From Escherichia phage vB-EcoP-XT32: a DNA stretch of 64,000 nt. This document shows positions 1 through 64,000 of this stretch, piece by piece; positions within the stretch are counted from its first letter, which is position 1, and each line of letters starts with the position of its first letter. Location: sequence record OR757435; one strand, written 5' to 3'. The position numbers and the translations under genes are program-made. The notes beneath the pieces were generated by a model. That model was not told the origin of the DNA and did no database searches. It worked only from the letters and a program-made list of their open reading frames with translations.

Positions 1-1
1 T

Positions 2-202
2 GCATCAAAAGTTGCAGATCTGGTATATCCTAAGGCGGCCTCTGTTGAAGTTAAGATTGAGGAAGAGAATGTAATTAACGAAGAATCATTGAATGCACAA
101 ATCAAGGACTTCTTGACTGGAGCACTTGGTATCGACGTTATGCCTCCAGAAGAAGACAACTCTGAGGACGCTGAAAAGGGGGAGGAAGCGGACGAGAGTT
201 AA
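2..202 (+). CDS. hypothetical protein, 3' end only (gene starts upstream of window); acidic C-terminus
   Basis: Frame open from window edge to TAA at 200-202 (...DVMPPEEDNSEDAEKGEEADES*). Lies directly upstream of large terminase, so small terminase is possible but no motif supports it. Confidence 0.35.
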   Translation, partial: ASKVADLVYPKAASVEVKIEEENVINEESLNAQIKDFLTGALGIDVMPPEEDNSEDAEKGEEADES

Positions 203-363
203 TTAAAGGAAACAGGGAGCTGTCGAAGATCATCTGATTAGCAATCTAAGGGTTGTTATAGTTTTATTGCCACGATGTTCTTTTGCAGTGTACCCTTGTA
301 GTGGAGAGGGGAGGTTCTTTGACGAAGGGACTTTCCCTTTTCTATTTTTAAACTGGAGGAAGT

Positions 364-1905
364 ATGTCATTAGATAAACAAATTTATGAAGCTCTAACTG
401 GTAACAACCTTAGTGTAGACGAAAAGAAAGCACTATTGAATATGTTGAAAGAGCGTGACCAATGGAGGAAGTATAATAAGATTTTGTCTTTCAAGGCGTA
501 TGACTTCCAAAAGAAATTTTATGCAGCAGGATTGAAGCATCGCTTTAGATTCTTGTGTGCAGCGAACCGTGTTGGTAAATCTTATAGCGAGGCATACGAG
601 TTTGCTTGTCATGTCACAGGTCGCTACCCAACTTGGTGGACAGGATATAAATTTAAAAGACCTATCTTAGCATGGGCAGTTGGTATTACAGGGGATTCCA
701 CAAGGAAAGTATTGCAAAAGGAATTGTTTGGTACACCTATCGGAAAGGATACAAATTTATTAGGGACAGGTGTCATTCCTCGTGATGCTATCGTCATTGA
801 TACGATAGAACGAGATGGTAACAAACTTCAAATCGTACAAATCAAACATCAAAATGAGAGAGGAGAGTTTGACGGTTTAAGTACATTAGAATTCCGTTCA
901 ACCCAACAGGGTGAACACACATTGATGGGTGCAACAGTTGACTACATTTGGTTAGACGAAGAAGATCCATACGAGTCTATGGCTATATTCGCACAGTGCG
1001 TCACACGTACACTCACAACTAAAGGTCTAGTTACAATTACAGCTACACCAGAGAACGGTTTAACTGAACTGGTAGATAAATTTATGAAAGGTGAAGGAGA
1101 TGAGAACACAGGTTCTCTGTATTTCCAGAATGCTTCTTGGTGGGATGCTCATGCAGACCTAGGTGGACACATCACTGACCAAGATATAAAAGATATGACT
1201 GAAGGTATTCCAGCGTGGCAGTTAGAGATGCGTTCAAAAGGTATGCCATTGTTAGGAAGTGGTTTGATATATGATGTATCGGATGACACAATTAAATGTG
1301 AACCATTCGAAATTCCTGATACGTGGAAACGTGTCTGTGCAATTGATATTGGTATTGATCACCCAACTGCTGCTGTTTGGACAGCTTACGATGCAAACAC
1401 GGATACTATCTATGTTTACGACTCATATAAAGAAGGTGGCTTTACTCCAGTGTATCATGCTCCAGCTATTAATGGTCGTGGTCAGTGGATTCCTGTCATC
1501 CTACCGCATGATGCGGACAATACTGAGAAAGGTAGTGGCTCATCTGTTGCTCAATTCTATAAGAATGCAGGAGTTAACGTACAGAGTGAGACCTTCTACA
1601 ACAAAATTGGAATGGATGGTAAAAAGAACTTCTTTGTAGAACCGGGAATCACAGATATCCGAGAAAGAATGATGAGTGGACGCTTTAAAGTCTTTAACAC
1701 AGCCGCTAACGCTAAGCTATTCGAAGAGAAAGCTAGATATCACCGTAAGGTTGGTAAGATTATTAAAGAACATGATGACTTAATGGATGCAATGCGCTAT
1801 TCAGCGTGCTCTGTTACACATCGTGGTCGCTCTAAGCATGATGTTAGCTACGGAAGCGCTTCTTTGTATGAGGCAAACGTAAGCAGATGGAATCAGAGCT
1901 ACTAA
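364..1905 (+). CDS. terminase large subunit (ATPase + nuclease)
   Basis: 513 aa; Walker A-like CAANRVGKS, Walker B-like YIWLDEED, C-terminal acidic nuclease-like motifs (CAIDIGIDH, HDDLMDAMRY); immediately upstream of portal; RBS GGAGG before ATG. Confidence 0.85.
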   Translation: MSLDKQIYEALTGNNLSVDEKKALLNMLKERDQWRKYNKILSFKAYDFQKKFYAAGLKHRFRFLCAANRVGKSYSEAYEFACHVTGRYPTWWTGYKFKRPILAWAVGITGDSTRKVLQKELFGTPIGKDTNLLGTGVIPRDAIVIDTIERDGNKLQIVQIKHQNERGEFDGLSTLEFRSTQQGEHTLMGATVDYIWLDEEDPYESMAIFAQCVTRTLTTKGLVTITATPENGLTELVDKFMKGEGDENTGSLYFQNASWWDAHADLGGHITDQDIKDMTEGIPAWQLEMRSKGMPLLGSGLIYDVSDDTIKCEPFEIPDTWKRVCAIDIGIDHPTAAVWTAYDANTDTIYVYDSYKEGGFTPVYHAPAINGRGQWIPVILPHDADNTEKGSGSSVAQFYKNAGVNVQSETFYNKIGMDGKKNFFVEPGITDIRERMMSGRFKVFNTAANAKLFEEKARYHRKVGKIIKEHDDLMDAMRYSACSVTHRGRSKHDVSYGSASLYEANVSRWNQSY

Positions 1906-2072
1906 AATCCTAAGAGTTTCTAGAGAGACTTAGGCCAGAAATTGGTCTTTCTAGTGTAGGGGACAAGCATTCTGGCGGCTTGTTGGGGAGAGTAGGCTAC
2001 GACCTCCCTTTTAGTCTTATGGTTAAGAAATTCAGGTGATTTGCTACCTTAAGTGCAGCTAGAAAGAAAAAC

Positions 2073-2105
2073 AAGAGGGGAGGTTTGTCCTCCCTTCTTT
2101 TATTT
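2073..2105 (+). terminator. intrinsic terminator/attenuator-like hairpin between terminase and portal genes
   Basis: 11-bp stem AAGAGGGGAGG / CCTCCCTTCTT with 5-nt loop followed by T-rich TTATTT. Confidence 0.5.
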
Positions 2106-2131
2106 AAGCTATCAACCGAGGGAGAGAATAG

Positions 2132-4375
2132 ATGGCTAAGCAAAAATATAGTGAAGAGGTGTTGGACGAGTTACGTGTTGACCTTCAACGTCGTTTTAAT
2201 TACGCTCAAGGTTACGTTGACATGGCTGTTAAGGGCTATGCTCGTGAAGCTTGGGAATATTTCTATGGTAACTTACCTGCACCAGTAACTGCTGGCAGCT
2301 CTAGTTGGGTAGATCGTACTGTTTGGGAATCCGTTAACGGTACATTGCAAGATATTATTAACGTATTCTGTTCTGGTGATGAAGCAGTTACTTTTGTAGC
2401 TGATAACCAACAGGACTCTGATGCTGCTGATGTAGCAACTAAACTAGTTAACCAAATTCTTCTGCGTGACAATCCGGGATACAATATTATCTCCTCTGCT
2501 GCACAAGAATGTCTAGTTACTCGTAACTCTTTTATCAAGTATTATTGGGATGAGCACACTTCTACTCAAACTGAAGAAGCTGAAGGTGTACCACCGGAAG
2601 CGTTGGCTGCATATGTTCAGGGATTAGAAGCTGGTGGACTCAAGAATCTGGAAATCTTCACTGAAGAAAATGAAGACGGTACAGTAGATGTTAAAGTTAC
2701 TTATGAACAAACTGTTAAACGTGTGAAAGTTGAATATGTTCCTTCAGAGCAAATCTTTGTTGATGAACATGCTACCTCTTTTGCAGATGCACAATATTTC
2801 TGTCATCGTGTACGTCGTTCTAAAGAAGATCTGGTTGCTATGGGCTTCCCTAAAGATGAGATTGAAGCATTTAATGACTGGACAGACACGATGGATACCA
2901 CTCAATCTACAGTTGCTTGGTCTCGTACTGACTGGCGTCAGGACATTGATGCTGACATTGGCACAGATACTGAAGATATCGCTACTATGGTTTGGGTTTA
3001 TGAGCACTACATCCGTACTGGTGTTCTAGATAAGAATAAAGAATCTAAACTCTATCAGGTTATTCAAGCTGGTGAGCATATCCTTCACACTGAAGAAGTA
3101 ACTCACATTCCGTTTGTAACCTTCTGTCCGTATCCGATTCCGGGTTCCTTCTATGGTCAGTCAGTCTATGACATTACGAAAGATATTCAGGATTTACGTA
3201 CCGCGTTAGTTCGTGGTTATATTGATAACGTCAACAATGCTAACTATGGTCGATACAAAGCTCTTGTTGGTGCATACGATCGTCGCTCTCTGCTTGATAA
3301 CCGTCCCGGTGGAGTGGTTGAAATGGAACGTCAGGACGCTATCGACCTGTTCCCATACCATAACCTACCTCAAGGTATTGATGGCCTCCTAGGTATGTCT
3401 GAGGAGCTTAAAGAGACACGTACTGGTGTAACTAAACTTGGCATGGGTATCAACCCTGATGTGTTTAAGAACGATAACGCTTATGCAACCGTAGGCTTGA
3501 TGATGAATGCTGCACAGAACCGTCTCCGTATGGTATGTCGTAACATTGCTCACAATGGTATGGTTGAATTGATGCGTGGTATTTATAGCCTTATCAGAGA
3601 AAATGGTGAAGTTCCTATTGAGGTACAAACCCCTCGTGGTATGGTTCAGGTAAATCCGAAACAATTACCAGCTCGTCACAATCTTCAAGTTGTTGTAGCT
3701 ATCTCTCCTAATGAAAAAGCAGAACGTGCACAGAAACTGATTAGCTTGAAGCAGCTGATTGCAGCAGATGCACAGTTAGCACCTCTCTTCGGTTTGGAGC
3801 AAGACCGTTACATGACTGCACAGATCTTTGAGTTGATGGGTATTAAAGACACTCACAAATACCTACTGCCTCTGGAACAGTATCAGCCTCCTGAGCCGTC
3901 TCCGATGGAAATCCTCCAGCTCGAGATGACTAAAGCACAGGTTGAGAACGTACAGGCTTCTTCTCAGAAGATGATTGCTGATGCATTCGACCAGCGTGAA
4001 CGTACTACATTCGAACAGCAGAAAGCTGCGGATGAATTAAGTCTGCGTCAGGAAGAGTTGCAGTTCAAGCAAGAAAATGCAGCAGATGCTATGACTCTGG
4101 AAAACCGTAAAGAAGATAACAATGCAACTCTGGAACAAGCTAAGCACAAGTTAGCTCTTATGCAACAGCAGGTCCGTCAGTATGAGTCTGTACTGAAAGA
4201 ATTGCAGATGGTTATGGAACATCAGGTTGACCAAGAGAAGATTGTTCAGCAATCTCGTGTTCAGGATAAAACTTTGGAACTCCAGAAGAAAGAAGCAAAT
4301 GTAACTAAGAAAGAGCAACAAGCTTCTCTCAAAGATTCACGGATTCCAGGCAAACGTCTTGGAAGTAAAAAGTAA
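2132..4375 (+). CDS. portal protein
   Basis: 747 aa directly after large terminase; long Q/E/K-rich helical C-terminal tail typical of large podophage portals; gene order terminase-portal-scaffold-capsid. Confidence 0.8.
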   Translation: MAKQKYSEEVLDELRVDLQRRFNYAQGYVDMAVKGYAREAWEYFYGNLPAPVTAGSSSWVDRTVWESVNGTLQDIINVFCSGDEAVTFVADNQQDSDAADVATKLVNQILLRDNPGYNIISSAAQECLVTRNSFIKYYWDEHTSTQTEEAEGVPPEALAAYVQGLEAGGLKNLEIFTEENEDGTVDVKVTYEQTVKRVKVEYVPSEQIFVDEHATSFADAQYFCHRVRRSKEDLVAMGFPKDEIEAFNDWTDTMDTTQSTVAWSRTDWRQDIDADIGTDTEDIATMVWVYEHYIRTGVLDKNKESKLYQVIQAGEHILHTEEVTHIPFVTFCPYPIPGSFYGQSVYDITKDIQDLRTALVRGYIDNVNNANYGRYKALVGAYDRRSLLDNRPGGVVEMERQDAIDLFPYHNLPQGIDGLLGMSEELKETRTGVTKLGMGINPDVFKNDNAYATVGLMMNAAQNRLRMVCRNIAHNGMVELMRGIYSLIRENGEVPIEVQTPRGMVQVNPKQLPARHNLQVVVAISPNEKAERAQKLISLKQLIAADAQLAPLFGLEQDRYMTAQIFELMGIKDTHKYLLPLEQYQPPEPSPMEILQLEMTKAQVENVQASSQKMIADAFDQRERTTFEQQKAADELSLRQEELQFKQENAADAMTLENRKEDNNATLEQAKHKLALMQQQVRQYESVLKELQMVMEHQVDQEKIVQQSRVQDKTLELQKKEANVTKKEQQASLKDSRIPGKRLGSKK

Positions 4376-4384
4376 GGACGTCGA

Positions 4385-4621
4385 ATGAACATTAGGCATC
4401 AATTCAATAAAGAGCACGCCGCCGCTTTGGCGGCTCTCAATCTTAACGGCAGTCTTGACGCAGCATTAGAGGCATTGAAAGAAAGACTCATGACAGAGAT
4501 AGTTCAAACTGAACCTCATGAGAATAAGAAACGCGAAGATTGTTATCAAAAGTATAAAATGGTGGGTAGCTTAAAAGAGGTCATAAAAGCTGCTATCAAT
4601 AGTGCAGGAGATGTTTCATAA
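4385..4621 (+). CDS. hypothetical small protein between portal and scaffold
   Basis: 78-aa ORF filling the portal-scaffold gap; stop overlaps next start (ATAATG). Confidence 0.4.
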   Translation: MNIRHQFNKEHAAALAALNLNGSLDAALEALKERLMTEIVQTEPHENKKREDCYQKYKMVGSLKEVIKAAINSAGDVS

Positions 4622-5706
4622 TGCCACAAGATAATTATATTGACCCGAACGATTTTAAATCTTTCCTCCAACTGGATGACCTGAAAGGTTCTTTTAAAGA
4701 AGAACTTGGTCGATTAGAATCTGAACAAGAACCAGAAGTGGACATTGACGATGAGTTCCCGGAAGATACCGGTGACAATTTCGACTTTGATACCGACCTT
4801 CTCGGTGAAAGCGATGAGCTTAAGTTCGAAGATGAAGATGGTTGGGAAGATCATGATGAGGAAGGCGAAGTCGAAGAAGATGGGGATGACTCTGATGAAG
4901 GTGATGAAAACACTGAAGCAGAAGAGGAAGACTCAAGCGATGCAGGGTATGAAGATGATTCTGCTGACGGTGATGGTGAGGTCTTTGATGTAGACTACGA
5001 AACCGTTATCACCCTTCCTGATGGACGTGAGATGACTATTGAAGAACTCTCCAATGGCTATCTTACTGGTGCTGACATGACCGAACGAGAATCAACTCTT
5101 CAGCGTCACATGGAAGCATTTGAGGAACGTGTAGTAGGTTTGAAGGATGTATTAGAATTAGCGTCTTTAGAAGCAGACCGAGTAATTGAAGATTACAACG
5201 GATTTGATTGGGACAAGCTTGCAGTAGAAGATCCTCAAGCATATGTTGAAAACAAACGTTTCCTAGAGAAGTACACAGCTCGTCGTAACCAGCTTGAACA
5301 GGCTCAGATGCGTGTTAAGCAGGAAGCAGCAGCTAAAGAACAGGAAGCTTTCCAAGCCAAAAGTATTGAGTGCGTTAATATTCTGAAACGTGAGATTCCA
5401 AATTGGGATGAAAACTTATATCAAAACTTAATGCAATATGCAATTGACTTAGGTGCTACTGAAGAAGAAGTATTGAAGGAAAACCGTCCGTCTATTTTCC
5501 TAGCTCTCCATAAAGCATACCAATTTGATAAAGGTAAGCAGCAGGTGATGGCTAAGATTAAACGTCCCGGTGCTCCACGCAAGGTTGTGAAGTCTGATGC
5601 TGCAAAGTCTCGTACTTCCAATAAGCCAGACAACGCTAAGGTTGCCAAGGCATTCGCAGAGGGTCGCGTTAGTCACGAAGACGCATTCAAATTCCTCGTA
5701 GATTAA
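4621..5706 (+). CDS. scaffolding protein (putative)
   Basis: 361 aa, highly acidic D/E-rich N-terminal third, helical/coiled-coil rest; located between portal and major capsid. Confidence 0.6.
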   Translation: MPQDNYIDPNDFKSFLQLDDLKGSFKEELGRLESEQEPEVDIDDEFPEDTGDNFDFDTDLLGESDELKFEDEDGWEDHDEEGEVEEDGDDSDEGDENTEAEEEDSSDAGYEDDSADGDGEVFDVDYETVITLPDGREMTIEELSNGYLTGADMTERESTLQRHMEAFEERVVGLKDVLELASLEADRVIEDYNGFDWDKLAVEDPQAYVENKRFLEKYTARRNQLEQAQMRVKQEAAAKEQEAFQAKSIECVNILKREIPNWDENLYQNLMQYAIDLGATEEEVLKENRPSIFLALHKAYQFDKGKQQVMAKIKRPGAPRKVVKSDAAKSRTSNKPDNAKVAKAFAEGRVSHEDAFKFLVD

Positions 5707-5747
5707 TCGACAAATTAATTATTTAATAGTATAGGAGCTAACATAAC

Positions 5748-6809
5748 ATGGCTAATCCAACTTTATTTGTATCGTATGACCAGAATGGTAAAAAACTTTC
5801 TTTTGCTAACTGGATTTCTGTTCTGTCCCCTCAGGATACCCCGTTCGTATCCATGACCGGTAAAGAGTCTATCAACCAGACTATCTTTAGCTGGCAGACC
5901 GATGCACTGGCAAGCGTTGATGGTAATAACGCACACGTCGAAGGCTCTCGTGCTGAAGACGGCGAAATGAAACCGACTGTTATCAAGTCTAACGTTACTC
6001 AGATTCTGCGTAAGGTTGTTCGTGTTTCTGACACTGCTAACACCACCGCTAACTACGGTCGTGGTCGCGAACTGATGTACCAGCTGGAGAAGAAAGGTAA
6101 AGAGATCAAGCGTGACCTCGAGAAAATCCTTCTGTCTGGTCAGGCTCGTACCGACGTTCTGGCTGACCAATACCTGACTAACTCTGCCGCTGACCCAGAT
6201 CAGATTGGCAAGAACGACACCCATGCAGCTCGTAAGACTGGTGCATTCCAGTTCCTGTGTGCTCACGGTGGTCTGGCTGGCGGCGTTGTTGACAAGACCA
6301 AGAATGGTCCTGCTGACCCGGATACTGGTGCAATCACTGTTAAAGTTGCACAGAACGCTTCTAACCCGGCTACTAACATCGGCTTTGATGAAGCAGATAT
6401 CTTTGATATGACTCTGCAACTGTACACCGCTGGTTCTGAAGCAGATATCATCATGATTAACCCGGCTCATGCTAAGATCTTCGCTGGTCTGCAAGAAAAT
6501 ACTCAGGGTTCACGTAAGCGTATCTTTGAAAACACCAAGCAGTTCATTTACGAAGTTAACAGCATCACTGACCCGCTGGGCCAGAGCTACAAAATCATCG
6601 TTAACCGTTGGATGCCTACCGATGCAGTTTACTTCTTCCGTAGCGCTGACTGGACTCAGATGGTTCTGCGTGCTCCGAAACGTACTGAACTGGCTAAAGA
6701 TGGTTCTTACGAAAAATGGATGATTGAGATGGAAGTTGGTCTGCGTCACCGCAACCCGTATGCTTCCGGTGTTCTGTTCACTGCTGCGGGAAAGGCAGTG
6801 GCGGCGTAA
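5748..6809 (+). CDS. major capsid protein
   Basis: 353 aa; strong RBS (AGGAG) 10 nt upstream; follows scaffold; codon usage biased to common codons; size typical of HK97-fold podophage capsid proteins. Confidence 0.8.
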   Translation: MANPTLFVSYDQNGKKLSFANWISVLSPQDTPFVSMTGKESINQTIFSWQTDALASVDGNNAHVEGSRAEDGEMKPTVIKSNVTQILRKVVRVSDTANTTANYGRGRELMYQLEKKGKEIKRDLEKILLSGQARTDVLADQYLTNSAADPDQIGKNDTHAARKTGAFQFLCAHGGLAGGVVDKTKNGPADPDTGAITVKVAQNASNPATNIGFDEADIFDMTLQLYTAGSEADIIMINPAHAKIFAGLQENTQGSRKRIFENTKQFIYEVNSITDPLGQSYKIIVNRWMPTDAVYFFRSADWTQMVLRAPKRTELAKDGSYEKWMIEMEVGLRHRNPYASGVLFTAAGKAVAA

Positions 6810-7336
6810 CAGTAGATACCATAACTGTTAGTCCTTCGTCGGTTGCAAGCCTTCCGACGGGGGCTACTCAGCAGTTTACAGCTACAGCACAAATCAGTGA
6901 TAGCTCCACATCAACAACTGGATTTGTTTGGTCCGTTGAGGGTGGTGGGGCTATTTCTGTTTCTGGACTGTATACTGCACCGAGTGCGTCGCAAGAATCC
7001 CCGATTACAGTGAAAGCTACTAAAGGTGGTAAATCCGGTACATCTACGATCTCAGCTATTGCTGACCCTGAACCTACCCTTGTTAGCCGAGGGCCGATTT
7101 CAGGGAAGGTGGGTGGATCAACAACCGCATTCTCTACTATGTTTACAGCAACAAACTCTACCGGAAGTGACTATACTTTTGAGGTAACTCCTCCGGAAGC
7201 GGGCACTGTTAGTGCAGCTGGTCTTTTGACTCTTGCTGATACTGCTACGGGTGCAGTCTCTGTTACAGCTACACACGAGACTAAACCTCTTGTAACAGCC
7301 ACTTGTGAATTCACAGGTGTAACACCTGCTGCTTAA
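5748..7336 (+). CDS. major capsid protein, C-terminally extended isoform via putative -1 frameshift at 6788-6794 (Ig-like/Big_2-type extension, about 180 aa)
   Basis: -1 frame downstream of slippery site encodes Ig-like repeats (ITVSPSSVASLPTGATQQFTATAQ..., ITVKATKGGKSGTSTISAI...); no RBS or ATG for an independent gene (track ORF 7010 starts at GTG without SD). Confidence 0.55.
6788..6794 (+). promoter_or_regulatory. putative -1 programmed ribosomal frameshift slippery heptamer G_GGA_AAG
   Basis: X_XXY_YYZ heptamer in capsid zero frame, 13 nt before capsid stop; -1 frame is open from 6728 through 7336. Confidence 0.55.
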
Positions 7337-7343
7337 AATTAGA

Positions 7344-7367
7344 CCCTGCCTTCGGGCGGGGTTTTTT
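7344..7367 (+). terminator. rho-independent terminator after capsid/Ig-extension
   Basis: Hairpin CCCTGCC-TTCG-GGCGGGG followed by TTTTTT. Confidence 0.7.
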
Positions 7368-7395
7368 CGTTTTAAGACCTATACAAGCTAGTGTG

Positions 7396-7405
7396 TAATG
7401 TATAT
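7396..7405 (+). promoter_or_regulatory. TAATGTATAT motif (candidate phage-sigma-dependent promoter element)
   Basis: Exact 10-mer, one of three exact plus-strand copies in the window, all intergenic; 32 nt upstream of ATG at 7438, just after a terminator. Confidence 0.45.
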
Positions 7406-7437
7406 TCTTTGTCTACATATAACAAGGAGGACAACCT

Positions 7438-7950
7438 ATGGCAATGCCAGATTTCAGAGGAGCTTTTACATATAACCCAAATACAGGGCATCTTTTCTGG
7501 TCTATGAGTAACATATTCAATAAACAGAAAGGGCAACGTGCTGGATGTATTAATAATAAGGGATATCGTGTACTAACCTTCAAGAAGAAATCGTACCTAG
7601 AGCACAGGGTCATAGCTGAACTCTTTCTTCCTAAAGTAGAAGGGAAGGATTATGTCAACCATAAGAATGGAATAAAAGATGATAACAGGATTGAGAATCT
7701 AGAGTGGTGTACTCAACAAGAAAACTGTGTACATGCTTATGAAACAAAACTCTCAACACCAAGAAATCTTGAGGATAACCCTAATTCCAAACTTACTAAA
7801 GAACAAGTTCTTTTCTGTTTAGAGAACTATAAACCGAGGGACAGACAGTTCGGAGCTAGAGCTTTAGCTAGGAAGTTTGGAGTCTCTTCAAGTACAATAA
7901 GCCTGATAATCAATGGCACAAACTGGAAGGAGGTATCCTATGTTGCCTGA
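7438..7950 (+). CDS. HNH homing endonuclease
   Basis: 170 aa; N-terminal NUMOD4-like FRGAFTYNPNTGHLFW and HNH core HKNGIKDDNRIENLEW; inserted between capsid and tail genes. Confidence 0.8.
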   Translation: MAMPDFRGAFTYNPNTGHLFWSMSNIFNKQKGQRAGCINNKGYRVLTFKKKSYLEHRVIAELFLPKVEGKDYVNHKNGIKDDNRIENLEWCTQQENCVHAYETKLSTPRNLEDNPNSKLTKEQVLFCLENYKPRDRQFGARALARKFGVSSSTISLIINGTNWKEVSYVA

Positions 7951-8689
7951 CGTTCAATACCCCATCAATACCTATGGGTGGCTAAAGAAGGCCGTGGCCC
8001 TCTGGGCAGATAGGGACGATGACGAATTTGTTAATCAAATTCCAAACTTTATTAACTTTGCAGAGAAAGAGATTTATCGTAATTTACGTATCCCTCCTCT
8101 GGAAAAAGAAGTGTATTTAGATATTAAAGATGGAGTAGCTTACATTCCTCCTGATTACTTAGAAGCTCAATGGATGATGAGAGCCAAAGATGGTACAATC
8201 TTCCAAGTAACATCTCCTGAAGAGATTAGCTATCGTAGACAGCATGGAACAATTAACCCATCTCATTGGAACAATCAACCTGTTAACTTTGCTCGTTTCG
8301 GTAGTCGTTTCATTTTCTATCCTAGCATCGAAGCAGACACTCCGTATTACCCTGATGATGGAAGTCCTTTGATTCCAGCAGAAAACTCAGTAATTCTTAG
8401 TTATTATGCAGACCCACCGGAATTCCATGAAGACACAGACACTAGTGCTATTCTTACTATCGCACCAGAACTTCTTCTGTACTTTACTCTACGTCATGCT
8501 TGCTTGTTTGTTCAAGATGACAACGGAGTTCAGAAATGGTCAGCATTAGGAAAAGCTATCCTTGATGAAATGGTAGAGCAGAATAAGAAACAAGAGTACT
8601 CAGGTTCACCTATCGCAATTCCGAATAACATGACTCGGCTTCAGAGCAGCTTGCCTGATATTTATGGTATTCGTACTTCTCGTGTATAA
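7940..8689 (+). CDS. virion structural protein (putative head-tail adaptor or tail tube component)
   Basis: Start chosen at ATG 7940 with GGAGG 6 nt upstream (track ORF begins at 7913 inside the HNH gene); function from position only. Confidence 0.45.
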   Translation: MLPDVQYPINTYGWLKKAVALWADRDDDEFVNQIPNFINFAEKEIYRNLRIPPLEKEVYLDIKDGVAYIPPDYLEAQWMMRAKDGTIFQVTSPEEISYRRQHGTINPSHWNNQPVNFARFGSRFIFYPSIEADTPYYPDDGSPLIPAENSVILSYYADPPEFHEDTDTSAILTIAPELLLYFTLRHACLFVQDDNGVQKWSALGKAILDEMVEQNKKQEYSGSPIAIPNNMTRLQSSLPDIYGIRTSRV

Positions 8690-8698
8690 GGAGATAAT

Positions 8699-11600
8699 AT
8701 GATCAGTTACAACAATTCAGCACCTACAGCGGTGAATAATGTAGGCCAATTTGGTGCTACAGAAGGATCAATTGGTGCTTATAAATCAGCGGCTGAGTAT
8801 GCAGCTGATGCTAAATATTGGGCGCTGTTATCCCAGACTAAATATTCTTCAGTAGATGAGATTCTTGCTGAGGTAGAACGTCTATACGCTCAAGGGTTCC
8901 TGCTAGAGTCTGACATTAAGCAACTTAAAGAAGACTTTGAAGCACAGAATCAGACTCTTCTAGGTCTTATTCAGTCTACGGGACAGGCTATTGACAATAC
9001 AAATGCAGCTACAGATCTTTCAAGAGAAGCAACGCAGCAAGTCCTAGAACAGCTTGATATTATTTCTAATATGACGGTACAGACGACGCTACTACCCCCA
9101 GGTAGTTTGGCAACGGGTTCCTATGACAATACAACTGGTGTATTCTCTTTTGGTATTCCAGAAGGGAAGCCGGGTCGTGACGGAACAGATGGTACAATTT
9201 CAGACATTGGGGAAACTCCTGTTGGTATTCCTGTGTCGGATGATTATGGTTTTTTCGTAGATAAGGACTCTGGTGGGCTGTATAGAACCTCAATGGTTGA
9301 CATTGCTAATCTAATCCCCTCTGTTCGGTCAGTATCTCTTAATGGAGGTGTTGCTCAAACAGGAGAAGTTTCTTTACAGGTGGTTTCCAGTTTTAACTCA
9401 CGGACAGGTGTTGTATCACCGCAGGCCGGAGACTATACTGTTGAGCAGATTACCGGTGCAGCTAAGAGTGGCTCTAACTCAGATATTACCTCCCTCTCAG
9501 GTCTAACCACACCTCTCTCTCTGCTCCAAGGCGGTACGGGTTCTTCCACGGCAGAGGGGTCTAGATCTAATTTAGGATTAGGTGATGTTTCTGTAGAAAA
9601 TATTGTTCCTATTTCGAAAGGTGGTACAGGAGCAATTAATACTACTATTGCTAGATCTAATTTAGGATTAGGTGATGTTTCTGTAGAAAATATTGTTCCT
9701 ATTTCGAAAGGTGGTACAGGAGCAATTAATACTACTATTGCTAGATCTAATTTAGGATTAGGTGATGTTTCTGTAGAAAATATTGTTCCTATTTCGAAAG
9801 GTGGTACAGGAGCAATTAATACTACTATTGCTAGATCTAATTTAGGATTAGGTGATGTTTCTGTAGAAAATATTGTTCCTATTTCGAAAGGTGGTACAGG
9901 AGCAATTAATACTACTATTGCTAGATCTAATTTAGGATTAGGTGATGTTTCTGTAGAAAATATTGTTCCTATTTCGAAAGGTGGTACAGGAGCAATTAAT
10001 ACTACTATTGCTAGATCTAATTTAGGATTAGGTGATGTTTCTGTAGAAAATATTGTTCCTATTTCGAAAGGTGGTACAGGAGCCTCTTCTCCGGACACGG
10101 CAAGGCTCGCACTGGTTGCGGCTAAGAGTGGGGCTAACTCAGATATTACTTCGATGACAAATAAGGTAACTTTTTCTCAACCTATACGTATACCAAACGC
10201 CGTTGAGAGTGACGAAGCAGTGGCATTAGGTCAGGTATCTAATGTGGTCTCTCAAGAACTAGGCCTGCCTACAGGGTTTAATCTTATTGGAGATCTCCCC
10301 TCTATTGAACAACTTCAGACCTTAGAGGGAGCTTCTGTAGGTGACAAAGTCTTTGTAAGATCTTATGTCGAAGGGGCTAATATGGGAGGGGGTGTGTTTG
10401 TAGCAATAGACAATTCAGAAACAGCTGATGGGGTGGTGGTTTTCAGTGGAGTTTCTGTAAAATGGAAGAGGTTGCTATTCTCTGGAGAAGCTTCTGTGTT
10501 TGATGCAGGCTACACTGGCAGCGGGGATATTGCTGTTTATATCAACAAAGTGAACTCCTCTGGTTACGATTGTATAGTTCCAACTTCTGGATCCGTATTA
10601 TCTGAGATAGCTATTGACGTTTCTAAAGGAGCCTTGATAGGCTATAATAATTGTAAGCTTCAGGAAGGGGCTGGAGCAACAGGTCAATATTTCTTGAAGA
10701 TTATAAATTCAAACACAGATTATGGGCTTAGAGATTCGATTTCTTCAACAGCTAAGATATCAGGAGTGTCCTTTGTTGGTCTAGGTGCCAGAAAGGTTGT
10801 AATTGGAGGGACTGATAGTGGGGAGGTGTCGGAAGTTCGGATAGAAAATTGTGGTTTTATCTCAACAGCTGGTCTTGAATTCCTTGATAATTCATATAGG
10901 ATCCTTTTTGACAAATGTGCAATAAGTAGAAGCTTTACGGACACGGTTGTTTTTAAATCAAGAGCGAACTCTGGAGAAGTTATAAAGTTCAATCACTGCT
11001 GGTGCGTGGATAACGGAGGACCTTTTACTTTTGAGAATGGACAATTCATCTTTGATACGTGTTCACTTCCTGCTGGGAAAAAGTCTGGATATTTTGACCC
11101 AACCATTATAATGACAGACAACGCCACAGTTGTTTTTTCTAATGGGAACATTGAGTATCAACCGGATCAGTCTTTTGTTTCTTTTTCTGTTAATGGTAGT
11201 TCGAGATTGAGCATAAAAGATTCGACAATTTTGGTCCCTGTAGGTTTTAGTTCTGTCCCTATAGTAAGTAATGGGGATGGTTTTGTTTCTCTGACAAACT
11301 GCTCTCTACCTCTGTATGGCAACAATACTCTAGCCACTGGTTTCCCTACTCGCCAACTCATCGGCGGTGATAGTAAGAGAGTTGTGTCTAACGGATGTTA
11401 CCCTAGAGCTGGTTTTGTCTTAAGTAGGTGGGATCTTGGATCTATTGTAAGCCCTTACATTAATAGTCTTAGTAATGGTTCCGGGCAATTCTTAAATACA
11501 TCTAACTGGACATTTAGTCAAACAGGATCAGGGGTAGTGTCAGTTTCTCAACCCAATGATGTTCCGAGTTCGTCTCCTATGTTTAACACATCATTCTCTT

Positions 11601-11914
11601 TTGGTGTCCCAGATACGACTAGCTCGGCAAACTTCACCCAATCAGTGAGTGAGTGTCATCCCGGAAGATACTTTCAGTTTGGTTTTTGGGCTAAGAATAC
11701 AACCACTACACTAGCATCTATTAGGTTTCTAGATTCAGCAGGTAATGCAGTTTCTGAGTCTATTGGATATTACATACCTAGTAACAACTCGTTCAGTTTC
11801 TATGCTGTTATTGATTCAGTTCCTCCAGGGTCCAGTAAGGCTGAAATTAATTTCAACATAGGTGGCGCAGTTGGGGGGTGTGTTCTTCACAACATCATCT
11901 ATGGATTGATATGA
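8699..11914 (+). CDS. tail fiber/tailspike protein with tandem 30-aa repeats
   Basis: 1071 aa; fiber-like N-terminus; 5.8 perfect copies of a 30-aa unit (RSNLGLGDVSVENIVPISKGGTGAINTTIA); S/T/N/G-rich C-terminal region. Confidence 0.7.
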   Translation: MISYNNSAPTAVNNVGQFGATEGSIGAYKSAAEYAADAKYWALLSQTKYSSVDEILAEVERLYAQGFLLESDIKQLKEDFEAQNQTLLGLIQSTGQAIDNTNAATDLSREATQQVLEQLDIISNMTVQTTLLPPGSLATGSYDNTTGVFSFGIPEGKPGRDGTDGTISDIGETPVGIPVSDDYGFFVDKDSGGLYRTSMVDIANLIPSVRSVSLNGGVAQTGEVSLQVVSSFNSRTGVVSPQAGDYTVEQITGAAKSGSNSDITSLSGLTTPLSLLQGGTGSSTAEGSRSNLGLGDVSVENIVPISKGGTGAINTTIARSNLGLGDVSVENIVPISKGGTGAINTTIARSNLGLGDVSVENIVPISKGGTGAINTTIARSNLGLGDVSVENIVPISKGGTGAINTTIARSNLGLGDVSVENIVPISKGGTGAINTTIARSNLGLGDVSVENIVPISKGGTGASSPDTARLALVAAKSGANSDITSMTNKVTFSQPIRIPNAVESDEAVALGQVSNVVSQELGLPTGFNLIGDLPSIEQLQTLEGASVGDKVFVRSYVEGANMGGGVFVAIDNSETADGVVVFSGVSVKWKRLLFSGEASVFDAGYTGSGDIAVYINKVNSSGYDCIVPTSGSVLSEIAIDVSKGALIGYNNCKLQEGAGATGQYFLKIINSNTDYGLRDSISSTAKISGVSFVGLGARKVVIGGTDSGEVSEVRIENCGFISTAGLEFLDNSYRILFDKCAISRSFTDTVVFKSRANSGEVIKFNHCWCVDNGGPFTFENGQFIFDTCSLPAGKKSGYFDPTIIMTDNATVVFSNGNIEYQPDQSFVSFSVNGSSRLSIKDSTILVPVGFSSVPIVSNGDGFVSLTNCSLPLYGNNTLATGFPTRQLIGGDSKRVVSNGCYPRAGFVLSRWDLGSIVSPYINSLSNGSGQFLNTSNWTFSQTGSGVVSVSQPNDVPSSSPMFNTSFSFGVPDTTSSANFTQSVSECHPGRYFQFGFWAKNTTTTLASIRFLDSAGNAVSESIGYYIPSNNSFSFYAVIDSVPPGSSKAEINFNIGGAVGGCVLHNIIYGLI
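9561..10083 (+). repeat. perfect tandem repeat array, 90-bp unit x 5.8 copies, in-frame inside tail fiber gene
   Basis: Unit CTAGATCTAATTTAGG...ACTACTATTG repeats at 9561, 9651, 9741, 9831, 9921, 10011 with 100 percent identity. Confidence 0.95.
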
Positions 11915-11943
11915 TCTTGATACTCTATATGTGATAAGAACAG

Positions 11944-11981
11944 CCCATCAAGAATTTTTAGCAGTACCTTTTCTTGATGGG
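11944..11981 (+). promoter_or_regulatory. strong hairpin downstream of tail fiber gene (terminator or processing site)
   Basis: Perfect 11-bp inverted repeat CCCATCAAGAA ... TTCTTGATGGG with 16-nt loop; no clear U tract. Confidence 0.4.
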
Positions 11982-12029
11982 TAATGAAACTAATATATCT
12001 CAAGAGGTTAATATATAGGAGACACTTAA

Positions 12030-12248
12030 ATGAAAATGATGAAACAAGCTGCATATGGTTTGGTGTGTTTAGGTGCAGGTGTTGTGGTGTCGACCGCAGT
12101 TCCTGTAGGTGCAGTTCACCCATTAGTAAATATCCCTGCTCCAGTAGAGAAACTTAGTTCTCAATGTAAGCAGAGAATAATTCAAAATAACTTAGTTGTT
12201 ATTTGTCCTGATGCTGAATCTAACGCTCTGAGAAAGATATTACCTTAA
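12030..12248 (+). CDS. small protein with N-terminal hydrophobic segment (secreted/membrane; possible lysis accessory)
   Basis: 72 aa; MKMMKQAAYGLVCLGAGVVVSTAVPVGAV signal/TM-like segment; directly upstream of endolysin; AT-rich TAATATATAGG element plus SD upstream. Confidence 0.5.
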   Translation: MKMMKQAAYGLVCLGAGVVVSTAVPVGAVHPLVNIPAPVEKLSSQCKQRIIQNNLVVICPDAESNALRKILP

Positions 12249-12277
12249 TCTAAAGGGACTACAAAAGGAGGTTAGAA

Positions 12278-12769
12278 ATGGATAACGCCGCATTGCCACC
12301 TGTACAATTAAACTTAAGCCCAGCTGGAATTGAATTTATCATGAAGCATGAGGGTATGAGAACTAAGGCTTATAAAGATTCCGCAGGTATCTGGACGATA
12401 TGTGTAGGGGCTACGCGCGATATGAATGGTTATCCGGTTAGACAAGGATTAACGTATTCTATAGAGGATTGTCTAGCTCTGCTAGATAGAGACACACAAG
12501 ACTCTGTTCGTGCTACTCAGAAGAACATAAAGGTTCCTTTGCTAGTTCATGAGTTTGATGCACTCACCTCTTTCAACTTTAATGTTGGTAGTGGGGCTTT
12601 GAGCACATCTAAGTTAAGGAAGGTTATCAATGGAGACGTTAAAGGGGATGTATATTCTGAATTTCTTCGTTGGGATAAGATAACGGTCAAGGGAGTGAAG
12701 CAGAGAAGTCAGGGTCTTCATAACAGAAGGGTTGCAGAAGCTGATCTTTATACCGAAGGTAAATATTAA
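12278..12769 (+). CDS. endolysin, GH24 lysozyme (T4 lysozyme/lambda R family)
   Basis: 163 aa; catalytic region HEGMRTKAYKDSAGIWTICVGAT matches the T4L pattern E..(K/R).Y.D..G..TIG.G. Confidence 0.85.
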   Translation: MDNAALPPVQLNLSPAGIEFIMKHEGMRTKAYKDSAGIWTICVGATRDMNGYPVRQGLTYSIEDCLALLDRDTQDSVRATQKNIKVPLLVHEFDALTSFNFNVGSGALSTSKLRKVINGDVKGDVYSEFLRWDKITVKGVKQRSQGLHNRRVAEADLYTEGKY

Positions 12770-12781
12770 TGGAGGTGCCTC

Positions 12782-13585
12782 TTGGCTATTGAAACTAATG
12801 CGGTAGTAGTTACCGACTTAAACCCTCTCTATCCTCGTGATAGAGATTATATCTATGAAGGTGCAGCCCAGCTGCGCCTAGTTAAGCAAGTATTACAGAA
12901 CACATTCCCCAACTTAACTGAGCCTATGACAGTAGATTCTGATACACTAGCCGCCATCTCTGACAAGATCTCTTTTGCTGGTGACTATATGGATGTTGGT
13001 GGTCTGATGATTAAGAACGGTACAGCAGGTACTGGTAATAGCGACTTTACCACCAAAGCTCAAATGGAATCTTTTATGCTCAACTGGATGCAGAATAAGA
13101 TTTACAGGGTTGGGTCTTATTACATCACTGAGGAAGATATTAACCCTGGAGATTCTACATCTTTAGGGTTTGGTATCTGGACAGCAGTTACTGGTGTTAT
13201 CATGGGTGCTGGGGTTGTGAACCCTGATGGGACAGTCCCTAATGCTCAGCGTGTGGAGTTTACTGCTGGTGCTACAGGTGGTCGTGTTTACAACACAGTT
13301 AAGACAGAGAACCTGCCATTGACTACAATCTCTGGTTCAAGTTTTTCTCTTTCTAACTATACACACTCACACACTACATCATTTGGACGTGGAGATGCAA
13401 GTGGTCATAATAGCTCACCTAACTGGTACAGTCCAGGTAGTGGATATTCTGCTGTAACAAGTTCTGATACCCACACCCACTCTATCACTGGCAATGCAAC
13501 ATTTGGCTATGATGACGTATCTCGTCAACCTATAAATACGCTACCACCTTTCCGTGCAGCATATATCTGGAGACGTATTAGTTAA
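12782..13585 (+). CDS. tail fiber protein with phage tail-collar-type C-terminal domain
   Basis: TTG start with GGAGG 6 nt upstream; S/T/G/H-rich C-terminus (SHTTSFGRGDASGHNS...THTHSITG...LPPFRAAYIWRRIS) resembling collar-domain fibers. Confidence 0.6.
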   Translation: MAIETNAVVVTDLNPLYPRDRDYIYEGAAQLRLVKQVLQNTFPNLTEPMTVDSDTLAAISDKISFAGDYMDVGGLMIKNGTAGTGNSDFTTKAQMESFMLNWMQNKIYRVGSYYITEEDINPGDSTSLGFGIWTAVTGVIMGAGVVNPDGTVPNAQRVEFTAGATGGRVYNTVKTENLPLTTISGSSFSLSNYTHSHTTSFGRGDASGHNSSPNWYSPGSGYSAVTSSDTHTHSITGNATFGYDDVSRQPINTLPPFRAAYIWRRIS

Positions 13586-13594
13586 GGAGGAAGT

Positions 13595-16552
13595 ATGGCT
13601 CTCTACCCAATAAAATCTTTGGGTGCGGTTGGTGTTATTGCCGACCAATCTCCTACAGATCTGGCTCCTAATGCATTCACTAATGCAATCAATGCTCGGT
13701 TTGTAGAACAGCGTGTGTTTAAAACGGGGGGCTCTGCCCCTCTTTCTTACGTTGAGAGTGATAAAGAAATAAAACCATTATCATTCGCTTCAATGCCTTT
13801 TGACTACTTTAGCGCTAACAATAGCTTCTTGCTGGTAGGTACAGATAAGAGTATTTTTAGACTGAACAACGAATCTATGATTGATGTTAGTCGAAGAGTG
13901 GCTACAGTCACCAAAAAAGCTGTGTCTTATGTTAAGATAAATCCTGTACTAACGGAGATCATCCCTAAAGAAACGTCTGTCATTATGAATTTTAATGAAA
14001 GCAAGACTCTTGAGGTATCTCTTCTTCCGGAGGGTGTTACTACACCATCTCTTGTGTGGGAGGTTAGTAATCCTTCTTATGGTTCAATACTAGTTGATCC
14101 TGATGATAGTAAGAAAGCTACATTGAGTGTCTTATCTAATGAGGGCAGCTTTACTGTCACTGTCTCTAATGAAGATGATTCTGTGACTGCCAGCATCTCC
14201 GTAAGGGTTGTTGATTCTGATTCTGGTATCTTCCTTAACCGGGACTCTGTCCAACTCCGTAAAGGCGGAACAACCACACTTACAGCAACATCCAGTAAGA
14301 CCCCTCTAACATGGACTTCTTCTAACCCAGCCATTATTTCTGTAGCTCCTAACGGTGATACTACTACAGCAGTTTTATCCGCTCAAGGAGTAGGTAATGC
14401 ACTAATAACTGCAAGCAATGGGTCTAAGACCTCAGAATGTTCTGTTAGTGTTATTAATCAAATTGACAGTATATCTTTGAGTCAAACAGATTTACAAATT
14501 AACCGTGGGGCGTCATATGTCTTGTATGCTAGTTTAATCCCATCAAATGCTGCAAATCAGAAAATAACTTGGACCTCCTCTAATCCAAATATTGCTACTG
14601 TTTCTGGAACAGGTCTTCAAGGTACTATCTCTGGACTCACAGCTGGGTTCACAGTTATAACAGCAACTACGGAAGAAGGTGAGAGGACAGCTACCTGTAG
14701 TGTTAGAGTTGAGCTGTCAAGTAGAACCCTTTTTGCTGCTGCATCAGCTCCTCCTGAAGAACCGAGTTCTACGGATTCAGGTATCGACACTTCGGCTATG
14801 TCAGAGGGCAACCCTTTTTATGACTATTCTATGGTTGATGGAGTCGAAGCCTATTCTTTAAATGCAGTTATGTCAAGGTCAGCTCAACTTGAAACTTTAA
14901 CTCTTGACATTGTGGATACTGAAATTGATGTTGGAGATGAATTAGTAATAACTGCAACGGCATTCCCTGAAGGAGACTATCTTTATAATTGGGTGGTAGA
15001 TCAGCCGGGATATGTATCCTCTACTTCCACTACTGGGCCTTCCTTTACCTTAACTGCTATTAAGACTGGCAAAGTGAAGATAACCTGTACTGCTAGTCAG
15101 GTAGCTCGTAGAGACTATGAAGCGTTTGAGGAATATCCTTGGTACAATACGATTATTTCTAACTGCGCAGTATTCACCACTCACTACGAAACCCCTCAAG
15201 TAAAAGAGTTTGCCTCTGAGTACTTCACAGATCTTCCGGGGTGGGGGGAGCAGACGATAGTTGATGCTAACGGAAACCCATCTGTTGTAAAATATAACTG
15301 GAAGTGCGAAAGGATTCGTGCATTTAATAATCGCCTATTTGCTCTTAATATGCGAGAGTCTAATGCATCAGGGGTTACCACTCACTATCCTCTTCGCCTT
15401 CGCTGGTCTAATTACGCTAATGAGAATAAGGCACCTACTTTATGGGATGATTTTGCTTACGATAGATATGTGACTTCAGACTTAGCGGCAAACGTTGTAG
15501 GTCAGACTGAGGCTCTGGAAAATGGATATGCTGGGTATATAGATTTAGCTGACTCAAACGGTAGTTTAGTTGAGATTCTTCCTCTTAAGGATTACTTATT
15601 TATCTACACAGAGTTTGAGACTTACATCGGATCCCCAACTAACAACACATATCAACCACTAATGTTCAAGAAGCTCTTCAACGATTCTGGAATCTTAGCT
15701 CCTGAGTGTGTGGTTGAAGTTGAGAGCAGTCACTTTGTTGTTACTCAGAATGATGTTATTCTACACAATGGTGCAACTAAGAAATCTATTGCATCCAACA
15801 GGGTCAAGAACATGCTTATCAACGAAATCTGTTTAGTAAACCCTTTAGCCACTAAGGTTCACTTACATCAAGATAAGAAGGAAGTGTGGATTCTCTATGT
15901 TGGACCCGGAGAGCCTGCTGGGAGTTTTGCTTGTACTAAAGCCGCTGTATGGAACTATGAGTTTGATACATGGTCTTTCCGTACAATCCCATTCTCTCAT
16001 TGTATCGGTTTAGTTGATCCTCCAACTCTAGAGAAAGGTCCTACTTGGGTGGATTTCCAAGAGTATACTTGGGATGACCCTTCAATCAGTGAACTTGTGT
16101 GGAGAAAGGATTCTACTAACTTCCGTCAGAGAGTCACTGTAGTAGGTTCTTGGATGAAAGGCTTTTACCAAGTGGATGTAGGTCCTTATGACTACTCATT
16201 CGATAGGTTGAATGATATTGTTGTCAGGAAGCCTTTAGAGATGAAACTGGAAAGAACTGGTATAGATTTTGACAATGTAACTAACGAATGGAATCAGAAG
16301 CACATAAACCGATTCCGTCCACAAGTAACAGGGTCAGGTACCTATATATTCCAAGCTGGCGGTAGTCAGTATTCTGATCAGGAAGATAGACATATTCACA
16401 GTGAAAAGTCTTATACGATTGGTGTGGACAGACATGTAGGTGTCCGACTGAACCATCCGTATCTATTCTATAATGTTATAGATAATGATGTTAACAGTAA
16501 TGCAGCTATCAATGGCCTAACTATTGAATTTGCTGTTGGCGGGCGAAGATAA
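13595..16552 (+). CDS. large tail/virion protein with multiple Ig-like (Big_2-type) domains
   Basis: 985 aa; repeated Ig-like segments (TWTSSNPAIISVAPNGDTTTAVLSAQGVGNALITASNG..., ITWTSSNPNIATVSGTGLQGTISGLTAGFTVITAT...). Confidence 0.6.
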   Translation: MALYPIKSLGAVGVIADQSPTDLAPNAFTNAINARFVEQRVFKTGGSAPLSYVESDKEIKPLSFASMPFDYFSANNSFLLVGTDKSIFRLNNESMIDVSRRVATVTKKAVSYVKINPVLTEIIPKETSVIMNFNESKTLEVSLLPEGVTTPSLVWEVSNPSYGSILVDPDDSKKATLSVLSNEGSFTVTVSNEDDSVTASISVRVVDSDSGIFLNRDSVQLRKGGTTTLTATSSKTPLTWTSSNPAIISVAPNGDTTTAVLSAQGVGNALITASNGSKTSECSVSVINQIDSISLSQTDLQINRGASYVLYASLIPSNAANQKITWTSSNPNIATVSGTGLQGTISGLTAGFTVITATTEEGERTATCSVRVELSSRTLFAAASAPPEEPSSTDSGIDTSAMSEGNPFYDYSMVDGVEAYSLNAVMSRSAQLETLTLDIVDTEIDVGDELVITATAFPEGDYLYNWVVDQPGYVSSTSTTGPSFTLTAIKTGKVKITCTASQVARRDYEAFEEYPWYNTIISNCAVFTTHYETPQVKEFASEYFTDLPGWGEQTIVDANGNPSVVKYNWKCERIRAFNNRLFALNMRESNASGVTTHYPLRLRWSNYANENKAPTLWDDFAYDRYVTSDLAANVVGQTEALENGYAGYIDLADSNGSLVEILPLKDYLFIYTEFETYIGSPTNNTYQPLMFKKLFNDSGILAPECVVEVESSHFVVTQNDVILHNGATKKSIASNRVKNMLINEICLVNPLATKVHLHQDKKEVWILYVGPGEPAGSFACTKAAVWNYEFDTWSFRTIPFSHCIGLVDPPTLEKGPTWVDFQEYTWDDPSISELVWRKDSTNFRQRVTVVGSWMKGFYQVDVGPYDYSFDRLNDIVVRKPLEMKLERTGIDFDNVTNEWNQKHINRFRPQVTGSGTYIFQAGGSQYSDQEDRHIHSEKSYTIGVDRHVGVRLNHPYLFYNVIDNDVNSNAAINGLTIEFAVGGRR

Positions 16553-16558
16553 TACTAA

Positions 16559-16586
16559 GGGAGCTTCGTGCTCCCTTTTCTTGTTT
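16559..16586 (+). terminator. rho-independent terminator
   Basis: GGGAGC-TTCGT-GCTCCC hairpin followed by TTTTCTTGTTT. Confidence 0.6.
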
Positions 16587-16602
16587 ATAAGAAGGAGGTT
16601 AT

Positions 16603-17571
16603 ATGGGTGCTGGTGGCTTTCGTAAGAATACCGGAAGAAACAACACAACACAACCTTATAGTGTGGGTTTTCTAAACACCTCTGAGAGTGTAGAAACTAA
16701 CAACGTTGCAATATATGATGAACTCCAGAATATCAGTACTGCAACTAATCAAATGTTCCAAGCTATAGATGAAATCCATGAGGAGATTGATGTTCGTATT
16801 AAAGCTCTTCATGCTATGAATTTACAATTCGATGAACTAGAGAACCGTGTTACTACAGAGATTGAGACTGCCATTGCAGATATCATAACACAAATGGGTA
16901 ATCTATCCACTGATGACATTTGGGATAATTCTGTTAGTCCTCCTGTCAAGCTGGATTCAACTGTGTCCGGTATCAAAACGTCTATAGAAGGAAATACAGC
17001 ATCTATCCAAACTGTCGAAGGGATTGTTAACGACCAAGGACAAGAGATAGCTCTTATTCAATCTGATCTCACTAATGGCACAGGAAGTGCATCTCAGTAT
17101 ATGAAGCTCACCGAGTATGAGGCTACTTGGGGTGTTAATTCCACAGTAAACGGCAAGACAGCAGGGGTAAAGCTAACAAACAATGGCACTATAAGCCAGT
17201 TCCAAGTAACAGCTGATAAGTTTGTGGTATCTGATGGCACGTCAGGAAGTACCCCATTCAGGGTTGAGAACGGTAGAGCTGTTATGGAGTTTGCTGATAT
17301 CACTAACGTAGTTATCACCTCTGCTCAAATTGCAACTGCTACTATTGAGTGGGGGCAGATTACCAACGTATCAATCACCAATGCTCAGATTCAAAGTTTG
17401 TCTGCTGATAAAATAACTGCTGGTACAATGTCAGGTACTAACTGGAGGTTTACTGTTGGAGGTGATTTCGTTATGGGTGGCACAGGTGGGGCACAATTAT
17501 GGATGAATGGAAACAGGATAGACTTCTATGATGGAAGTGGTGCTCTGAGAATTAGGATAGGGAGTTGGTGA
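16603..17571 (+). CDS. tail fiber-like structural protein
   Basis: 322 aa; repetitive fiber-like segments (ITNVVITSAQIATATIEWGQITNVSITNAQIQSLSADKITAG); SD AGGAGG upstream. Confidence 0.5.
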   Translation: MGAGGFRKNTGRNNTTQPYSVGFLNTSESVETNNVAIYDELQNISTATNQMFQAIDEIHEEIDVRIKALHAMNLQFDELENRVTTEIETAIADIITQMGNLSTDDIWDNSVSPPVKLDSTVSGIKTSIEGNTASIQTVEGIVNDQGQEIALIQSDLTNGTGSASQYMKLTEYEATWGVNSTVNGKTAGVKLTNNGTISQFQVTADKFVVSDGTSGSTPFRVENGRAVMEFADITNVVITSAQIATATIEWGQITNVSITNAQIQSLSADKITAGTMSGTNWRFTVGGDFVMGGTGGAQLWMNGNRIDFYDGSGALRIRIGSW

Positions 17572-17572
17572 T

Positions 17573-18604
17573 ATGGCATATGGAATTTGGACACAACCGG
17601 TAGGGCCGGGACCAGCTACACCAGCCCCTCTTTTCATAGACAGTGGAAGTACTTTCCCTCAGTTCAAGAATAGTATAAGAGGAAGTTTTAACTTTAACGG
17701 GGCAGGGAGGTCTTTCCCTATTAGTGGGTGGGATGGCAGTGGTCAGATAGTTATTGTTCCTACTGGTTCTTTATGCTGGCAATGGGAAGTCCCTCCTAAC
17801 CTAGTTCCTGATGTTTATTGTGTGAATGATATCTACGTAGAAAACAACTCCTCTTTTAGAGTCACTCTGAATCAGAACCCAGGTAGTAACCCTCTGTTCG
17901 ACTGTGGGTTCAACGTATACCAAATATGGCCTAGAGCGGATAGGAATTATGGAATTACCTTTTCCAATACAGCAGACTACTTCTCAATATCGGATAGTGG
18001 GGTTGTTGGTCAATGTATTTGGGCTTGGCAGGGGACCATAAACAACTCCCTTCAGATACCAAATATTGGTGGGTTCAATATGACCAATGCTGTTGTATTT
18101 GCTAATTGGTCTGATGGAGGGGTTGGTTTATCTTACACATCTGATGACAGGATTATTCGAGTCTATCAGAATAGGCCTTATGTCAACGGAAACACTAATG
18201 AAGGAGGGTCCGTCTTTGTGAGGATTGCCGTATTCTGCAACGGAGCTGGCGTTCCTGAGCATAACGGGGGTTTGAATATCTACTCTCCGGGCACCACTCA
18301 GTGCGTCTTCTCTACTAACAGAACACCTTTCACTGTAGATACTTTTATAGGTTCAGGTGGTGGTAACACTGGAATGTCGTATCCTATGATACCTCTTACT
18401 TCTGGAATAGGTGCAATAAAAGGCCAAGGTAGTGGATGGAGATATCAGCAAATGAGATCTCACACAATGAGCGGCTCTAGCATAGGAACTGGCTATGGAA
18501 GATACCTATTTCAGTGGGATCAAAATTACGACCTAGGAGCTGACACTGTAGTTAATCTATCAGTTCCTGTAATGAATGCAGCTAAGGTTTTTGCTGGACT
18601 ATAA
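17573..18604 (+). CDS. virion structural protein (hypothetical)
   Basis: 343 aa G/S/N-rich ORF translationally coupled to previous gene (TGATATG). Confidence 0.4.
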   Translation: MAYGIWTQPVGPGPATPAPLFIDSGSTFPQFKNSIRGSFNFNGAGRSFPISGWDGSGQIVIVPTGSLCWQWEVPPNLVPDVYCVNDIYVENNSSFRVTLNQNPGSNPLFDCGFNVYQIWPRADRNYGITFSNTADYFSISDSGVVGQCIWAWQGTINNSLQIPNIGGFNMTNAVVFANWSDGGVGLSYTSDDRIIRVYQNRPYVNGNTNEGGSVFVRIAVFCNGAGVPEHNGGLNIYSPGTTQCVFSTNRTPFTVDTFIGSGGGNTGMSYPMIPLTSGIGAIKGQGSGWRYQQMRSHTMSGSSIGTGYGRYLFQWDQNYDLGADTVVNLSVPVMNAAKVFAGL

Positions 18605-18616
18605 CAAGGAGATATT

Positions 18617-19399
18617 ATGGCAATTAAAATGGGTATTGAAGAACTAGACCCAATGGTTCAACAGGCTTCAAAGAAGTATGGAATACCAGCTGCTTTGATT
18701 CATGCTGTAATCCAAAGAGAGTCTAGTGGACGTCCTAAAGTGGCCTCTGGAACTGGTCCTGTAGGTTTAATGCAGATCAGTAAAGGGTTGGCTAAAGACT
18801 ATGGATATAAGCTGGAAGATAGACTGGACCCAGCAAAAAATATTGACATGGGTGCTCGTTATATTAGAGATAACTTAAAGGCTTTTAATGGTGATGTTAA
18901 GAAAGCAATGGTTGGTTATTCAGAAGGTATAGGTGGTGCTAAGCAGATGTTCGCTGGTAAAAGAGGGTTTACCCCTCAGGCTCTTGATTCAATGAACAAC
19001 AAACATTTTCTCCCTTTCTATGGTGATGCAGCTTCTCAGATTGCTAACCCTATTGGAGCTTTGCAAGCTGTCCAACCGGTCAACCAGTTTAATCCAGAAA
19101 ATCTAAATAGAGAGAAGGCTGCACAAGCTCCAACTCAGGCAGAGATTTCTGCTTCTAAGACAGGTGCTTTAGGTGGTAATCCGGTAGAGTTTTACTCTGA
19201 TGAAGTACAGGAAGGTGAAGACCAGAAGCCTCAACAGAACTTTGGTAATGCAGTATTAGGAGTAGCTGCTATGCTTGCTGGTAAACCTCCTACTTCTCAA
19301 ACAGTTCAGAGAGTGAGTACACCTCATGCAGCAGGTTCTCAGTACAGTCCACAAACACAAGCAGTGCTTAGACGTTTGGCTAGCATTGGTGTTAAGTAA
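18617..19399 (+). CDS. lytic transglycosylase (SLT domain) virion/internal protein
   Basis: SLT signature ...IQRESSGRPKVASGTGPVGLMQISKGLAKDYGY... Confidence 0.8.
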   Translation: MAIKMGIEELDPMVQQASKKYGIPAALIHAVIQRESSGRPKVASGTGPVGLMQISKGLAKDYGYKLEDRLDPAKNIDMGARYIRDNLKAFNGDVKKAMVGYSEGIGGAKQMFAGKRGFTPQALDSMNNKHFLPFYGDAASQIANPIGALQAVQPVNQFNPENLNREKAAQAPTQAEISASKTGALGGNPVEFYSDEVQEGEDQKPQQNFGNAVLGVAAMLAGKPPTSQTVQRVSTPHAAGSQYSPQTQAVLRRLASIGVK

Positions 19400-19418
19400 T
19401 AGTCATTAAGGAGGACTT

Positions 19419-20471
19419 ATGTCTTTATTTGGAAAATCAGCTTCTAGCAAAACCACAGTGGCTCCTTCCTCTCAGGTTGATGCCCTGCTGAAGCAGATTG
19501 TTGCTAATGCTCAGAATATGCAGAACAACGATCAGGGATTTATTTCCCAACAGCTGGCTGGGTTTAATGGCAACCAACAAGGTGCTCTGAATAACTTAGC
19601 AGCTTCTACAACTCAAAAGCAATTAGCTGATATGTACACACCTCGTACACAGCAAGGTTTGGACCAACTCAACTCTCTTGCTCAACAGTATCAGAATATT
19701 GTCAATGGTGGTGGAGTTACGGCTGAGGGTGTTAATAACTTTAGTAAAGGACTAAACAACTCAGCTCTTGCACAAGCTACTAGCAAAGCAGCTTCTAATG
19801 TCTCTCTTGGCAATGGCTCTGATTCTGGTTCTCTCCGTAGGGCTGCGGCTCAAGGGGCTGCTTTGAATGGTGCTAATACAAACCTGTCTCGTACTATCAG
19901 TGGCAAGAATATGGGTGTAAGTGCTTTGCAACAAGATCAGAACTTCCAGAGAGGGTTACTTGGTGCTCAATCCGGTCTAGCTGGACAGAACCTCAACCTA
20001 GGTGCTCAAGGTGTTCAGGCAACTCAACAGGCCATTCAGAATCAACTCATGGCTGGCAATCTGCAACAGCAACAAGCCCAAGCTCAGGCTGATATTAATT
20101 GGCAGAATGCTATCGGCTCTCAGCAGTATGGATGGAATCAGCTTAACAATCAGCTTAATGTACTAAATAGTGTAAGTCCTATGGCTGGATACACGATTAA
20201 GAATGCTGCTCCGGGGATTAATACTGGACAACAGCTCCTAGGTGCTGGTATCACTGGTTTGGGTATTGCAGGTCGTATGGGAGTTTTCTCTCCTAACCAA
20301 CAGACTCAGAATGCTTGGAGTTCCTATAACAACTCAGGTGGGCAATCTGGAATGGCTGGTCCTATGATTGGAGGTTCTAATCTTTCTCAACAGAAAGGTC
20401 AGTCTAACTGGTTATCCACAACGGGTAATAATATCTTAGGTGGGGTCTTAGGGGCATTCGGAGCAAACTAA
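19419..20471 (+). CDS. internal virion/ejection protein (Q/N/G-rich, low complexity)
   Basis: 350 aa, Q/N/G/A/L-rich, in the internal-protein gene block after the transglycosylase. Confidence 0.45.
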   Translation: MSLFGKSASSKTTVAPSSQVDALLKQIVANAQNMQNNDQGFISQQLAGFNGNQQGALNNLAASTTQKQLADMYTPRTQQGLDQLNSLAQQYQNIVNGGGVTAEGVNNFSKGLNNSALAQATSKAASNVSLGNGSDSGSLRRAAAQGAALNGANTNLSRTISGKNMGVSALQQDQNFQRGLLGAQSGLAGQNLNLGAQGVQATQQAIQNQLMAGNLQQQQAQAQADINWQNAIGSQQYGWNQLNNQLNVLNSVSPMAGYTIKNAAPGINTGQQLLGAGITGLGIAGRMGVFSPNQQTQNAWSSYNNSGGQSGMAGPMIGGSNLSQQKGQSNWLSTTGNNILGGVLGAFGAN

Positions 20472-20483
20472 AGGAGATTTAAT

Positions 20484-21452
20484 ATGGGACTTTTCGGAGG
20501 CGGGGGTAGTAAGACTACTTCTCAAATGATTCGCCCTGAATACATTCAACAGTATATTGACCAGCTTAACCAGCAGATTGGTAATACTAGTTCAGGGGAT
20601 TATGTTTATCGTGACAATGTAGGGTTTAATAACAACCAGACAGAAGCTCTTAACAACTTGGCACAATCTGGTGCTCTAGGGACTCTCTCACAACAATACA
20701 TGGATGCAGCAGGCCAAGGGTTGGGTTATCTAGATAATGCCTATAAAGGCTACCAGAGCCTTTCTGGACAAGGTGGGGTTACTGGAGAACAGATTGGTGC
20801 TCTTGCTGGTCAATTGTATGATGACGATGCTGTGCAAGCAGCTATTACAGCTAATAACGAACAAGTTCAACAGAACCTAGCACGTAATGCTTTGCCTCAG
20901 TTAGCTCAACAGTATGCTGGTCAGCAGGGTTCAGGTGCTCGTATGGCTAAATCTTTCGCTCAAGGCGATGCTCTGAATCAGATGCAAGGACAAGCAACAG
21001 ATATTACCAATAGCGCCTATAACTCAGCTATTAGTCAAGCTGAAAGCATCCTCTCTGGTAATAGGCAGAATCAGGCAGCTGCTCTCTCAGGTCTTTCTAC
21101 TATCGGTTCTAATCTTTCTAACTTAGGCCAGCAAGGTGCTAATTTGTCTCAACAGCAAATGATGAATCAATGGAATGCAGGGTTGCAGCAACAACAGCAA
21201 CAACAGAATGAATATGATAATGCCTACCAGAATGCTCAGAACGCAGCTAACTGGGGATGGCAGGACATTAACAACCAACTAGGTGCAGCAGGTGTACTTA
21301 ACGGTGCTCTCGGACAAACTACAACTACTAAAACATCTGGTGGCAAAGGTGGTTTCCTTGGTGGAGCTATGAGTGGTGCAGCAGCTGGCTCTTCTTTTGG
21401 TCCTTGGGGTGCCTTGGCTGGAGGGGTGATTGGCGGGATGGCTAGTTCTTAA
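20484..21452 (+). CDS. internal virion/ejection protein (Q/N-rich, Gly-rich hydrophobic C-terminus)
   Basis: 322 aa; C-terminal GGFLGGAMSGAAAGSSFGPWGALAGGVIGGMASS membrane-insertion-like segment. Confidence 0.45.
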   Translation: MGLFGGGGSKTTSQMIRPEYIQQYIDQLNQQIGNTSSGDYVYRDNVGFNNNQTEALNNLAQSGALGTLSQQYMDAAGQGLGYLDNAYKGYQSLSGQGGVTGEQIGALAGQLYDDDAVQAAITANNEQVQQNLARNALPQLAQQYAGQQGSGARMAKSFAQGDALNQMQGQATDITNSAYNSAISQAESILSGNRQNQAAALSGLSTIGSNLSNLGQQGANLSQQQMMNQWNAGLQQQQQQQNEYDNAYQNAQNAANWGWQDINNQLGAAGVLNGALGQTTTTKTSGGKGGFLGGAMSGAAAGSSFGPWGALAGGVIGGMASS

Positions 21453-21465
21453 TTAGGAGATAAAT

Positions 21466-23121
21466 ATGCAACAGACAACTTACGCTCAGGTCAGAAGTCG
21501 TGACCCGAGAAATACTTTCTACGGTGTTAATCCGGGAGCGGCTTCGGCCTCTCCTTATATGGCTAGACCTACTCAGACAGCGGATGTTTCTATGTACCAG
21601 CGTCCTGCTGTACCTTCATCTCTCGCAGGTCTTGTCTCTCAGGCAGAAGAAGATCAGAATGCTATGATGAATCCGGGATTCCAGCAACGTCTTATGGAAC
21701 AACAGAATCAAGGAACCCCAACAAGTCTTCAGGGTATTGACATTGGAGCACCAGCCCCTGTAGCAGCTAATCCTAATTTATCTACTGATCAAGGTTTGCA
21801 GGATGCTGGACTTATGCCTAGTGACCCTCTTCCGGTGACACCTCCTGCCAAGCCACTAGAAACTGGTCCTATGGAGTTTACTCCTTCTCAGGTTGAACAA
21901 GCACAAGGTGTTGTTAATACTCTTGCTCAAGGACAAGACACCGGTGACGGAATGGCTGCTGCTACTCGTACTAAAGATCAAGAGCGTGTTAACAATGATA
22001 TCTTGCAAGTTGCAAAAGCTAAAGATCCTTCAGAAGCTTGGAAGAAGTTACAGAAAGAACCTTTCTATCAGAACTCTAGTTTCTATACAGGTTTAATGGG
22101 TGTAGGTCTTTCTATCATGTCAGGTAAATCTCCTATCGAAGCATTCCAGATTGGTCAGGGGATGGCTAATCAAGATGAGACTAAAAAGCAACTGGAAGCT
22201 AACCGTGATGCTCTGATTGAACAAGGTTTCTCTCAAGACTCAATTGCAGCTGCTATAGCTCAGGGTGATCCTTCTCTTCTGAAGATGAAAGCTAAAGACC
22301 CTCTTCAACAGGAAGCTCTGTATGCTGCTCGTGAAGAACGTCAGAATGCTGAATGGGATAGACGTCAACAGATTCAAGAGCAGTCTATGCGTGAACGTGC
22401 TGAGGAAACTCGTCGTGCTGCTGAAAAGAGAACTGACATGAACTTTGAACGTCAGAAAGAGTTGATTGGTTATCGTGATAAAGTTAAGGCTGAACGTGCT
22501 GAACAAGTTGCTCAGAGTTTTAACTTTAACCCGAAAGAAGTTCGTCTTGCTCAGAACACAGCTGAAGGTACAGTTGCTAAGCAGTGGGCAGAGAAAGGTG
22601 GTCTGTTTAACCAGTCCAACAAAGACTTGGATTTGGCTGACAAAGCAGTTAAAGATAAAGACTACCAGACAGCTCGTTCTGCTTACATGCAGGCTATCAT
22701 GAACTCCGCAAGGGCTGAAATCGGTGCTACTCGTTCCCTTACCGAAGAAGACTTGGGACACTTCGCAGAAGACCCATCAATCTTCATTCGTGTTGGCAAC
22801 AAGTTTGCTCTTAAGTCAGGATGGCGTCCTACTGACTCTGCTCTTTCTTATGCCCGTAAGCAGGCTAATGTTGGTCATACATCTGCAATGAAAGGTGTTG
22901 CTGATGCTAAGAGAGCTACTATCGAAGCGTACATTGGTTCAGGTATGGATAAGAAGAGGGCTACTGCATTGGTTAACCGTGCAATTCCTTCTGGTGGTTT
23001 CTATGACCCACTCGGTGTTTTCTCTGAACAGGCAGAAGAGGCAGTTGGTGGTGCAGCAACCAATCCTAAACTAAACGGTGCTTTATCAGCTGTTGAAGAC
23101 ACCAGCTGGTTCGCTCAATAA
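21466..23121 (+). CDS. internal virion/ejection protein (hypothetical)
   Basis: 551 aa; internal hydrophobic segment FYTGLMGVGLSIMSG; charged helical regions. Confidence 0.45.
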   Translation: MQQTTYAQVRSRDPRNTFYGVNPGAASASPYMARPTQTADVSMYQRPAVPSSLAGLVSQAEEDQNAMMNPGFQQRLMEQQNQGTPTSLQGIDIGAPAPVAANPNLSTDQGLQDAGLMPSDPLPVTPPAKPLETGPMEFTPSQVEQAQGVVNTLAQGQDTGDGMAAATRTKDQERVNNDILQVAKAKDPSEAWKKLQKEPFYQNSSFYTGLMGVGLSIMSGKSPIEAFQIGQGMANQDETKKQLEANRDALIEQGFSQDSIAAAIAQGDPSLLKMKAKDPLQQEALYAAREERQNAEWDRRQQIQEQSMRERAEETRRAAEKRTDMNFERQKELIGYRDKVKAERAEQVAQSFNFNPKEVRLAQNTAEGTVAKQWAEKGGLFNQSNKDLDLADKAVKDKDYQTARSAYMQAIMNSARAEIGATRSLTEEDLGHFAEDPSIFIRVGNKFALKSGWRPTDSALSYARKQANVGHTSAMKGVADAKRATIEAYIGSGMDKKRATALVNRAIPSGGFYDPLGVFSEQAEEAVGGAATNPKLNGALSAVEDTSWFAQ

Positions 23122-23141
23122 GACCTAAGTCCTGCCTTCTA

Positions 23142-23151
23142 TAATGTATAT
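23142..23151 (+). promoter_or_regulatory. TAATGTATAT motif (candidate phage-sigma-dependent promoter element)
   Basis: Exact copy 38 nt upstream of ATG 23189; overlaps a TATAAT hexamer. Confidence 0.45.
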
Positions 23152-23188
23152 AGGGGGTAGGACATTTTTATTTATAAAAGGAGACGTT

Positions 23189-26100
23189 ATGGCTAACATT
23201 AAACCGTGGGAAGAAGCTTCCAAAGCTCCTGCGTATCTGAATGCCTCTCCGGAGCGTCAAGCTCAAATGAGAGAACAATATAAGGCAGCAGGTGGCTCTA
23301 TTCCTGAGGAACAACCAGTAGCACAACCACAACAAGAAGAACGTGGTGCTATAGGTGAGTTTGCTCAAGGTGTGTCAAATGCTCTTCAATCTGGTGGTGC
23401 AAACATTGCAGCTAGTGCTGCTAAAGGTATTGGTGGTTTAGTTGAGATTGGTGAGAATCTAGCTGGAGCACAAACTAGTTATGGTAAGCGTATCCAAGAG
23501 AACTCTCAGAACCTTCTGAAAGATCGTATGGATAAGATTGAGGATGGGATTGGTAAAACTGCTGGGCAATATGCTGGCGTTGTTGGTGATATTGGTTTGA
23601 CTGTTGCTAACCCATTAGCTGCCGCTGCTATCATTGCAGGTCGTGAGACAGGTCGTGCATATGCAGACCAAACTCCTGAAGAGGGAGAAGATAAGTCTGT
23701 TCTGGATGCCGCTCTAGTTGGTGGTGCTAACTATGCAGCTCAGAGAATCCTTCCGGGTGCTGTTGGTACAGCTGAGTCTACACTTGGTCGTATTGGTCAG
23801 AACGTTGCTAGTAACGCAGTGGCTGGTGCTAAAGGTGGTGCTCTTGTAGGTGCTGCTGAAGCTCAGAACAAACATGGTGATGACACAACCTTTTCTAATG
23901 TCTTAGAAGGTGCTATTGAAGAAGGCGCTATGGGTGCTGCATTCGGTGGTGCAGTTGGTGGTGTCCATGGTTTGATTAGTCGTCCAGATTCTGCTGTCTT
24001 TAAGAATACTCCAGAGTATGCAAAGACTGACATTGCTGCTGATGATGAATTAATTCGTAGTGCTAAGAACATTGATGAGCTGAAAGAAGCATACTCTAAA
24101 GCTGAAACTGCTAACGCCGCTTCTGCCCTTAACCTTCTGGATGAGAACGGATTCCGTATCACAGATGCTGTTGCTGTAGACTCTCCTGCTGCTCAGCGCA
24201 TCCTTAATACAGACCAAGCTCGTGCCGAGAAAGCTGCTTCTGTTCAGAAAGAACATTCTAACATTCCTGGCCTCAATCCTTTGGCTTCTCCTTCTAAAGT
24301 TCGTGGTAAAGCATTCGCTGATAACGAGCACAACCAGAAGCAAGCTGTTGCTATGAAAGATGCAATGGCTGATTACACAAAGGATAACACTAAAGCTCTT
24401 ACAGATGTTCTGGATAATCTTGATCGTGAGTTAGTGTCTCTCCGAGCTTCTGGTGATTTTCCTGGTAGTCCGATTGACATTAAGAACCGTACACAAGCTG
24501 ACCGTGATTTCATTGATGCTTACAAGACTTTCTACAATGAAGCAAATCGATTCAAAGCTCGTGATGGTGAAGACTTTAATAACTTTGTAGAGAAAGCTGC
24601 TGAACTACAGAAGATGGCTGATAATGTTTCTCCAGAGATGAAGAAAGCTATTGGTGGGTTGAAGAAACTGAAAGGTATGCCTGAAGGTTTTAATCCTATT
24701 CAAGATGCTTACACTCTGAATAATACAGCTAAGTTCATGAGCAACCAAGACCGTGGTTGGACGTCCCTGACTGATGATGGATTCCGTGAGGCTTCTTCTC
24801 CTAGTCTGGTTATGAACACACTCGGTGCTGCTAAGTATGCTCTGAATCGCTTCTCTTCTCAGCGTGCTCGCTCTCAACGTGTTAAGCAACAAGAATCTAA
24901 CAGTGAAGCTATCCGCTCTCTGGCTCGTGGTGATTTGGAAGTTGCTCGTGCTAAGTCTACTGCTGATGAAGCTCGTGCTAAAATGGAAGAAGAACCAGTT
25001 GTTGGTGACATTAAATTTAAGACGCAAAATGACGTAGAAACCGAACCGGTTCGGGAGCCTTCTTCTAGTACTGTGACGGAAGAAAATCTTTCTTCTTCTG
25101 CTCCTCAAGAAACCCCTCTTACAGCTCGTGATTTAGTTGCGCAAAGACGTGCTATCCGTCAGGCTGAACAGCGTCGCGCTGAAGAAGAGGCAGCACAGGC
25201 TCAAGAAGCTCCGGTCGAACAAGCTCCACAGGCTGAACCTCTCCCTGCTCGTAACCCTTTAGAGGAACGTCGTGCAATGGAACAGCAACGTGCTCAAGAA
25301 GAGGCCGCACAGGCTCCAGAACCAACCGTAGAGGAACCAACAGTCAAAGCTGAGCCATTACCTGCCCGTGCTCCTAAAGCTCCTAAGGAAGCTGTACAGG
25401 ACGTTAAACCGGCAAGTGGTGTAGAACGTTTAGCTGCTATGTCTAGTGCTGCTCGTCAGGCTACTAAAGATCGTGCAGAACGCTTTGCTCGTTCTCTGTA
25501 CTCTGAGGCTGCTAAGGCTAAAGCTACTGCTGAAAACTTCTTGGCTTATAAAGGTGGTACTAAGGAATTGATGCGTCGTATTCGTCAGGAAGATAATGCT
25601 ATCAACACTGAACGTCATGAAGAAATGGCTCGTAACCAGTTGTCTTCTCAGCAAGGTATTGCTACTGCTAAGAACAACACTGTACGAACTAATTTTGCTG
25701 AATGGGTTAAGGAACGTGGTCTGCCAGAAGATATTGCTACTAAGGCATTACGTGCTGAAGAGAAAGGTTTAGGTGGGAACGTTACTAACTTGGATAGTCT
25801 GAAACGTCGTGCTGAAAGATTGTATCAGAAGCAGCGTGAGGATGAGTTTGATAGACTGTATCAACAAGCTCTAGAAGAGAACAAAGCTTTTGATAAGAAA
25901 GATGCTCCTAAACTGGTTGACCAGAAGAAAGAGCTTCAGTCTGAGATTGACACTTTGATTGATTCAGAACCTTTACGTCCTGCTCAGAAAGATGCTATGC
26001 GTAAGCTGATGAATGATTATGTAGATGGGAAGTTTAAATCTTCAGAGAAGGCTGGTAGAGAAGAGGCTTTGGAAGTTGGTCAGATGAAGGATGTTTGGGA

Positions 26101-27610
26101 TGGGTTTATTAACACCTATAACAGAGAAGTGAATGCCTTCAACAAAGCTAACAAGAACTCTCAGTATGAAGCTGCTGCTAAGCATTTACAGGCTCGTGAA
26201 GAACGTCTTGCCACTCTGAAAAACAAAGCTCAGGCTCGTTCAGATGCTAAGGCTGCTGTTGAGAATGAACGTAAAACTCTAGAGGCTATTGCAGCTCAGA
26301 AGAGTGAGATTGAGAAGATGATGGAAGGTTTACCTAAACCTGTTCGTGAGGCTCAGGAATCTCGTACATTGAAACAGTTGGCTGCTCACCATGACAAGAA
26401 CTCTCCAGTTCCTCCAGAGAAGTTCCGTAGTTACATTGAACGTATCCACAACGCCGAGTCAGATTACCTTGATCGTCAGCGTCGTTTAACTGATGCAGAG
26501 GAAGATGCTCGTCAGGCCAAGTGGAACAAGATGTATGAGCAAGCGGAAGAGATGAACCGTAAGTTTGATGTGGACAAGAGAGTTAAGCGCAGTGAAGAGC
26601 TTAAAGCGGCCCAAGAGCGTGAGAATGACCTTATGGCAGTACAACGTCAACGTGATGACATTCATCGCCGTCTGGTGCGTACTATGGAAGATAAGGGCAT
26701 ATCTAGAGAGGATGCTGAAGCGTTTGCTGGTTCCTACATGGATAACCGTTATGCACTTCTTGAGAAGCCTATGACTCCAACTGAACATCAGAATGCTCGT
26801 TCTCGTATCGAGGCTGATGTTGAGAAGTTTGCTAAGAAGTACGAATCAATGACTCCTATCGAGAAAGAGATTGTTAAGGTTACTGGAGATACTGAAGGTA
26901 AGATTGATAATTTGGATTCGGATACTAGGAAGGCTATTGAGGAAGCTCAGAAGGTTGACTCTGATATTAAGAAACTGCAAGAGGAAGAGATGGAGATGGA
27001 GAAGATTCGTTCTGCTCTGCCTGACGATGAAAAATCTCAAGCAAATTCTGATATCTTGGAAAGTATTAAGCAGCAGGAAGAAGTCTTTGCTGATAAAGTA
27101 GAGAAAGCTTTCTTGAGTGGGAAGAGCTTGGATGAGTTAGCTAGTGTGGCTGAAGTTTTAGACAGGGTTCATGGTGCAGATAAGGCTGGTAACAACCGTC
27201 GCTTTGTACGTGCATTGCAGACTGCTGCTGAAAACAAGAAGAAGTATGGCGATAATCCGGTAGCTTGGTTTAGTGCTGATGATTATTCTGCTATTGCTAA
27301 ACTTGGTGCTTCTTCCGCAGGTGGTAACAAATCCAGAGCACTGGAGAAGATCTTTGGTTCTACAGCTGAACAGGCTAAGAGTAAGTTGCTTGGCAGGGAT
27401 GATGTAGCGAAGATGAGACGTGTGATTGAAGAGAACCCTGATGTTAAGATTCCTTCTTACAAGACAACGAATCGTACTGAGTACTTGCAGTTCTTGGAGA
27501 AGTTTAATGACGAAGGGAAGCCGAAGATTAAACGTGGCTCATTGTCAGAGAAGCTTGAACGCAGTAAGCGTCAATCGAGACTCCGTGTAAGAGTTCGACC
27601 TAAGGAGTGA
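23189..27610 (+). CDS. large internal virion/ejection protein (about 1470 aa)
   Basis: Start chosen at ATG 23189 (AAAGGAG 7 nt upstream); extensive charged helical/coiled-coil sequence with internal imperfect repeats (EEAAQA...EPLPAR twice); last gene of the plus-strand block. Confidence 0.55.
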   Translation: MANIKPWEEASKAPAYLNASPERQAQMREQYKAAGGSIPEEQPVAQPQQEERGAIGEFAQGVSNALQSGGANIAASAAKGIGGLVEIGENLAGAQTSYGKRIQENSQNLLKDRMDKIEDGIGKTAGQYAGVVGDIGLTVANPLAAAAIIAGRETGRAYADQTPEEGEDKSVLDAALVGGANYAAQRILPGAVGTAESTLGRIGQNVASNAVAGAKGGALVGAAEAQNKHGDDTTFSNVLEGAIEEGAMGAAFGGAVGGVHGLISRPDSAVFKNTPEYAKTDIAADDELIRSAKNIDELKEAYSKAETANAASALNLLDENGFRITDAVAVDSPAAQRILNTDQARAEKAASVQKEHSNIPGLNPLASPSKVRGKAFADNEHNQKQAVAMKDAMADYTKDNTKALTDVLDNLDRELVSLRASGDFPGSPIDIKNRTQADRDFIDAYKTFYNEANRFKARDGEDFNNFVEKAAELQKMADNVSPEMKKAIGGLKKLKGMPEGFNPIQDAYTLNNTAKFMSNQDRGWTSLTDDGFREASSPSLVMNTLGAAKYALNRFSSQRARSQRVKQQESNSEAIRSLARGDLEVARAKSTADEARAKMEEEPVVGDIKFKTQNDVETEPVREPSSSTVTEENLSSSAPQETPLTARDLVAQRRAIRQAEQRRAEEEAAQAQEAPVEQAPQAEPLPARNPLEERRAMEQQRAQEEAAQAPEPTVEEPTVKAEPLPARAPKAPKEAVQDVKPASGVERLAAMSSAARQATKDRAERFARSLYSEAAKAKATAENFLAYKGGTKELMRRIRQEDNAINTERHEEMARNQLSSQQGIATAKNNTVRTNFAEWVKERGLPEDIATKALRAEEKGLGGNVTNLDSLKRRAERLYQKQREDEFDRLYQQALEENKAFDKKDAPKLVDQKKELQSEIDTLIDSEPLRPAQKDAMRKLMNDYVDGKFKSSEKAGREEALEVGQMKDVWDGFINTYNREVNAFNKANKNSQYEAAAKHLQAREERLATLKNKAQARSDAKAAVENERKTLEAIAAQKSEIEKMMEGLPKPVREAQESRTLKQLAAHHDKNSPVPPEKFRSYIERIHNAESDYLDRQRRLTDAEEDARQAKWNKMYEQAEEMNRKFDVDKRVKRSEELKAAQERENDLMAVQRQRDDIHRRLVRTMEDKGISREDAEAFAGSYMDNRYALLEKPMTPTEHQNARSRIEADVEKFAKKYESMTPIEKEIVKVTGDTEGKIDNLDSDTRKAIEEAQKVDSDIKKLQEEEMEMEKIRSALPDDEKSQANSDILESIKQQEEVFADKVEKAFLSGKSLDELASVAEVLDRVHGADKAGNNRRFVRALQTAAENKKKYGDNPVAWFSADDYSAIAKLGASSAGGNKSRALEKIFGSTAEQAKSKLLGRDDVAKMRRVIEENPDVKIPSYKTTNRTEYLQFLEKFNDEGKPKIKRGSLSEKLERSKRQSRLRVRVRPKE

Positions 27611-27620
27611 TAAAAGAAAA

Positions 27621-27646
27621 GCCCTCAAGGAGAAATCCAAGAGGGC
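27621..27646. terminator. hairpin at convergence point of plus and minus transcription blocks (bidirectional terminator candidate)
   Basis: GCCCTC ... GAGGGC stem with long loop, flanked by A-rich 5' side and T-rich 3' side; 10 nt after plus-strand stop and 9 nt before minus-strand stop. Confidence 0.45.
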
Positions 27647-27654
27647 TTTATTAT

Positions 27655-28020
27655 TTAACGTCCCCAATCTTTATTGGTAAACGTTTTCAGTCTGTGACAG
27701 TTCGCACAAAGTGTTTGAAGGTTTTCTTCTCTGTTATCTTTGTGGTTACCATTTATGTGATCTACATCTAATTGGCAAGTGTGTTTAGGGATGAAACCGC
27801 ACATCTCGCACACTTCTTTCTTAAAGTCTACATATGGTGATTTATACCTTCTAGTACGCTCTCTGTGTGCATCCATATTCTCATACTCTCTTTTATTACA
27901 AGGAGAGCACAAGGGTGCAAACTTTCCACCACCCTTTGATTTCTGAGGGTTCTTGTTGCACAAAACACAAAGACCACGAACATTAGATGGCTCTGTTTTT
28001 CTAAACCTCCATGTTCCCAT
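27655..28020 (-). CDS. HNH endonuclease
   Basis: 121 aa; Cys-rich zinc-binding pairs and HNH core CQLDVDHINGNHKDNREENLQTLCANCH. Confidence 0.75.
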   Translation of the reverse strand: MGTWRFRKTEPSNVRGLCVLCNKNPQKSKGGGKFAPLCSPCNKREYENMDAHRERTRRYKSPYVDFKKEVCEMCGFIPKHTCQLDVDHINGNHKDNREENLQTLCANCHRLKTFTNKDWGR

Positions 28021-28460
28021 TAATCCTCCTTGGAAGGGGCTTTATTTATTTCTAGATTTTCTTGTAAGTGATAGTTCCTTCTTTAACAGCTTTATCATAA
28101 GCCGCTTTGAACTTTTTCATCATATCAATTTTGCTCTGTTTTATCTTTTCAAGATCCATCAAATTCATCCTCATACATCCCAATTCTCTTCAGAAATCTG
28201 GATGTTCATCTTCAAAGCATCCTGAGATGCCTCCATAGAACCAATCTGATTTACTGCCAAGGATAACAACTTCTTCATTCATATACCCTCCTAGATTGTG
28301 TTTATAAAATTAGTAAGTTTCTCTTCGCTTTCATCAAAAGCTTTTCCAGCTGCTTCCATCTCCCAAGTCTCGGCATTGTCAATAAAGCTCTGAGCTTCTA
28401 ATAGATCGTGGATTAAGTCGAAGAGTTTATTTTTATCTGCTTGTGTGATCATGTCAGTTC

Positions 28461-28688
28461 CTAGATTAAATCGTAATACTGAATAATGTCAGAGAGTTTG
28501 AACTCTCGAATCTCATCTTTCTCTACATCTATCGCTGTCATAATCCAACAAGGTTTGCCACCGTTATGAAAACGGGAGCTAGCAACGGAGGTTCGGAGTG
28601 GAATAACGGACCGGTCAGCAATCTCGCCTCTCCAATTGCGATAGCGAAAGCGAAGCACTTGTTGCGTAGATTTTTGATCATCACTCAT
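28461..28688 (-). CDS. hypothetical protein
   Basis: Start moved to ATG 28688 (AAGGAA upstream) to limit overlap with HNH gene; 75 aa. Confidence 0.4.
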   Translation of the reverse strand: MSDDQKSTQQVLRFRYRNWRGEIADRSVIPLRTSVASSRFHNGGKPCWIMTAIDVEKDEIREFKLSDIIQYYDLI

Positions 28689-29103
28689 TTCCTTTTTTGA
28701 ATTGTTTTCTTGCATCATTTTCCATCTTAGTTTTTAGTTTATGACAAGGGTCTTTACACAGAACCTGAAAACCTTCTTTCTCACACAGAGCACGAGAGAT
28801 AATTTCATCCCAAGTTGCTTCATGGTCAAGAGGAACGATAGGATTTATATGATCTATAGCCATATCCTTTACAGGGTGATCAGAACCACACATGGCACAC
28901 TTAAAGTGCATTGCCAGTCTGCCTGTTTTTGGATTAATCTTCTGCTCTGTCTTGGCGTCTGCTAGTGCATCGAACATGGGCTTCCACTTTCTAGTCAGAG
29001 AACGAATCCCTGACTTGATGAAAGAATTGTAACGAGCTTCAGTCCACATTCCAGAGCATCTAGTCTTCTCAGACTTCGCCATAATCAGCTTCTTCCCATA
29101 CAC
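28681..29103 (-). CDS. HNH endonuclease
   Basis: CAMCGSDHPVKDMAIDHINPI ... QVLCKDPCH HNH-type motif; true start may be the internal Met at 29082. Confidence 0.7.
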   Translation of the reverse strand: MYGKKLIMAKSEKTRCSGMWTEARYNSFIKSGIRSLTRKWKPMFDALADAKTEQKINPKTGRLAMHFKCAMCGSDHPVKDMAIDHINPIVPLDHEATWDEIISRALCEKEGFQVLCKDPCHKLKTKMENDARKQFKKGNE

Positions 29104-29248
29104 GTTTATCTACTCGATGTGATACTTTTTCACGCTTTTCTTTAATATAGCGATTGCCTAATTCATGACTATATTTAATACGCTGCTCTTTTCGAGATTC
29201 GCGATTGGAGGAGTTTTCATCATATGAACGATAGTCAAATTTACCCAT
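29069..29248 (-). CDS. hypothetical small basic protein
   Basis: Start placed at ATG 29248 with AAGGA upstream (track ORF extends into the upstream gene). Confidence 0.35.
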   Translation of the reverse strand: MGKFDYRSYDENSSNRESRKEQRIKYSHELGNRYIKEKREKVSHRVDKRVWEEADYGEV

Positions 29249-29261
29249 TATAATATCCTTA

Positions 29262-30080
29262 TTACCAAGTTTTTTCGAGCCACGACCAATCAAATAGGTC
29301 TTCCGGAGTCTGACCAACAAAGAGCAGCCGAGCATTCTCAAGCATCTTCTCTTCATCTTCAGTATCGAACTTCTTATAATATTCCATTCGTACTATATGA
29401 TACATGGTCCACTTGTCTGTAACACCAGCCAACAACTTAGCTGCTGCTTTCTTCCCTATTCCTTGACGTCGAAGCTGGAGCTTACCTCCCCACATAACTT
29501 CTTTACGTTCTCCACATCCGGGGATATTATCTGTACCGTCTCCAATCAACATCTGATAGAAGAAGTTTTGCCACGAAACTAAATCAGATACATAGTGAGG
29601 AGGAACTTCTTTCTGTCTTTCTCCACAAGCCCAACGGTAGTGCCATCCGGGAGTTATCAACAAATCCTTGTCTCTAGTACAGATGATAGTGTTCTTATCT
29701 CTACGCTGTCTTTCAGCTAGTGCATCATCAGCCTCTCTCCCAAATACATCTATGTATTCATATTTACCTTTAATGTAATCACCAACGTTCTGCCAGTGAA
29801 AAGGTCTTTCTCCGGGAGGTCTGTTTGCCTTGTAGTCTTGCTGCTTAGCAACATCGAAACGGAAGTTACCACCTTCGCTGAAGTAGAACACAACCTTACT
29901 GCAACCTGATCGAGCAATTATAGTATCTATCTTGTACTGAAGTCGTTCAATCATGAAATTGTAATCAACTGGAACACGTCCTGTGTCAAGGAAGGGATGC
30001 TCCTGAGTAAGAGCACCCACTTCATATCGAAGAACGTCAGCATCCACTATAGCTACTTCAGGGAGCTTAACTTCTTCCAT
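29262..30080 (-). CDS. 5'-3' exonuclease / flap endonuclease (T7 gene 6-like)
   Basis: 272 aa; AIVDADVLRYEVG, ICTRDKDLLITPG and IGDGTDNIPGCG match FEN/53EXO family signatures. Confidence 0.8.
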   Translation of the reverse strand: MEEVKLPEVAIVDADVLRYEVGALTQEHPFLDTGRVPVDYNFMIERLQYKIDTIIARSGCSKVVFYFSEGGNFRFDVAKQQDYKANRPPGERPFHWQNVGDYIKGKYEYIDVFGREADDALAERQRRDKNTIICTRDKDLLITPGWHYRWACGERQKEVPPHYVSDLVSWQNFFYQMLIGDGTDNIPGCGERKEVMWGGKLQLRRQGIGKKAAAKLLAGVTDKWTMYHIVRMEYYKKFDTEDEEKMLENARLLFVGQTPEDLFDWSWLEKTW

Positions 30081-30671
30081 AAACTTTATCTCTATTTTCA
30101 GCTATAATCCAATCCAAGTAGTACCGAGCTTCCGAAATAGTTCGATTGTTGGATAATGTACAAGTTTCTAACTGCTCCCCTTCAATATAATTCCTAGAAT
30201 CTCCAGAAAAATCACAACCATTCCTGTGAACTTGAACTACTACTACATTGAAAGACTTTTCTAGCTCTCTCACCTCTGCTTCAAACCCACCATCAGTAAA
30301 CAGGATAACATCATTGTGATTCCTTCCTTCTGACTTGATACTATTTACTGCTTGGGTTCCCATGTAGTTCTTACCAAACATAGGTTTTAAGTAATCTTCA
30401 CTTGTGGAAATCATTAAATCTCTGACAGACCTACCTCCCCATTCAGGCCTAGGTTTTTCTTTCCAGTTTCGATCTTTATAAAACTCCAGAAAATCCTCCA
30501 AGTTCAAACCTAATGCTGCGGAGGCGACTTTGTACATAGGCTCTTTAAATGATTTAATATAACGAGAATAAGACGCAATGTGGGATTTTAGTAACCACTC
30601 CTCAGCTATCGTATCCTTACCACAACCCGGAGGCCCATTAAGAATTACTACTAAAGGTTTAGGCTCATTAC

Positions 30672-30681
<10 letters not shown>
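30067..30681 (-). CDS. P-loop kinase, probably deoxynucleoside monophosphate kinase
   Basis: 204 aa; Walker A LNGPPGCGKDT near N-terminus; sits among nucleotide-metabolism genes. Confidence 0.6.
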
Positions 30682-32167
<1,486 letters not shown>

Positions 32168-32171
<4 letters not shown>

Positions 32172-32428
32172 TCTACTCCACGCTCTTTCAGAGCTTCTAA
32201 CAATCCATTGTGATTAGCAGCACATTCTGTGTACTGGTCCTGATACCACTCCAACGTAGTGGCTAGTGCCTTTCCTTGAGCACTCTCTAAAAGAGGCAGG
32301 TCAACCCTACATTCAGCTTTTAGGTTTGTTGGTAAGGGCATCGATTGCCTGCTGCTGTCGCTCGTTGAACATGCGGATGTAGTCATCACTAGCGCAGACA
32401 TTATAAAAAACTGGTTTAGTTTTCTCAT
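32168..32428 (-). CDS. o-spanin (outer-membrane lipoprotein, Rz1-like), overlapping the i-spanin gene out of frame
   Basis: Start at internal ATG 32428: MRKLNQFFIMSALVMTTSAC with lipobox-like TSAC, Pro-containing mature region; begins inside the i-spanin gene in another frame and extends beyond its stop. Confidence 0.5.
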
Positions 32429-32663
32429 AATGCATCTCTTTATAAACGGTTTCCGTGTTCTTCTTCCAGTTGGATAAACCGGTAAGAACTCTCTGAGCAA
32501 CTTCATCAGCTGCCTTACTTCTTTCAATCTCTAACTCTTGTTGATGCTTTTCTTTATCCAGATTGTTACTGTCTGTTCTGTACTCATTAAACTTCATACC
32601 ACCAAAGAACACCAGAGCAGAGAAGATAACAAATCCTAGATTATCACTTAAAGTGCTTTGCAT
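32313..32663 (-). CDS. i-spanin (inner-membrane spanin, Rz-like)
   Basis: Start at ATG 32663 (GGAG upstream); N-terminal TM GFVIFSALVFFGG then charged helical periplasmic domain (EKHQQELEIERSKAADEVAQ). Confidence 0.55.
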   Translation of the reverse strand: MQSTLSDNLGFVIFSALVFFGGMKFNEYRTDSNNLDKEKHQQELEIERSKAADEVAQRVLTGLSNWKKNTETVYKEMHYEKTKPVFYNVCASDDYIRMFNERQQQAIDALTNKPKS

Positions 32664-32674
32664 ATTGACTCCAA

Positions 32675-32698
32675 CGAAAAAAGCCACCCGAAGGTGGC
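32675..32698 (-). terminator. rho-independent terminator (minus strand) between SSB gene and spanin genes
   Basis: Minus-strand hairpin AGCCACC-TTCG-GGTGGCT followed by TTTTTTCG. Confidence 0.5.
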
Positions 32699-32720
32699 TA
32701 AGCTATAACAAGGAGAGTTA

Positions 32721-33467
32721 TCAGAATGGGCTGTCGTTGTCATCTTCATAAGTAGAAGCAGGCTCTTTATCAATCGTAGGGATTGAAGGAGTAGCTTCTT
32801 TCTGCTCTGTTTCAGAAGCACGAGTAATTTCACGACCAGCCAGAGGCATGTTCTTAGCGTCATTAGCTTGAGTAAGCAGGTTGCGCTGGAACGGGAACAT
32901 CAGTTGATAGGATGCTACGTTCTCATCGGTTTCCGCATACGGTTCGAAGAATACCAGAGGACTGCGAGCTTCACCAACTGCTGCACGATATTTGGTTGGG
33001 ATTGGAGAAATGGTCTTGATGGAGTTTTTAACTTCACCAGCTTTGTTAGTGTAGGAGTTAACCAGAATGTTAACAGGCTGACCTAACAACACATCCTTAA
33101 ACCAAGACAGATCACCTTTCAGTGCTTGAATGCTTGGGTCAATCATCTTGCAGAGATCAAGAATACCAGAGTTCTTAGCTCGTGGGTTTACATCATAACT
33201 CTTGAACTGGCAAGCAGGACGTGGTTCTAATGCCTTACCATCGGAATCTTTACCAGTAGCATCAACACCAATCAGCTCGAAAGCCAAATCCATACGGAAA
33301 GCTGGATTCTTAGGAGTTACTGCTTTGGTCTTCGGGTCAACCCAAGGATCACGATTGTGAACACCCAAACCTACTACACGAACGATACGTGCTTCATATT
33401 CACCATCAGGGATAATATCGTAGTTGGATTTACGAGAAGAAGTTGCGATAGTTGGGATCATGCTCAT
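32721..33467 (-). CDS. single-stranded DNA-binding protein (T7 gp2.5-like)
   Basis: 248 aa; acidic C-terminal tail ending in aromatic residue (...TYEDDNDSPF) as in gp2.5-type SSBs; lies in the replication gene region. Confidence 0.55.
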   Translation of the reverse strand: MSMIPTIATSSRKSNYDIIPDGEYEARIVRVVGLGVHNRDPWVDPKTKAVTPKNPAFRMDLAFELIGVDATGKDSDGKALEPRPACQFKSYDVNPRAKNSGILDLCKMIDPSIQALKGDLSWFKDVLLGQPVNILVNSYTNKAGEVKNSIKTISPIPTKYRAAVGEARSPLVFFEPYAETDENVASYQLMFPFQRNLLTQANDAKNMPLAGREITRASETEQKEATPSIPTIDKEPASTYEDDNDSPF

Positions 33468-33523
33468 TATTAATTTCCTTATTTAATTTGAAAGATTGTT
33501 GCTCTCTTTGAGCGGTTATGTAT

Positions 33524-33534
33524 AGTATACATTA
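33524..33534 (-). promoter_or_regulatory. TAATGTATACT motif, minus orientation, about 58 nt upstream of SSB gene
   Basis: Plus strand reads AGTATACATTA; reverse complement matches TAATGTATA core. Confidence 0.35.
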
Positions 33535-33597
33535 CGCTTATACCGATAAGGGTACTATATAATATAAGTATCTTTGGTAGTAGATATAACACACTAG

Positions 33598-33607
33598 TAA
33601 TGTATAT
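33598..33607 (+). promoter_or_regulatory. TAATGTATAT motif (third exact copy) in AT-rich intergenic region
   Basis: Exact 10-mer followed by ATTGTATAG; region 33468-33800 is AT-rich and non-coding. Confidence 0.4.
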
Positions 33608-33800
33608 ATTGTATAGCTAGTAAAGCTATTGCAGGCTTGTATATTGGGCAATCATCGTAACCCTTGCAAGTACCGAAGGGCAGGAGACACCTGCGAGATA
33701 AAAATAGAGAATTGAGGAAATCCTTGATTTAGGTTGAGGACTCCTAGGACTTTGATTCTCTATTAAAATCAAAAGAAAACTTAACTTAAAACAATAACTT

Positions 33801-34439
33801 CTACCATTCTAAAAGACCTTTAAAACTAGTTTGTTCTACTGTTCTCTGAAAAAGTAAGTTAGATTCTGCTTGAGATTCTAATTGAATCTTCTTTCGGATT
33901 TCATCCAATTGCTCTCTACTTTTATCTCCCACTGGAAATAATGTAGTTTCTAAAATGCTTTTTCTTGCAGCGAACTCTTTACGAATTTCTTGCAGAGACA
34001 CAGCTCTGTAATCAATCTGTTCCATAGAAGTACAAAAGTATCTCCAATCTCTGATAGTAGAATTATGAGTATGAGCATAGATATTATACTTTCCTCTCAT
34101 TTCATCAGAGTGAATAGGAATATGAGTTACCCAAAACTCTTTATATTTAAAGTCACCAGAGATTCTACGGAAGACTTTCATCATATCAGGGAGAAGTTCT
34201 AATCTGTCATGATTTCCTAAGACCAGATGCTTCTCTCCTCTAACTTCAGCGATGATGTCAAGGGCATACTTTTCAAACACCCAATCACCGGTAAAGAAAA
34301 CTTTATCACGTTTGGTTACGTGGTCAAAAGCAGCCAGAATTGCTTTGTCATGTTCTTCGATGTTTTTAAATTGCTTACGAAAACTACAGATGTTTCGATG
34401 GCCTAAGTGACCATCTCCTGCAAAATAAACTTCAGCCAT
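33801..34439 (-). CDS. calcineurin-like metallophosphoesterase
   Basis: 212 aa; motifs GDGHLGH, FTGDWVFE, LGNHDR, THIPIH, AHTHN. Confidence 0.75.
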   Translation of the reverse strand: MAEVYFAGDGHLGHRNICSFRKQFKNIEEHDKAILAAFDHVTKRDKVFFTGDWVFEKYALDIIAEVRGEKHLVLGNHDRLELLPDMMKVFRRISGDFKYKEFWVTHIPIHSDEMRGKYNIYAHTHNSTIRDWRYFCTSMEQIDYRAVSLQEIRKEFAARKSILETTLFPVGDKSREQLDEIRKKIQLESQAESNLLFQRTVEQTSFKGLLEW

Positions 34440-34448
34440 AAAGACCTC

Positions 34449-34931
34449 TTAGGTAGTTAATTTATGATCTTCCTCCGCTCTGTTTCTAACAGAGACGGCT
34501 TCCTCTAGGGTTGAGAAAGTTCCTAGGTATTTAGTTTTACCTCTAATATGTATGTTGGCTATGTACTTCCCTCTTGAATTGAGGTATACGCCCTTAGCTC
34601 CTGATGTGTTGTTAGAGTTCAAACCCTTGTTCCAAGAATTATTCTCGTTGTTAACTTCTCTAAGGTTGCCTATGGAATCGTTGGAAGGGTTTCGATCAAT
34701 GTGATCTATTTGATCTTTAGGTAAAACACCATTAGCAAAATACCAAATGATGTGGTATCTGTAAATGGCTCTTCCTTTCAATCGAATAAGCACTCTTCCA
34801 TCCTTTTTTGAAGTTCCTGCCTCGTCACCCCGCCTGCATTTTGTTCCGTTGTGAATTCTCCAGAACACTTTCCCAGATGATAAATCACAAACAAAGAACT
34901 CATCCAGAAGATCTTCTATCATATCATGCAA
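34449..34931 (-). CDS. HNH homing endonuclease with AP2-type DNA-binding domain
   Basis: 160 aa; HNH core DQIDHIDRNPSNDSIGNLR then AP2-like GVYLNSRGKYIANIHIRGKTKYLGTFSTLEEA. Confidence 0.75.
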   Translation of the reverse strand: MHDMIEDLLDEFFVCDLSSGKVFWRIHNGTKCRRGDEAGTSKKDGRVLIRLKGRAIYRYHIIWYFANGVLPKDQIDHIDRNPSNDSIGNLREVNNENNSWNKGLNSNNTSGAKGVYLNSRGKYIANIHIRGKTKYLGTFSTLEEAVSVRNRAEEDHKLTT

Positions 34932-35170
34932 CCATCACAGGTTAAGTCACCTAGCAGGGACAAGGAAAGTAATCTGGATTGCTCATCACTGTATAGTTGA
35001 TCAATTTCTTCTTTAAGTTTTGCCAATTCAATAAAGTTGATAAGCTGTCCATGTTCTAAACAGTCTGTTTTCAGTACGAACAAAACTTCAGCGTCTTTTG
35101 AATCTTCACTTGAGTATTTATCAATGTATTCCATTTTACACCACATCTCCTTGTTTGTTGTTAATAACAT
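34919..35170 (-). CDS. hypothetical protein
   Basis: 83-aa ORF in operon-like array. Confidence 0.4.
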   Translation of the reverse strand: MLLTTNKEMWCKMEYIDKYSSEDSKDAEVLFVLKTDCLEHGQLINFIELAKLKEEIDQLYSDEQSRLLSLSLLGDLTCDGCMI

Positions 35171-35357
35171 CCAGTGCTGTGTAAGCCTTACCTGTTCCTA
35201 GATATTCTAGAACCGGAGGACTTTTCTTTTCTTCAGCGACTACATAAGGTGTGATCTTTCCTTTCAGTACAGCCTGAGATGCTTTAGCACTGTCTTCAGA
35301 TGTGTGAACAGTAGTAAGCCCTTTCTTTCCAATTCTATAAGTGTGAATCCAAATCAT
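35136..35357 (-). CDS. hypothetical protein
   Basis: Start placed at internal ATG 35357 (MIWIHTYRIGKKG...). Confidence 0.4.
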   Translation of the reverse strand: MIWIHTYRIGKKGLTTVHTSEDSAKASQAVLKGKITPYVVAEEKKSPPVLEYLGTGKAYTALDVINNKQGDVV

Positions 35358-35517
35358 ACTTCTTCCTCGTATTCCCAATTTCTTTCATAATATCCAGAGT
35401 TATAGTTTAGGGCGCACTTCTCGGCCTCTTCTATATCATCAGTGTTTAGGATATTAACCCATCCACCAACTTCATCAAAACCTTCTTCTACCTCGTTAAA
35501 CCATACACTATACTTTT

Positions 35518-35928
35518 TCATCGAATCACCAGAGGCTCTTCAGAGTACACAGGAGCGGCTATTTCTACAGGAGGTGCTGCCCTAAGGTCATTAAGTCTTA
35601 CACCCTTCAGCATACCATCTAGGTGGTCCTTTTTGGGGATTCCAACAGGGAAATCGTCAATCCAGATATCTACAAAGAAACCTAACTGTCGACAAACCTC
35701 ATCCTTCTGCACACCATTACAAAAGATGATAGGAATTTGCAAACACTCTGCATCAATCTTAATGTCGTGATTATCATATCCATTAGGCTCTGCAAAGCGA
35801 TAAGTTACAAAACGTACATCATAACCTTTAGCTTGCATTAATGCCACCACAGAGCGCCACAGCTTCTTATCTGAGGTGTAAGTATCATCGTAATCTAAAC
35901 CAATATTCATGTCAAATCCTTTAGACAA
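35518..35928 (-). CDS. hypothetical protein (possible HAD-like phosphatase)
   Basis: 136 aa, TTG start; N-terminal IGLDYDDTYTS resembles a DxD phosphatase motif; weak. Confidence 0.4.
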   Translation of the reverse strand: MSKGFDMNIGLDYDDTYTSDKKLWRSVVALMQAKGYDVRFVTYRFAEPNGYDNHDIKIDAECLQIPIIFCNGVQKDEVCRQLGFFVDIWIDDFPVGIPKKDHLDGMLKGVRLNDLRAAPPVEIAAPVYSEEPLVIR

Positions 35929-35956
35929 GAAAAGCCGCCCTAAGGCAGCTTCTTAT

Positions 35957-36133
35957 TTAACTTTTTACTTTAGCTTCAAGTGTTTCATTTTCAATACTCA
36001 AGTCAATCACTACACCAGTAAGCTCAACGACTGCTTGGCGAAGGGCATCTTTACCCATAGAGTGTACTTGAGTTAGGAAGAAAGCTTTACCTTCTTCAGT
36101 GGACATGGTTTCTTTCAATTCAGTTGCAGTCAT
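35957..36133 (-). CDS. hypothetical small protein
   Basis: 58-aa ORF (MTATELKETMSTEEGKAFF...) with GAGG upstream of ATG; below the ORF-track length cutoff. Confidence 0.35.
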   Translation of the reverse strand: MTATELKETMSTEEGKAFFLTQVHSMGKDALRQAVVELTGVVIDLSIENETLEAKVKS

Positions 36134-36326
36134 TCTTTTCCTCTCTCTCTTTCCATAGTTCAGCGAGTTCTAAATAAAACTCAGCTTCATCAGGACGTCC
36201 TTGTTCATTACAGATGGCGCTCTGACGATAACACCAATCCGATTGCATCTCTTCCACTTCAATCTCCTTGTTATGAACTAATCAATAAGACTAGTTCATT
36301 TGTATTCCAATCTTTCAGTTCTGAAT

Positions 36327-38171
36327 TTAGTGAGTTTGCATCCAATTCAATCCGATTTTACAATCAGAAGCTAGTTCACAGTGCATGTTTAGATATTCAC
36401 CTGCCTTCTTAACACAAGTCTCAGCTATCTTCTTCATTTTATCAACGTCGTTACGGTTGACAGACCACTGTGCTTCATCATGATAATCGATCACTTTGTT
36501 TCCTCTAATATTCTGCTGCTCTACCCATTTGTTTGTAAACAGAATAGAGTACTTCATGACAATGGCACCTGCACTCTGAAGTAGAGTATTCAGTGCTTTA
36601 TGCACCATAACCTTACCAGTAGCATCTCGTCTCATAGTTAACTTACGACCATCCACACCTTCCAAAGTGCCTGATTCCGCTCGGGCCTGAACTCTCTCCA
36701 GTACGATAGGAATACAAGGACATTCCGCTAAGAATCGCTCTCTAAGAATTTCACCTTCTTGAGCACCCCCTCCAACTATTTCCCCAATTTTAGCTGCTCC
36801 TGCTCCATACAGGAATCCATAGATGAAGGTTTTTGCATTGTCACGAGTTGGAAGCCCAGCGAGTTTCTGATTGTGGGAATGAATATCACCAGACAGCAGT
36901 ACATCTCTGTATGTATAGGCAGCTTCTAAGCCTTTCTCAGCTCTTAGATATTTAACTTTGTCATTTTCTAGTTTAGCCTCCTCCATCATATCAAGGCACT
37001 CTTTTACTAGATAATGTACCAGCATACGCAACTCTAACCCAGAACCATCATACCCTAAGAATACTTCTTTACCAGCGGGTATGTAATATTTGTAAGCACC
37101 TACAGGCTTATCTTTCTTCCCCGGCTTACCTTTCTCGTAAATTACGTTAGTACCTTTTCGTATATAACAACCATCAGGAACAACGTTAGTAATAACGAAA
37201 GGACGAGAGTGATCATCATCTGAGTTATAGTCAGACTCAAACAAACTGCGACACTCATGACCAAACAAACCACGGGAGGGAATATTAACCACGATACGAT
37301 GTTTGAATCGAAAAGTCGGCGTAGCGCAGCTGTTAGCTTCTGCCGAAAGTTTACCATCTTCGCGTTCCTTTGCTATTAGTCCACTGATAAGACCTAGCCT
37401 GTGAGCCGCTACAACGCGTCTCTTAAGCAAACTTCCGACACTTCCTAACTCACCCCCTAACCCTTCTTCAAGAGTCTCCTCGAGGTTTGTAGGAGCTGTA
37501 GGCCACTTGTTTGAGGTAGCTAGTGCTATCTTAATCTCGTCAAAAGTGATAGGTCTACGTCGGTTAGGATTTAAACCTAAACCAAATACATAAGCCTTCA
37601 TATAGTTCTTAGTCTTAAACCTAAAATGCTTTTCTAAGAACTTCCTAATATCAGCGTCAACCATCTCGGCTGTCTGCTTCTGTTTAGCATTACCTCGCAT
37701 CCAAGCTGAATACCATGCTTGGTATGTTCCATACTTTCGCATATCTTTCTTGATTTCAAAAGTATTCCAAGGTTTCTTTGATACGTTAAACTCTGGAGGA
37801 AGAAAACCCTCATCCATAAGGGCTTCTTTAACTCGTGCATCTTTCGATGGGTCAAAGTCTACGTATTCAACACAGGTGAATGCTCCACCAATGTCTTCTC
37901 TCTTAAGTCCAACTCTATCACAATAGGCTTGAGGCCATTTCTGTAAAGCTCCAGACTTCTTAAATGGTTTCATGTAAGTAGAGCCATCTAATCGCATCTT
38001 AGGTAAGAGAGGAATCAGTTCTTTGTCAATATTAACAATAATCTCTTTAAGGAGGTGAACATACCACCGAGCATTTCTTCGGTTGAAACTCACTCCGTGC
38101 TTCGCTTGCTTAGAGATTATATCAGCGACAGTCATCTCTGTCAAAAATGGGAGAGCGTCCGGGTTGCTCAC
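36327..38171 (-). CDS. DNA polymerase, family A, polymerase domain only
   Basis: 614 aa; motif A GYDGSGLELRMLVH, motif B RDNAKTFIYGFLYGAG, motif C YHDEAQ; no 3'-5' exonuclease motifs in this ORF. Confidence 0.85.
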   Translation of the reverse strand: MSNPDALPFLTEMTVADIISKQAKHGVSFNRRNARWYVHLLKEIIVNIDKELIPLLPKMRLDGSTYMKPFKKSGALQKWPQAYCDRVGLKREDIGGAFTCVEYVDFDPSKDARVKEALMDEGFLPPEFNVSKKPWNTFEIKKDMRKYGTYQAWYSAWMRGNAKQKQTAEMVDADIRKFLEKHFRFKTKNYMKAYVFGLGLNPNRRRPITFDEIKIALATSNKWPTAPTNLEETLEEGLGGELGSVGSLLKRRVVAAHRLGLISGLIAKEREDGKLSAEANSCATPTFRFKHRIVVNIPSRGLFGHECRSLFESDYNSDDDHSRPFVITNVVPDGCYIRKGTNVIYEKGKPGKKDKPVGAYKYYIPAGKEVFLGYDGSGLELRMLVHYLVKECLDMMEEAKLENDKVKYLRAEKGLEAAYTYRDVLLSGDIHSHNQKLAGLPTRDNAKTFIYGFLYGAGAAKIGEIVGGGAQEGEILRERFLAECPCIPIVLERVQARAESGTLEGVDGRKLTMRRDATGKVMVHKALNTLLQSAGAIVMKYSILFTNKWVEQQNIRGNKVIDYHDEAQWSVNRNDVDKMKKIAETCVKKAGEYLNMHCELASDCKIGLNWMQTH

Positions 38172-38187
38172 TTTATACTCCTTTAAA

Positions 38188-38604
38188 TTATTGGTAAAGT
38201 AAATCTGTAAATGCTTGGTTATCTTCTACCACATCTAACATGGTAGCTTCGTCACTATAAGCCCTAACCATCCCATTGATAACTGTACGAGGAGGAGGTG
38301 GTGCATGGTTAGCCCCAGCTTCACGAGGTTGCTCTCGTACTAAATGGGCCACAACCCTTTGGTTAGCGACTTCTTCTCTTTCTCGAATAGCTCTCTGGAT
38401 ATAAGCTAACTTCATACCCCAAACTTCTTCAAACTCTTGAGGGTGCTTATCACTGATAACTACATACTGACGATCAGGGATACCAGAGCGAATCTCTGAC
38501 AACAGTTCATGGAACAAATCAAGTTCGTGTTCAGTGAGATTCATTTCGATATCATCCCACTTGAGAACTAGGAATCTGTTTTGATGTCTAGCTGGTAATG
38601 GCAT
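38188..38604 (-). CDS. hypothetical protein
   Basis: 138-aa ORF following the polymerase gene. Confidence 0.45.
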   Translation of the reverse strand: MPLPARHQNRFLVLKWDDIEMNLTEHELDLFHELLSEIRSGIPDRQYVVISDKHPQEFEEVWGMKLAYIQRAIREREEVANQRVVAHLVREQPREAGANHAPPPPRTVINGMVRAYSDEATMLDVVEDNQAFTDLLYQ

Positions 38605-38605
38605 T

Positions 38606-38764
38606 CTACTCCACCTCTACTTCAATGTAAGTTCTCTCACCAACGTCATCTTTTAAGACCCACGCCTTAGCATCTTCTTCAGACTTAAAAGCTTTCACAA
38701 CGCTGTATCCACCTTCCCATTCATCACCGACCCAGCGCTTTCCTACGTAAATGTATTCTTTCAT
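38606..38764 (-). CDS. hypothetical small protein
   Basis: 52-aa ORF (MKEYIYVGKRWVGDEWEGG...) filling the gap between annotated ORFs. Confidence 0.35.
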   Translation of the reverse strand: MKEYIYVGKRWVGDEWEGGYSVVKAFKSEEDAKAWVLKDDVGERTYIEVEVE

Positions 38765-38767
38765 CAC

Positions 38768-39043
38768 TCAACCTTTTGGGAATGGCGTTAAAGATTCCAT
38801 AGCAGATTTAATTTCGCTATTGATTCGAGCATCTCGATAAGAGATAAACTTACCTTTGCTGTCACGTAACATCACATGGGTTCTGGCTGTTTTGTGAGGG
38901 AGCAATGTGATACTGGTTGGGATAGTGTCAACCCCTGCAAGATATGTGTCAATAGTCTTGCTTTCAGTCAACAGATAAGACCAAGTTTTCTCCGGATGGT
39001 TAGGGTATATGTCTCGAATCTGAACCATAGCTAATTTATTCAT
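38768..39043 (-). CDS. hypothetical protein, paralog A of tandem pair
   Basis: C-terminus ...TARTHVMLRDSKGKFISYRDARINSEIKSAMESLTPFPKG resembles the adjacent gene. Confidence 0.5.
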   Translation of the reverse strand: MNKLAMVQIRDIYPNHPEKTWSYLLTESKTIDTYLAGVDTIPTSITLLPHKTARTHVMLRDSKGKFISYRDARINSEIKSAMESLTPFPKG

Positions 39044-39044
39044 A

Positions 39045-39293
39045 TTAAACTCCTTTAGGGAATGGGATGAGGTTTTCTACTGCAACACGGAATTCTTTCT
39101 CTACATCTTTATTCTTATAAGAAATGAACTTCCCATCAGCACCACGGAGGATTACGTTAGTACGAGCTGTTTTTGGGTTATGACCAATCTGGTTTGCAAT
39201 GAGATTAGCAATGCCATGATTGTTGGTGAATTTCCACTTAACCAGACGGACAGTCATTACATCAATAATAGTTACAGTTTTTACAATAGACAT
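39045..39293 (-). CDS. hypothetical protein, paralog B of tandem pair
   Basis: C-terminus ...TARTNVILRGADGKFISYKNKDVEKEFRVAVENLIPFPKGV. Confidence 0.5.
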   Translation of the reverse strand: MSIVKTVTIIDVMTVRLVKWKFTNNHGIANLIANQIGHNPKTARTNVILRGADGKFISYKNKDVEKEFRVAVENLIPFPKGV

Positions 39294-39361
39294 AGTTATT
39301 ACCTAAGAAGTTTAATTCGGTTTATATAAAAGAAAAGGCCACCCATTTGGGTAGCCTCATA

Positions 39362-39685
39362 TTACGAGGAGCTTAAAGCTCCTTTTCGCTTAGCAGCGCC
39401 AGCTGCCTTCCCAGCTCGATCTCCACTTTTGCCGCCAGCTGAACGATTTCCGCTGACTGTTTCAACACGTAAGTTGCTTGACGCATTAGAGCCTCCTGAC
39501 TTGATGGCTCGCTTGTGTCCAACGTCTTTACCTCTGACAGCAGCTTTTCCATCGCGCTTTTCAACGATGCGACGTGCACGGTGGCGCTGAGCATCTCCGC
39601 TCTTGCTACCAATTCCCGTTTCACCCCTTGCGATGGCGGTACGTCTTTCTTGTGCATAATCTCTCTTTCCTACATGGTCTGCCAT
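39362..39685 (-). CDS. highly basic Gly/Arg/Lys-rich protein (putative nucleic-acid binding)
   Basis: 107 aa, about 30 percent K/R, G-rich; an alternative overlapping frame (39373-39657) cannot be excluded. Confidence 0.35.
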   Translation of the reverse strand: MADHVGKRDYAQERRTAIARGETGIGSKSGDAQRHRARRIVEKRDGKAAVRGKDVGHKRAIKSGGSNASSNLRVETVSGNRSAGGKSGDRAGKAAGAAKRKGALSSS

Positions 39686-39741
39686 TTAAAACTCCTTAAT
39701 ATATCAGTGTACACTAAGGAGTATACATTATAAGTTACTGT

Positions 39742-40479
39742 TTAAGCTTTCTTTTCCATTGCTTTAACAATAGCTTTACAGAAACCAGAACGAACAATGT
39801 CATCTGATTCGCCGTCTACAATCTCAGCGAACTCATACAGATCATGTTCATCAATAAAGTTAGTAGCCCAAGTAAGACCACTCTCACGACCACGCATATC
39901 ATGCTGGTTTGTATCACCCATGCAGAACAGCTGAGAGGTTTCTCCCAATCGAGTCATGATTGAGAAGGCTTCATCTTTAGTGGTGTTCTGGAACTCATCA
40001 ACGATAACGATAGCATCATTGAAAGAACGACCACGGAGATACTCCAGAGGTACAAACTCAATGTTACTATTACCGAGCTGGCATTCATAGAACCCCTTAC
40101 CATATCTCTGAGTAATAACATCAATGATTGGCATCAGATATGGTTCAAATTTCTCACGCATTCCTCCCGGAAGCAACCCAAGTGAGTTACCCATGCCAAC
40201 AGAAGGGCGACTCAGAATGATCTTCTGAATCTTACCACTCTTCAGTGCATCAATAACTGTGGAAGTGATTACAAAGGTCTTCCCGCAGCCCGCAGGAGCG
40301 TCTGTGAACACAACTTGTTTAGTCTTGATAGCATTGAGCAGTTCAGACTGGAACTGGTTCTGAGGGACTACAGGCTTTGCTAAAACCACCTCTTCAAACT
40401 CGCGCTTACCCTTACGAGTGACAAGTGCTTCCCGACGAAGGTCTTTCCGTGATTCTTTCCGTGATTGACGACGACTCAT
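39742..40479 (-). CDS. phoH: PhoH-like ATPase
   Basis: 245 aa; Walker A DAPAGCGKTF, Walker B IVIVDEFQN. Confidence 0.85.
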   Translation of the reverse strand: MSRRQSRKESRKDLRREALVTRKGKREFEEVVLAKPVVPQNQFQSELLNAIKTKQVVFTDAPAGCGKTFVITSTVIDALKSGKIQKIILSRPSVGMGNSLGLLPGGMREKFEPYLMPIIDVITQRYGKGFYECQLGNSNIEFVPLEYLRGRSFNDAIVIVDEFQNTTKDEAFSIMTRLGETSQLFCMGDTNQHDMRGRESGLTWATNFIDEHDLYEFAEIVDGESDDIVRSGFCKAIVKAMEKKA

Positions 40480-40688
40480 TTACGCTCTCCAATTTCTTCG
40501 TAATGACATTCAGTAGTTAAACAATCTTTACAGATTGCTGTATAAACCCTGACGTTAGTAAATCGTTTGTTCTTCCCTTTGGTTGGAGAGCCTTTGGCAA
40601 GCTCTCTGATAACCTTGTTACTTAAATGAAGGTTTGTCCCTTCACATCTAGAGCACTTCACCACAATGTCCATTCGGTAAGAGACCAC
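40476..40688 (-). CDS. zinc-ribbon protein
   Basis: 70 aa with CSRCEG ... CKDCLTTEC. Confidence 0.45.
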   Translation of the reverse strand: MVSYRMDIVVKCSRCEGTNLHLSNKVIRELAKGSPTKGKNKRFTNVRVYTAICKDCLTTECHYEEIGERK

Positions 40689-40858
40689 AGAGAGTCACCT
40701 ATGTGGGCATTGTCATTCCTGATGAGGTCTTTGATTTTATCAACATTAGTTAAGTGAGTCACATTCAAAATATCCTCAACATCTGGGGCATATTTAAATA
40801 TGGCAACAATACTGTTGTGATCTTCAGCATATCTTTCTAGAACATAAACTACGCTCAT
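40658..40858 (-). CDS. hypothetical protein
   Basis: 66-aa ORF. Confidence 0.35.
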   Translation of the reverse strand: MSVVYVLERYAEDHNSIVAIFKYAPDVEDILNVTHLTNVDKIKDLIRNDNAHIGDSLWSLTEWTLW

Positions 40859-41178
40859 GCGAAGTTAACCTCTTTATGAAGTCTGTAAACAGCTGTCGCC
40901 ATACAAGCAACAGCTTCGTTATGTGGGAGATGCATCCCTGTAGAACCATCCCAATCTTTGAACTCATTGTCAAAGACTCCGGTAGGCTCTGGATACAAGG
41001 CTTGCAACTCAACCAAATCGTTAGCAACTTGTTGCCATTTATCATCAGACCAGATAGGGTCATCCAACCAGTAATACAAATAGGAATGGATGATCAATTG
41101 CCTTCTGTGCCGATTAATCACTTCAGCGGGACTTATTTCACTTCCATTTGAAGTCCTAAATGTATTACCGTCAATCAT
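40855..41178 (-). CDS. small protein resembling NAD-dependent DNA ligase domain Ia
   Basis: HSYLYYWLDDPIWSDDKWQQVANDLVELQALYPE parallels the LigA N-terminal pattern H.YLY..D.P.I.D..YD.L..EL..LE..HPE. Confidence 0.4.
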   Translation of the reverse strand: MIDGNTFRTSNGSEISPAEVINRHRRQLIIHSYLYYWLDDPIWSDDKWQQVANDLVELQALYPEPTGVFDNEFKDWDGSTGMHLPHNEAVACMATAVYRLHKEVNFA

Positions 41179-41381
41179 TATGAAAATTTCCGTTCTGTTA
41201 AAAAGTACTGAACTTCATTATCCGGAGACCAAACCTTTTCTCCATTTACCAGCTTCTTAGCATCTTCATATGAAGCACAATCCAAAGCAGGGTTCTCGGG
41301 TGTTGGTTTCCCTAGGAAATATTTCCAAGTCCAACGCTCTCCGTCATCATCTTGACAGTCAAGAGTCCATAATGTTTTCAT
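41178..41381 (-). CDS. hypothetical protein
   Basis: 67-aa ORF. Confidence 0.4.
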   Translation of the reverse strand: MKTLWTLDCQDDDGERWTWKYFLGKPTPENPALDCASYEDAKKLVNGEKVWSPDNEVQYFLTERKFS

Positions 41382-41596
41382 TTAACAACCTTAAATTTGA
41401 ATGTTGTTGGGTGATAATAATGCAACCTGTTAATGGTGTGCTTTGTTTCAAGATATATCCTACAAGAGTGACACATAACATGAGACAGACCAGTTACAGG
41501 ATTAGGTTTGAAGTTGATGATAGTCTTCTCTTTCTTACAGAAGCTACACACTTTATGTGTCATTAACTCTCCAAAGTTTTCTTCAGAGCTGCCCAC
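41378..41596 (-). CDS. zinc-finger-like small protein
   Basis: 72 aa with CSFCKK ... CHSCR. Confidence 0.4.
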   Translation of the reverse strand: MGSSEENFGELMTHKVCSFCKKEKTIINFKPNPVTGLSHVMCHSCRIYLETKHTINRLHYYHPTTFKFKVVK

Positions 41597-42210
41597 GAGA
41601 TTGGGTAGAGTTTAGCCATCTCTTCATCCAGAGATTGAGCAAACACTCGAACTTCATACTGAGCATGGGAGGATAGTCGCTGACGACACAACTCAAACCA
41701 GCCATACAAAGAACCAGTCCAGTACCAAGTAGTTACCATACCTTGAGGTAAAACAAATCTAGCCTGTTCAGGAGCTACGAACTTAATTAATTCATCATAA
41801 CTAGCAAGAGATGCCTCATATGCAGAGTTAAACAAAGCTAAAGCCTTTACCTCTTCATCTCCTTCAAGGAGTGTTCCAGAACCCGAATGTAGATCATCGG
41901 GGCGAGAGAAGATTTCTTTAGGTATAAAAATATCCACTGCTCCATCTTTATATCTACGACTCATCTCATTCCAAGAAAAACCAACTTGATGCTTCTGTAG
42001 CTGACGTGCAATTGCTATAGGGGCTTCGCATCTGAAGCTAGCTTGTGGGTGGCGAAAAGGGCTTACGTGTCGCTCTCGAGCTAGGAAGTTAATAAGCCGA
42101 GTATCACTTTCTTTCAACTCCTCTCTTTCTACCCCCATAGTCACACGAGCAGCATTGACCACAGTAAGGTCGGAACCGAAGTTATCAATTAGTGAAGCTT
42201 TGATTGTCAT
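41563..42210 (-). CDS. thyX: flavin-dependent thymidylate synthase ThyX
   Basis: 215 aa; RHVSPFRHPQASF and ...SWNEMSRRY match the ThyX signature. Confidence 0.8.
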   Translation of the reverse strand: MTIKASLIDNFGSDLTVVNAARVTMGVEREELKESDTRLINFLARERHVSPFRHPQASFRCEAPIAIARQLQKHQVGFSWNEMSRRYKDGAVDIFIPKEIFSRPDDLHSGSGTLLEGDEEVKALALFNSAYEASLASYDELIKFVAPEQARFVLPQGMVTTWYWTGSLYGWFELCRQRLSSHAQYEVRVFAQSLDEEMAKLYPISWAALKKTLES

Positions 42211-42676
42211 TTATATAAGTCTCCTTGACTTTATTATATGCTTTAGAGGCTTCTTCTATAGTTGAGAAGAGTCCTATGTGCTTAGATTTGAATACCGCCC
42301 GGTAAGCAATAGAGCCACTTTTCCTTCTATGAAGAGTTACTCCAATCACTCCGGTTGATAAGTTGTTACTTTGGGCTATTTTGTTGAGTCCATTCCCTGA
42401 CCTAGTAGTCCCTCTAAGGTTCTCTCTTTTGTTATTTAGTCTGTTGCGGTCTACATGGTCCACTTCTTCAGGAAGCAATCCAGTGTCCCACCAGTAAGCA
42501 AGTCGATGAGCATAATACCTAACACCTTTATAAACGATTCTCAAATACCCGTTGGTATTTATAGAACCAGCTATAGACCCTTTGCGCCCTTTTCCATAAG
42601 TTTTAACCCATCGGAAATCTCCAGTCAAAGGGTCATAATCAAGAGCTTCTTTTATTGATGGATCAATATCATTCAT
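42185..42676 (-). CDS. HNH homing endonuclease with AP2-type domain
   Basis: 163 aa; HNH core EEVDHVDRNRLNNKRENLR then AP2-like GVTLHRRKSGSIAYRAVFKSKHIGLFSTIEEA. Confidence 0.75.
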   Translation of the reverse strand: MNDIDPSIKEALDYDPLTGDFRWVKTYGKGRKGSIAGSINTNGYLRIVYKGVRYYAHRLAYWWDTGLLPEEVDHVDRNRLNNKRENLRGTTRSGNGLNKIAQSNNLSTGVIGVTLHRRKSGSIAYRAVFKSKHIGLFSTIEEASKAYNKVKETYINDNQSFTN

Positions 42677-42691
42677 CCGTGAATTTCCTTA

Positions 42692-42901
42692 TTAATATTC
42701 TTTTACATAACAAACCACTAAGGTTCCCTTCTCTGACAATGTTGATTTATGTAAGCTTACTTTACTATAAATCTTTGGAGACATCTTAAGAGCCTTCTTA
42801 AAACGGCGAGCATCTTTACGAGTAGCAAAGTGCTCTGTAACAGGTATAGCCGGGTCTTGGTAGAGGTAATATACCACCGTCCAATATTTTTTCATAATCA
42901 A
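42692..42901 (-). CDS. small protein, member of a 4-copy paralogous family
   Basis: MIMKKYWTVVYY ... FATRKDARRFKK ... shares MKK.W.V ... F.TR..AR..K pattern with 44857-45371 ORFs. Confidence 0.5.
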   Translation of the reverse strand: MIMKKYWTVVYYLYQDPAIPVTEHFATRKDARRFKKALKMSPKIYSKVSLHKSTLSEKGTLVVCYVKEY

Positions 42902-43170
42902 ACACCTAGGGCAGTAGTTAAGAATGCTTTCAGGTTTGCTTCGGTCTGCATACCAGAGAGACTATAGTGTGCACCACTATTACGGTCAGGTACAACGAAA
43001 GCAGGGATGCTTCTTACACCATACTTAACAGCTTGTTCACGACCATCACCTTCAAGGATGTTAATCTCTTCTACTTCTACATCGAACTCCTTAACAACCT
43101 TCTCAAAGGTAGGAGCCATTGCTTTACATGGAGCACACTGATCGCTATAAAACTTAATCACTTTAGACAT
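42898..43170 (-). CDS. thioredoxin
   Basis: Start at ATG 43170 (AAGGAA upstream); MSKVIKFYSDQCAPCK active-site C..C. Confidence 0.7.
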   Translation of the reverse strand: MSKVIKFYSDQCAPCKAMAPTFEKVVKEFDVEVEEINILEGDGREQAVKYGVRSIPAFVVPDRNSGAHYSLSGMQTEANLKAFLTTALGV

Positions 43171-43171
43171 T

Positions 43172-43348
43172 CTATTCCTTGTTAATAAACAGGTTGATAT
43201 GACGTTGGGTAGCAGGAACAACAATAAAAGATTTATACTGACCTTTTGCTAAGTCATGAGCAATCTTCTTTGTTTGACCAAGACCCATCACACAGCCACT
43301 AACGATAATGGCATGTGCTTGTAATTCTTCAGGTAGGTTTAGTTTCAC
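43172..43348 (-). CDS. hypothetical small protein upstream of thioredoxin
   Basis: 58-aa GTG-initiated ORF (VKLNLPEELQAHAIIVSGCVMGLGQ...) with AAAGAG upstream. Confidence 0.3.
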   Translation of the reverse strand: MKLNLPEELQAHAIIVSGCVMGLGQTKKIAHDLAKGQYKSFIVVPATQRHINLFINKE

Positions 43349-43360
43349 TCTTTGGTTTCC

Positions 43361-43546
43361 TTATAGCATACAAAGAATAATAACAAGAGGTAGTGTTATA
43401 GCAAAATGTACCAGAACAACACTGCCTAGCTTGATAGCTTTAACATCCTCTTCTGCTGGGTTTTCTTTAATTGCTAAATTTCGAGCTTTATATATAACAG
43501 TACCAACTATTAACGACCACACGGCCCACACAATCAGTGAAATCAT
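43361..43546 (-). CDS. small 2-TM membrane protein (paralog 1)
   Basis: 61 aa; two hydrophobic helices (MISLIVWAVWSLIVGTVIY and VLVHFAITLPLVIILCML). Confidence 0.5.
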   Translation of the reverse strand: MISLIVWAVWSLIVGTVIYKARNLAIKENPAEEDVKAIKLGSVVLVHFAITLPLVIILCML

Positions 43547-43555
43547 ATCAAACCC

Positions 43556-43735
43556 TTATGCAGTCAGGAGGTGAAGCAGGAATGGGATAACAACAGCTAC
43601 GACAACCATGATGGTTGATGCTGTTTGAATCTCACCTTTCTTGTCAGGAGTTTCTTCAATAAGCTTGCCAGAAGCCCAATAGATACCACCACCAATAAAG
43701 ACAGCCCAAATACCCCATACGATTGCTGATAACAT
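43556..43735 (-). CDS. small 2-TM membrane protein (paralog 2)
   Basis: 59-aa ORF (MLSAIVWGIWAVFIGGGIYWASGK...VVVAVVIPFLLHLLTA) with AAGGA upstream; N-terminus resembles 43361-43546 product; preferred over overlapping track ORF 43597-43851. Confidence 0.45.
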   Translation of the reverse strand: MLSAIVWGIWAVFIGGGIYWASGKLIEETPDKKGEIQTASTIMVVVAVVIPFLLHLLTA

Positions 43736-43796
43736 ATATCTATATCCTTATAAATAAGTTCGCCCCACCTCGGGTTAGGAGACAGGGCGGAGGTTT

Positions 43797-44360
43797 TTAG
43801 TAAGACACATCGCCACTTGAGTGGGACATGTTGCTCTTGACGAAGTAGCAATACTTGCCAAGACCTTCATTAATTTCTTGAAGCATACTCTGATCAACTG
43901 GATAAGTGGCTAAATCACCATCAAACTCATCCATCTTCTCAATAATACACATCAAGGTCATGCACATATCAGAGAGCATACCGTCCATATCTAGGTCAGC
44001 ATTACCCTCTGAGAACCAAGCATGGGAGAGATAATTGGCTGCTGTGGCGTCCACTTTAACACAGTGGTAACGCATACGTTCAGCAATACGATCTCCTACT
44101 TGTCGTGCGTAATCTTCCAGCTCATCAAACATACCATGAACACCCTGAAATCCTGCACCAGAGACGTTCCAATGGTAGTTTTTAGCTTTGATATGCAAGA
44201 GTTCTATGTTAGCTTGTAAGCAGCTCAGGATGTGTTCTAGGCTGTTTCCACTAATCATACCCTGCATTGTTTCAAGGCGAGAGATTGAAAGCTCTGATCG
44301 GTCTAACATATTATATTCGGCACGACCAATCTCAGGTAAATCAAAAACATTCTTATGCAT
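43797..44360 (-). CDS. Dps/ferritin-like protein
   Basis: 187 aa; LHIKAKNYHWNVSGAGFQGVHGMFDELEDYARQVGDRIAERM matches Dps ferroxidase-site pattern (HWN ... H ... D ... E); ATG abuts the assembly gap. Confidence 0.65.
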   Translation of the reverse strand: MHKNVFDLPEIGRAEYNMLDRSELSISRLETMQGMISGNSLEHILSCLQANIELLHIKAKNYHWNVSGAGFQGVHGMFDELEDYARQVGDRIAERMRYHCVKVDATAANYLSHAWFSEGNADLDMDGMLSDMCMTLMCIIEKMDEFDGDLATYPVDQSMLQEINEGLGKYCYFVKSNMSHSSGDVSY

Positions 44361-44856
44361 TNNNNNNNNNNNNNNNNNNNNNNNNNNNNNNNNNNNNNNN
44401 NNNNNNNNNNNNNNNNNNNNNNNNNNNNNNNNNNNNNNNNNNNNNNNNNNNNNNNNNNNNNNNNNNNNNNNNNNNNNNNNNNNNNNNNNNNNNNNNNNNN
44501 NNNNNNNNNNNNNNNNNNNNNNNNNNNNNNNNNNNNNNNNNNNNNNNNNNNNNNNNNNNNNNNNNNNNNNNNNNNNNNNNNNNNNNNNNNNNNNNNNNNN
44601 NNNNNNNNNNNNNNNNNNNNNNNNNNNNNNNNNNNNNNNNNNNNNNNNNNNNNNNNNNNNNNNNNNNNNNNNNNNNNNNNNNNNNNNNNNNNNNNNNNNN
44701 NNNNNNNNNNNNNNNNNNNNNNNNNNNNNNNNNNNNNNNNNNNNNNNNNNNNNNNNNNNNNNNNNNNNNNNNNNNNNNNNNNNNNNNNNNNNNNNNNNNN
44801 NNNNNNNNNNNNNNNNNNNNNNNNNNNNNNNNNNNNNNNNNNNNNNNNNNNNNNNN
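44361..44856. other. assembly gap (496 N)
   Basis: Run of N characters; sequence unknown. Confidence 0.99.
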
Positions 44857-44965
44857 GTTTCTTAGCAATACGAGCCTCTTTGCGAGTGTCAAACAATTTG
44901 ATGCTATCTTTTCTCGTGTGTTGATCAAGATCCCAAACAACACGAATCGCCCACATCTTTTTCAT
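44857..44965 (-). CDS. small protein of the paralogous family, 5' portion only (3' end lost in gap)
   Basis: MKKMWAIRVVWDLDQHTRKDSIKLFDTRKEARIAKK then runs into N. Confidence 0.4.
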
Positions 44966-45174
44966 TAGTAATGTACCTTTCCGCTGATATAAACACGACC
45001 AGAAGAATACTCCTTGGCCTTATGGATACTGATACTATTGACCACGTCACCAGTAAGCATAGTCTTTTTAAAATCTCGAGCCTGTTGACGAGTAGGAAGT
45101 GCAGTCATAGTCATACCACCTGATGCCCACTTAATCTTTGCTAACCAAAACTGTCTCATAGTGATTGGTCTCAT
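44965..45174 (-). CDS. small protein, paralogous family member
   Basis: 69 aa; ...LPTRQQARDFKKTML ... shares family pattern. Confidence 0.45.
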   Translation of the reverse strand: MRPITMRQFWLAKIKWASGGMTMTALPTRQQARDFKKTMLTGDVVNSISIHKAKEYSSGRVYISGKVHY

Positions 45175-45371
45175 TAATAATAAACCTTGCTGTTGGCAAA
45201 AAGAGCACCTTCGTTATTCACAATAGCTTTTCCTATTGTAACCTTATTGAGTCTAAAAGTAGACTTGTATTGGTTTTTGACCCTACGGGCGTGTTCTCGA
45301 GTGTTAATAAAATCTACAGCTACCAAGTCTCCAGTCGTATCATCATGTACACGAACAATCCACTTTTTCAT
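45174..45371 (-). CDS. small protein, paralogous family member
   Basis: 65 aa; MKKWIVRVHDD ... FINTREHARRVK ... Confidence 0.5.
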   Translation of the reverse strand: MKKWIVRVHDDTTGDLVAVDFINTREHARRVKNQYKSTFRLNKVTIGKAIVNNEGALFANSKVYY

Positions 45372-45574
45372 TTTACTAAACCCTTCATATAGTTATAAAG
45401 ATCGTTAGAGGCTTTACCCCATTCAAGGTGCTTCTTATCCATATAGCTCTTACAAGCTTCTTTACTGCTTTCGACGCATATATCAAATTGATGACATGCT
45501 CGACCAAATGTCATAGCTTTTAATTGAACCTCGGTAGTCAAACCTTTCAGTTCTTGGAACTCTTCTTCAGTCAT
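45368..45574 (-). CDS. hypothetical protein
   Basis: 68-aa ORF translationally coupled to neighbours. Confidence 0.4.
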   Translation of the reverse strand: MTEEEFQELKGLTTEVQLKAMTFGRACHQFDICVESSKEACKSYMDKKHLEWGKASNDLYNYMKGLVK

Positions 45575-46108
45575 TTACACACCTTTAGATGCAACTACAC
45601 CTTCAGAGTTATTATAACGCCCCTTCACTGCATAGGAATGTTCCCCTGCATGAGAGTGCTCAAACATCACCATCTGACCAACACGCATACCAGCACGAAC
45701 TCGTAAACTGTGGTGCTTGGTTACGTTATGGAATTCAAATGTCAGCTTACTGCTATTAAATCCTGCATCTGCCCAACCGGCGTGAAGGTGGTTCAAACCA
45801 CAACGAGCCATAGACGAACGCAGAACAAACAGACTTGAGATGTTATCTGGAAGATTAAACTCCTCCATGGAGTGAGCCAAGAAGAACTGACCCGGAGTGA
45901 TAACCAAACCCTCTTCAGGAATTTTTACTTCCTTCCACTGAAGATTTTCTTTCGCATCAATATCAACGATGCCATCAGCCTGTTCTTCAACAAGGATAGT
46001 ATCACCAATACGGATATCCACACTAGCAGCGTTAACATACTTATGCTCCGCATCCAGATAGCCATTATCAATTACATCGTGTAGTTCAACACTTCCTAGT
46101 AAACTCAT
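45575..46108 (-). CDS. dCTP deaminase (dUTPase superfamily)
   Basis: 177 aa; SVDIRIGDT, ITPGQFFLAHSMEEFNLP, LRSSMARCGLNHLHAGWADAGF, RAGMRVGQMVMF parallel E. coli Dcd. Confidence 0.7.
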   Translation of the reverse strand: MSLLGSVELHDVIDNGYLDAEHKYVNAASVDIRIGDTILVEEQADGIVDIDAKENLQWKEVKIPEEGLVITPGQFFLAHSMEEFNLPDNISSLFVLRSSMARCGLNHLHAGWADAGFNSSKLTFEFHNVTKHHSLRVRAGMRVGQMVMFEHSHAGEHSYAVKGRYNNSEGVVASKGV

Positions 46109-46117
46109 TTTTATTCC

Positions 46118-47194
46118 TTAGTTATTTGTTTCCATGTCAAAAGAAAATCCACGACCCGCTTCATCGGCAAACCGAACTGTACGGGTTTGAGGCTCTAATA
46201 CTTCAGGGTTGTTAGCAACAAACCGATCAGCGAGACTTTGGTTGACAGTTTCAGCGAGTTCCCCATGAGAGGGAATATTAAGATCGGCGAGATTATCAAC
46301 CACATCTTGGGCCACGTCTTCATCAGTCCATACAGCCCTAACAGGTGCGTTGAAACTCTGACCAGAGAACTGGTGACGGCTAACAGTCAAACCATTTGAT
46401 TGACCATTAGAACGTCTAGACAACCACTGCTCAAATGAATCGCCAGTAACACCAAGAGCTTCTTCAAAAGATGTTCTACGAGTAGAGCTTAGATTTCGTG
46501 CTTCGTTTGCTCGACGTCTTGCAGGGGCTACAAACACCCCTTCAACTGCATTGTGCCGATTAGGTTCATCTTCTCGACCAAGGAGATCTCCTCCTGTATT
46601 AGTTGTTAAGTTTGTCAACCCTTCAGACCAATATGCACGAATCTGGCTAGAGCCGTGAATGATTGACATTAACTGAATCTCTTCATAAGGGATTCCAAAG
46701 AATATACTCATGTCTCGGTTAACACAATATTGAGCACTTGTTGTATCCTCAATAAGAGAAACCTGACCTAATCCACTAACCAGATGACTAACTGGCTGAG
46801 GTGTAGGAAGGTATCGAGTTTGGGCCATATATTGATATGCAACAGATGGAGCTGAGAATCTTAACACTTGTGAATTAGGCCACTTTTTGTGAACGTATCT
46901 GATTTCACGACTAGAAACAACCACCGGGCAAGGAGCGGTCATAGCCAAATATCCATGAGGAGTCATGAATAGGTTTTCAAGGGTCATCGCACCACGACAC
47001 ATCATAGGAAAATTATCCAATACCTCTTCGATAGAAGTGGGATAATTAAACATGAATTGGATTCGAGTTCCCTGCCACTGAAATTCAATGATATCAGTGA
47101 ATGTTAATTGGGAAGTTCCTGTATATGGTTCATCTGTAGTTTCAGCAAGAAGAGATGAATACTCAATATCTTGTGACTCTAGCCACTCTTTCAC
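46118..47194 (-). CDS. hypothetical protein; possibly the body of a frameshifted tRNA nucleotidyltransferase
   Basis: GTG-initiated 358-aa ORF overlapping the stop of the NTase-head ORF; its upstream frame encodes ...IEYSSLLAETTDEPYTGTS resembling CCA-enzyme EYALARTER...GYTGFT. Confidence 0.45.
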   Translation of the reverse strand: MKEWLESQDIEYSSLLAETTDEPYTGTSQLTFTDIIEFQWQGTRIQFMFNYPTSIEEVLDNFPMMCRGAMTLENLFMTPHGYLAMTAPCPVVVSSREIRYVHKKWPNSQVLRFSAPSVAYQYMAQTRYLPTPQPVSHLVSGLGQVSLIEDTTSAQYCVNRDMSIFFGIPYEEIQLMSIIHGSSQIRAYWSEGLTNLTTNTGGDLLGREDEPNRHNAVEGVFVAPARRRANEARNLSSTRRTSFEEALGVTGDSFEQWLSRRSNGQSNGLTVSRHQFSGQSFNAPVRAVWTDEDVAQDVVDNLADLNIPSHGELAETVNQSLADRFVANNPEVLEPQTRTVRFADEAGRGFSFDMETNN

Positions 47195-47460
47195 ATTGCT
47201 TTCAATCTCACGCCCAAGAGCTTGCCACTGAAAGTGTTTTGAGTTCTTGGTGTCTGTCCTCTGACAATAAAGATATCGATGTCATGAGGTGCTATGTTAT
47301 TAAGAACAGCGTCACGAACAGCCCCACCAGTAATGATGGGACAGATACCATCTGGAATCAAGTTGTTGTTAATCAGCTGTTCAATGAAGTGACGACCGAC
47401 AGTGATATCAGGTTGTTGAGCAACCTTATCTTCAATTCGGTTAATCGGGATAACAATCAT
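47191..47460 (-). CDS. nucleotidyltransferase head domain (CCA-adding enzyme/poly(A) polymerase-like)
   Basis: ITGGAVRDAVLNNIAPHDIDIFIV matches GGxVRD ... DxD head-domain signature; start taken at ATG 47460. Confidence 0.55.
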   Translation of the reverse strand: MIVIPINRIEDKVAQQPDITVGRHFIEQLINNNLIPDGICPIITGGAVRDAVLNNIAPHDIDIFIVRGQTPRTQNTFSGKLLGVRLKAM

Positions 47461-47461
47461 T

Positions 47462-48016
47462 TTACATTTTCCAATATAATGAAGGTGGGTCGTAAGGGTC
47501 AAATCCTGTGAGTTCACACAAGTATTTATAAACCTTAACGGTTAAGTTAACGTCCTGTTCACAGTAAGTAAACATATCTTCAGTGAAAGCATCCCATGCT
47601 TCCTCTTGCTCACCGTAGTCTCCTTTAAGTTCCTCTAAGAACTCACCCCATTGCTTCAAACCATGACCTCTTGGGCCATGTCTAGGGTCACCTTTCGGAT
47701 ACTCAGGACTGTCACCAATACGGTCAGGTTTAAGATATCGACTAAGACACAAGGTGTCGAAGACGTTAAAACGATAGTCGATCAGATTGGGATACATCTT
47801 CTTCAGAGCACAAAGGTCGAAGTCAATAATATTATGACCTACGAGCACATCAGCTTCTGTAAGTTTACGAACCCCATCTTCAATTTGGTGAGGCCGATAG
47901 CCCCACCTTTCACCAGTTTCAACATCGAAGATGTAAATACACCATACTTTAGTTATGTCATCGTATAGTGCATTACTCTCGATATCAAAAGCAAACACTT
48001 TCTTTTTCTTTACCAC
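47462..48016 (-). CDS. 3'-5' exonuclease (DnaQ-like proofreading domain), separate gene
   Basis: 184 aa; Exo [10 protein letters not shown], Exo [12 protein letters not shown], Exo [12 protein letters not shown]. Confidence 0.8.
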
Positions 48017-49800
48017 GGTGAAGCTCCATCTGCTTGATTGACGAGAGAAGCTGCATCCTCTCCGTTAGTCAAAACGAATGGATTATCTTCATCAACTTCA
48101 AAGTCTTCCCTTTCTACAAGTCTACCGGTTTCGCTGATATACTTAGTATAGCAGACACCTGTCTGACCGTAGTTACGTTCTTTCAGTAATCGAATGACTG
48201 AGAGGTTCTTAGCTAAGCCGTCAGCTTGCTTGTCACGCTCAAAGCCAATGATACACTGACACCAACGCATAAGGGAACGAGAGCCAGTGAACTGTACTTC
48301 ACGTACCTGTCCACCTTCTTCGTGAGGAGCACCACCTGCCGGAGCATTAAGGTGAGATAGCACGAAAGCGGTAAAGTCTAACTCTTTACACATACCAGCA
48401 AGCTCTGAAGCAATCTTACTGATCTCAGTGTTAATCTCTGAAGGTGTTAAATGAGATACCAGAGCGGTAATGTTATCGAGGATGATGAACTTACACTGGT
48501 TTTCAACTACCCAGAAACGGATACACTGTTTAATGTCTTCCCATTCGTTCTGCCCGAAGTTGTCATACAAGAAGAATTTGTCTGCATAACGAAGTGCTTC
48601 ATTACGCAAATCCTCTTCATCATATTCAACATCTGGTCGGTGGAAAGGAATTGATGCTGACTTACCAGCGATGTTCTTAACAGACATGCCTACCTTCTCT
48701 TCCAAGAAGAAGCCACCTCCATTAAAACCATGCTCTAAGCACAGATGAGCAACCAGCTCGTGAGCAATTAGTGTTTTACCACTACCTACACCACCACCGA
48801 TGGCTACCACCTCTCCCCATCGAATACCGAAGGTCATCTCATTCAGAGTCTTCCACGGATATGGAATACCCCACTCCGCTTTCTTCAGAGCATCATCAAG
48901 GCAATCAAAGATTGTTACAGCACCAGCAGGAGATTCCCGCTTTGCTGAATACTTGAGAATGTTGAATAACTCTTGACCACGACCAGACAGAAGCATGTCA
49001 TTCGCATCCTTAATCTCTTTCTCCACACCGTTGTATGGGAAAGTTCCTTTAGGAATACGAGCAAACTTGACATGAGGGAATAAAGAACGACCTTTTGTTA
49101 AAGCTATCTCACCTGCATCGTCATTGTCCATGCAGAGCACAACCTCCTCAAAACCATTTACGAAGTCTCGATTACGAGACAACACAGAAGAGATTGAACC
49201 TGCACCGAACGGTAAAGAAACACATGCTGGCTTAATATTTGTTGCATTTGTAAAAGCTGTAAGGACATGGAAACCAGACATACAAGATAGCGGGTCTTCA
49301 AAAATAAACAGCTTCTTGTTGTACACATCTCCACGTTGAGCTTGTGCCATACCAAATAAGTCTGCTTCTTTCACACTGCCAACGTAATAAAACTTCTTAC
49401 TATCTAGCAGCTTAACCTCGTAACCAACAATGTTTCCATCACGTTCACGAGGAAAGAAGTAGCTGTCTGGAGTCTGACCATCAGTCTGACTTAGACCAAT
49501 GCGACACTCAAAACGCTCTGATACAGCTTTAGGGATTAAACGTCGAGTAAGTTCACCCTGAGGAAGCTCTAAGCAATCATCTAAGACTTCTCTTAACTCT
49601 TCAGGGGATAACTCTTTCTTCTCATTTGGAGTAGGTGTAGTGCCCTTTTCGAACACTTCGTAATTCCCACAACGGTTACAACTTCCCCACTCCTCACCTG
49701 TCTCTTCGTTACGGAAGAGAATCATGTGGTTGTGGGTTTTATCACGACCATGAGAGATACATTCCTTACAACCTGTGTCTCCCAAAATGATCTTTGACAT
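48010..49800 (-). CDS. primase-helicase (T7 gp4-like)
   Basis: 596 aa; N-terminal zinc ribbon (CKEC ... CNRC), TOPRIM-like middle, C-terminal DnaB-like helicase with Walker [10 protein letters not shown]. Confidence 0.85.
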
Positions 49801-49826
49801 GCTCTTCCTCCTTGGAATCCTTGAGC

Positions 49827-50030
49827 TTAGTAGAACGAACGAATTTCATCCCACACTTGTTCCTGTTCTTTCCTATAAAAAGAAAGTTGGGTCTTGAACA
49901 TCTCCACTGATGATTCAAAGTTTTTAGATTGTGCAGCTTCAACGAAACGTTCATGTCGGTTGATTTTGCACCGTAGCATTAAATACTTGGCTTCAAGTCT
50001 CCGAAGAGCCTGTCTTTTCTCAAGATTCAC
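49827..50030 (-). CDS. hypothetical protein
   Basis: 67-aa helical ORF. Confidence 0.4.
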   Translation of the reverse strand: MNLEKRQALRRLEAKYLMLRCKINRHERFVEAAQSKNFESSVEMFKTQLSFYRKEQEQVWDEIRSFY

Positions 50031-50439
50031 TTTTCAGATACTCTGACCAGTCGCCAGATTCAACCAGAACGTCTTGTTCTTCGTCAATGTGATAAATCCA
50101 AGCGATAACAGTTTCACCTGAGTCCAGCTTAACGGCAATCTGGGTGCGTTGATAGAAGCTGTCTTCAGGGCTACGTTTGTTGTAACCTTCCAGTCGGTCA
50201 TATGGGCCTTCCAGACCTGCTTTGTCAGTAGCAAACACTTCTACACGAACAGGCTTATTGTTATTGCTGTGTGCAAGAGAGATGCTTGGGAAGTAGGAAC
50301 CACCATAACGGAACAGATCAAAGTTGTCTTCAGTCCAACCTTCACCGATTGACTTAGCACCAGCTCGGTCATTAACTAGATAGTTAGCTTGACCACGACG
50401 AAGAGAACCATAAGTTGCTACGTAAATTACTTCTGACAT
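50020..50439 (-). CDS. gamma-glutamyl cyclotransferase-like (GGCT/AIG2 family)
   Basis: 139 aa; N-terminal VATYGSLRRGQANY matches the YGSL motif of AIG2/GGCT-like proteins. Confidence 0.65.
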   Translation of the reverse strand: MSEVIYVATYGSLRRGQANYLVNDRAGAKSIGEGWTEDNFDLFRYGGSYFPSISLAHSNNNKPVRVEVFATDKAGLEGPYDRLEGYNKRSPEDSFYQRTQIAVKLDSGETVIAWIYHIDEEQDVLVESGDWSEYLKSES

Positions 50440-50440
50440 T

Positions 50441-50650
50441 TTAAATACCTTTCCAGTCTTTCATGATGTTTTCAATATAAGCACACTGCTGATCAGTGGC
50501 TCCTGTTACAAACACTTCTAACCCCAACTGCTCGCAGAAGGGATTAAGAATCAATATTCTGGTTTGTCCGTATGAGTGATGCTCTCGGTAGATAACACAC
50601 CCGGCATCCCATACAGAGTCAATGGCTTTACTTAATCTTTCATGTTTCAT
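50441..50650 (-). CDS. hypothetical protein
   Basis: 69-aa ORF. Confidence 0.4.
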   Translation of the reverse strand: MKHERLSKAIDSVWDAGCVIYREHHSYGQTRILILNPFCEQLGLEVFVTGATDQQCAYIENIMKDWKGI

Positions 50651-50703
50651 AAAACCTCCAGTTTATCCGAACTAGCCTCCTCTTTCGAAGAGGCTAAAGC
50701 AGA

Positions 50704-50889
50704 TTACTCTGTAATAAAGATTTTGATTACACCGCAGATTGCCGCACTTTCAAACACTGCAACAGCTTCACTTCCTTGAAAGAAGGCCACTTTGCCATCA
50801 GAGAAGTTAAACATGTCAGCATCTAGGTCCATAGCTCGCATTTCGCCAGCTGCATTGGTGTCTTTAAACAGAACTTTATACTTATTCAC
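50704..50889 (-). CDS. hypothetical protein
   Basis: 61-aa ORF. Confidence 0.35.
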   Translation of the reverse strand: MNKYKVLFKDTNAAGEMRAMDLDADMFNFSDGKVAFFQGSEAVAVFESAAICGVIKIFITE

Positions 50890-51134
50890 AGATATGTTAC
50901 TCCTTTGTCTTGTTGTGCTTCAGTGATGATACGTTCTACGCATTCCATAGAGTATTTATCACCACGTTTTAGGAAAGTTACAATTGCAGAGAATTGATTA
51001 CCAACCATTCGCTGATTAGTAATACCCCACTCCTCACACAATTTACGCAACTCTTTACGAGAGCCTACAATAAGAGGCTCTTTTTGTTCCATCATTCCAT
51101 TTTGTACTAGATCTTCCAATGAAAACATATCCAT
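50886..51134 (-). CDS. hypothetical protein
   Basis: 82-aa ORF. Confidence 0.4.
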   Translation of the reverse strand: MDMFSLEDLVQNGMMEQKEPLIVGSRKELRKLCEEWGITNQRMVGNQFSAIVTFLKRGDKYSMECVERIITEAQQDKGVTYL

Positions 51135-51140
51135 ATATCC

Positions 51141-52337
51141 TTAGTAGTTTACAACAGTGCCATCATTCAGGGTAAGACTATTAATCTGCAACACACGACC
51201 AAGCTGACGATCGCTAATCGGTGCGTTCCAGCCAGAGCGGTAGAAGTTACGACCACAGAAGAACAAGATCACATTACTTGCTACAGTTGAACCGTTCTCA
51301 GGGTGCTTGATGTTAGCAATATAATAGCCACGACGTAAAGCACGACGGGTTACAGGGTTGATCTCTAACCCTTGTTCTTCAACTTGCATTGTTTCAGGAA
51401 CAGGTTCCGAAGACTCTTCAGCAACTGGTTCAGCTGTCAATGCAAAGTTCTCGTCATCTGCCGATTCAGCAAATTCTTCTTCCACTTCTTCAACAGGCAG
51501 TTCGTAAGCAACGCGGTAGTCAGGGTCAACACCAGAGAAGCTCTTAACAAACTCAACGATGTTGTGAGTATAAGTTTCCAGAGTTGTTCCAGTCAGTCCC
51601 GGAGCTGTGTTAACTTCCAGAACCCAAGCGTTAGAACCTTTACTAATCAGGTCAACAGCACCGAAGTTCAAACCCAGAGCAGATACAGCTTTGTGAGCTT
51701 GAATCAGAACTTGATCAGGAGGCGCTTCAGTGAAGGCGTTAGAATAAACCCAACCAGTGTGATGGTTACGAATATCTTCACGATATGTTGACAGATCGCG
51801 ATAACCGTTACGACGAATCTTCTTCTGAACGTAAGTGATAACGCCTTCGAACACATGAACACGCCATTCACGACGTGGGCCTTGAATGCCTTTGGTATAT
51901 AGAGGGGCACGGGAAATACCTTCCGTCGGAAGACGAACAATAATACCTTCACCGGAGTGCCCATTTAGGATTCCACGCTCATAAACAATTTCGTTCTGGT
52001 TCCAATCTGAAGCCACACTCTGACTTACGGTATACTCTACAGTAGATACCCCAGCAGCTTCCAAAGTTTGAAATGCTGTAACCTTATTAGCTGCTCGGTT
52101 CAAGGCAACCACAGAGTTCAACACAGTTGCCCCACCAAAGAAAGAATCGTTGTATCGACGGTTTCCGTAGTTGACAACAATATCACCAACCCGAGAACGA
52201 TAACGAGAACCCTCTGATACCAGAGACATTACGTTAGCATTTAAGCGGAGTTCCTGAATCTTAGTATTGATTGCAGAAGTAAGTTCACGAACTGAATCAG
52301 AAGGGCCATAAGGAAGAACACGGATACGAGTAGTCAT
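51141..52337 (-). CDS. ATP-grasp ligase (RimK/glutathione synthetase-like) with C-terminal extension
   Basis: 398 aa; ...GAVDLISKGSNAWVLEVNTAPGLTG ATP-grasp C-terminal motif; acidic linker then extra C-terminal domain. Confidence 0.7.
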   Translation of the reverse strand: MTTRIRVLPYGPSDSVRELTSAINTKIQELRLNANVMSLVSEGSRYRSRVGDIVVNYGNRRYNDSFFGGATVLNSVVALNRAANKVTAFQTLEAAGVSTVEYTVSQSVASDWNQNEIVYERGILNGHSGEGIIVRLPTEGISRAPLYTKGIQGPRREWRVHVFEGVITYVQKKIRRNGYRDLSTYREDIRNHHTGWVYSNAFTEAPPDQVLIQAHKAVSALGLNFGAVDLISKGSNAWVLEVNTAPGLTGTTLETYTHNIVEFVKSFSGVDPDYRVAYELPVEEVEEEFAESADDENFALTAEPVAEESSEPVPETMQVEEQGLEINPVTRRALRRGYYIANIKHPENGSTVASNVILFFCGRNFYRSGWNAPISDRQLGRVLQINSLTLNDGTVVNY

Positions 52338-52339
52338 TG

Positions 52340-52564
52340 TTAGATACCTTTAAGTTTAAGAATTTCGTTACGAGTTTTTTGAATCTGAGCTTCAATTTCG
52401 AAGTAGTCGTTGAACGCATCGTTCTCTACTTCATCGGATGGTGCATCAATCAGACCGAAAGCGAACGGATACAGCTTTCGCTGCTCCGTTACTAATTCGA
52501 TATGAACTCCTATGTAGTACTGTAGGAGAGTGATCTTTGGTTTCTTAGGAACCAGATTTGACAT
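52340..52564 (-). CDS. hypothetical small protein within ligase cassette
   Basis: 74-aa ORF. Confidence 0.35.
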   Translation of the reverse strand: MSNLVPKKPKITLLQYYIGVHIELVTEQRKLYPFAFGLIDAPSDEVENDAFNDYFEIEAQIQKTRNEILKLKGI

Positions 52565-52778
52565 GAGGTTCTACCTTAATGCCTTTGATTTTTACATAAT
52601 CAGCAAGTACGTTATTGATCACAGTTGGGAATGGAACCTCAACCTGTGTCTCAAGTACTTGACCAATACCAGCTTGCATCCACTTCTGGATTGCACGAAG
52701 GTTGTCACATCCCGTGCTCGTCATCGGGATACGTCGAGTAGTTACAACGTTATCCAGCATCATCTTACGAATTTCCAT
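52545..52778 (-). CDS. hypothetical small protein within ligase cassette
   Basis: 77-aa ORF. Confidence 0.35.
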   Translation of the reverse strand: MEIRKMMLDNVVTTRRIPMTSTGCDNLRAIQKWMQAGIGQVLETQVEVPFPTVINNVLADYVKIKGIKVEPHVKSGS

Positions 52779-52780
52779 AC

Positions 52781-54811
52781 TTAACCTCTATTCAATGAAC
52801 ATTTAGGAGAATTACAATAAACTTGATTCATAGAACCAAGCGTACAACTTTCAGCATCGCGCCACGGAATCTGCTTAAAACACTCTGAGCAGTAGCCGAG
52901 GGTTGACCACATGGCTTTGGTGAAGTCAGTGCTTCGGTTTCCGTCGAAGCTGACAACAGTTTTGCGGAGAGCTGTTCGTGATTCAGGAAACACACCTGCT
53001 TTCTCAGCAGGTTCCTCCTTTTTTGGCTTAGTTGAGATTGCAAAAATACTGTTGCTACGTTTCTCAACATAAGCATCAACAACATCCTCCAGAGTGATGC
53101 CTGTCTGTTTCGCTGAGGAAGGTAATACAGTCATACGACCGATCATATCTTCAGTTACACGTAAAGCAAACTCAGGACGACGGGCGTTTGTTGTATCTGT
53201 TGCTTTAATCCAGACATAACCATCTTTGATCGTAGCATTAGATACCTTCTTCTTTACATCTACAGCGCAGACTTTACAGATATCTTCACCACGAAGACGA
53301 CTAAGTTCTTCATCGAACTCATTCTCCGTTTTAACTTCACCGCAGATTTCACAAACACCAATAGGAGTTTCCTCCTCTTCTTCATCTTTAGGTTTAGTCA
53401 AACCTTCCAGACATTCAGGGTGCCAGTAGCATTGATATGCGAAGACTGCTTTAGGTGCATCCTTCCAATCAATGTGTTTGTCACAACCACCGCAATCACC
53501 ATGAGAGTGTGCTTCCCAGAATTTACGAGTGATAGTAACGCCATTCTTGTTGACGAAACTATCATTCATATCAAAAGGGATATCATCATCGAAGTCAGCA
53601 GTAGTAGACTCAGGCTCCTTTTTCTCCAGAGATGGGTCAACAAAACGACCTGCTGTGATTACTAAACGAACCATAGCATTAACTTCGGAGATGCAGGATA
53701 CTGTCCCACGGTAAACGATTTTAGGGTCTTTCAGGGCATCCTGATAAGCCTTAATGTCTACGTTATGAACATCGCCTTCAATATACTCTTGAGACTTCTC
53801 ATCGTAGATATAACCAATCATCTTACCACGAGAAGGAACAGCACCAGCTGTTGCATAAGGAACAAACTCATGTGGTGTGATTTCCACAGTCATGTCGCGG
53901 CGAATGTCAATGTTTCGATCGCTTGCGATTTTGTTTTGACTTACCACTGCGTTTCTTCGACGAACGTCTGCCGCTGTCACTCCCGGCTTCGTGTCGTAAG
54001 GATTGCTTGTACTGCTTTTTGAGGAACTTTGATAATTGCTTTGGCTGTAGTTGTTCGAGTAGTAATTGCCCCAACGATTGATTACCGTAAAAACCGGAAG
54101 CTCGTGGGCGACCTCTTCAACTAGAGTCATACTGTTGTTTGACATATCAAAGATATATTCTGTACCAACTTTACATTCAAAGTGCTCATCAATTCGGTTT
54201 TTGTGAGACTTAGAACGCTTCAGAATCCACATCAACATGTCTTCTTCAGAAGCACCAAACCAATCTCTGTTACAACGTGCGAGATGGAAAGGACGCTCTT
54301 CATTACGGATGATATGAAGGCGGTTATCAGAAGCATCATGCCAGATTAAGGTGAAAGCACCATCCAGCTTTTGAATAGTCTCTGCTGCACCAATAGTGTT
54401 AATAGAGTGGCAGATGTTCTCACTGTCTACCTCGAAGTTTTTGCTGTCAGGTAACAGATCTTGGTCCATCAAGGTTCCATTATGAACCAGCGTGATGTTA
54501 CCATGTTGGAAAGGATGGGCGTTCTTGGCGTTAACTGCACCTTTCGTTGCATGACGGCTGTGACCAACAATCCATGAAGGTGCTACAGTGTAAGCTGTTT
54601 CACCAGTGGTGTGCTTCTTGTACTCATCTTGAAGGATGAATGCGAAAGAAGGAAGGGCTTCTTTATAGGTGAAGACTTCCTTAGTGCTCTTACGCTGACC
54701 AAAGATACCAGAGGAGTGTTGTCCTCGGAATACTCCAGCATAAAAGAGTTGGTTAAATACGTCTAAATCAGTGTTTGACAGATTACCGCCAGCTAATACG
54801 ATGCCACAAAT
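52781..54811 (-). CDS. class-II (Ntn) glutamine amidotransferase fused to C-terminal Cys-cluster domain; probable non-ATG (ATT) start
   Basis: Track ORF starts at internal TTG 54472; frame stays open upstream to a TAG, encoding (I)CGIVLAGG ... FRGQHSSGIFG ... NAKNAHPF ... LVHNGTL typical of PurF/GlmS/AsnB-type GATase; AGGTGG 8 nt before ATT-TGT. Confidence 0.7.
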   Translation of the reverse strand: MCGIVLAGGNLSNTDLDVFNQLFYAGVFRGQHSSGIFGQRKSTKEVFTYKEALPSFAFILQDEYKKHTTGETAYTVAPSWIVGHSRHATKGAVNAKNAHPFQHGNITLVHNGTLMDQDLLPDSKNFEVDSENICHSINTIGAAETIQKLDGAFTLIWHDASDNRLHIIRNEERPFHLARCNRDWFGASEEDMLMWILKRSKSHKNRIDEHFECKVGTEYIFDMSNNSMTLVEEVAHELPVFTVINRWGNYYSNNYSQSNYQSSSKSSTSNPYDTKPGVTAADVRRRNAVVSQNKIASDRNIDIRRDMTVEITPHEFVPYATAGAVPSRGKMIGYIYDEKSQEYIEGDVHNVDIKAYQDALKDPKIVYRGTVSCISEVNAMVRLVITAGRFVDPSLEKKEPESTTADFDDDIPFDMNDSFVNKNGVTITRKFWEAHSHGDCGGCDKHIDWKDAPKAVFAYQCYWHPECLEGLTKPKDEEEEETPIGVCEICGEVKTENEFDEELSRLRGEDICKVCAVDVKKKVSNATIKDGYVWIKATDTTNARRPEFALRVTEDMIGRMTVLPSSAKQTGITLEDVVDAYVEKRSNSIFAISTKPKKEEPAEKAGVFPESRTALRKTVVSFDGNRSTDFTKAMWSTLGYCSECFKQIPWRDAESCTLGSMNQVYCNSPKCSLNRG

Positions 54812-54890
54812 TTTCTAATCCACCTGAAGGGTAAACCCTTTCATCTAATTAACCTTTAAATTGTGCCCCTTTGTCAGAGGCACCCATTGA

Positions 54891-55994
54891 TTACAGCGCT
54901 TGCTCTAACTGATTTTCCAGATGATCTGGAATGTACCCTGTGATGTTGTTATCACTGTGGCCTGACTCACGCAGTAAGTCAAAGATAGCACGGATACGTT
55001 GTTCTGGAGCGTGTCTTACTTGAGACAGGTCAGTTGTACGAAGCATAACCAGAATCTCTTGGTACAAGTTGTTAGCATTCCCTCGGACATACCCAAGGAA
55101 TCCGTAGAAGTCTGACATATAACGTAAGTCAACAAGAACATCTCCGTTGGAGTTGGTTCGACGTAAACGAATACGACCAGACTGCTCTACTTCATGAGAA
55201 CGACAATACAAAACATCACGGGCCATACAATACCCTGAATGCAAATCCGATTCGTCCAGATTGTAATCCAGAGGAAGGTAAGGAAGCATTGGGGCAAATC
55301 GTACAGTATTTAAATGCTCAATAAACTGATCATTGCTCATCTCTGCGTTATCTAATGCAAGCTTCTTCAACATCAAGAAGCGGTTAACCAGATTGAGAAG
55401 TTGACCACGTTTCCACTTAGGCTCACTGATACGGAACTCGATCGAACCGTATTGGGCAAGTGGCAGAAGGTTCAGAGATGTATATTTATCCCATGAACGA
55501 ACCAGACGGTTGAAGAACTCTTCATCGTCGTAGTTAAATGCGTCAGAGGCATTCATTACCTGTGCTTGTACCACTGCGAAAGCAGGGCAGAAGTTGCTAC
55601 GGTAACGATGGTAGCCTGAACACTTGAACAACATCTTTTCATAGAAGGTCCAAGCGAGAATGGTTTTCTTGAGGATATTACTATCAGCATCCCTCATATC
55701 CATATGAACGTGAGTAGAGCAACGCCAAGTCCCCTCGGCGTGCGATTCAGCTACTGCTTCACTCAGGTTGTTGATAGCGTCTAACAACTCCTGTCCGTTG
55801 TAAGGTCGTGAACATACCATTTCACAACCATTACGCAGGGAACCATCCTCTGTACAATCCCACATATCTGCTTCGATATGATCGGAACCTTCGAGTTCAA
55901 GTTCAATACCGACACCGCACTGAAGTGCAATTGAACTATGCGCCTCAGTTAAACGACCTTCTCGATATCCAAAAGTTTGCGCTACAGTTGTCAT
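54891..55994 (-). CDS. glutamine synthetase-like COOH-NH2 amidoligase
   Basis: 367 aa; GVGIELELEG, EDGSLRNGCE, STHVHMDMRD resemble amidoligase/GS-like catalytic motifs. Confidence 0.6.
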   Translation of the reverse strand: MTTVAQTFGYREGRLTEAHSSIALQCGVGIELELEGSDHIEADMWDCTEDGSLRNGCEMVCSRPYNGQELLDAINNLSEAVAESHAEGTWRCSTHVHMDMRDADSNILKKTILAWTFYEKMLFKCSGYHRYRSNFCPAFAVVQAQVMNASDAFNYDDEEFFNRLVRSWDKYTSLNLLPLAQYGSIEFRISEPKWKRGQLLNLVNRFLMLKKLALDNAEMSNDQFIEHLNTVRFAPMLPYLPLDYNLDESDLHSGYCMARDVLYCRSHEVEQSGRIRLRRTNSNGDVLVDLRYMSDFYGFLGYVRGNANNLYQEILVMLRTTDLSQVRHAPEQRIRAIFDLLRESGHSDNNITGYIPDHLENQLEQAL

Positions 55995-56608
55995 AACGAA
56001 TCCACCAACGTAATATTGTAATTGCTAAGGTTTTCAGAAATGTGATGAAAGTGTTCCAGAAGTCGCATCGGTTGCTGACCGTAAGAGTCACGAGGCGCTT
56101 CCAGATCTACTTGTCCTACCAGTGCACCTTTATAATGCACCTTACCATCAGTAGGGTTGATGTAAATATAACGAGTGACCAATCCTTCGAATTCAGGATT
56201 GAACAGACTGTAAACCATCTCCCCGGAGATAGCACGACCAACACCCGGAGCATTTCGAATCTTGTTACCCATCAAACCCTTTGCTCTCTGACGAACAGGG
56301 TTAATATGAGTCCAGCTTACAGTGTTACCATTATGGAACAGATAACCAACATCAGGTGATTCAAGAATCAAGGTTGGGTCGAACACTGGAATGTTCATCA
56401 CAGTGTTTCGAAGATTCCCTTGCTCGTTCTTGTACCACTGCTCTACAACAAAGTACAGAGCCTGTTCTGCTTCGTGAGAGAAGTCATCACTGCGGAAGTT
56501 ACCGCTCTGCTCAACACCAATCACAAAACACGGAAGGTTGATATTACCTGCTCGTTTAGCAATCCATGTACCATTATAGTAATGAGAAAAATCAGCTACT
56601 AAGCTCAC
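55991..56608 (-). CDS. hypothetical protein within ligase cassette
   Basis: 205 aa; overlaps neighbours by 4 nt. Confidence 0.5.
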   Translation of the reverse strand: MSLVADFSHYYNGTWIAKRAGNINLPCFVIGVEQSGNFRSDDFSHEAEQALYFVVEQWYKNEQGNLRNTVMNIPVFDPTLILESPDVGYLFHNGNTVSWTHINPVRQRAKGLMGNKIRNAPGVGRAISGEMVYSLFNPEFEGLVTRYIYINPTDGKVHYKGALVGQVDLEAPRDSYGQQPMRLLEHFHHISENLSNYNITLVDSL

Positions 56609-56617
56609 GATAACCTC

Positions 56618-57424
56618 TTATGCTACCTGAAGGAGTTTGATCTGCTGGTCCGCTTCTTTAACGTTGTTGCCGTTAATGATTTCATGAAGCTTCTCAATCG
56701 GAAGGCGAGAGTGCAATGCCATCAGAGTGGACATATCACACTGCTGAACAACCTTGTCAACCTGATCGTAAACAAACTTACGGTTTTCACGATCGCTAAT
56801 CCAGAAATTAGACAGTGAACGGTATTCAATACCATAGTCTTTATAACGGATTGCAGATGCTTTGCCGTACAGTTCTTTACGGCGAGTGTCTTTATCCATA
56901 ATAACTGCTGGGAGGGACAGGAAGTAGTCACACAGCACACCCAGCATCATCTGAGTTTGCAGAGTGATATCCAAAGCACCAACTACGCCGAGATGTACGT
57001 GACCACCGGCAGTACGAAGCCCTTTATTCTGAGAAGTCGGGGATGGATTCTTCTGACCAGTGAAAGCGTTGAAATCAGGAGTACACCCGAAGATGAACGC
57101 TGATTCATTGAAAGTCTTCATCTCTTCTTCAGTGAAGATGTGAGAGCTAACACCCGGAGCTGTTTCCATGTCCAGTTTGTTCAGGACATTGTTGGTGAGA
57201 TCGATACCACGTTGCATGTTGTCGTTAAACGCTTCAAAGCCGCTCTGTGGGTCAATATCAAACTCAGCCAGTACGTTGTCCTCTTGAAGACGAACATCCT
57301 TAGCCAGAGTGATCTTATCGTCCTTAGAACAGCCTAACAGACCAGCCACAGAGGTGATGATGCCATTGCTGGTACGAACGAACATCTCGGGATCGCTCCC
57401 AATAAGGAATTTGCGCTTAGTCAT
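56618..57424 (-). CDS. second GS-like COOH-NH2 ligase-type protein
   Basis: 268 aa; LIGSDPEMF, AEFDIDP, GGHVHLG, IEYRS arranged like GS-fold ligase motifs. Confidence 0.5.
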   Translation of the reverse strand: MTKRKFLIGSDPEMFVRTSNGIITSVAGLLGCSKDDKITLAKDVRLQEDNVLAEFDIDPQSGFEAFNDNMQRGIDLTNNVLNKLDMETAPGVSSHIFTEEEMKTFNESAFIFGCTPDFNAFTGQKNPSPTSQNKGLRTAGGHVHLGVVGALDITLQTQMMLGVLCDYFLSLPAVIMDKDTRRKELYGKASAIRYKDYGIEYRSLSNFWISDRENRKFVYDQVDKVVQQCDMSTLMALHSRLPIEKLHEIINGNNVKEADQQIKLLQVA

Positions 57425-58388
57425 TGTAATACTCCACTAGTTCAGAAAAGAGAGATGAGATTGTGTTACCAACTTCTTCAATAGTAAGGCCAGAGCTTAG
57501 GCCAGTACGCTGAATTAGTCGGGCTGTAAAGTTTTGTACTGTAATGTTTTCCAACTTATTGTCTATTGCTTCACGTTTGTGACCATGACAGTTGGACCAG
57601 AGTCTTAACCACTCTGACATTGTTTCATACTCGTCCGGGTCTTGATCTTTAGCACGAGCAAATCTTCGTAAGGCATCTTGGTTGTGGTTACGAACATAAC
57701 CATTCTCATTGTCACCAACACCGAAGGGGTTTTGAACCCATACTTGCTTCGTGTATTCATCAGAGTCTACAACCAAAGGAAGGAATGCTGCTGCTGACAT
57801 ATTGTTATTAATAACAATAGAGGTGCTCTCGCTACTCCCATTGGCTCTTCCTCGTTGAGACCACCCACCGAAGAAGTCACGACCCAACCCAGCTAACACT
57901 AGAGCGATGCCGATGCGTTTACGCTTCAGCCACTCTTCCCTGTCTTCAATTCCTTCTGCTAGGAAATCCATTCCACGATACTGCCCTTCCAGAATACTAC
58001 GGAAAAGCATAAGTCCTGTGAAGATTTGATCTGCTGGATGCTCACGGAGGTTGACAGCTACACTATTCGCTGAAGTGATTGTAAATACATCACGATAGCA
58101 AGACATAGAGTTCATAATGTCTGCTGTTTCAACCAAGTTCTTTTCAATTTCAGATGGAACATGACCGTGAAAAGAGTGAGTCCAGTAATTCAACATCTCC
58201 AATTGCAAGTTGATATCACGGTTGAAGCGTCTATAACGCCCCTCTTCAGTGATAACTTCACCATTAATATCATTTACACACTGGCCTTGCATATAGTTGT
58301 GGATACCGAAGCACCCACGACCTAAGAACTTCTGTTCCCCTAAATCTTGTTGAAGATTCAGAGGTACGATCGTTGTGGAGATTGACAT
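57417..58388 (-). CDS. hypothetical protein within ligase cassette
   Basis: 323 aa; no recognisable motif. Confidence 0.5.
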   Translation of the reverse strand: MSISTTIVPLNLQQDLGEQKFLGRGCFGIHNYMQGQCVNDINGEVITEEGRYRRFNRDINLQLEMLNYWTHSFHGHVPSEIEKNLVETADIMNSMSCYRDVFTITSANSVAVNLREHPADQIFTGLMLFRSILEGQYRGMDFLAEGIEDREEWLKRKRIGIALVLAGLGRDFFGGWSQRGRANGSSESTSIVINNNMSAAAFLPLVVDSDEYTKQVWVQNPFGVGDNENGYVRNHNQDALRRFARAKDQDPDEYETMSEWLRLWSNCHGHKREAIDNKLENITVQNFTARLIQRTGLSSGLTIEEVGNTISSLFSELVEYYND

Positions 58389-58398
58389 AACTAACCTT

Positions 58399-59592
58399 TT
58401 ATTTTCCTAAAAATAATCCGCTCATAACACCATCCCACTCAGAGGATGGAATCACTGAATACTCCGAACTTTGGTCCAGAATCCCACTACTAAATCGCTG
58501 AACAATGTTGTAGATGTTGAACAGATCTTTAGCCTCAGCACGAATGCCGTAGATTAACCTGTTAGATGTTCTCTCATTTTTAGACACGCGACGAGTAAAG
58601 TTGATCAGAAGGTTGTCACATTTCAGGATTTCTGATTCGCTCTCTACTAAATCAGGGTGCATCACCGGCAAGAACATCGAATTATTAACTCGTAATTCTG
58701 CTGTTTCATCATTCTCATAACGAATCCACTTAAAATCTTCATCACGGAAGTGACCACACCCATCCCTATACGACTGTTGACGCCAAGGCACTTGAAATGC
58801 TTCAGCATATTTATCAGCCATACCAACCGTAAACAACGACGCTGGGAAGATACAAGCATCCCAATCATTACCAACCAGAGTAGCTTTCGTTTCACCCAAG
58901 AGGTTAGTGTAAGTGCTAACCATTCGTGAGTAAACGTAAGCCTGAAGAATTGTCCATCCTTCAACCAACCATTTATGAAGGAAGGTTTCAACTTGACTCT
59001 CTTCATCATCACAATAGAAGGTTCGATCTAACATTAAATAGAACAGACAACGATCAGCAGGAACATTCTCAGTTGCTACACCCATAAAACCTTTTTCGTG
59101 CCAGCGTAAACAGGAGGGACGATCTTTGTCCACAAATGCTTCCATAGCTTCCAGTACAGCACGAGGTGAGGTTTGATACTCAGGGTTTTTATCATTCCAG
59201 TGCTCAATGTTATTTTTAAGCTCGCCTTCGTGATCAATTGCACCCCAACCTAAATCTGCGGATACAGGTTTTTCATCACGCCATCGTCTAAAACCTAACA
59301 TCTTCATGTGAGTTCCGGAGTTCCAGATATGCTTGATTTTACACATATCCATCTCTCGGCTTAGCAGGAACTCTTCCCCATCAGCACTACGAACGTTAGC
59401 CTCTTCATGCCACACTCGAACGTGCATATTCCACCCATGAGTTGCCTCATACATGTTAGGGTCGAAGTATTCATCTTCGTAATCATCTTCATCAACGCCA
59501 CCATTATAGTTGCGAAGCTGAAGGAACCCATAACAAGGAGGGTGGACCGTTAAAACATTACCTTCAGTATCTTCTAATGTTACTGGAAACAT
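58399..59592 (-). CDS. hypothetical protein within ligase cassette
   Basis: 397 aa; no recognisable motif. Confidence 0.5.
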   Translation of the reverse strand: MFPVTLEDTEGNVLTVHPPCYGFLQLRNYNGGVDEDDYEDEYFDPNMYEATHGWNMHVRVWHEEANVRSADGEEFLLSREMDMCKIKHIWNSGTHMKMLGFRRWRDEKPVSADLGWGAIDHEGELKNNIEHWNDKNPEYQTSPRAVLEAMEAFVDKDRPSCLRWHEKGFMGVATENVPADRCLFYLMLDRTFYCDDEESQVETFLHKWLVEGWTILQAYVYSRMVSTYTNLLGETKATLVGNDWDACIFPASLFTVGMADKYAEAFQVPWRQQSYRDGCGHFRDEDFKWIRYENDETAELRVNNSMFLPVMHPDLVESESEILKCDNLLINFTRRVSKNERTSNRLIYGIRAEAKDLFNIYNIVQRFSSGILDQSSEYSVIPSSEWDGVMSGLFLGK

Positions 59593-59603
59593 TATACCAA
59601 CCT

Positions 59604-59966
59604 CTATTGGTTTTTAATCAACTCAATTGACTTACGGATATAAAGAATATCTCGGAAGTTTCTGTAGTTGTTCATAAATTGGTGCTTCTGGAAAGTAGCT
59701 TCTTCCATAGCTTTCTTTGCATCTTCGTAGTTTTTACGGGCAAGATGTACAACCCGCTCTGGTAACGTATTTGCACGACGGATGATATACTTGTGAGCTT
59801 TCATGTTGCTTTGCTCACGAGCAATCTTACCTTTAGCAACTTTGATACCATTTGCAATCCAAGCAAGTTCTTGCTCAAGATCCTCGTTGGACATTCCACC
59901 GAGATTTGATGCAACCTTGTTCAGAGTTTCAATATTAACGTTGCCCTTAATGGGACGTGTATTCAT
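59604..59966 (-). CDS. hypothetical protein (first gene of cassette operon)
   Basis: 120-aa helical ORF. Confidence 0.45.
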   Translation of the reverse strand: MNTRPIKGNVNIETLNKVASNLGGMSNEDLEQELAWIANGIKVAKGKIAREQSNMKAHKYIIRRANTLPERVVHLARKNYEDAKKAMEEATFQKHQFMNNYRNFRDILYIRKSIELIKNQ

Positions 59967-59968
59967 AC

Positions 59969-60121
59969 TTACTCCTGTTGTTTACACTCGTCAATAACCC
60001 ACTGATAAGTGGATTGCCCAGAAAAGAAACACTGAATAAATCCAGATGTTCTCTGCGTTACCAGTGCTAGTGCACAAATCACTACCGCTGCTGCTAGCAG
60101 TTTTAAATCTAATTTAGACAT
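59969..60121 (-). CDS. small membrane/secreted protein
   Basis: 50-aa ORF MSKLDLKLLAAAVVICALALV... with GAGG upstream. Confidence 0.4.
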   Translation of the reverse strand: MSKLDLKLLAAAVVICALALVTQRTSGFIQCFFSGQSTYQWVIDECKQQE

Positions 60122-60354
60122 ATTTCCTCTCGTTGAATTTAAAAAAGGACTCTCCGAAAAGAGCCAAGCTTTAAATCCAAAAAGATATTACCCAATATCT
60201 GTGGATAACCTGCTCTTAAAATATCTATCCGACGGATGTTTGAGGAATATTCCTCGCCCTAGCATCGGCCCCATACGGGAAATATATTAAGATTAGGTTA
60301 GTTGAGTCAGAATGACTCACATAGCCCTCCGGAGGGAAGGCTATAAATGTCACT

Positions 60355-60597
60355 CTACTTATCCCCACCAAAGGCGAGATAGGCATCCTTGATCTCAGTA
60401 ACCTGTGAATCAGGTTTGAATGCAGACAGATGGCCTGTGTTCAGGTTAACTGCGTTGGCAGGAATGATGTAACCCTCTACTTTAGTGTCAGGGATTTTCA
60501 TGTAGTAACTTGAAAAGTGCTCTGCTGAGAAAACTTCCCCAATAGAGACATCACTAATCTTCGATAGAGCATCCTTAGCTGGTTTCCCTATTTTCAT
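60355..60597 (-). CDS. hypothetical early protein
   Basis: 80-aa ORF. Confidence 0.4.
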   Translation of the reverse strand: MKIGKPAKDALSKISDVSIGEVFSAEHFSSYYMKIPDTKVEGYIIPANAVNLNTGHLSAFKPDSQVTEIKDAYLAFGGDK

Positions 60598-60830
60598 TAC
60601 TCACCTTTCTTAGCACGATCTTTGGCAGTTTTGCCAGTGCGGATACGATGGGAAACGTTAACCAGAGTGCCACCATCAACTACGGTAACACTTTTATTTT
60701 TAGCCAGATCGAACACAGTCTTCTCTGTGCCACCCAAGCGAATTTGCTTAGGTTCGCTGAAGGTTTGGGTTGATTTGGATTGGAACTGGAACGGTTGACG
60801 GATTGCATCAATTGCGCTTACTTTAGACAT
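60597..60830 (-). CDS. hypothetical early protein
   Basis: 77-aa ORF. Confidence 0.4.
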   Translation of the reverse strand: MSKVSAIDAIRQPFQFQSKSTQTFSEPKQIRLGGTEKTVFDLAKNKSVTVVDGGTLVNVSHRIRTGKTAKDRAKKGE

Positions 60831-61060
60831 AGGGGAAATTCCTTAAAAATTATGGCTGCGTAGAGGGAATTCCCTACGCAAATTGGTCCGCCCACAGAGA
60901 GGCGTCATAGTACTAAAAGGAGGAGAGAAGAAGGCTTATTTAGCTACCTTTTTCTGCCCGTTTACGAACCAGATAATTGAACCGTCAGGCTGTCGTTGAC
61001 CGAAGCCTTTCTGGTTAATCATATCGTCATAAGAATATGCTTTACGTCTCATTTGTTTTC

Positions 61061-61303
61061 CTACGAAGTTAAGATAATTTCAGCCTTACTAAACTTCTCA
61101 CCAACTTCAAGGGTATCAGCAACAGGACGAGGTACACCTGTACCCAAACAAACAGCCCTTCGATACCCTTCAGTCACAGGCATCATCAAATAGATGACCT
61201 GATTATCATCTTCTTTTAAAGTAAAGATATCAGCGATTGATAGATCTTTAACAAAGAGTTTCTTTTCTTCTTTGTGATGGACCTTGATATGTATTGTGCT
61301 CAT
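61061..61303 (-). CDS. hypothetical early protein
   Basis: 80-aa ORF. Confidence 0.4.
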   Translation of the reverse strand: MSTIHIKVHHKEEKKLFVKDLSIADIFTLKEDDNQVIYLMMPVTEGYRRAVCLGTGVPRPVADTLEVGEKFSKAEIILTS

Positions 61304-61308
61304 CTACA

Positions 61309-61554
61309 CTACTCCTGAACCACTGACATACGAATCACTTCAACTGGGGCATCACTTTTCATAACACCTAATACACCAGTAAGAAGATTGACTATAGTAA
61401 TCCAACCTTCTTCGACAGAGATTTTGTTGGACACATTATTGACACGGATGTAATACTGAGGGGATGCTGTTCCTCTTTGAACTACGAAAGGGTTTCCGGG
61501 AATAATTGTAGCCAATGAAACAGTGTTATCTTTAATCTTTGGGATGATCTTCAT
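61309..61554 (-). CDS. hypothetical early protein
   Basis: 81-aa ORF. Confidence 0.4.
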   Translation of the reverse strand: MKIIPKIKDNTVSLATIIPGNPFVVQRGTASPQYYIRVNNVSNKISVEEGWITIVNLLTGVLGVMKSDAPVEVIRMSVVQE

Positions 61555-61805
61555 TTAGAACCCTTAATAACGTTAGCTTCAACTTTAACAGGGATAACAG
61601 GAATCCCCTCGACCGGACCACTCAGATTACCATCTTCCAGCCTGACACACACTACTCGATCTCGTGCAACTTCCACCCAATTAGTAGATGCCGCAGTGCA
61701 GACCATGTGGATTGGTCCATTCTCCTCTAAACGGAATGTATCACCCTTCTTCAGAGTATGGAGTTTCACAGTCTTGGTAGTTCTATTTAACTCGTTAACT
61801 TTCAT
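61551..61805 (-). CDS. hypothetical early protein
   Basis: 84-aa ORF, overlaps previous by 4 nt. Confidence 0.4.
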   Translation of the reverse strand: MKVNELNRTTKTVKLHTLKKGDTFRLEENGPIHMVCTAASTNWVEVARDRVVCVRLEDGNLSGPVEGIPVIPVKVEANVIKGSK

Positions 61806-61813
61806 ATTGATTC

Positions 61814-62125
61814 CTATTTAAGTTTAAGGCTAATGTTAAGGTGCATACATGCCCTGTTCTGTACAGCAGCATAGCTTCTACCGAGCATGTCAGCCATTCT
61901 CTGAATAGACATGAACCCAGCATTACGGATAAGGAACTGGTCTTCTTCTTTAGACCACTTGACTCGGATTGCAGCTCTTGATATACCAAACTTAGTGCAA
62001 GCTGTATTAACTGCATTCTCCGTTACATTCATAATCTGAGCAACCTCTTGAACAGAGTACTCTTTGATTAGTCTCCGAAGATTTTCAATCTGCATCGGAG
62101 TCCATATAGTTCTTCGAGCTTTCAT
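61814..62125 (-). CDS. DNA-binding protein with two HTH-like repeats
   Basis: Start at ATG 62125 (GGAGG upstream); two repeats of W..(E/Q)...L ... (S/M).Q..A..(M/L) ... AV ... IS. Confidence 0.45.
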   Translation of the reverse strand: MKARRTIWTPMQIENLRRLIKEYSVQEVAQIMNVTENAVNTACTKFGISRAAIRVKWSKEEDQFLIRNAGFMSIQRMADMLGRSYAAVQNRACMHLNISLKLK

Positions 62126-62774
62126 ACATCCTCCAATTAGATATTGTTTGATTTGGTTACAGGTGTAGGGTTCGGACCTACGCTCGGACTCCCTAGCCAT
62201 CACCAAAGGGATGCACCCAATGGGCATACGGTCATTTGACCACGGGCGACTGCTTTACCATAGGCTCTGCATTAATTAGCCTCATAAGCTATACCTGTAA
62301 TTGATTGCCAGGGATTCCACCTGGCTCCATCTGTTTTTAAAGTCACTCAGATATCGTCCGGACTCTTTGCTGAGGGCCGTACAGGCTACTTTAAGTAACT
62401 TCTGTAAAGATTATTCCACAGCTTACCGTGATGAGGTATCTACTCATCAGGAGAGTACACTAACTCTGGGCCACGCTGTAGATATCAGCCTCCCTTCTAC
62501 AGCTAATCAGCTAATGCACCCTCCTGATAATTTATAAATAGGGGGAGGGGACGAATCCTCCCTTATCCTATTAATTAATATTGCATGTAAGATCTAACAA
62601 TCGGATGCCTTTGTAGGAATAAGCGTTATGCTAAATCCAGCACTAAACTCCCGCCCCCTTAGTGGGCTGGGTTATTAAAGGGTAACGCCCTTATGGGCTA
62701 GTTACGTGAATGTTAGTTTGATAGGAGATCTGAAGTCCTATCTCAAAGGACTCTCGTAAGAATCCTTCACGATA

Positions 62775-62906
62775 TTACTTATTCATCTCTCGTCGGCTAT
62801 CTCTCCAAGCCAACCAAGTGTAGGTTTTCAGCTCTTCAAAGTCTTCTGGAGAGAATAGATATTCTTTGAAGGTATTTCCAAACCACTTTAAAAATTCTTC
62901 AGTCAT
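62775..62906 (-). CDS. hypothetical small protein
   Basis: 43-aa ORF MTEEFLKWFGNTFKEY... with AAGAGG upstream. Confidence 0.3.
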   Translation of the reverse strand: MTEEFLKWFGNTFKEYLFSPEDFEELKTYTWLAWRDSRREMNK

Positions 62907-62914
62907 AAAACCTC

Positions 62915-63088
62915 TTAACAGGACTGATCACAAGGTTGATCTCCACATGTTTTACAAACTACTGGTGAATAACTACAGGCAGGATATACTGACACTCCAT
63001 CAAATGTTTCACACCCACAATCAGGACATGTACCGTTGGATTCCATGTCATAATCGTCATCTATTTCACCACCACCAAAACAGCTCAT
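62915..63088 (-). CDS. Cys-rich zinc-finger-like small protein
   Basis: 57 aa with CPDCGC ... C ... CKTCGDQPCDQSC. Confidence 0.4.
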   Translation of the reverse strand: MSCFGGGEIDDDYDMESNGTCPDCGCETFDGVSVYPACSYSPVVCKTCGDQPCDQSC

Positions 63089-63097
63089 ATAAACTCC

Positions 63098-63319
63098 TTA
63101 ATAAACTAAACCTATAGCCTTTGCATCAGGCTGAGGGACTACTTTTGCACTAGGGCGATAGCCATCCACTGAACCATTCCAAAGGTTGACGCAGGTAATA
63201 TACCCATCGTTCAAGTAGTCTGTTTTAATCCAGAAGTGTTTATCATGACCAAAAATACTTCCGTTTGGCAGTGTGGACAGTTCAACAGTTTTAAGGGATT
63301 GTTTAGAATCTAATTTCAT
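63098..63319 (-). CDS. hypothetical early protein
   Basis: 73-aa ORF. Confidence 0.4.
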   Translation of the reverse strand: MKLDSKQSLKTVELSTLPNGSIFGHDKHFWIKTDYLNDGYITCVNLWNGSVDGYRPSAKVVPQPDAKAIGLVY

Positions 63320-63328
63320 ACGAGTTCC

Positions 63329-63526
63329 TTAATACACCAAGCCGTGTAAGAGAAACACTCTCTTAGTTAACTCAGCTTTAGCTCTGTAATAAGCCTTAGA
63401 ACCTAACAGGCGGCGTTTAACAAAGAACTTAATATCATTGCTTACATCTTGTATTAAACGCTCCTGTACAGCTTCTGAGGTGTTATTAATCGAATCAATT
63501 AACACCTTTGTAGACGTGTAATTCAT
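63329..63526 (-). CDS. hypothetical early protein
   Basis: Start at internal ATG 63526 with AAGGAG upstream. Confidence 0.4.
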   Translation of the reverse strand: MNYTSTKVLIDSINNTSEAVQERLIQDVSNDIKFFVKRRLLGSKAYYRAKAELTKRVFLLHGLVY

Positions 63527-63527
63527 A

Positions 63528-63827
63528 TCACCACTCCTTACCGGTTGTAGTCGTAGAGCCACCACACCACAACGCTGTATCAATCACAACATTGTCTGGC
63601 GTAGACTTCTCTTCGTTGATAGAAGGGTTAGCATTAGAGCAGGTTGCTCCGTTCCAGCGCATATCAATTTCACCAGAAGGAACCTTCTCACCTTTATGCC
63701 AGCGAGATACACAAATACCATCCACTGCTACTGCACACCATCTATCAGGACGGCTCTGTACGCAGCCTGTAAGGGCCACACAGACAAGGAAGATACAGAT
63801 TAAGGATATTACACCACCCCAACTCAT
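63528..63827 (-). CDS. lipoprotein (signal peptide + lipobox)
   Basis: MSWGGVISLICIFLVCVALTGC: hydrophobic signal then lipobox LTGC; Cys-rich mature part. Confidence 0.55.
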   Translation of the reverse strand: MSWGGVISLICIFLVCVALTGCVQSRPDRWCAVAVDGICVSRWHKGEKVPSGEIDMRWNGATCSNANPSINEEKSTPDNVVIDTALWCGGSTTTTGKEW

Positions 63828-63847
63828 AACACACCTCCTATTTGATT

Positions 63848-63928
63848 TGGCGTCCCCACTAGGACTCGAACCTAAAATGGATTTNGATTTTTAGAAGAAA
63901 ACTGTTATATCCTTTTAACTATAGGGAC
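63848..63928 (-). tRNA. tRNA, probably tRNA-Arg (anticodon UCU), with encoded CCA
   Basis: 7-bp acceptor stem GTCCCTA/TGGGGAC, D-arm GTTA-AAAGGATA-TAAC, anticodon loop CTTCTAA, T-arm TTAGG-TTCGAGT-CCTAG, 3' GCCA; unusually long variable region containing one N. Confidence 0.6.
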
Positions 63929-64000
63929 TTGATTTATTTATAAAGAGAAAGACTTCTTACAATCCTTCTCTTCAAAAGTGTAGTAGCCTGTTGTATCAGG

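Follow-up and report, generated by a model that had tools for sequence, protein, structure and literature searches.

The major capsid protein (MCP) gene of Escherichia phage vB-EcoP-XT32 very probably gives rise to two products, with a -1 programmed frameshift at the slippery heptamer G_GGA_AAG appending Ig-like domains to a minority of the capsid protein. This reading is supported by the register of the heptamer, the overlap between the two frames, the lack of an independent start for the Ig-like frame, the invariance of the heptamer among relatives, the coding periodicity of the -1 frame and the constant -1 relation between the capsid and Ig-like frames. The analysis covers a stretch of 64 kb from record OR757435 (hereafter the window), and the coordinates of the features are collected in Table 1. 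Detection of the long isoform in virions comes from published work on close relatives; the analysis of XT32 itself covers its sequence. The initial annotation had presented the frameshift as a putative find. The frameshift reading is supported, but such a frameshift is already well established in this group of phages, having been described in publications or in annotation for phiEco32, SU10, Paul, Privateer and YF01, and in this respect there is nothing new in XT32.

Table 1 Features of the capsid locus of XT32 (positions in the window)
Feature	Position	Strand	Description and basis
MCP ribosome-binding site, AGGAG	5733-5737	+	upstream sequence
MCP gene, 0 frame	5748-6809	+	353 aa, 38.8 kDa; ORF list
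Dual open region, 0 and -1 frames	6728-6806	+	79-nt overlap; no in-register slippery heptamer inside other than GGGAAAG
Slippery heptamer G_GGA_AAG	6788-6794	+	GC[G GGA AAG] in the MCP frame, X_XXY_YYZ register
-1-frame extension	6794-7336	+	180 codons plus TAA; C-terminal tail of the predicted MCP fusion
Weak AU-rich hairpin, candidate stimulator	6807-6830	+	7 bp, -4.3 kcal/mol; starts at the MCP stop codon
Ig-like domain 1 (Big_2, PF02368)	6812-7030	+	Pfam; extension residues 7-79
Hairpin inside the Big_2 coding sequence	6834-6862	+	-12.4 kcal/mol; core 6837-6842 pairs with 6854-6859
Second Ig-like module, divergent Big_2, ~85 aa	7112-7282	+	Pfam sub-threshold, PHROG
Intrinsic terminator	7341-7374	+	10-bp stem, 6 GC pairs, TTCG loop, T-run; terminator search hit at 7341-7364; directly after the extension stop

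XT32 is a phiEco32-like Kuravirus, with a nucleotide identity of 86–99.8% to the Kuraviruses compared here, phage XT18 reaching 99.8% in this region. Its MCP belongs to the SU10_MCP family (PF17236, 6e-77), the sole Pfam family matched in the Pfam search, and is almost identical to the SU10 capsid chain with its HK97 fold (PDB 7z45, 2.9e-231). It is orthologous to phiEco32 gp11 and SU10 gp9, and within the Kuravirus group the MCP proteins are 92–100% identical. The gene is preceded by the scaffold gene and followed by the adaptor and tail fibre genes, an order common to other Kuraviruses, with an HNH endonuclease gene inserted just 3' of the terminator in XT32. This terminator, which had been described as a strong one just past the extension and is indeed found there, is annotated at the equivalent place in the SU10 and Paul records and closes the capsid transcription unit.

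With the codon phase checked against the MCP ATG at 5748, the heptamer is in register, as had been claimed. The distance of 13 nt to the capsid stop given in the initial annotation is the count to the first base of that stop; the gap itself is 12 nt, placing the slip point four codons ahead of the TAA (6807-6809). The -1 frame is closed by a TGA at 6725-6727 and then open from 6728 up to a TAA at 7334-7336, in agreement with the open frame of about 180 aa described earlier. The bare GGGAAAG motif is not enriched in the 64-kb window (6 copies versus 7.5 expected), and since this count is uninformative, a test on register and open frame was used instead. Within the long ORFs of both strands, 30 in-register X_XXW_WWZ heptamers are present, and only the one in the capsid gene precedes a long open -1 frame (at least 100 codons). 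The literature reports a high propensity of G_GGA_AAG to shift in E. coli (PMC5009743), and the same heptamer serves as the slippery site of lambda G/GT (PMC3296357). Three other ways of extending the capsid protein were ruled out: stop-codon readthrough, as the 0 frame meets a TAG two codons past the TAA, a +1 frameshift, as the +1 frame is shut 7 codons past the MCP stop, and transcriptional slippage, as no long homopolymer run is present.

In the proposed mechanism, ribosomes on the MCP gene would arrive at the heptamer, where in a small fraction of cases the P-site tRNA-Gly would move from GGA to GGG and the A-site tRNA-Lys from AAG to AAA, one base back. The slipped ribosomes would then bypass the TAA at 6807 and read the -1 frame to 7336. 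The predicted slip product counts 349 + 180 = 529 aa (55.9 kDa, versus 38.8 kDa for the MCP) and would consist of the entire HK97-fold core (residues 1-349), a Gly/Ser linker, the Big_2 domain and the second Ig-like module. At the predicted fusion junction, ...FTAAGK is directly followed by GSGGVTVDTITVSP..., and the peptide spanning this junction would read ...TAAGKGSGGVTVD..., or likewise ...TAAGKGSGGVTVDTITVSPSSVASL. Judging from lambda G/GT, where the site is identical, a slip efficiency of a few percent would be expected. Co-assembly of the fusion with the 353-aa form is predicted, and would leave a minority of the ~715 capsid subunits with Ig-like domains. These would be located on the surface of the head, probably acting as weak adhesion or decoration modules. 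A minority of subunits displaying such domains would be relevant to how phages adhere to mucus or to the surface of the host, and to the use of the capsid C-terminus for display.

The extension shares 65% identity with the gp12 region of phiEco32 and 70% with the extension of Paul, and matches PHROG 13745 ('Ig domain containing protein', 1.8e-74). Its Ig-like, Big_2-type character, already recognised in the initial annotation, is confirmed by Pfam, with 31.8 bits for the whole extension and 24.5 bits for domain 1 alone, both above the Big_2 gathering threshold of 22.8 bits. Domain 1 starts some 6 residues past the slip site, far ahead of any start codon. The second module reaches 18.5 bits against Big_2 (E = 0.0019), under the same 22.8-bit cut-off, matches PHROG 33551 in addition to PHROG 13745, and is tandemly repeated in the longer extensions of Paul and YF01, with repeated matches to it at 44% identity within Paul's 545 aa. 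A single-sequence AlphaFold model of the 180-aa extension alone was unusable (pLDDT 41). Before position 7010, variable sites are distributed over the first, second and third codon positions of the -1 frame as 31, 15 and 59 (chi-square p = 7e-7). As judged from this pattern of substitution, the extension frame is coding from the junction onward, with purifying, codon-periodic evolution.

All 17 Kuravirus-group sequences have the heptamer unchanged and in register, with the flanking synonymous sites varying, and it is also kept in register in two Privateervirus sequences. The spacer between heptamer and stop is either 9 or 12 nt, a difference of one whole codon, and indels occur in whole codons. 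In 16 of the 17 Kuravirus-group sequences the extension is intact, its length being modular and ranging from 178 to 545 aa. The SU10 reference genome carries a 1-nt insertion that halts the -1 frame after 11 codons. In the GenBank record of Paul the two frames are already combined into a joined CDS, annotated 'Frameshift at GGGAAAG; Frameshift in PhiEco32 ... PMID 18294652'.

Stimulators are common, though not obligatory, at -1 frameshift sites, and may be a hairpin or pseudoknot some 5-9 nt to the 3' side or a Shine-Dalgarno-like sequence to the 5' side. RNA structure prediction, suggested in the initial annotation as a check for a downstream stimulator, gave no clear one: there is no convincing stimulatory structure at the canonical spacing of 5-9 nt 3' of the heptamer, and the first 60 nt 3' of the heptamer fold no better than shuffled sequences (z = -0.26). 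Neither is there a Shine-Dalgarno-like sequence 5' of the heptamer. The nearest hairpin is the weak one at the MCP stop codon, located 12 nt past the heptamer in XT32 and 9 nt in phiEco32. Because both its arms are invariant in 14 sequences, synonymous sites included, there is no covariation for or against it. The hairpin within the Big_2 coding sequence lies ~43 nt past the heptamer and shows compensatory changes among relatives, with one pair occurring as G-C, U-A or A-U, never broken, and a neighbouring pair as G-C or U-G. Two further folds were rejected as stimulator. The consensus fold favours a different long stem over an 86-nt multibranch fold (z = -2.4), the base helix of which hinges on a 3-nt indel, and a hairpin whose loop contains the heptamer, pointed out by Mirzaei et al. 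and amounting to -10.7 kcal/mol here, would be melted once the ribosome is on the site. An Rfam scan of positions 6650-7450 returned sub-threshold matches only, all on the terminator hairpin, and no frameshift element.

Instead of a frameshift product, the Ig ORF could be a separate gene with an internal or non-canonical start of its own, encoding a free protein for capsid decoration or another role. This is how it is annotated in most GenBank records (phiEco32, SU10, ShigP1, SU7, XT18 and others), and the authors of the SU10 cryo-EM study likewise regarded gp10 as a protein of its own, perhaps with weak binding (PMC9509320). In XT32, a product of 108 aa could be translated from a GTG at 7010. 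However, no ATG, GTG or TTG occurs in the -1 frame, open from 6728, ahead of this GTG, and no candidate start is preceded by a usable Shine-Dalgarno sequence, which bears out the earlier statement that the extension has no independent RBS or ATG. The sole motif of this kind, GAGG at 6938, is followed 11 nt later by an ATT, unlike the AGGAG or AAGGAGG of the neighbouring genes. Moreover, the annotated starts vary among records (+14 GTG, +86 ATG, +129 and the GTG at 7010). The +14 GTG of phiEco32 is replaced by ATA in XT32 and by GTA in Paul, YF01 and ECBP2, and the +86 ATG of XT18 and NJ01 by ATC in XT32; across the relatives aligned here, the candidate start codons are thus not conserved. Starting at 7010, inside domain 1, would remove nearly all of this domain, yet the stretch ahead of 7010 shows the substitution pattern of a coding region in this frame, and the Pfam domain starts at the junction. 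A separate gene also offers no explanation for a heptamer that is invariant and in register, nor for the constant -1 relation, and is considered quite improbable.

Even less probable is termination at the TAA at 6807 followed by reinitiation on a near-cognate codon. The Ig frame does start a few nt from the MCP stop in every clade, and two such codons, ATA at 6821 and ATC at 6893, are present in XT32. However, a coupled restart generally depends on a proper start codon, in most cases together with a Shine-Dalgarno sequence, and none is present or conserved. Reinitiation would explain neither the invariance of the heptamer nor why every clade keeps the -1 frame open from upstream across the heptamer, and relatives are reported with a ~55-kDa fusion, not with a free protein of ~18 kDa. 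Finally, heptamer and ORF might be an inherited relic, the long isoform being dispensable or not usefully made, as is apparently the case in laboratory SU10, where the capsids are normal and without extra density despite the insertion in the extension (PMC9509320; PMC9965538). Against this, the 180-codon frame of XT32 is intact and under purifying selection with codon periodicity, the other Kuravirus-group sequences except SU10 have kept it open with modular growth up to 545 aa, and other clades maintain both isoforms by other genetic routes, making a relic the most doubtful of these alternatives. Under the preferred reading of a -1 frameshift, the Ig ORF, usually listed separately and from an arbitrarily chosen start, ought to be annotated together with the capsid gene as its -1 product, in a joined entry.

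Protein evidence has been reported for relatives. In Privateer, two capsid bands were seen on gel and supported by mass spectrometry, and the same paper cites detection of the long form in phiEco32 (PMC7881722). According to a comparison of the YF01 group, the same heptamer is present together with the same 353-aa MCP (PMC9965538). For SU10, mass spectrometry in 2014 gave capsid forms of 38.5 and 55.4 kDa (PMC4281155), whereas no long isoform was found by cryo-EM and SDS-PAGE (PMC9509320; PMC9965538). The 2014 claim of a long form in SU10 is doubtful because of this result and of the 1-nt insertion in the reference genome. Together with the invariance of the heptamer and the -1 coding periodicity, the literature on close relatives supports the frameshift originally proposed for XT32.

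In every clade with an Ig ORF, this ORF is in the -1 frame and starts within a few nt of the MCP stop. The closest cases are phiEco32, Paul, YF01 and further Kuraviruses (Gordonclarkvirinae), which share the GGGAAAG at 9-12 nt from the stop, a homologous -1 extension (65–70%) and the terminator next to it. XT32 differs from other Kuraviruses in details alone, in being a 12-nt spacer variant with a 180-aa two-module tail, in having lost the internal ATG and GTG used by annotators and in the HNH endonuclease insertion. Privateer (Privateervirus) resembles XT32 in having a G_GGA_AAG ending a homologous MCP (~56% identity) and an Ig-like -1 extension. Here, however, the heptamer abuts the stop (G_GGA_AAG_TAA), and the extension consists of an I-set followed by a Big_2 domain, whereas that of XT32 has Big_2 followed by the divergent Big_2.

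Among better-known systems, lambda G/GT shares the identical G_GGA_AAG and the same E. coli tRNAs, and reaches ~4% frameshifting without a strong RNA stimulator (PMC3296357; PMC9965538). Unlike in XT32, the gene concerned is a tail chaperone gene, and the long product is an assembly factor absent from virions. T7 10A/10B and T3 gene 10 are comparable in that a -1 shift late in the major capsid gene yields a minor longer isoform that co-assembles. The parallel with T7 10A/10B drawn in the initial annotation stands as far as this minor isoform is concerned, but does not extend to the Ig-like domains: T7 uses a G_GUU_UUC-type site and has a short non-Ig tail, and it is the extension of T3 gene 10 that is Ig-like (PMC5009743). 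The XT32 locus therefore works like T7 10A/10B without being a member of it. A third type is found in phi29 gp8, Salmonella SeKF_80, Cronobacter A24 and Aeromonas BUCT695, prolate podophages like XT32 with an HK97-fold capsid protein carrying one or more C-terminal Big_2 domains at the same topological position. Domain 1 of XT32 aligns weakly to the C-terminal BIG2 of gp8 (PDB 6qvk, E = 7e-4). In these phages the fusion is in frame, without recoding. SeKF_80, A24 and BUCT695 have a second, bare MCP paralog as the short form, the ratio being set by two genes and not by slip efficiency.

Since relatives keep the pair of short and long capsid proteins by different slip motifs or by gene duplication, the sequence comparison suggests that the pair, and not the mechanism, is under selection. 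The added value of the present analysis is modest and comparative, and lies in this retention of the pair by differing routes; for the Kuraviruses themselves nothing is new. Tentatively, and with less than even confidence, a bare and an Ig-tailed MCP might be a deeply conserved requirement of prolate (C3) podophages that is met by interchangeable routes, with the Kuravirus hairpin ~43 nt past the heptamer as a possible long-range tuner of slippage. Long-range tuning of slip efficiency has reportedly been described for T7 gene 10. The routes proposed comprise slippage on G_GGA_AAG, A_AAA_AAG or C_CCA_AAA, G_GUA_AAG combined with a hairpin, and tandem duplication. Where a clade lacks a frameshift, a bare MCP gene stands alongside a gene with MCP and Big_2 fused in frame, and it is the outcome of two isoforms that is conserved. 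Besides Privateervirus, -1-frame Ig domains across the MCP stop are present in PJNS034, with C_CCA_AAA, and in Lahexavirus-type loci, with G_GTA_AAG. In the latter, the G_GUA_AAG is a non-canonical, unannotated and predicted site, with a GC hairpin 6 nt downstream.

In a structure-database comparison, the major capsid protein (MCP) has a near-identical counterpart in SU10, whose capsid chain is solved (PDB 7z45). Its gene ends in the codons ACT GCT GCG GGA AAG GCA GTG GCG GCG TAA, and this reading puts GGGAAAG in the exact X_XXY_YYZ register. A tandem slip would yield a computed product of 349 + 180 = 529 aa (55.9 kDa, with junction ...FTAAGK followed by GSGGVTVDTITVSP...), next to 38.8 kDa for the MCP alone. 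The initial annotation had described a heptamer near the capsid stop and a -1 frame open over 6728-7336, encoding about 180 aa of Ig-like (Big_2-type) sequence with no RBS or ATG of its own and a strong terminator just behind it. All these factual statements are correct. Based on the register, the conservation of the heptamer, the coding signal and the lack of a conserved start, a fusion of the MCP and the Ig-like extension is very probably made by -1 frameshifting, as had been proposed.

Features of the capsid locus and of other parts of the window (L024 is the locus of phage PJNS034)
Feature	Position	Strand	Remarks
MCP gene	5748-6809	+	353-aa ORF; Pfam SU10_MCP match, 6e-77
Slippery heptamer GGGAAAG	6788-6794	+	MCP-frame register; stop 12 nt further on
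-1 open frame	TGA 6725-6727 to TAA 7334-7336	+	Frame translation; TGA closes it upstream
Weak hairpin	6807-6830	+	-4.3 kcal/mol; begins 12 nt past the heptamer
Stronger hairpin	6834-6862 (core 6837-6842 / 6854-6859)	+	Within Big_2 coding sequence
Strong intrinsic terminator	7341-7364	+	Directly past the extension
HNH_3 homing-type endonuclease gene	7438-7950	+	170 aa; strong AAGGAGG SD
Tail-fibre ORF	8699-11914		1071 aa
90-bp perfect tandem repeat	9561-10083	+	5.8 copies, 100% identity, no indels
tRNA-Arg (anticodon TCT)	63848-63928	-	Single tRNA gene found in the window (tRNA search)
PJNS034 -1-frame Ig-domain extension	L024 4085-4489		132 aa; annotated as separate hypothetical protein

Such a capsid frameshift with Ig-like domains is already known for this phage group. 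Across the region, identity reaches 99.8% with Escherichia phages XT18 and XT73 and 86-97% with NJ01, phiEco32, SU10 and many others, all of them in Kuravirus and related genera (Gordonclarkvirinae, prolate C3 podophages). For YF01 and other group members, a 353-aa and a longer MCP have been described, with slippage at GGGAAAG near the stop adding Ig-like domains (PMC9965538), and the GenBank records of Paul and YF01 contain joined capsid CDSs. The practical consequence is an annotation correction.

Independent initiation of the Ig-like ORF is how most GenBank records of the group present it, but the annotated starts of this 'separate' gene are not conserved among relatives. The GTG at +14 in phiEco32 is ATA in the window (6821-6823) and GTA in Paul, YF01, ECBP2 and E20-1, while the ATG at +86, the annotated start of the 'Ig domain protein' in XT18/NJ01, is ATC (6893-6895); a conventional start for a separate Ig gene is thus gone here. 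The first ATG, GTG or TTG of the -1 frame is at 7010, within the first Big_2 domain. The sole SD-like motif found for the extension is GAGG at 6938, with ATT 11 nt 3' of it, compared to AGGAG at the MCP gene and AAGGAGG at the neighbouring HNH endonuclease gene. When 13 sequences are compared, the sites that vary within extension codons 1-78 fall 31/15/59 on -1-frame positions 1, 2 and 3 (chi-square p = 7e-7, the columns being phylogenetically non-independent), so the sequence ahead of any start codon evolves as protein in the -1 frame. Independent initiation is accordingly poorly supported, and so is access to the extension by reinitiation.

A decaying relic is also a poorly supported explanation of the site. 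All 17 Kuravirus-group sequences keep the heptamer unchanged and in register, with a spacer to the stop of 9 or 12 nt that differs by a whole-codon indel, and only one extension of the 17 deviates, that of SU10. As to chance occurrence, bare GGGAAAG is not enriched in the window (6 copies vs 7.5 expected). Among all 30 in-register X_XXW_WWZ heptamers in long ORFs on both strands, however, only the capsid site leads into a -1 frame that stays open for at least 100 codons.

The SU10 exception (L002, reference genome KM044272) is a 1-nt insertion 28 nt past the heptamer (~2575 in locus coordinates); with it, the -1 frame runs into a stop after 11 codons. The long isoform is missing from cryo-EM and SDS-PAGE (PMC9509320, PMC9965538), and no extra density was seen by cryo-EM (PMC9509320), results that this early stop would explain. 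A slip site 'as in phage phiEco32' and forms of 38.5 and 55.4 kDa had been reported for SU10 in 2014 (PMC4281155); given the insertion, the 55.4-kDa form is in doubt.

A downstream RNA stimulator remains unproven. Compared with shuffles, an 86-nt segment past the heptamer has a somewhat better fold (z = -2.4), but no such advantage is seen in the first 60 nt (z = -0.26), and the near hairpin is weak, its arms being invariant even at synonymous sites and thus without covariation. The stronger hairpin does covary among Kuraviruses, with one pair as G-C, U-A or A-U, never broken, and its neighbour as G-C or U-G; at ~43 nt past the heptamer it is too distant for a classical stimulator. An Rfam search of the locus gave no match. 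The identical heptamer of lambda G/GT gives ~4% frameshifting without strong structure (PMC3296357, PMC9965538).

Residues 7-79 of the extension match Pfam Big_2 above the gathering cut-off, and the whole matches PHROG 13745 'Ig domain containing protein' (1.8e-74). The second half holds a weaker Big_2-like module (18.5 bits, under the Pfam cut-off), of which phage Paul has tandem copies in its longer extension. Extension lengths in the Kuravirus group (178, 180, 351, 370, 459 or about 545 aa) fit a gain of Ig-like repeats as modules. With its phiEco32 counterpart the extension shares only 65% identity, whereas the MCP core exceeds 97% identity to the solved SU10 chain, a pattern that would be expected of an exposed decoration module.

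More distant relatives were grouped at 55-65% MCP identity (42% for PJNS034). In Privateervirus, G_GGA_AAG adjoins the TAA, with I-set and then Big_2 in the -1 frame; for Privateer, two capsid bands and mass-spectrometry detection are published (PMC7881722). The E. coli phage PJNS034 has C_CCA_AAA 3 nt ahead of the MCP stop and a stable hairpin ~15 nt downstream (z = -3.1), and one uncultivated IMG/VR contig has A_AAA_AAG. A perfect heptamer is absent from the MCP end of Aeromonas Lahexavirus (LAh_9) and four IMG/VR contigs (L010-L013), which carry G_GTA_AAG. Here Big_2 or I-set begins at the MCP stop (3922 or 4122) in the -1 frame, the G_GU P-site resembles T7 gene 10, and three of the four contigs (L010-L012) have a GC-rich hairpin (GCGCCC-CUAC-GGGCGU) 6 nt downstream. 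These look like unannotated frameshift sites; in the LAh_9 record, the Ig ORF is entered as a separate 'tail protein'. No -1 extension was found in Cronobacter A24, Aeromonas BUCT695 or Salmonella SeKF_80, which have two MCP paralogs in tandem: a bare protein (~310 aa) and an in-frame fusion to 1-3 Big_2 domains (361-589 aa), another way of obtaining the same pair of capsid isoforms. Since slip motifs differ and tandem genes occur across clades, the conserved trait appears to be the pair of short and long capsid proteins, with frameshifting one among several ways to it. These alternative routes are the only, mildly new, angle.

The HNH_3 gene is an insertion past the capsid terminator and ahead of the adaptor gene, whose start it overlaps; it is present in XT18 and, at the same place, in Bas86, and absent from phiEco32, SU10, Paul and YF01. 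Further downstream, the 90-bp repeat in the tail-fibre ORF translates into a 30-aa unit, SNLGLGDVSVENIVPISKGGTGAINTTIAR, present six times; the repeat has either expanded very recently or arisen as an artefact of assembly.

Follow-up and report, generated by a model that had tools for sequence, protein, structure and literature searches.

The gp36-dependent promoters of Escherichia phage vB-EcoP-XT32, a phiEco32-type coliphage, and a candidate seventh promoter ahead of a conserved non-coding stretch

Overview

The 64,000-nt stretch of Escherichia phage vB-EcoP-XT32 analysed here (sequence record OR757435; hereafter the window) is almost certainly a phiEco32-type (Kuravirus) coliphage genome, whose recurring motif and sigma factor belong to the published transcription programme of that phage type. 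It shares 98.8% nucleotide identity with Escherichia phage vB-EcoP-XT18 and about 90% with phiEco32. Four of the six published promoter elements, P13, P26, P40 and P58, were located in the window with matching flanks; these promoters and the two protein factors that act on them were assigned on the basis of their sequence identity and synteny with phiEco32. One further copy of the element, at 33598 on the plus strand, probably, judging from its conserved architecture, marks a seventh gp36-dependent promoter, whose product would be a non-coding RNA, an antisense RNA or a primer.

The phage sigma factor gp36 and its co-factor gp79

The gp36/gp79 system of phiEco32 reportedly goes back to Savalia 2008, and Pavlova 2012 is said to be the primary promoter mapping. 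In phiEco32 the system and its tAATGTAtA promoters are already known, having been mapped, reconstituted and solved by cryo-EM (Xu 2025, PDB 9m7y). [quoted passage not shown] The latter acts in opposite ways on the two holoenzymes, inhibiting that of sigma70 and activating that of gp36; it displaces sigma70 region 4 and stabilises the C-terminal domain of gp36 (PMC12276001). Cryo-EM and mutagenesis show the N-terminal domain of gp36 reading AATG at -14 to -11 of tAATGTAtA and melting the DNA from -11, and the C-terminal domain bound at the -35 region, where R187 and Y186 contact G at -37 and A at -34 (PMC12276001).

In the window, the sigma-like protein that the sequence-only reading had placed at 31061-31708 lies on the minus strand and is the gp36 orthologue. 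It is identical to PDB 9m7y_F ('RNA polymerase ECF sigma factor') in 213 of 214 residues (E 2.6e-145) and matches PHROG 1740 'RNA polymerase sigma factor' (E 6e-46). The sole difference from gp36, K28R, falls outside the listed contacts, and the residues published as gp36 DNA contacts (E79, H80, Y83, R84, W90, S91, S94, N95, Y186 and R187; PMC12276001) are all unchanged. The true start of the protein is likely the second ATG, at 31705. The co-factor is encoded at 50886-51134 on the minus strand by an open reading frame that is 81/82 identical to phiEco32 gp79 and matches PDB 9m7y_G/9m7z 'gp79' (E 1.6e-51).

The label 'ECF-like', given to the sigma factor from the sequence, stands only as a loose resemblance. 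Pfam Sigma70_r2 reaches 19.1 bits where 24 are required, NCBIfam TIGR02937 reaches 23 bits where 42.9 are required, and the Pfam search returned no region 4 model match, so that the curated Pfam and NCBIfam cut-offs for ECF/sigma-70 region 2 and region 4 are not reached. Besides this weak Sigma70_r2/TIGR02937 similarity, gp36 is like the ECF (group IV) sigma-70 factors in being small, in having a sigma2-like N-terminal and a sigma4-like C-terminal domain, and in binding the clamp helices and the flap tip helix (PMC12276001), the fold-level resemblance coming solely from the published structure. It differs from them in its rotated helix alpha1 and shortened alpha4, in a promoter whose main determinant is an extended -10-like element and not an AAC/CGT-type -35/-10 pair, and in being aided by an activator, gp79, with no known anti-sigma partner. 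[quoted passage not shown] In T4, AsiA/MotA offers a parallel to gp79, in that sigma70 region 4 is removed or reshaped by a small phage protein, which turns the host polymerase towards phage middle promoters (PMC12276001), but T4 retains sigma70 together with an activator, whereas the phiEco32 type swaps in a phage sigma factor.

Copies of the promoter element in the window

The sequence tAATGTAtA is the single consensus element of six mapped gp36-dependent promoters (PMC8948821 and its Table S3, PMC4331800, PMC4281155 and its S2 table, PMC12276001), which lie upstream of phiEco32 genes 6, 13, 26, 40, 58 and 68 (PMC8948821, PMC4331800, PMC4281155). Transcription starts 6-8 bp 3' of the element (PMC8948821, PMC4331800, PMC4281155, PMC12276001). 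The sequence-only reading had singled out a 10-mer, TAATGTATAT, and we recovered its three intergenic plus-strand copies (7396-7405, 23142-23151 and 33598-33607), together with the near-copy reported in inverse orientation (TAATGTATAC, 33525-33534, minus strand), which contains the exact 9-mer and proves to be P40. Its argument that three copies are unlikely by chance also holds, as 0.19 copies of TAATGTATAT were expected in shuffled sequence and none of 100 shuffles reached three. The informative unit is the 9-mer TAATGTATA, with five exact copies against 0.55 expected and none of 100 shuffles reaching five; the fifth copy, at 39722-39730 on the minus strand, had been overlooked. A one-mismatch search with the 10-mer found six sites against 5.0 expected and was uninformative; one-mismatch searches with the 9-mer or 10-mer were rejected as promoter finders, since they perform at chance level.

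The flanks of the copies at 7396, 23142 and 33526 (minus strand) are identical or nearly identical to those of phiEco32 P13, P26 and P40. The earlier proposal that the motif marks phage-specific promoters for a phage sigma factor of the phiEco32 kind is borne out, the sigma factor being gp36 but for one residue and the motif being the published element. It could be argued that the repeats are accidents of A+T-rich intergenic DNA, or that they have a role other than transcription, in recombination or as homing-endonuclease sites: the element is itself A+T-rich and partly palindromic (TATA-ATGTA-TATA), and mosaic breakpoints lie beside several copies, with an HNH insertion after P13 and differing sequence directly upstream of P58. 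Against this, the observed counts were reached by none of the 100 shuffles, and the identical phiEco32 sequences are experimentally mapped gp36 promoters, of which P26 and P68 have been reconstituted in vitro and one seen in an open complex (PMC12276001, PMC8948821). The published phiEco32 experiments on identical sequences have already refuted an accidental or non-transcriptional origin of the motif, and its chances are practically nil.

The late promoter P13, which is included in the published promoter lists (PMC4281155, PMC8948821), has its -15 to -7 element TAATGTATA at 7396-7404 on the plus strand and a predicted start at about 7411. Its 94-nt context equals phiEco32 9061-9154 bar one base. 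An intrinsic terminator lies 5' of it (hairpin 7344-7361, T-run 7362-7367), and TAAGACCTA (7373-7381) is common to P13 and P26 at identical spacing. This copy had been described as following a terminator and preceding a structural operon on the plus strand; the terminator and the plus-strand start codon, 33 nt downstream at 7438, are both there, but the first gene is an HNH endonuclease. That open reading frame (7438-7950, plus strand; Pfam HNH_3, E 4e-13) is an insertion into the opening codons of the gene 13 homologue and has only MAMPD in common with gp13; by its position it is predicted to be the gene that P13 serves first. Next comes the gp13 homologue itself, at 7913-8689 on the plus strand (246/248 identical to gp13).

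Two middle promoters on the minus strand carry the exact 9-mer and are likewise included in the published lists (PMC4281155, PMC8948821). P40 (33526-33534, predicted start about 33519) has flanks matching phiEco32 36632-36640, and TATACATTA is invariant there among 16 aligned relatives. By its placement, P40 is the predicted driver of the gp40 homologue at 32721-33467 (minus strand), whose earlier label 'SSB' is only tentatively supported, its fold suggesting an SSB-like protein of the OB-fold type. P58 (39722-39730, predicted start about 39715) has a downstream flank identical to that at phiEco32 42937 (minus strand) but a different upstream flank, and its predicted target is the gp58 homologue at 39362-39685 (minus strand). 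A run of 495 N at 44362-44856 hides the gene 68 homologue and P68, the sixth in-window promoter; at the matching place the collinear relative NJ01 reads ...TTGGTAGTAGATATGGTAACTCTCAAATGTATA... The position of P6 is beyond the left end of the window.

Altogether, the system is the same as that of phiEco32, with a sigma factor 99.5% and a gp79 99% identical, the same tAATGTAtA element and syntenic P13, P26, P40 and P58. The window differs from phiEco32 in the HNH gene right after P13, in a replaced gene 59 region upstream of P58, and in P68, which is unreadable (N).

A late promoter inside a predicted terminator

The late promoter P26, which has served as a gp36/gp79-dependent template (PMC12276001), is embedded in a terminator-like 15-bp hairpin and T-run at 23129-23169 on the plus strand. 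In the terminator scan the hairpin (23129-23163) has 15 bp, including six G-C pairs, and is followed by ATTTTTATTT; with this stem and U-tract it is predicted to be an intrinsic (Rho-independent) terminator. Its fold is calculated at -22.8 kcal/mol (z -5.8) on the plus strand and -13.5 kcal/mol on the minus strand. The -10 element TAATGTATA (23142-23150) forms the top and loop of this hairpin, and the predicted start, at about 23157, lies within the 3' arm. The sequence-only reading had put the 23142 copy just after a terminator, and this has to be corrected: the copy is inside the hairpin. The real start codon after P26 is at 23189, not the ATG at 23144 of the open-reading-frame list.

The hairpin sequence is identical in phiEco32. 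Hairpin and motif also persist through base changes in L023, L024 and L026 (93% of cells paired), three relatives from metagenomes whose sigma factors are 49-71% identical. We infer that P26 is built into the terminator that closes the preceding late operon. Read-through RNA would fold the hairpin, and RNA initiated at P26 would be unable to do so, because it would begin inside the 3' arm.

A candidate seventh promoter at 33598

The plus-strand copy at 33598 had been grouped with the others, and this grouping needs correcting: the site is not upstream of any plus-strand gene, both of its neighbours being on the minus strand. It belongs to a candidate gp36 promoter at 33574-33606 (plus strand), arranged back-to-back with P40 and with a predicted start at about 33613. 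This candidate comprises a -35-like block, TTGGTAGTAGATAT (33574-33587), a 10-nt spacer that is variable in sequence and fixed in length (33588-33597), and the -10 element TAATGTATA (33598-33606). The block TTGGTAGTAGATAT is identical to the -35 block of P68 in phiEco32 and NJ01, in the same register and at the same spacing, and AATG at -14 to -11, -37G and -34A are all present, as in P68. Across about 16-18 relatives in two genera the -35 and -10 blocks are conserved and the spacer is variable. Degenerate versions occupy the same place in relatives whose sigma factors are 66-80% identical, and one metagenomic variant, which speaks against a promoter here, reads TAATATATA, with the critical -11G lost.

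The copy is also present in phiEco32 (36704-36712), outside its six listed promoters, and is absent from the published gp36 promoter lists, which name P6, P13, P26, P40, P58 and P68 only (PMC4281155, PMC4331800, PMC8948821). The list used here was taken from four later papers, and the primary mapping (Pavlova 2012) may have rejected or reported the site. A full-text search for Kuravirus transcriptome or antisense RNA literature returned nothing relevant. The terminator scan found no plus-strand intrinsic terminator within about 3.8 kb downstream, a further point against the promoter and its RNA.

From this promoter, divergent from P40, a non-coding transcript would begin at about 33613, shielded at its 5' end by a hairpin and both structured and ultra-conserved towards its 3' end. 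Such an RNA might act as a separate regulator, or it might be the first part of an antisense or primer transcript directed against the middle genes. On a different account, 33598 would not be an independent promoter: it might be an auxiliary or decoy site of P40 for the gp36 holoenzyme or the leftover of an inverted P68-like duplication, and the conserved block downstream would function on the minus strand or at the DNA level, for instance by binding a protein or, as a terminator or insulator, by separating P40 from the gene 41 side. The distance of 64 bp from P40 in inverted orientation would suit a decoy or relic, as would the fact that neither a plus-strand gene nor a terminator follows and that the site is not among the six experimentally mapped promoters. 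The bipartite architecture tells against it, since a -35 block in P68 register, a spacer of fixed length and free sequence, and an invariant -10 element would be superfluous in a relic. Given also the RNA-level evidence below, we regard this account as unlikely.

The conserved non-coding stretch downstream

Downstream of the candidate promoter lies a conserved non-coding stretch (33613-33765, plus strand). It opens with a hairpin at 33613-33629, followed by a swappable variable module, continues with the hairpin GCAGG-AGACA-CCUGC at 33680-33694 and an A-rich linker, and ends in a long hairpin at 33703-33764. Five different stem sequences are found for the 5' hairpin among the relatives, including three unrelated ones in L024, L027 and L030; in A2, two of its pairs remain intact although both partners have changed, and one of these occurs as three pair types. 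That a covarying hairpin is placed exactly at the predicted +1 further opposes a decoy or relic. The second hairpin shows one compensatory change, from GCAGG/CCUGC to GCUGG/CCAGC in L027. Covariation over the whole structure is modest, with two doubly changed pairs, and 67 of 500 shuffles do as well; the greater part of the putative RNA is invariant and so yields no covariation. These points count against the seventh promoter and its RNA.

The most conserved part is a segment of about 75 nt (GATAAAAATAGAGAATT...GATTCTCT) that is essentially unchanged even where sigma identity has fallen to 71-80%. One base substitution occurs in it in the window and in Bas88, its variants differ by 1-3 bases in length, and the outermost helix end is slightly eroded in L027 and L030. 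L023 and L024 retain the promoter and a hairpin and are missing the conserved block, which again counts against the proposed RNA. The strand on which this block acts bears on the decoy account, for which the long hairpin followed by UUUUU on the minus strand could be a terminator ahead of P40 and the wealth of DNA palindromes in the block (AAGGA-A-TCCTT, TCCTAGGA) could indicate a role at the DNA level. For the long hairpin the calculated energy is -20.4 kcal/mol on the plus strand and -14.6 kcal/mol on the minus strand; the G.U pairs of this hairpin, valid on the plus strand only, make the stem clearly better there, which argues against a minus-strand role. In addition, a single A-to-G change in the stretch fits the plus strand only.

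No Rfam 15 family matched 33613-33765, the best match in 33400-33900 under permissive E-values having E 0.19 and lying far under the gathering score; at gathering thresholds the whole window yields tRNA-Arg only. The invariant block has no match, as a host origin or target, in 5,426 E. coli genomes or 185,579 species genomes. Pattern scans of IMG/VR and metagenomes gave close Kuravirus relatives only, and the useful divergence came from contigs encoding sigma homologues. Several candidate features were set aside. Short open reading frames in the spacer were rejected as genes, as they have only TTG or GTG starts, encode 20-48 aa and are broken by the module swaps. A long-range helix UUGCAGG/CCUGCGA around the variable module was suggested by single-sequence folds and is unsupported by L027, which supports the local hairpin GCWGG/CCWGC instead. 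The concerted loss of G in the two AGGGACT repeats goes together with the downstream flank and so reflects recombination, not covariation.

A possible replication origin as an alternative

The seventh promoter, the conserved block and the adjacent A+T-rich stretch could also together form a replication origin, at which a gp36-dependent transcript would open the duplex or prime the leading strand. The site adjoins replication genes: beside the gp40 homologue, tentatively an OB-fold SSB-like protein, genes for the exonuclease, the DNA polymerase and the primase/helicase lie in the cluster. In all relatives, block-less ones included, the promoter is followed by an A+T-rich tract with ACTTA-type repeats, and the missing terminator would suit a primer or R-loop RNA. 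All 21 gp40 homologues match NCBIfam 'phage replication initiation protein NGO0469' below its threshold, the hit in the window having 24.9 bits against a cut-off of 75, and gp40 was rejected as a replication initiator on this account and in view of its fold. No iteron array was identified. Cumulative GC skew turns at the late/middle boundary (about 28 kb) and not at 33.6 kb; it tracks gene orientation only, was discarded as an origin marker, and is uninformative here. On this evidence, an origin here is quite improbable.

Promoter-primed phage origins include T7 phi1.1A/B and T4 oriF/oriG, and phage antisense or small RNAs include lambda oop and P22 sar. The seventh site may be compared with these as a gene-less phage promoter with structured and/or A+T-rich DNA in a replication region. 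The analogy concerns the seventh site only, which in sequence and structure resembles no Rfam family.

Returning to the promoter reading, its fullest form would be that Kuraviruses and their relatives carry an unlisted gp36-dependent promoter driving a conserved non-coding RNA of at least about 150 nt. This RNA, with a covarying 5' hairpin, a swappable module and a near-invariant 3' domain of about 75 nt, would act late as a regulatory or antisense RNA versus the middle/early cluster, or as an origin primer or activator. Drawn from comparative sequence evidence, this complete proposal is a serious possibility that we hold just short of probable.

Implications for phiEco32-type phages

These results provide a reliable transcription map for the window, with four promoters, the two protein factors that act on them and the single masked site. 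They also bring out a promoter-in-terminator arrangement at P26 that three metagenomic relatives have kept in spite of base changes. At 33598, a complete-looking gp36 promoter faces the wrong way and is followed by a non-coding block that stays nearly unchanged across sigma divergence. If active, this seventh promoter would enlarge a model phage transcription system by a non-coding or antisense RNA or by a transcript that primes an origin.

The gp36 promoter system in the window

Six promoters dependent on the phage sigma factor gp36 have been mapped experimentally in phiEco32: late promoters upstream of genes 6, 13 and 26, and middle promoters upstream of genes 40, 58 and 68. All six have the single consensus tAATGTAtA in common, with transcription starting 6-8 bp 3' of this element (PMC8948821 and its Table S3; PMC4331800; PMC4281155 and its S2 table; PMC12276001). 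In a 2025 cryo-EM study, the N-terminal domain of gp36 was found to read -14A, -13A, -12T and -11G, with DNA melting from -11, and the C-terminal domain to make contacts at -37G and -34A, both of which are required; the co-factor gp79 inhibits sigma70 and sigmaS holoenzymes and raises gp36-dependent transcription from promoters P26 and P68 three- to four-fold (PMC12276001). We located the phiEco32 elements at 1677, 9101 and 26014 (+) and at 36632, 42937 and 46862 (-).

The window is 98.8% identical at the DNA level to Escherichia phage vB-EcoP-XT18 and ~90% identical to phiEco32, SU10, NJ01 and ~90 further Kuravirus-like coliphages. Its sigma ORF (31061-31708, -) is a gp36 orthologue matching phiEco32 gp36 (cryo-EM structure 9m7y, chain F) at 213 of 214 positions (K28R), and its gp79 orthologue (50886-51134, -), identical at 81 of 82, matches chain G. 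"ECF-like", the label given in the sequence-only reading, was loose, Sigma70_r2 and TIGR02937 scoring below their cut-offs on this ORF and the region 4 models giving no match. As had been noted, no RNA polymerase gene is found in the window, consistent with the published finding that such phages use host RNAP (PMC12276001).

The 10-mer TAATGTATAT occurs in three exact copies (7396, 23142 and 33598, all +; 0.19 expected, with three reached in 0/100 shuffles), and each is indeed intergenic. Its core 9-mer TAATGTATA is present in five exact copies against 0.55 expected (five reached in 0/100 shuffles), while one-mismatch searches of both words in the window gave chance levels. Two of these are minus-strand copies: the inverse "near-copy" described near 33524 is an exact 9-mer at 33526-33534, namely P40, and that at 39722-39730 had been overlooked. 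The P13 (7396, +) and P40 (33526, -) equivalents each differ from phiEco32 by 1 base in 94 nt; the P26 equivalent (23142, +) is the same from -26 onward, with 4 differences further upstream; and the P58 equivalent (39722, -) is near-identical downstream (one difference) and different upstream. These four copies thus match phiEco32 gp36 promoters in their context, and the earlier interpretation as phiEco32-type phage-sigma promoters was therefore correct; judged from sequence, the system is the one already published. P6 lies off the window to its left, the first window position being equivalent to about phiEco32 1969. P68 and the gene 68 homologue are masked by a run of 495 N (44362-44856), and TTGGTAGTAGATATGGTAACTCTCAAATGTATA stands at the corresponding place in the collinear phage NJ01. 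Listed ORFs spanning this run (44188-44968) are artefacts; a single further N (63885) falls inside tRNA-Arg(TCT) (63848-63928, -).

Just upstream of P58, 39731-39770 (-) is unrelated to phiEco32 42946-42985; there is no gene 59 homologue, and PhoH comes directly next. The element is therefore bordered by a mosaic breakpoint. The two late promoters had been placed just after terminators and ahead of plus-strand structural operons. This holds for P13 as regards its clean terminator (7344-7367), but here the leading ORF encodes an HNH endonuclease (7438-7950, +). This ORF is an insertion at the initial codons of the gene 13 homologue and has acquired the RBS, the opening five codons (MAMPD) and P13 from that gene; the gp13 homologue, with a restart at 7913-8689, is second. 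P26, by contrast, itself forms the top of a predicted terminator hairpin, GTCCTGCCTTCTATA-ATGTA-TATAGGGGGTAGGAC (23129-23163) followed by ATTTTT, with a folding energy of -22.8 kcal/mol (z -5.8) for the strand of the late genes and of -13.5 for the opposite strand. Since the predicted start (~23157) lies within the 3' arm, we infer that the hairpin is open to read-through RNA and not to P26-initiated RNA. This arrangement is kept, with base changes, in metagenomic relatives of only 49-71% sigma identity.

In addition, TAAGACCTA is common to P13 (7373-7381, +) and P26 (23119-23127, +), exactly 23 nt 5' of TAATGTATA (about -38 to -30), and also occurs in phiEco32; it might act as a -35 or activator element specific to the late class, and it differs from the TTGGTAGTAG block of P68 and of the site at 33598. 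Within the macro-domain gene preceding the sigma gene, TAATGTTTA (31772-31780, -; 64-72 nt upstream of the sigma start) has the AATG core intact, and TAAGACCTA directly abuts its phiEco32 counterpart (34877-34885, -); this might act as a weak gp36 promoter for autoregulation. In the DNA polymerase ORF (36327-38171, -), the initial ~20 codons contain a perfect sigma70 consensus (TTGACA-17-TATAAT with upstream TG, 12/12; 38116-38144, -).

A candidate divergent seventh site

The third 10-mer copy (33598, +; phiEco32 counterpart 36704-36712) lies in a 333-bp spacer with a minus-strand gene on either side. It is oriented opposite to P40, at a distance of 64 bp, and is absent from the gp36 promoter lists in PMC4281155, PMC4331800 and PMC8948821. 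Upstream of it, TTGGTAGTAGATAT (33574-33587) is the same as the P68 -35 region in exactly the same register, so that positions -37 and -34 are occupied by G and A, respectively. Across 16-18 relatives belonging to two genera, TGGTAGTA[G/T]AT and TAATGTATATA are kept, and 10 bases, fixed in number and free to vary in sequence, separate the full -35 block from the -10 element. Furthermore, versions of both blocks occupy the corresponding spacer of four metagenomic relatives: GGTAGTG-N15-GAATGTATT (L027, sigma identity 80%), GGTAGTG-N14-TAATGAATA (L030, 71%), GGTAGTG-N14-TAATGTATT (L024, 66%) and GGAAGTAG-N15-AATGAAAT (L023, 71%). The in-register P68-like -35, the conserved blocks with their fixed spacer and these distant versions together argue for a real promoter at 33598.

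In ES17-type phages, a ~110-nt insertion separates P40 from the -35 block, its end coinciding precisely with the upstream boundary of that block. It is carried by L009 (ES17; 475-585), L012, L031 and L033-L035 and has its own inverted repeats; a 47-aa ORF is annotated within it in ES17. Elsewhere, L023 (71% sigma identity) has a P68-like bipartite site, TGGTAGTAG-N13-AAATGTATA (12793-12841, + in the locus), at a different position between two middle genes, which suggests that the P68-type pairing of -35 and -10 elements forms a promoter class that can be reused.

The gp40 homologue served by P40 (32721-33467, -) had been called SSB, an identity that is plausible but not firm: its acidic C-terminal tip (...DDNDSPF) is SSB-like and it models as a predicted OB-fold protein, but no SSB sequence model matches it. 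All 21 gp40 homologues tested match NCBIfam 'rep_init_NGO0469' (phage replication initiation protein) below threshold, and the protein is 'hypothetical' in phiEco32, SU7 and the other records examined. As the seventh site adjoins this SSB-like gene and other replication genes, it might be a transcription-activated or transcription-primed replication origin, which we consider improbable; GC skew is uninformative here because it follows gene orientation.

The non-coding region downstream

From the predicted start (~33613, +), a 5'-end hairpin has a stem that varies among relatives while pairing is maintained (AUAGCU/AGCUAU, AUAGUU/AACUAU, GAGUU/AACUC, AUAGA/UCUAU, and the unrelated CUCU/AGAG, ACAUC/GAUGU and AAGC/GCUU); in phiEco32 it includes one G.U pair, valid on the plus strand only. 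A middle module follows, of which there are at least four unrelated versions, each starting with UUGCA and ending with GAAGGGC. Next comes a hairpin, GCAGG-AGMCA-CCUGC, which becomes GCUGG/CCAGC in L027, a compensatory change. After an A-rich linker comes a long hairpin (-20.4 kcal/mol on the plus strand, -14.6 on the minus) with three G.U or U.G positions in its 15-bp outer stem. Over about 75 nt, this last part is virtually constant across all the sequences found, L027 (sigma 80%) and L030 (71%) included; the exceptions are single-base substitutions (window, Bas88), length differences of one to three bases between variants and, in L027 and L030, erosion at the outermost end of the helix.

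This block has neither an Rfam match nor a conserved ORF, and a search of E. coli genomes and of 185,579 species genomes gave no counterpart. On the plus strand, no terminator follows the seventh site over about 3.8 kb; read on the minus strand, UUUUU comes after the long hairpin. In L023 and L024, the candidate promoter and a 5' hairpin are retained and the block is missing, with just A+T-rich DNA in its place. The block could be a minus-strand terminator or a DNA site, and the seventh site an auxiliary holoenzyme site or a relic, although we regard this as unlikely. The reading that we tentatively place first, from sequence comparison, is that the seventh site would drive a gp36-dependent non-coding transcript at middle/late time, either a discrete structured RNA or an antisense start running against the middle/early cluster. 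Novelty in this otherwise known system may be confined to the candidate divergent seventh promoter and its ultra-conserved non-coding block.

Follow-up and report, generated by a model that had tools for sequence, protein, structure and literature searches.

Organization of the locus

The window, a 64,000-nucleotide stretch of Escherichia phage vB-EcoP-XT32 (OR757435), comes from a Kuravirus (phiEco32-like E. coli podophage) whose DNA polymerase shows 99.8% protein identity to that of vB-EcoP-XT18 and 87% to that of phiEco32. Polymerase and 3′-5′ exonuclease are encoded on the same strand by distinct genes (Table 1), as a sequence-only reading of this DNA had proposed, and the gap between them, put at about 9 kb in that reading, measures 9,290 bp. 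Pfam searches of the gap identified PhoH, ThyX, thioredoxin, a Dps/ferritin-like protein and dCTP deaminase, the first four of which had been recognized there before. With a nucleotidyltransferase and a ligase domain Ia, these are the nucleotide-metabolism genes of the gap. The neighbouring nucleotidyltransferase gene is broken in the window by a 13-nt deletion relative to phiEco32.

Table 1. Features at and around the polymerase and exonuclease genes
Feature	Position	Strand	Remark
Separate 5′-3′ exonuclease/flap endonuclease, 272 aa; third Pol I-type activity	29262..30080	-	Position corresponds to T7 gene 6
Family A (T7-type) DNA polymerase catalytic subunit, 614 aa	36327..38171	-	Corresponds to T7 gp5 ~206-704, without exonuclease domain
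Conserved basic mini-HNH-like protein, 107 aa	39362..39685	-	phrog_4590, E=2e-38
phiEco32 gp36 sigma-factor promoter element, exact copy TAATGTATA	39722..39730	-	Between exonuclease and polymerase
Large HNH_3 endonuclease gene, 163 aa	42185..42676	-	Pfam HNH_3, E=1.2e-10
Phage thioredoxin, 90 aa from the ATG used in XT18; active site CAPC	42898..43170	-	Pfam Thioredoxin, E=2e-13
Run of 494 N	44363..44856		XT18 has a 495-bp 'HNH homing endonuclease' gene there
Stand-alone 3′-5′ proofreading exonuclease subunit, 184 aa	47462..48016	-	Corresponds to T7 gp5 ~1-205
T7 gp4-type DNA primase/helicase, 596 aa	48010..49800	-	Stop codon overlaps exonuclease start codon

The primase/helicase matches Pfam DnaB_C (E=1e-10) and, weakly, Toprim_2; it is 99.8% identical to phiEco32 phi32_75 ('DNA primase/helicase') and 28% identical to T7 gp4. 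At its junction with the exonuclease gene, CACCGTGGTAAAG, the GTG start of the exonuclease is preceded at 8-11 nt by a GGAG. On the far side of the polymerase gene, the 272-aa product is 98.5% identical to phi32_33, annotated as 'exonuclease, similar to exonuclease domain of DNA polymerase I'. It matches Pfam 5_3_exonuc_N at E=6.5e-6, below the curated cutoff, and T7 gp6 weakly (E=6.6e-5).

The promoter element TAATGTATA is situated 1.55 kb upstream of the polymerase gene and 7.7 kb downstream of the exonuclease gene, and is one of five exact copies in the window; the published gp36 consensus is tAATGTAtA (PMC8948821). In phiEco32, too, an exact copy precedes the polymerase gene, at a distance of 1.56 kb, and the locus contains four copies where 0.34 are expected.

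Two proteins that together cover T7 gp5

Pfam DNA_pol_A was matched by residues 364-611 of the 614-aa polymerase (E=1e-20), and the same search returned no exonuclease-domain match in this protein. Motif A (DGSGLELR) starts at residue 375, motif B (RDNAKTFIYGFLYGAG) at residue 443, and motif C (HDE) occupies residues 564-566. Motif B is identical to that of T7, including the tyrosine at the position of T7 Y526. Residues D375, R443, K447, Y451, H564, D565 and E566 are invariant in 47 homologues. The best solved relative by sequence is T7 gp5 (E=9e-37), and the best Foldseek matches of the AlphaFold2 model (mean pLDDT 90.7) are also T7 gp5 chains (E ~3e-25). The presence of family-A motifs A, B and C was thereby confirmed, and the absence of exonuclease motifs held both in Pfam and in the alignment to T7 gp5. 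Lineage-specific insertions are found at about residues 135-220, 318-365 and 390-418, and may bear on how the exonuclease docks. In related polymerase genes, homing-endonuclease inserts recur at motif B.

The 184-aa product matches Pfam DNA_pol_A_exo1 (PF01612, E=1.2e-8) and carries the PHROG label 'DNA polymerase exonuclease subunit'. Its sole PDB sequence match is T7 gp5 residues 3-182 (E=1.5e-10), and the top 27 Foldseek PDB matches of its AlphaFold2 model (mean pLDDT 94.2) are all T7 gp5 chains. The Exo I-III residues of the DEDDy type, D11, E13, H61, N62, D67, Y151 and D155, do not vary across 46 homologues, and each of the 51 homologues found is a free-standing protein of 105-257 aa. The earlier description of a DnaQ-like protein was correct as to a 3′-5′ exonuclease with motifs Exo I-III, but the domain is of the T7/Pol I proofreading type, not an epsilon-type DnaQ.

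When aligned to T7 gp5, the exonuclease covers residues 5-196 and the polymerase about 206-704; when fused homologues are included in a joint alignment, the exonuclease ends near gp5 residue 205 and the polymerase starts near 206. Together the two proteins span gp5 from end to end with no overlap and nothing missing. They also fall side by side on the PHROG phrog_17 profile, at positions 668-826 (exonuclease) and 836-1233 (polymerase). The tiling of gp5, the retention of catalytic residues in both proteins and the inheritance of this arrangement throughout a deep clade, with polymerases as little as 38% identical, therefore support the suggestion of a naturally split polymerase. The two products would be expected to associate, with proofreading taking place in trans.

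Alternatively, the exonuclease could be an independent nuclease, no longer the partner of a polymerase that would then be without built-in proofreading; it might function in recombination, in the processing of primers or ends or in the degradation of host DNA, or accompany the primase-helicase. Such a role would fit the coupling of its gene, in all split relatives examined, to the primase-helicase gene rather than the polymerase gene, and the middle-class promoter element between exonuclease and polymerase. We nevertheless consider it improbable. The gp5 proofreading domain is the closest relative of the exonuclease in sequence and in fold, and every split form is cut at the same interdomain linker. 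Each genome whose locus covers the exonuclease region has one exonuclease beside one exonuclease-less polymerase. Furthermore, the analogous pair of phage S-SBP1 is predicted to reassemble, and the stability of family A polymerases is stated to depend structurally on the exonuclease domain (PMC10201439).

Inheritance of the split

The division of exonuclease and polymerase between two genes is real, yet it has already been published for the whole phage group and is not new. It was noted for the LUZ24 group and phiEco32 in 2012 (PMC3517423) and described as common to all Kuravirus-like phages (PMC9965538); the split and the thioredoxin idea appear in papers of 2012, 2021 and 2023. The RefSeq labels of phiEco32 read "DNA polymerase exonuclease subunit" and "DNA polymerase, lacks 5'-3' and 3'-5' exonuclease domains". 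These proteins, gp74 and gp53 respectively, are encoded by the same genes in the same order as in the window, with an exonuclease identity of 95%. The phiEco32 gap is 8.0 kb, whereas that of the window is extended to 9.3 kb by extra HNH genes and small ORFs, as in XT18.

A neighbour-joining tree, the only type constructed, of 77 polymerase domains placed Kuravirus and PaP3/LUZ24-like polymerases in one all-split clade with 100% bootstrap support. Within this clade the genes are separated by 1.7-1.9 kb in PaP3-like phages, 5.4 kb in L009, 8.5 kb in L007 (both IMG/VR contigs) and 8.0-9.8 kb in Kuravirus, and are adjacent in L011 and L012. Fused forms (L015 and L016) take the sister position with a support of only 45%. 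This topology suggests that a single old split in the ancestor of the clade is likely.

The PaP3/LUZ24/tf-like Pseudomonas phages (Bruynoghevirus) share with the window the upstream series of amidoligase, glutamine amidotransferase, gamma-glutamyl cyclotransferase, primase-helicase and exonuclease genes, and also have the mini-HNH gene in the gap. In contrast to the window, their gap is short, and thioredoxin, ThyX, PhoH and dCTP deaminase were not found in it; their polymerases are 38% identical to that of the window.

The comparison with related genomes, finding the split in phiEco32, XT18, NJ01, L007, L009 and PaP3-like phages, also bears on a reading in which an assembly error, or else recent rearrangement or pseudogenisation of this one genome, would explain the separation. 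The window does contain a masked stretch and the deletion that breaks the nucleotidyltransferase gene. However, both ORFs are intact with invariant active sites, and conservation across independent genomes already refutes such an event, which we regard as having almost no chance of being correct.

The S-SBP1-like (clade B) T7-like cyanophages (Czernecki et al. 2023, PMC10201439; PMC12695635) are cut at the same interdomain linker into an exo ORF and a pol ORF, in the same order of primase-helicase, exo, pol and 5′-3′ exonuclease as the window. Their ORFs differ from those of the window in being adjacent and overlapping via a frameshift, and the S-SBP1 thumb loop is shortened. S-SBP1 lies outside the Kuravirus/PaP3 clade in the tree, and its split, on this phylogenetic evidence, is therefore an independent event. 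The predicted complex of its two proteins superposes on an unsplit polymerase (PMC10201439). That paper (2023) presents the S-SBP1 split as the first such case among PolAs, but the phiEco32 and LUZ24 cases were already on record (PMC3517423, 2012).

HNH genes and the origin of the split

Two HNH genes had been reported between polymerase and exonuclease. One large gene is readable there; XT18, the closest relative, has it too, whereas the phiEco32 annotation does not. The run of N probably conceals a second, and the other readable HNH gene, at 34449-34931, falls outside the interval, downstream of the polymerase gene. In phiEco32 exonuclease and polymerase are likewise split, 8 kb apart, and the annotation shows no HNH gene in the interval. 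The large HNH genes are therefore recent insertions and not the cause of the split. The gene order primase-helicase, exo, pol, 5′-3′ exonuclease is shared with T7, which argues against rearrangement; it also recurs in PaP3-like phages, a cyanophage and a Zobellviridae phage. Homing-endonuclease activity or rearrangement, in the form first put forward, thus finds no support as the origin of the split.

The mini-HNH protein raises a different version of this idea, in which a mobile HNH endonuclease gene inserted at the domain boundary and left the mini-HNH as its remnant. It is the only gap gene common to all lineages with a gap (Kuravirus, L007, L009 and PaP3-like phages). In PaP3-like phages it lies directly 3′ of the exonuclease gene, whose 3′ end is overlapped by the L004 ORF at 14450-14758, 59% identical to the window protein. 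The family also bears an HNH signature: H57, N71 and N80 are invariant, and at E<=1 Pfam HNH is matched by 32 of 45 members and HNH_3 by 20 of 45. The window copy has no match to either at E<=1 and has G for D in the 'DH' motif. The recurrence of homing-endonuclease inserts at motif B of these polymerase genes points in the same direction. On the other hand, L011 and L012, nested in the split clade, have adjacent overlapping ORFs, and the 15 kb covered yielded no mini-HNH. S-SBP1, L014 and L024 became split independently and without any inserted gene, and the split of S-SBP1 has been ascribed to a frameshift (PMC10201439). The identity between lineages, 59% for mini-HNH versus 38% for polymerase, is equally compatible with later transfer. 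We therefore view an HNH insertion as a rather doubtful origin; the competing scenario is fission of a frameshift type, with genes accreting afterwards.

Thioredoxin and the thumb loop

The phage thioredoxin is 100% identical to that of XT18 and aligns to residues 24-105 of E. coli Trx1 (E=1.7e-7), without the N-terminal ~22 residues of E. coli TrxA. A role as processivity factor is a published hypothesis (PMC7881722). The thumb loop of the polymerase, which in T7 is the thioredoxin-binding site, is partly homologous to that of T7 (REDIGGAFTCVEYVDFDPS versus REYVAGAPYTPVEHVVFNPS), but has about 52 aa versus about 75 in T7. Because it is without the T7-specific half and is equally long in relatives for which the nearby DNA examined yielded no thioredoxin gene, the loop gives the candidate processivity role no specific support.

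Discussion

The replicase of this phage is very likely a T7 gp5-type family A polymerase whose domains are inherited as two genes and whose products most likely reassemble noncovalently. T7 gp5, which works with E. coli thioredoxin, is the best match for both subunits in sequence and structure; it is one 704-aa chain where the window encodes two proteins, and T7 employs the host thioredoxin, whereas an N-terminally truncated one is supplied here by the phage genome itself. Polymerase and proofreading nuclease are also separate polypeptides in E. coli Pol III (alpha and epsilon; family C) and in archaeal PolD (DP1 and DP2). Those enzymes belong to unrelated polymerase families, whereas the parts found here are recognisable halves of one family A enzyme. 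The PolD analogy for split PolA has been drawn before (PMC10201439). Our analysis adds the single old split indicated by the tree, the recent arrival of the large HNH genes, and the comparison of thumb-loop lengths.

In the proposed pathway, the ancestral gene would have been cut at the interdomain linker in a common ancestor of Kuravirus-like and PaP3/LUZ24-like phages, and the interval later filled with nucleotide-metabolism genes, duplicated small ORFs and mobile HNH genes. The two proteins would most likely rejoin, without a covalent link, as a gp5-like enzyme in which the 184-aa subunit would clear misincorporated 3′ nucleotides for the 614-aa catalytic subunit. Because their genes are 9.3 kb apart with an exact gp36-type promoter element between them, exonuclease and polymerase may be made in unequal amounts.

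The two products together cover T7 DNA polymerase

The 184-aa product was compared with the DEDDy criteria, Exo I (DxE), Exo II (NxxxxD) and Exo III (YxxxD) on an RNase H-like fold. All three motifs, already recognized in the sequence-only reading, were present, and their residues (D11/E13, N62/D67 and Y151/D155) were invariant across 46 homologues. Residues 9-163 aligned with residues 3-182 of T7 gp5, the unsplit 704-aa T7 DNA polymerase, which was the sole solved-structure sequence match, and the best 27 PDB matches of the AlphaFold2 model (mean pLDDT 94.2) were all gp5 chains. This protein is a DEDDy 3'-5' exonuclease of the Pol I/T7 type (PF01612, DnaQ-like superfamily).

The 614-aa product carries the family-A motifs A, B and C ascribed to it: D375, R443, K447, Y451 and H564-D565-E566, which were invariant across 47 homologues, are present together with Y455, itself also invariant. 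Motif B, RDNAKTFIYGFLYGAG, is identical to that of T7, with tyrosine at position 3 of the motif. T7 gp5 was the top PDB match both by sequence and by fold; residues 63-613 aligned with gp5 295-703 in the solved-structure sequence search, and gp5 was the first structural match of the AlphaFold2 model (mean pLDDT 90.7). The protein is a family A polymerase of the T7-like cluster (cd08643; cluster 5 of PMC10201439). Canonical T7-like members have a 3'-5' exonuclease domain in the same chain, whereas this polymerase has none: PF01612 gave no match, exonuclease motifs are absent, in agreement with the first reading, and the ORF starts at the equivalent of gp5 residue 206. A vestigial exonuclease domain was ruled out, the N-terminus being the first helix of the polymerase domain.

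The polymerase reaches 614 aa despite the missing exonuclease because it contains three internal insertions (residues about 135-220, 318-365 and 390-418). These are lineage-specific relative to T7 and the fused relatives, and all three were modelled with good confidence by AlphaFold2. The first is found in a shorter version in PaP3-like phages and in L012, one of the related loci from IMG/VR; the second is common to PaP3-like phages and the loci L007 and L009, and the third is confined to L007, L009 and Kuravirus.

The polymerase gene is uninterrupted in the window. In several other Kuravirus phages (Bas93, Bas94, LAMP, PE006 and VTCCBPA_211) it is interrupted by an insert of 0.3-0.7 kb, which carries an endonuclease VII or homing endonuclease gene where annotated, and it is likewise interrupted in the LUZ24-like contig L048. 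The N-terminal fragments of the interrupted polymerases are 440-460 aa long, placing the break near residue 450, in motif B.

When the two products were aligned jointly with T7 gp5 and six fused relatives, the exonuclease ended at gp5 205 and the polymerase started directly after it. The two products thus tile gp5 with nothing lost and nothing doubled, and the PHROG profile phrog_17 gave the same tiling (exonuclease 668-826, polymerase 836-1233).

Features of the split polymerase locus and of the DNA between its two genes, with the gp36 elements of the window
Feature	Position	Strand	Remarks
5'-3' exonuclease gene	29262-30080	-	separate; third Pol I-type activity
gp36 elements	7396; 23142	+	
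gp36 element pair	33526; 33598	-; +	72 bp apart, facing away from each other
polymerase ORF, 614 aa	36327-38171	-	Pfam DNA_pol_A E=1e-20, residues 364-611, sole Pfam match
sigma-70 consensus	38116-38144	-	codons 10-19 of the polymerase ORF, same direction as the gene
duplicated small genes	38768-39293	-	
mini-HNH ORF, 107 aa	39362-39685	-	basic, HNH-like; phrog_4590
gp36 element	39722-39730	-	
'DNA ligase' of relatives, 107 aa	40855-41178	-	Pfam Nlig-Ia E=3e-35
large HNH_3 gene, 163 aa	42185-42676		absent from phiEco32
duplicated small genes	42692-42901 with 44857-45371	-	
duplicated small genes	43361-43735	-	
run of 494 N	44363-44856		XT18, the closest relative, has a 495-bp gene exactly here ('HNH homing endonuclease'), flanked by a small ORF and the Dps gene
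broken nucleotidyltransferase gene (phi32_73 homologue)	46118-47517	-	13-nt deletion at about 47229 relative to XT18 and phiEco32
exonuclease ORF, 184 aa	47462-48016	-	Pfam DNA_pol_A_exo1 (PF01612) E=1.2e-8

The two genes, placed about 9 kb apart by the sequence-only reading, are separated by 9,290 bp. As that reading had it, this gap contains genes for PhoH, ThyX, thioredoxin and a Dps-like protein; it also contains a dCTP deaminase gene, a nucleotidyltransferase gene that is broken, a lone ligase Ia domain and numerous small ORFs. All genes lie on the minus strand from about 28 kb up to the window's end. The exonuclease gene lies directly 3' of the primase-helicase gene, and the exonuclease-less polymerase follows kilobases downstream on the same strand, with a separate 5'-3' exonuclease, which fits the split replicase of the Kuravirus/phiEco32 type (PMC9965538). 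Homology and conservation give good support to a two-subunit replicase, and the two products probably act in this way. A literature search found no biochemical work on a trans-acting family A exonuclease subunit in phages, and no such demonstration of the two-subunit mechanism for any member of the split clade.

The split is shared with related phages

A tblastn search of GenBank phages with the 614-aa ORF found vB-EcoP-XT18 (XT18) and XT73, each at 99.8% identity, and about 80 further Kuravirus (phiEco32-like, Gordonclarkvirinae) phages at 80-90% polymerase identity. The phiEco32 RefSeq record labels the exonuclease orthologue 'DNA polymerase exonuclease subunit (contains 3'-5' exonuclease domain)' and the polymerase orthologue 'DNA polymerase (lacks 5'-3' and 3'-5' exonuclease domains)', and XT18 is annotated in the same manner. 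Separate polymerase and 3'-exonuclease genes were described in 2012 for all LUZ24-group phages in the paper on Pseudomonas phage tf (PMC3517423), which states that a comparable organization had earlier been reported for phiEco32. In 2023 the YF01 paper described the separation as common to all Kuravirus-like phages, 7-11, Privateer, Vp_R1 and BUCT695 (PMC9965538). Exonuclease/polymerase fission has also been reported in cyanophages like the T7-like S-SBP1, with products predicted to reassemble like the unsplit enzyme (Czernecki et al. 2023, PMC10201439), and a split polymerase has become part of the usual description of clade B T7-like cyanophages (PMC12695635). The split is real and was rightly read from the sequence, is ordinary for this phage group, and has already been annotated and published.

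Origin of the split

We used 80 IMG/VR loci with polymerase relatives, in which exonuclease, polymerase, thioredoxin and primase-helicase were located by profile searches of stop-to-stop ORFs. Relatives at 37% identity or less were mostly fused. In the split forms the gap was zero (adjacent genes), 1.7-1.9, 5.4, 8.5 or 8.0-9.8 kb. In a tree of 77 polymerase domains built by neighbour joining (399 columns, 100 bootstraps, T7 root), one clade, with 100% bootstrap support, was made up exclusively of split forms. Within it branched, in this order, the PaP3-like phages (1.7-1.9 kb), L011/L012 (adjacent, overlapping ORFs), L009 (5.4 kb), and L007 (8.5 kb) with Kuravirus (8.0-9.8 kb). The closest fused forms, L015 and L016, formed the sister group of the clade, a weakly supported position (45%).

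Comparison of genomes showed the same split in phiEco32, XT18, PaP3-like phages, L007 and L009. PaP3-like phages resemble phiEco32 also in the genes upstream: amidoligase, glutamine amidotransferase, gamma-glutamyl cyclotransferase, primase-helicase and exonuclease. The order primase-helicase, exonuclease, polymerase, 5'-3' exonuclease is that of T7 genes 4, 5 and 6, indicating that the gene was pulled apart in place, with no rearrangement. Of the two explanations first offered, a naturally split polymerase is supported by the exact tiling of gp5 and the all-split clade, and the retained T7 gene order speaks against rearrangement. These data provide evidence for a single event from which the Kuravirus and PaP3/LUZ24-like splits would descend, the gap growing stepwise; this point is new here.

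S-SBP1 lies outside this clade in the tree. Its split consists of adjacent, overlapping ORFs that arose through a frameshift, and its thioredoxin-binding region has lost 32 aa (PMC10201439), whereas the genes in the window are 9,290 bp apart and the thumb loop of the polymerase is about 52 aa long, as in fused relatives. S-SBP1 and the loci L014 and L024 are likewise split yet branch at other points of the tree, so this linker has undergone fission more than once.

HNH genes and other contents of the gap

Homing-endonuclease activity had been the other suggested cause, two HNH genes lying between the polymerase and exonuclease genes. phiEco32 has the same split without the 163-aa HNH_3 gene or the homing endonuclease gene that XT18 has at the N-run, which rules these out as its cause; they are recent passengers.

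The mini-HNH ORF, labelled 'PhoH-like' in XT18, is the sole gap gene common to Kuravirus, L007, L009 and PaP3-like phages. Its products in E. coli and Pseudomonas phages share 59% identity, above the value for the polymerase (38%). The family has the motif …VDHK…GGSN…SNL…N…, with H57, N71 and N80 invariant. At E<=1, PF01844 (HNH) was matched by 32 of the 45 members (best E=6e-4) and PF13392 (HNH_3) by 20 of them (best 2e-5), and two members are named HNH endonuclease in UniRef. The copy in the window, with Gly for the motif Asp, matched no HNH profile, and a profile search of the PDB returned no HNH match, yielding chance-level matches to ribosomal proteins alone. In the PaP3-like genome L004 the mini-HNH ORF (14450-14758) lies directly 3' of the exonuclease gene and overlaps it; RefSeq NC_019813 calls the wrong frame at this position. 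An HNH gene inserted long ago where the two domains meet is a possible but doubtful origin of the split: the sharing of the mini-HNH and the HNH signature of its family speak for it, but L012 is split without a mini-HNH in the 15 kb examined.

A link of the mini-HNH to the localized nicks of LUZ24/tf type was also considered and rejected; with 2 sites against 2.0 expected, the nick motif TACTRTGMC shows no enrichment in the window.

The nucleotidyltransferase gene encodes 453 aa and is intact in XT18. In the window its remnants lie in different frames, 47191-47517 (with the GGAVRD…DIDIF motif) and 46118-47194, and the deletion could reflect a real pseudogene or an assembly error. The ORF annotated as DNA ligase in relatives comprises the NAD+-binding Ia domain alone, without the adenylation or OB domains of NAD-dependent ligases. 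Duplicated small genes make up part of the gap: a tandem pair ending …PFPKG is 56% identical over 41 aa, a tandem pair of small membrane proteins 33% identical (E=2e-9), and four weakly related ORFs of 65-70 aa share the pattern K-K-x-W…TR-x-x-AR-x-x-KK (pairwise E=7e-5 to 0.4).

Thumb loop and thioredoxin

The reference was the long loop with which T7 polymerase binds thioredoxin (thumb tip, T7 residues 262-338). In the polymerase of the window, the corresponding loop joins helices 31-55 and 111-120, has a length of about 52-55 aa and is confident in the AlphaFold2 model. Its C-terminal part is homologous to the T7 loop, and roughly 25 T7-specific aa are absent. The loop has the same length in the polymerases of PaP3-like phages, L012 and the fused L015/L016, and searches of the DNA covered for these loci turned up no thioredoxin gene; a thioredoxin gene in the gap is restricted to Kuravirus, L007 and L009. 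The thioredoxin of the phage, whose active site is CAPC, aligns with E. coli Trx1 only from residue 24 on. The paper on Privateer proposes a T7-like coupling of the phage thioredoxin to the polymerase (PMC7881722). Because the thumb loop is equally long with or without a detected thioredoxin gene, the processivity role stays at the level of that published proposal, and the loop shows no apparent link to a phage-encoded thioredoxin.

Predicted promoters and possible separate expression of the two genes

The promoter element of the gp36 sigma factor has the consensus tAATGTAtA (PMC8948821). The exact element TAATGTATA occurs five times in the window. One copy lies between the PhoH and mini-HNH genes, 1.55 kb upstream of the polymerase, and in phiEco32 a copy precedes the polymerase gene by 1.56 kb. 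Because this element stands between the two genes, the polymerase could be transcribed from a predicted middle promoter that would not serve the exonuclease.

Within the polymerase ORF lies the one sigma-70 promoter of perfect consensus in the 64 kb of the window (TTGACA-17-TATAAT, TG upstream; 0.03 expected), and phiEco32, XT18 and NJ01 keep it at the corresponding position. In PaP3-like phages a perfect sigma-70 consensus is found about 720 bp upstream of the polymerase gene, inside the gap. The predicted promoter in the window may serve as an internal promoter, may be associated with an origin or may simply result from the coding sequence.

It is conceivable, and rather improbable, that the split goes beyond passive fission and represents a modular, multi-subunit family A replicase. 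The exonuclease could then be made with the primase-helicase and the polymerase from its own gp36-dependent middle promoter; separate expression would allow separate dosing of proofreading and synthesis, and hence tunable fidelity. The polymerase insertions and the truncated phage thioredoxin could be dedicated docking or processivity parts, and the mini-HNH could be the element that first split the gene.

Implications

The split itself, known from the phiEco32 RefSeq record and the literature (PMC3517423, PMC9965538, PMC10201439), adds no new biology from the window. The new points are modest: the probable shared origin with stepwise growth of the gap, the conserved mini-HNH within the gap, and a thumb loop apparently unlinked to phage thioredoxin. 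The split means that in a family A replicase the proofreading domain can reside on a polypeptide of its own, an arrangement that has lasted over long evolutionary time and that is relevant to enzyme engineering and to possible regulation of fidelity by the phage.
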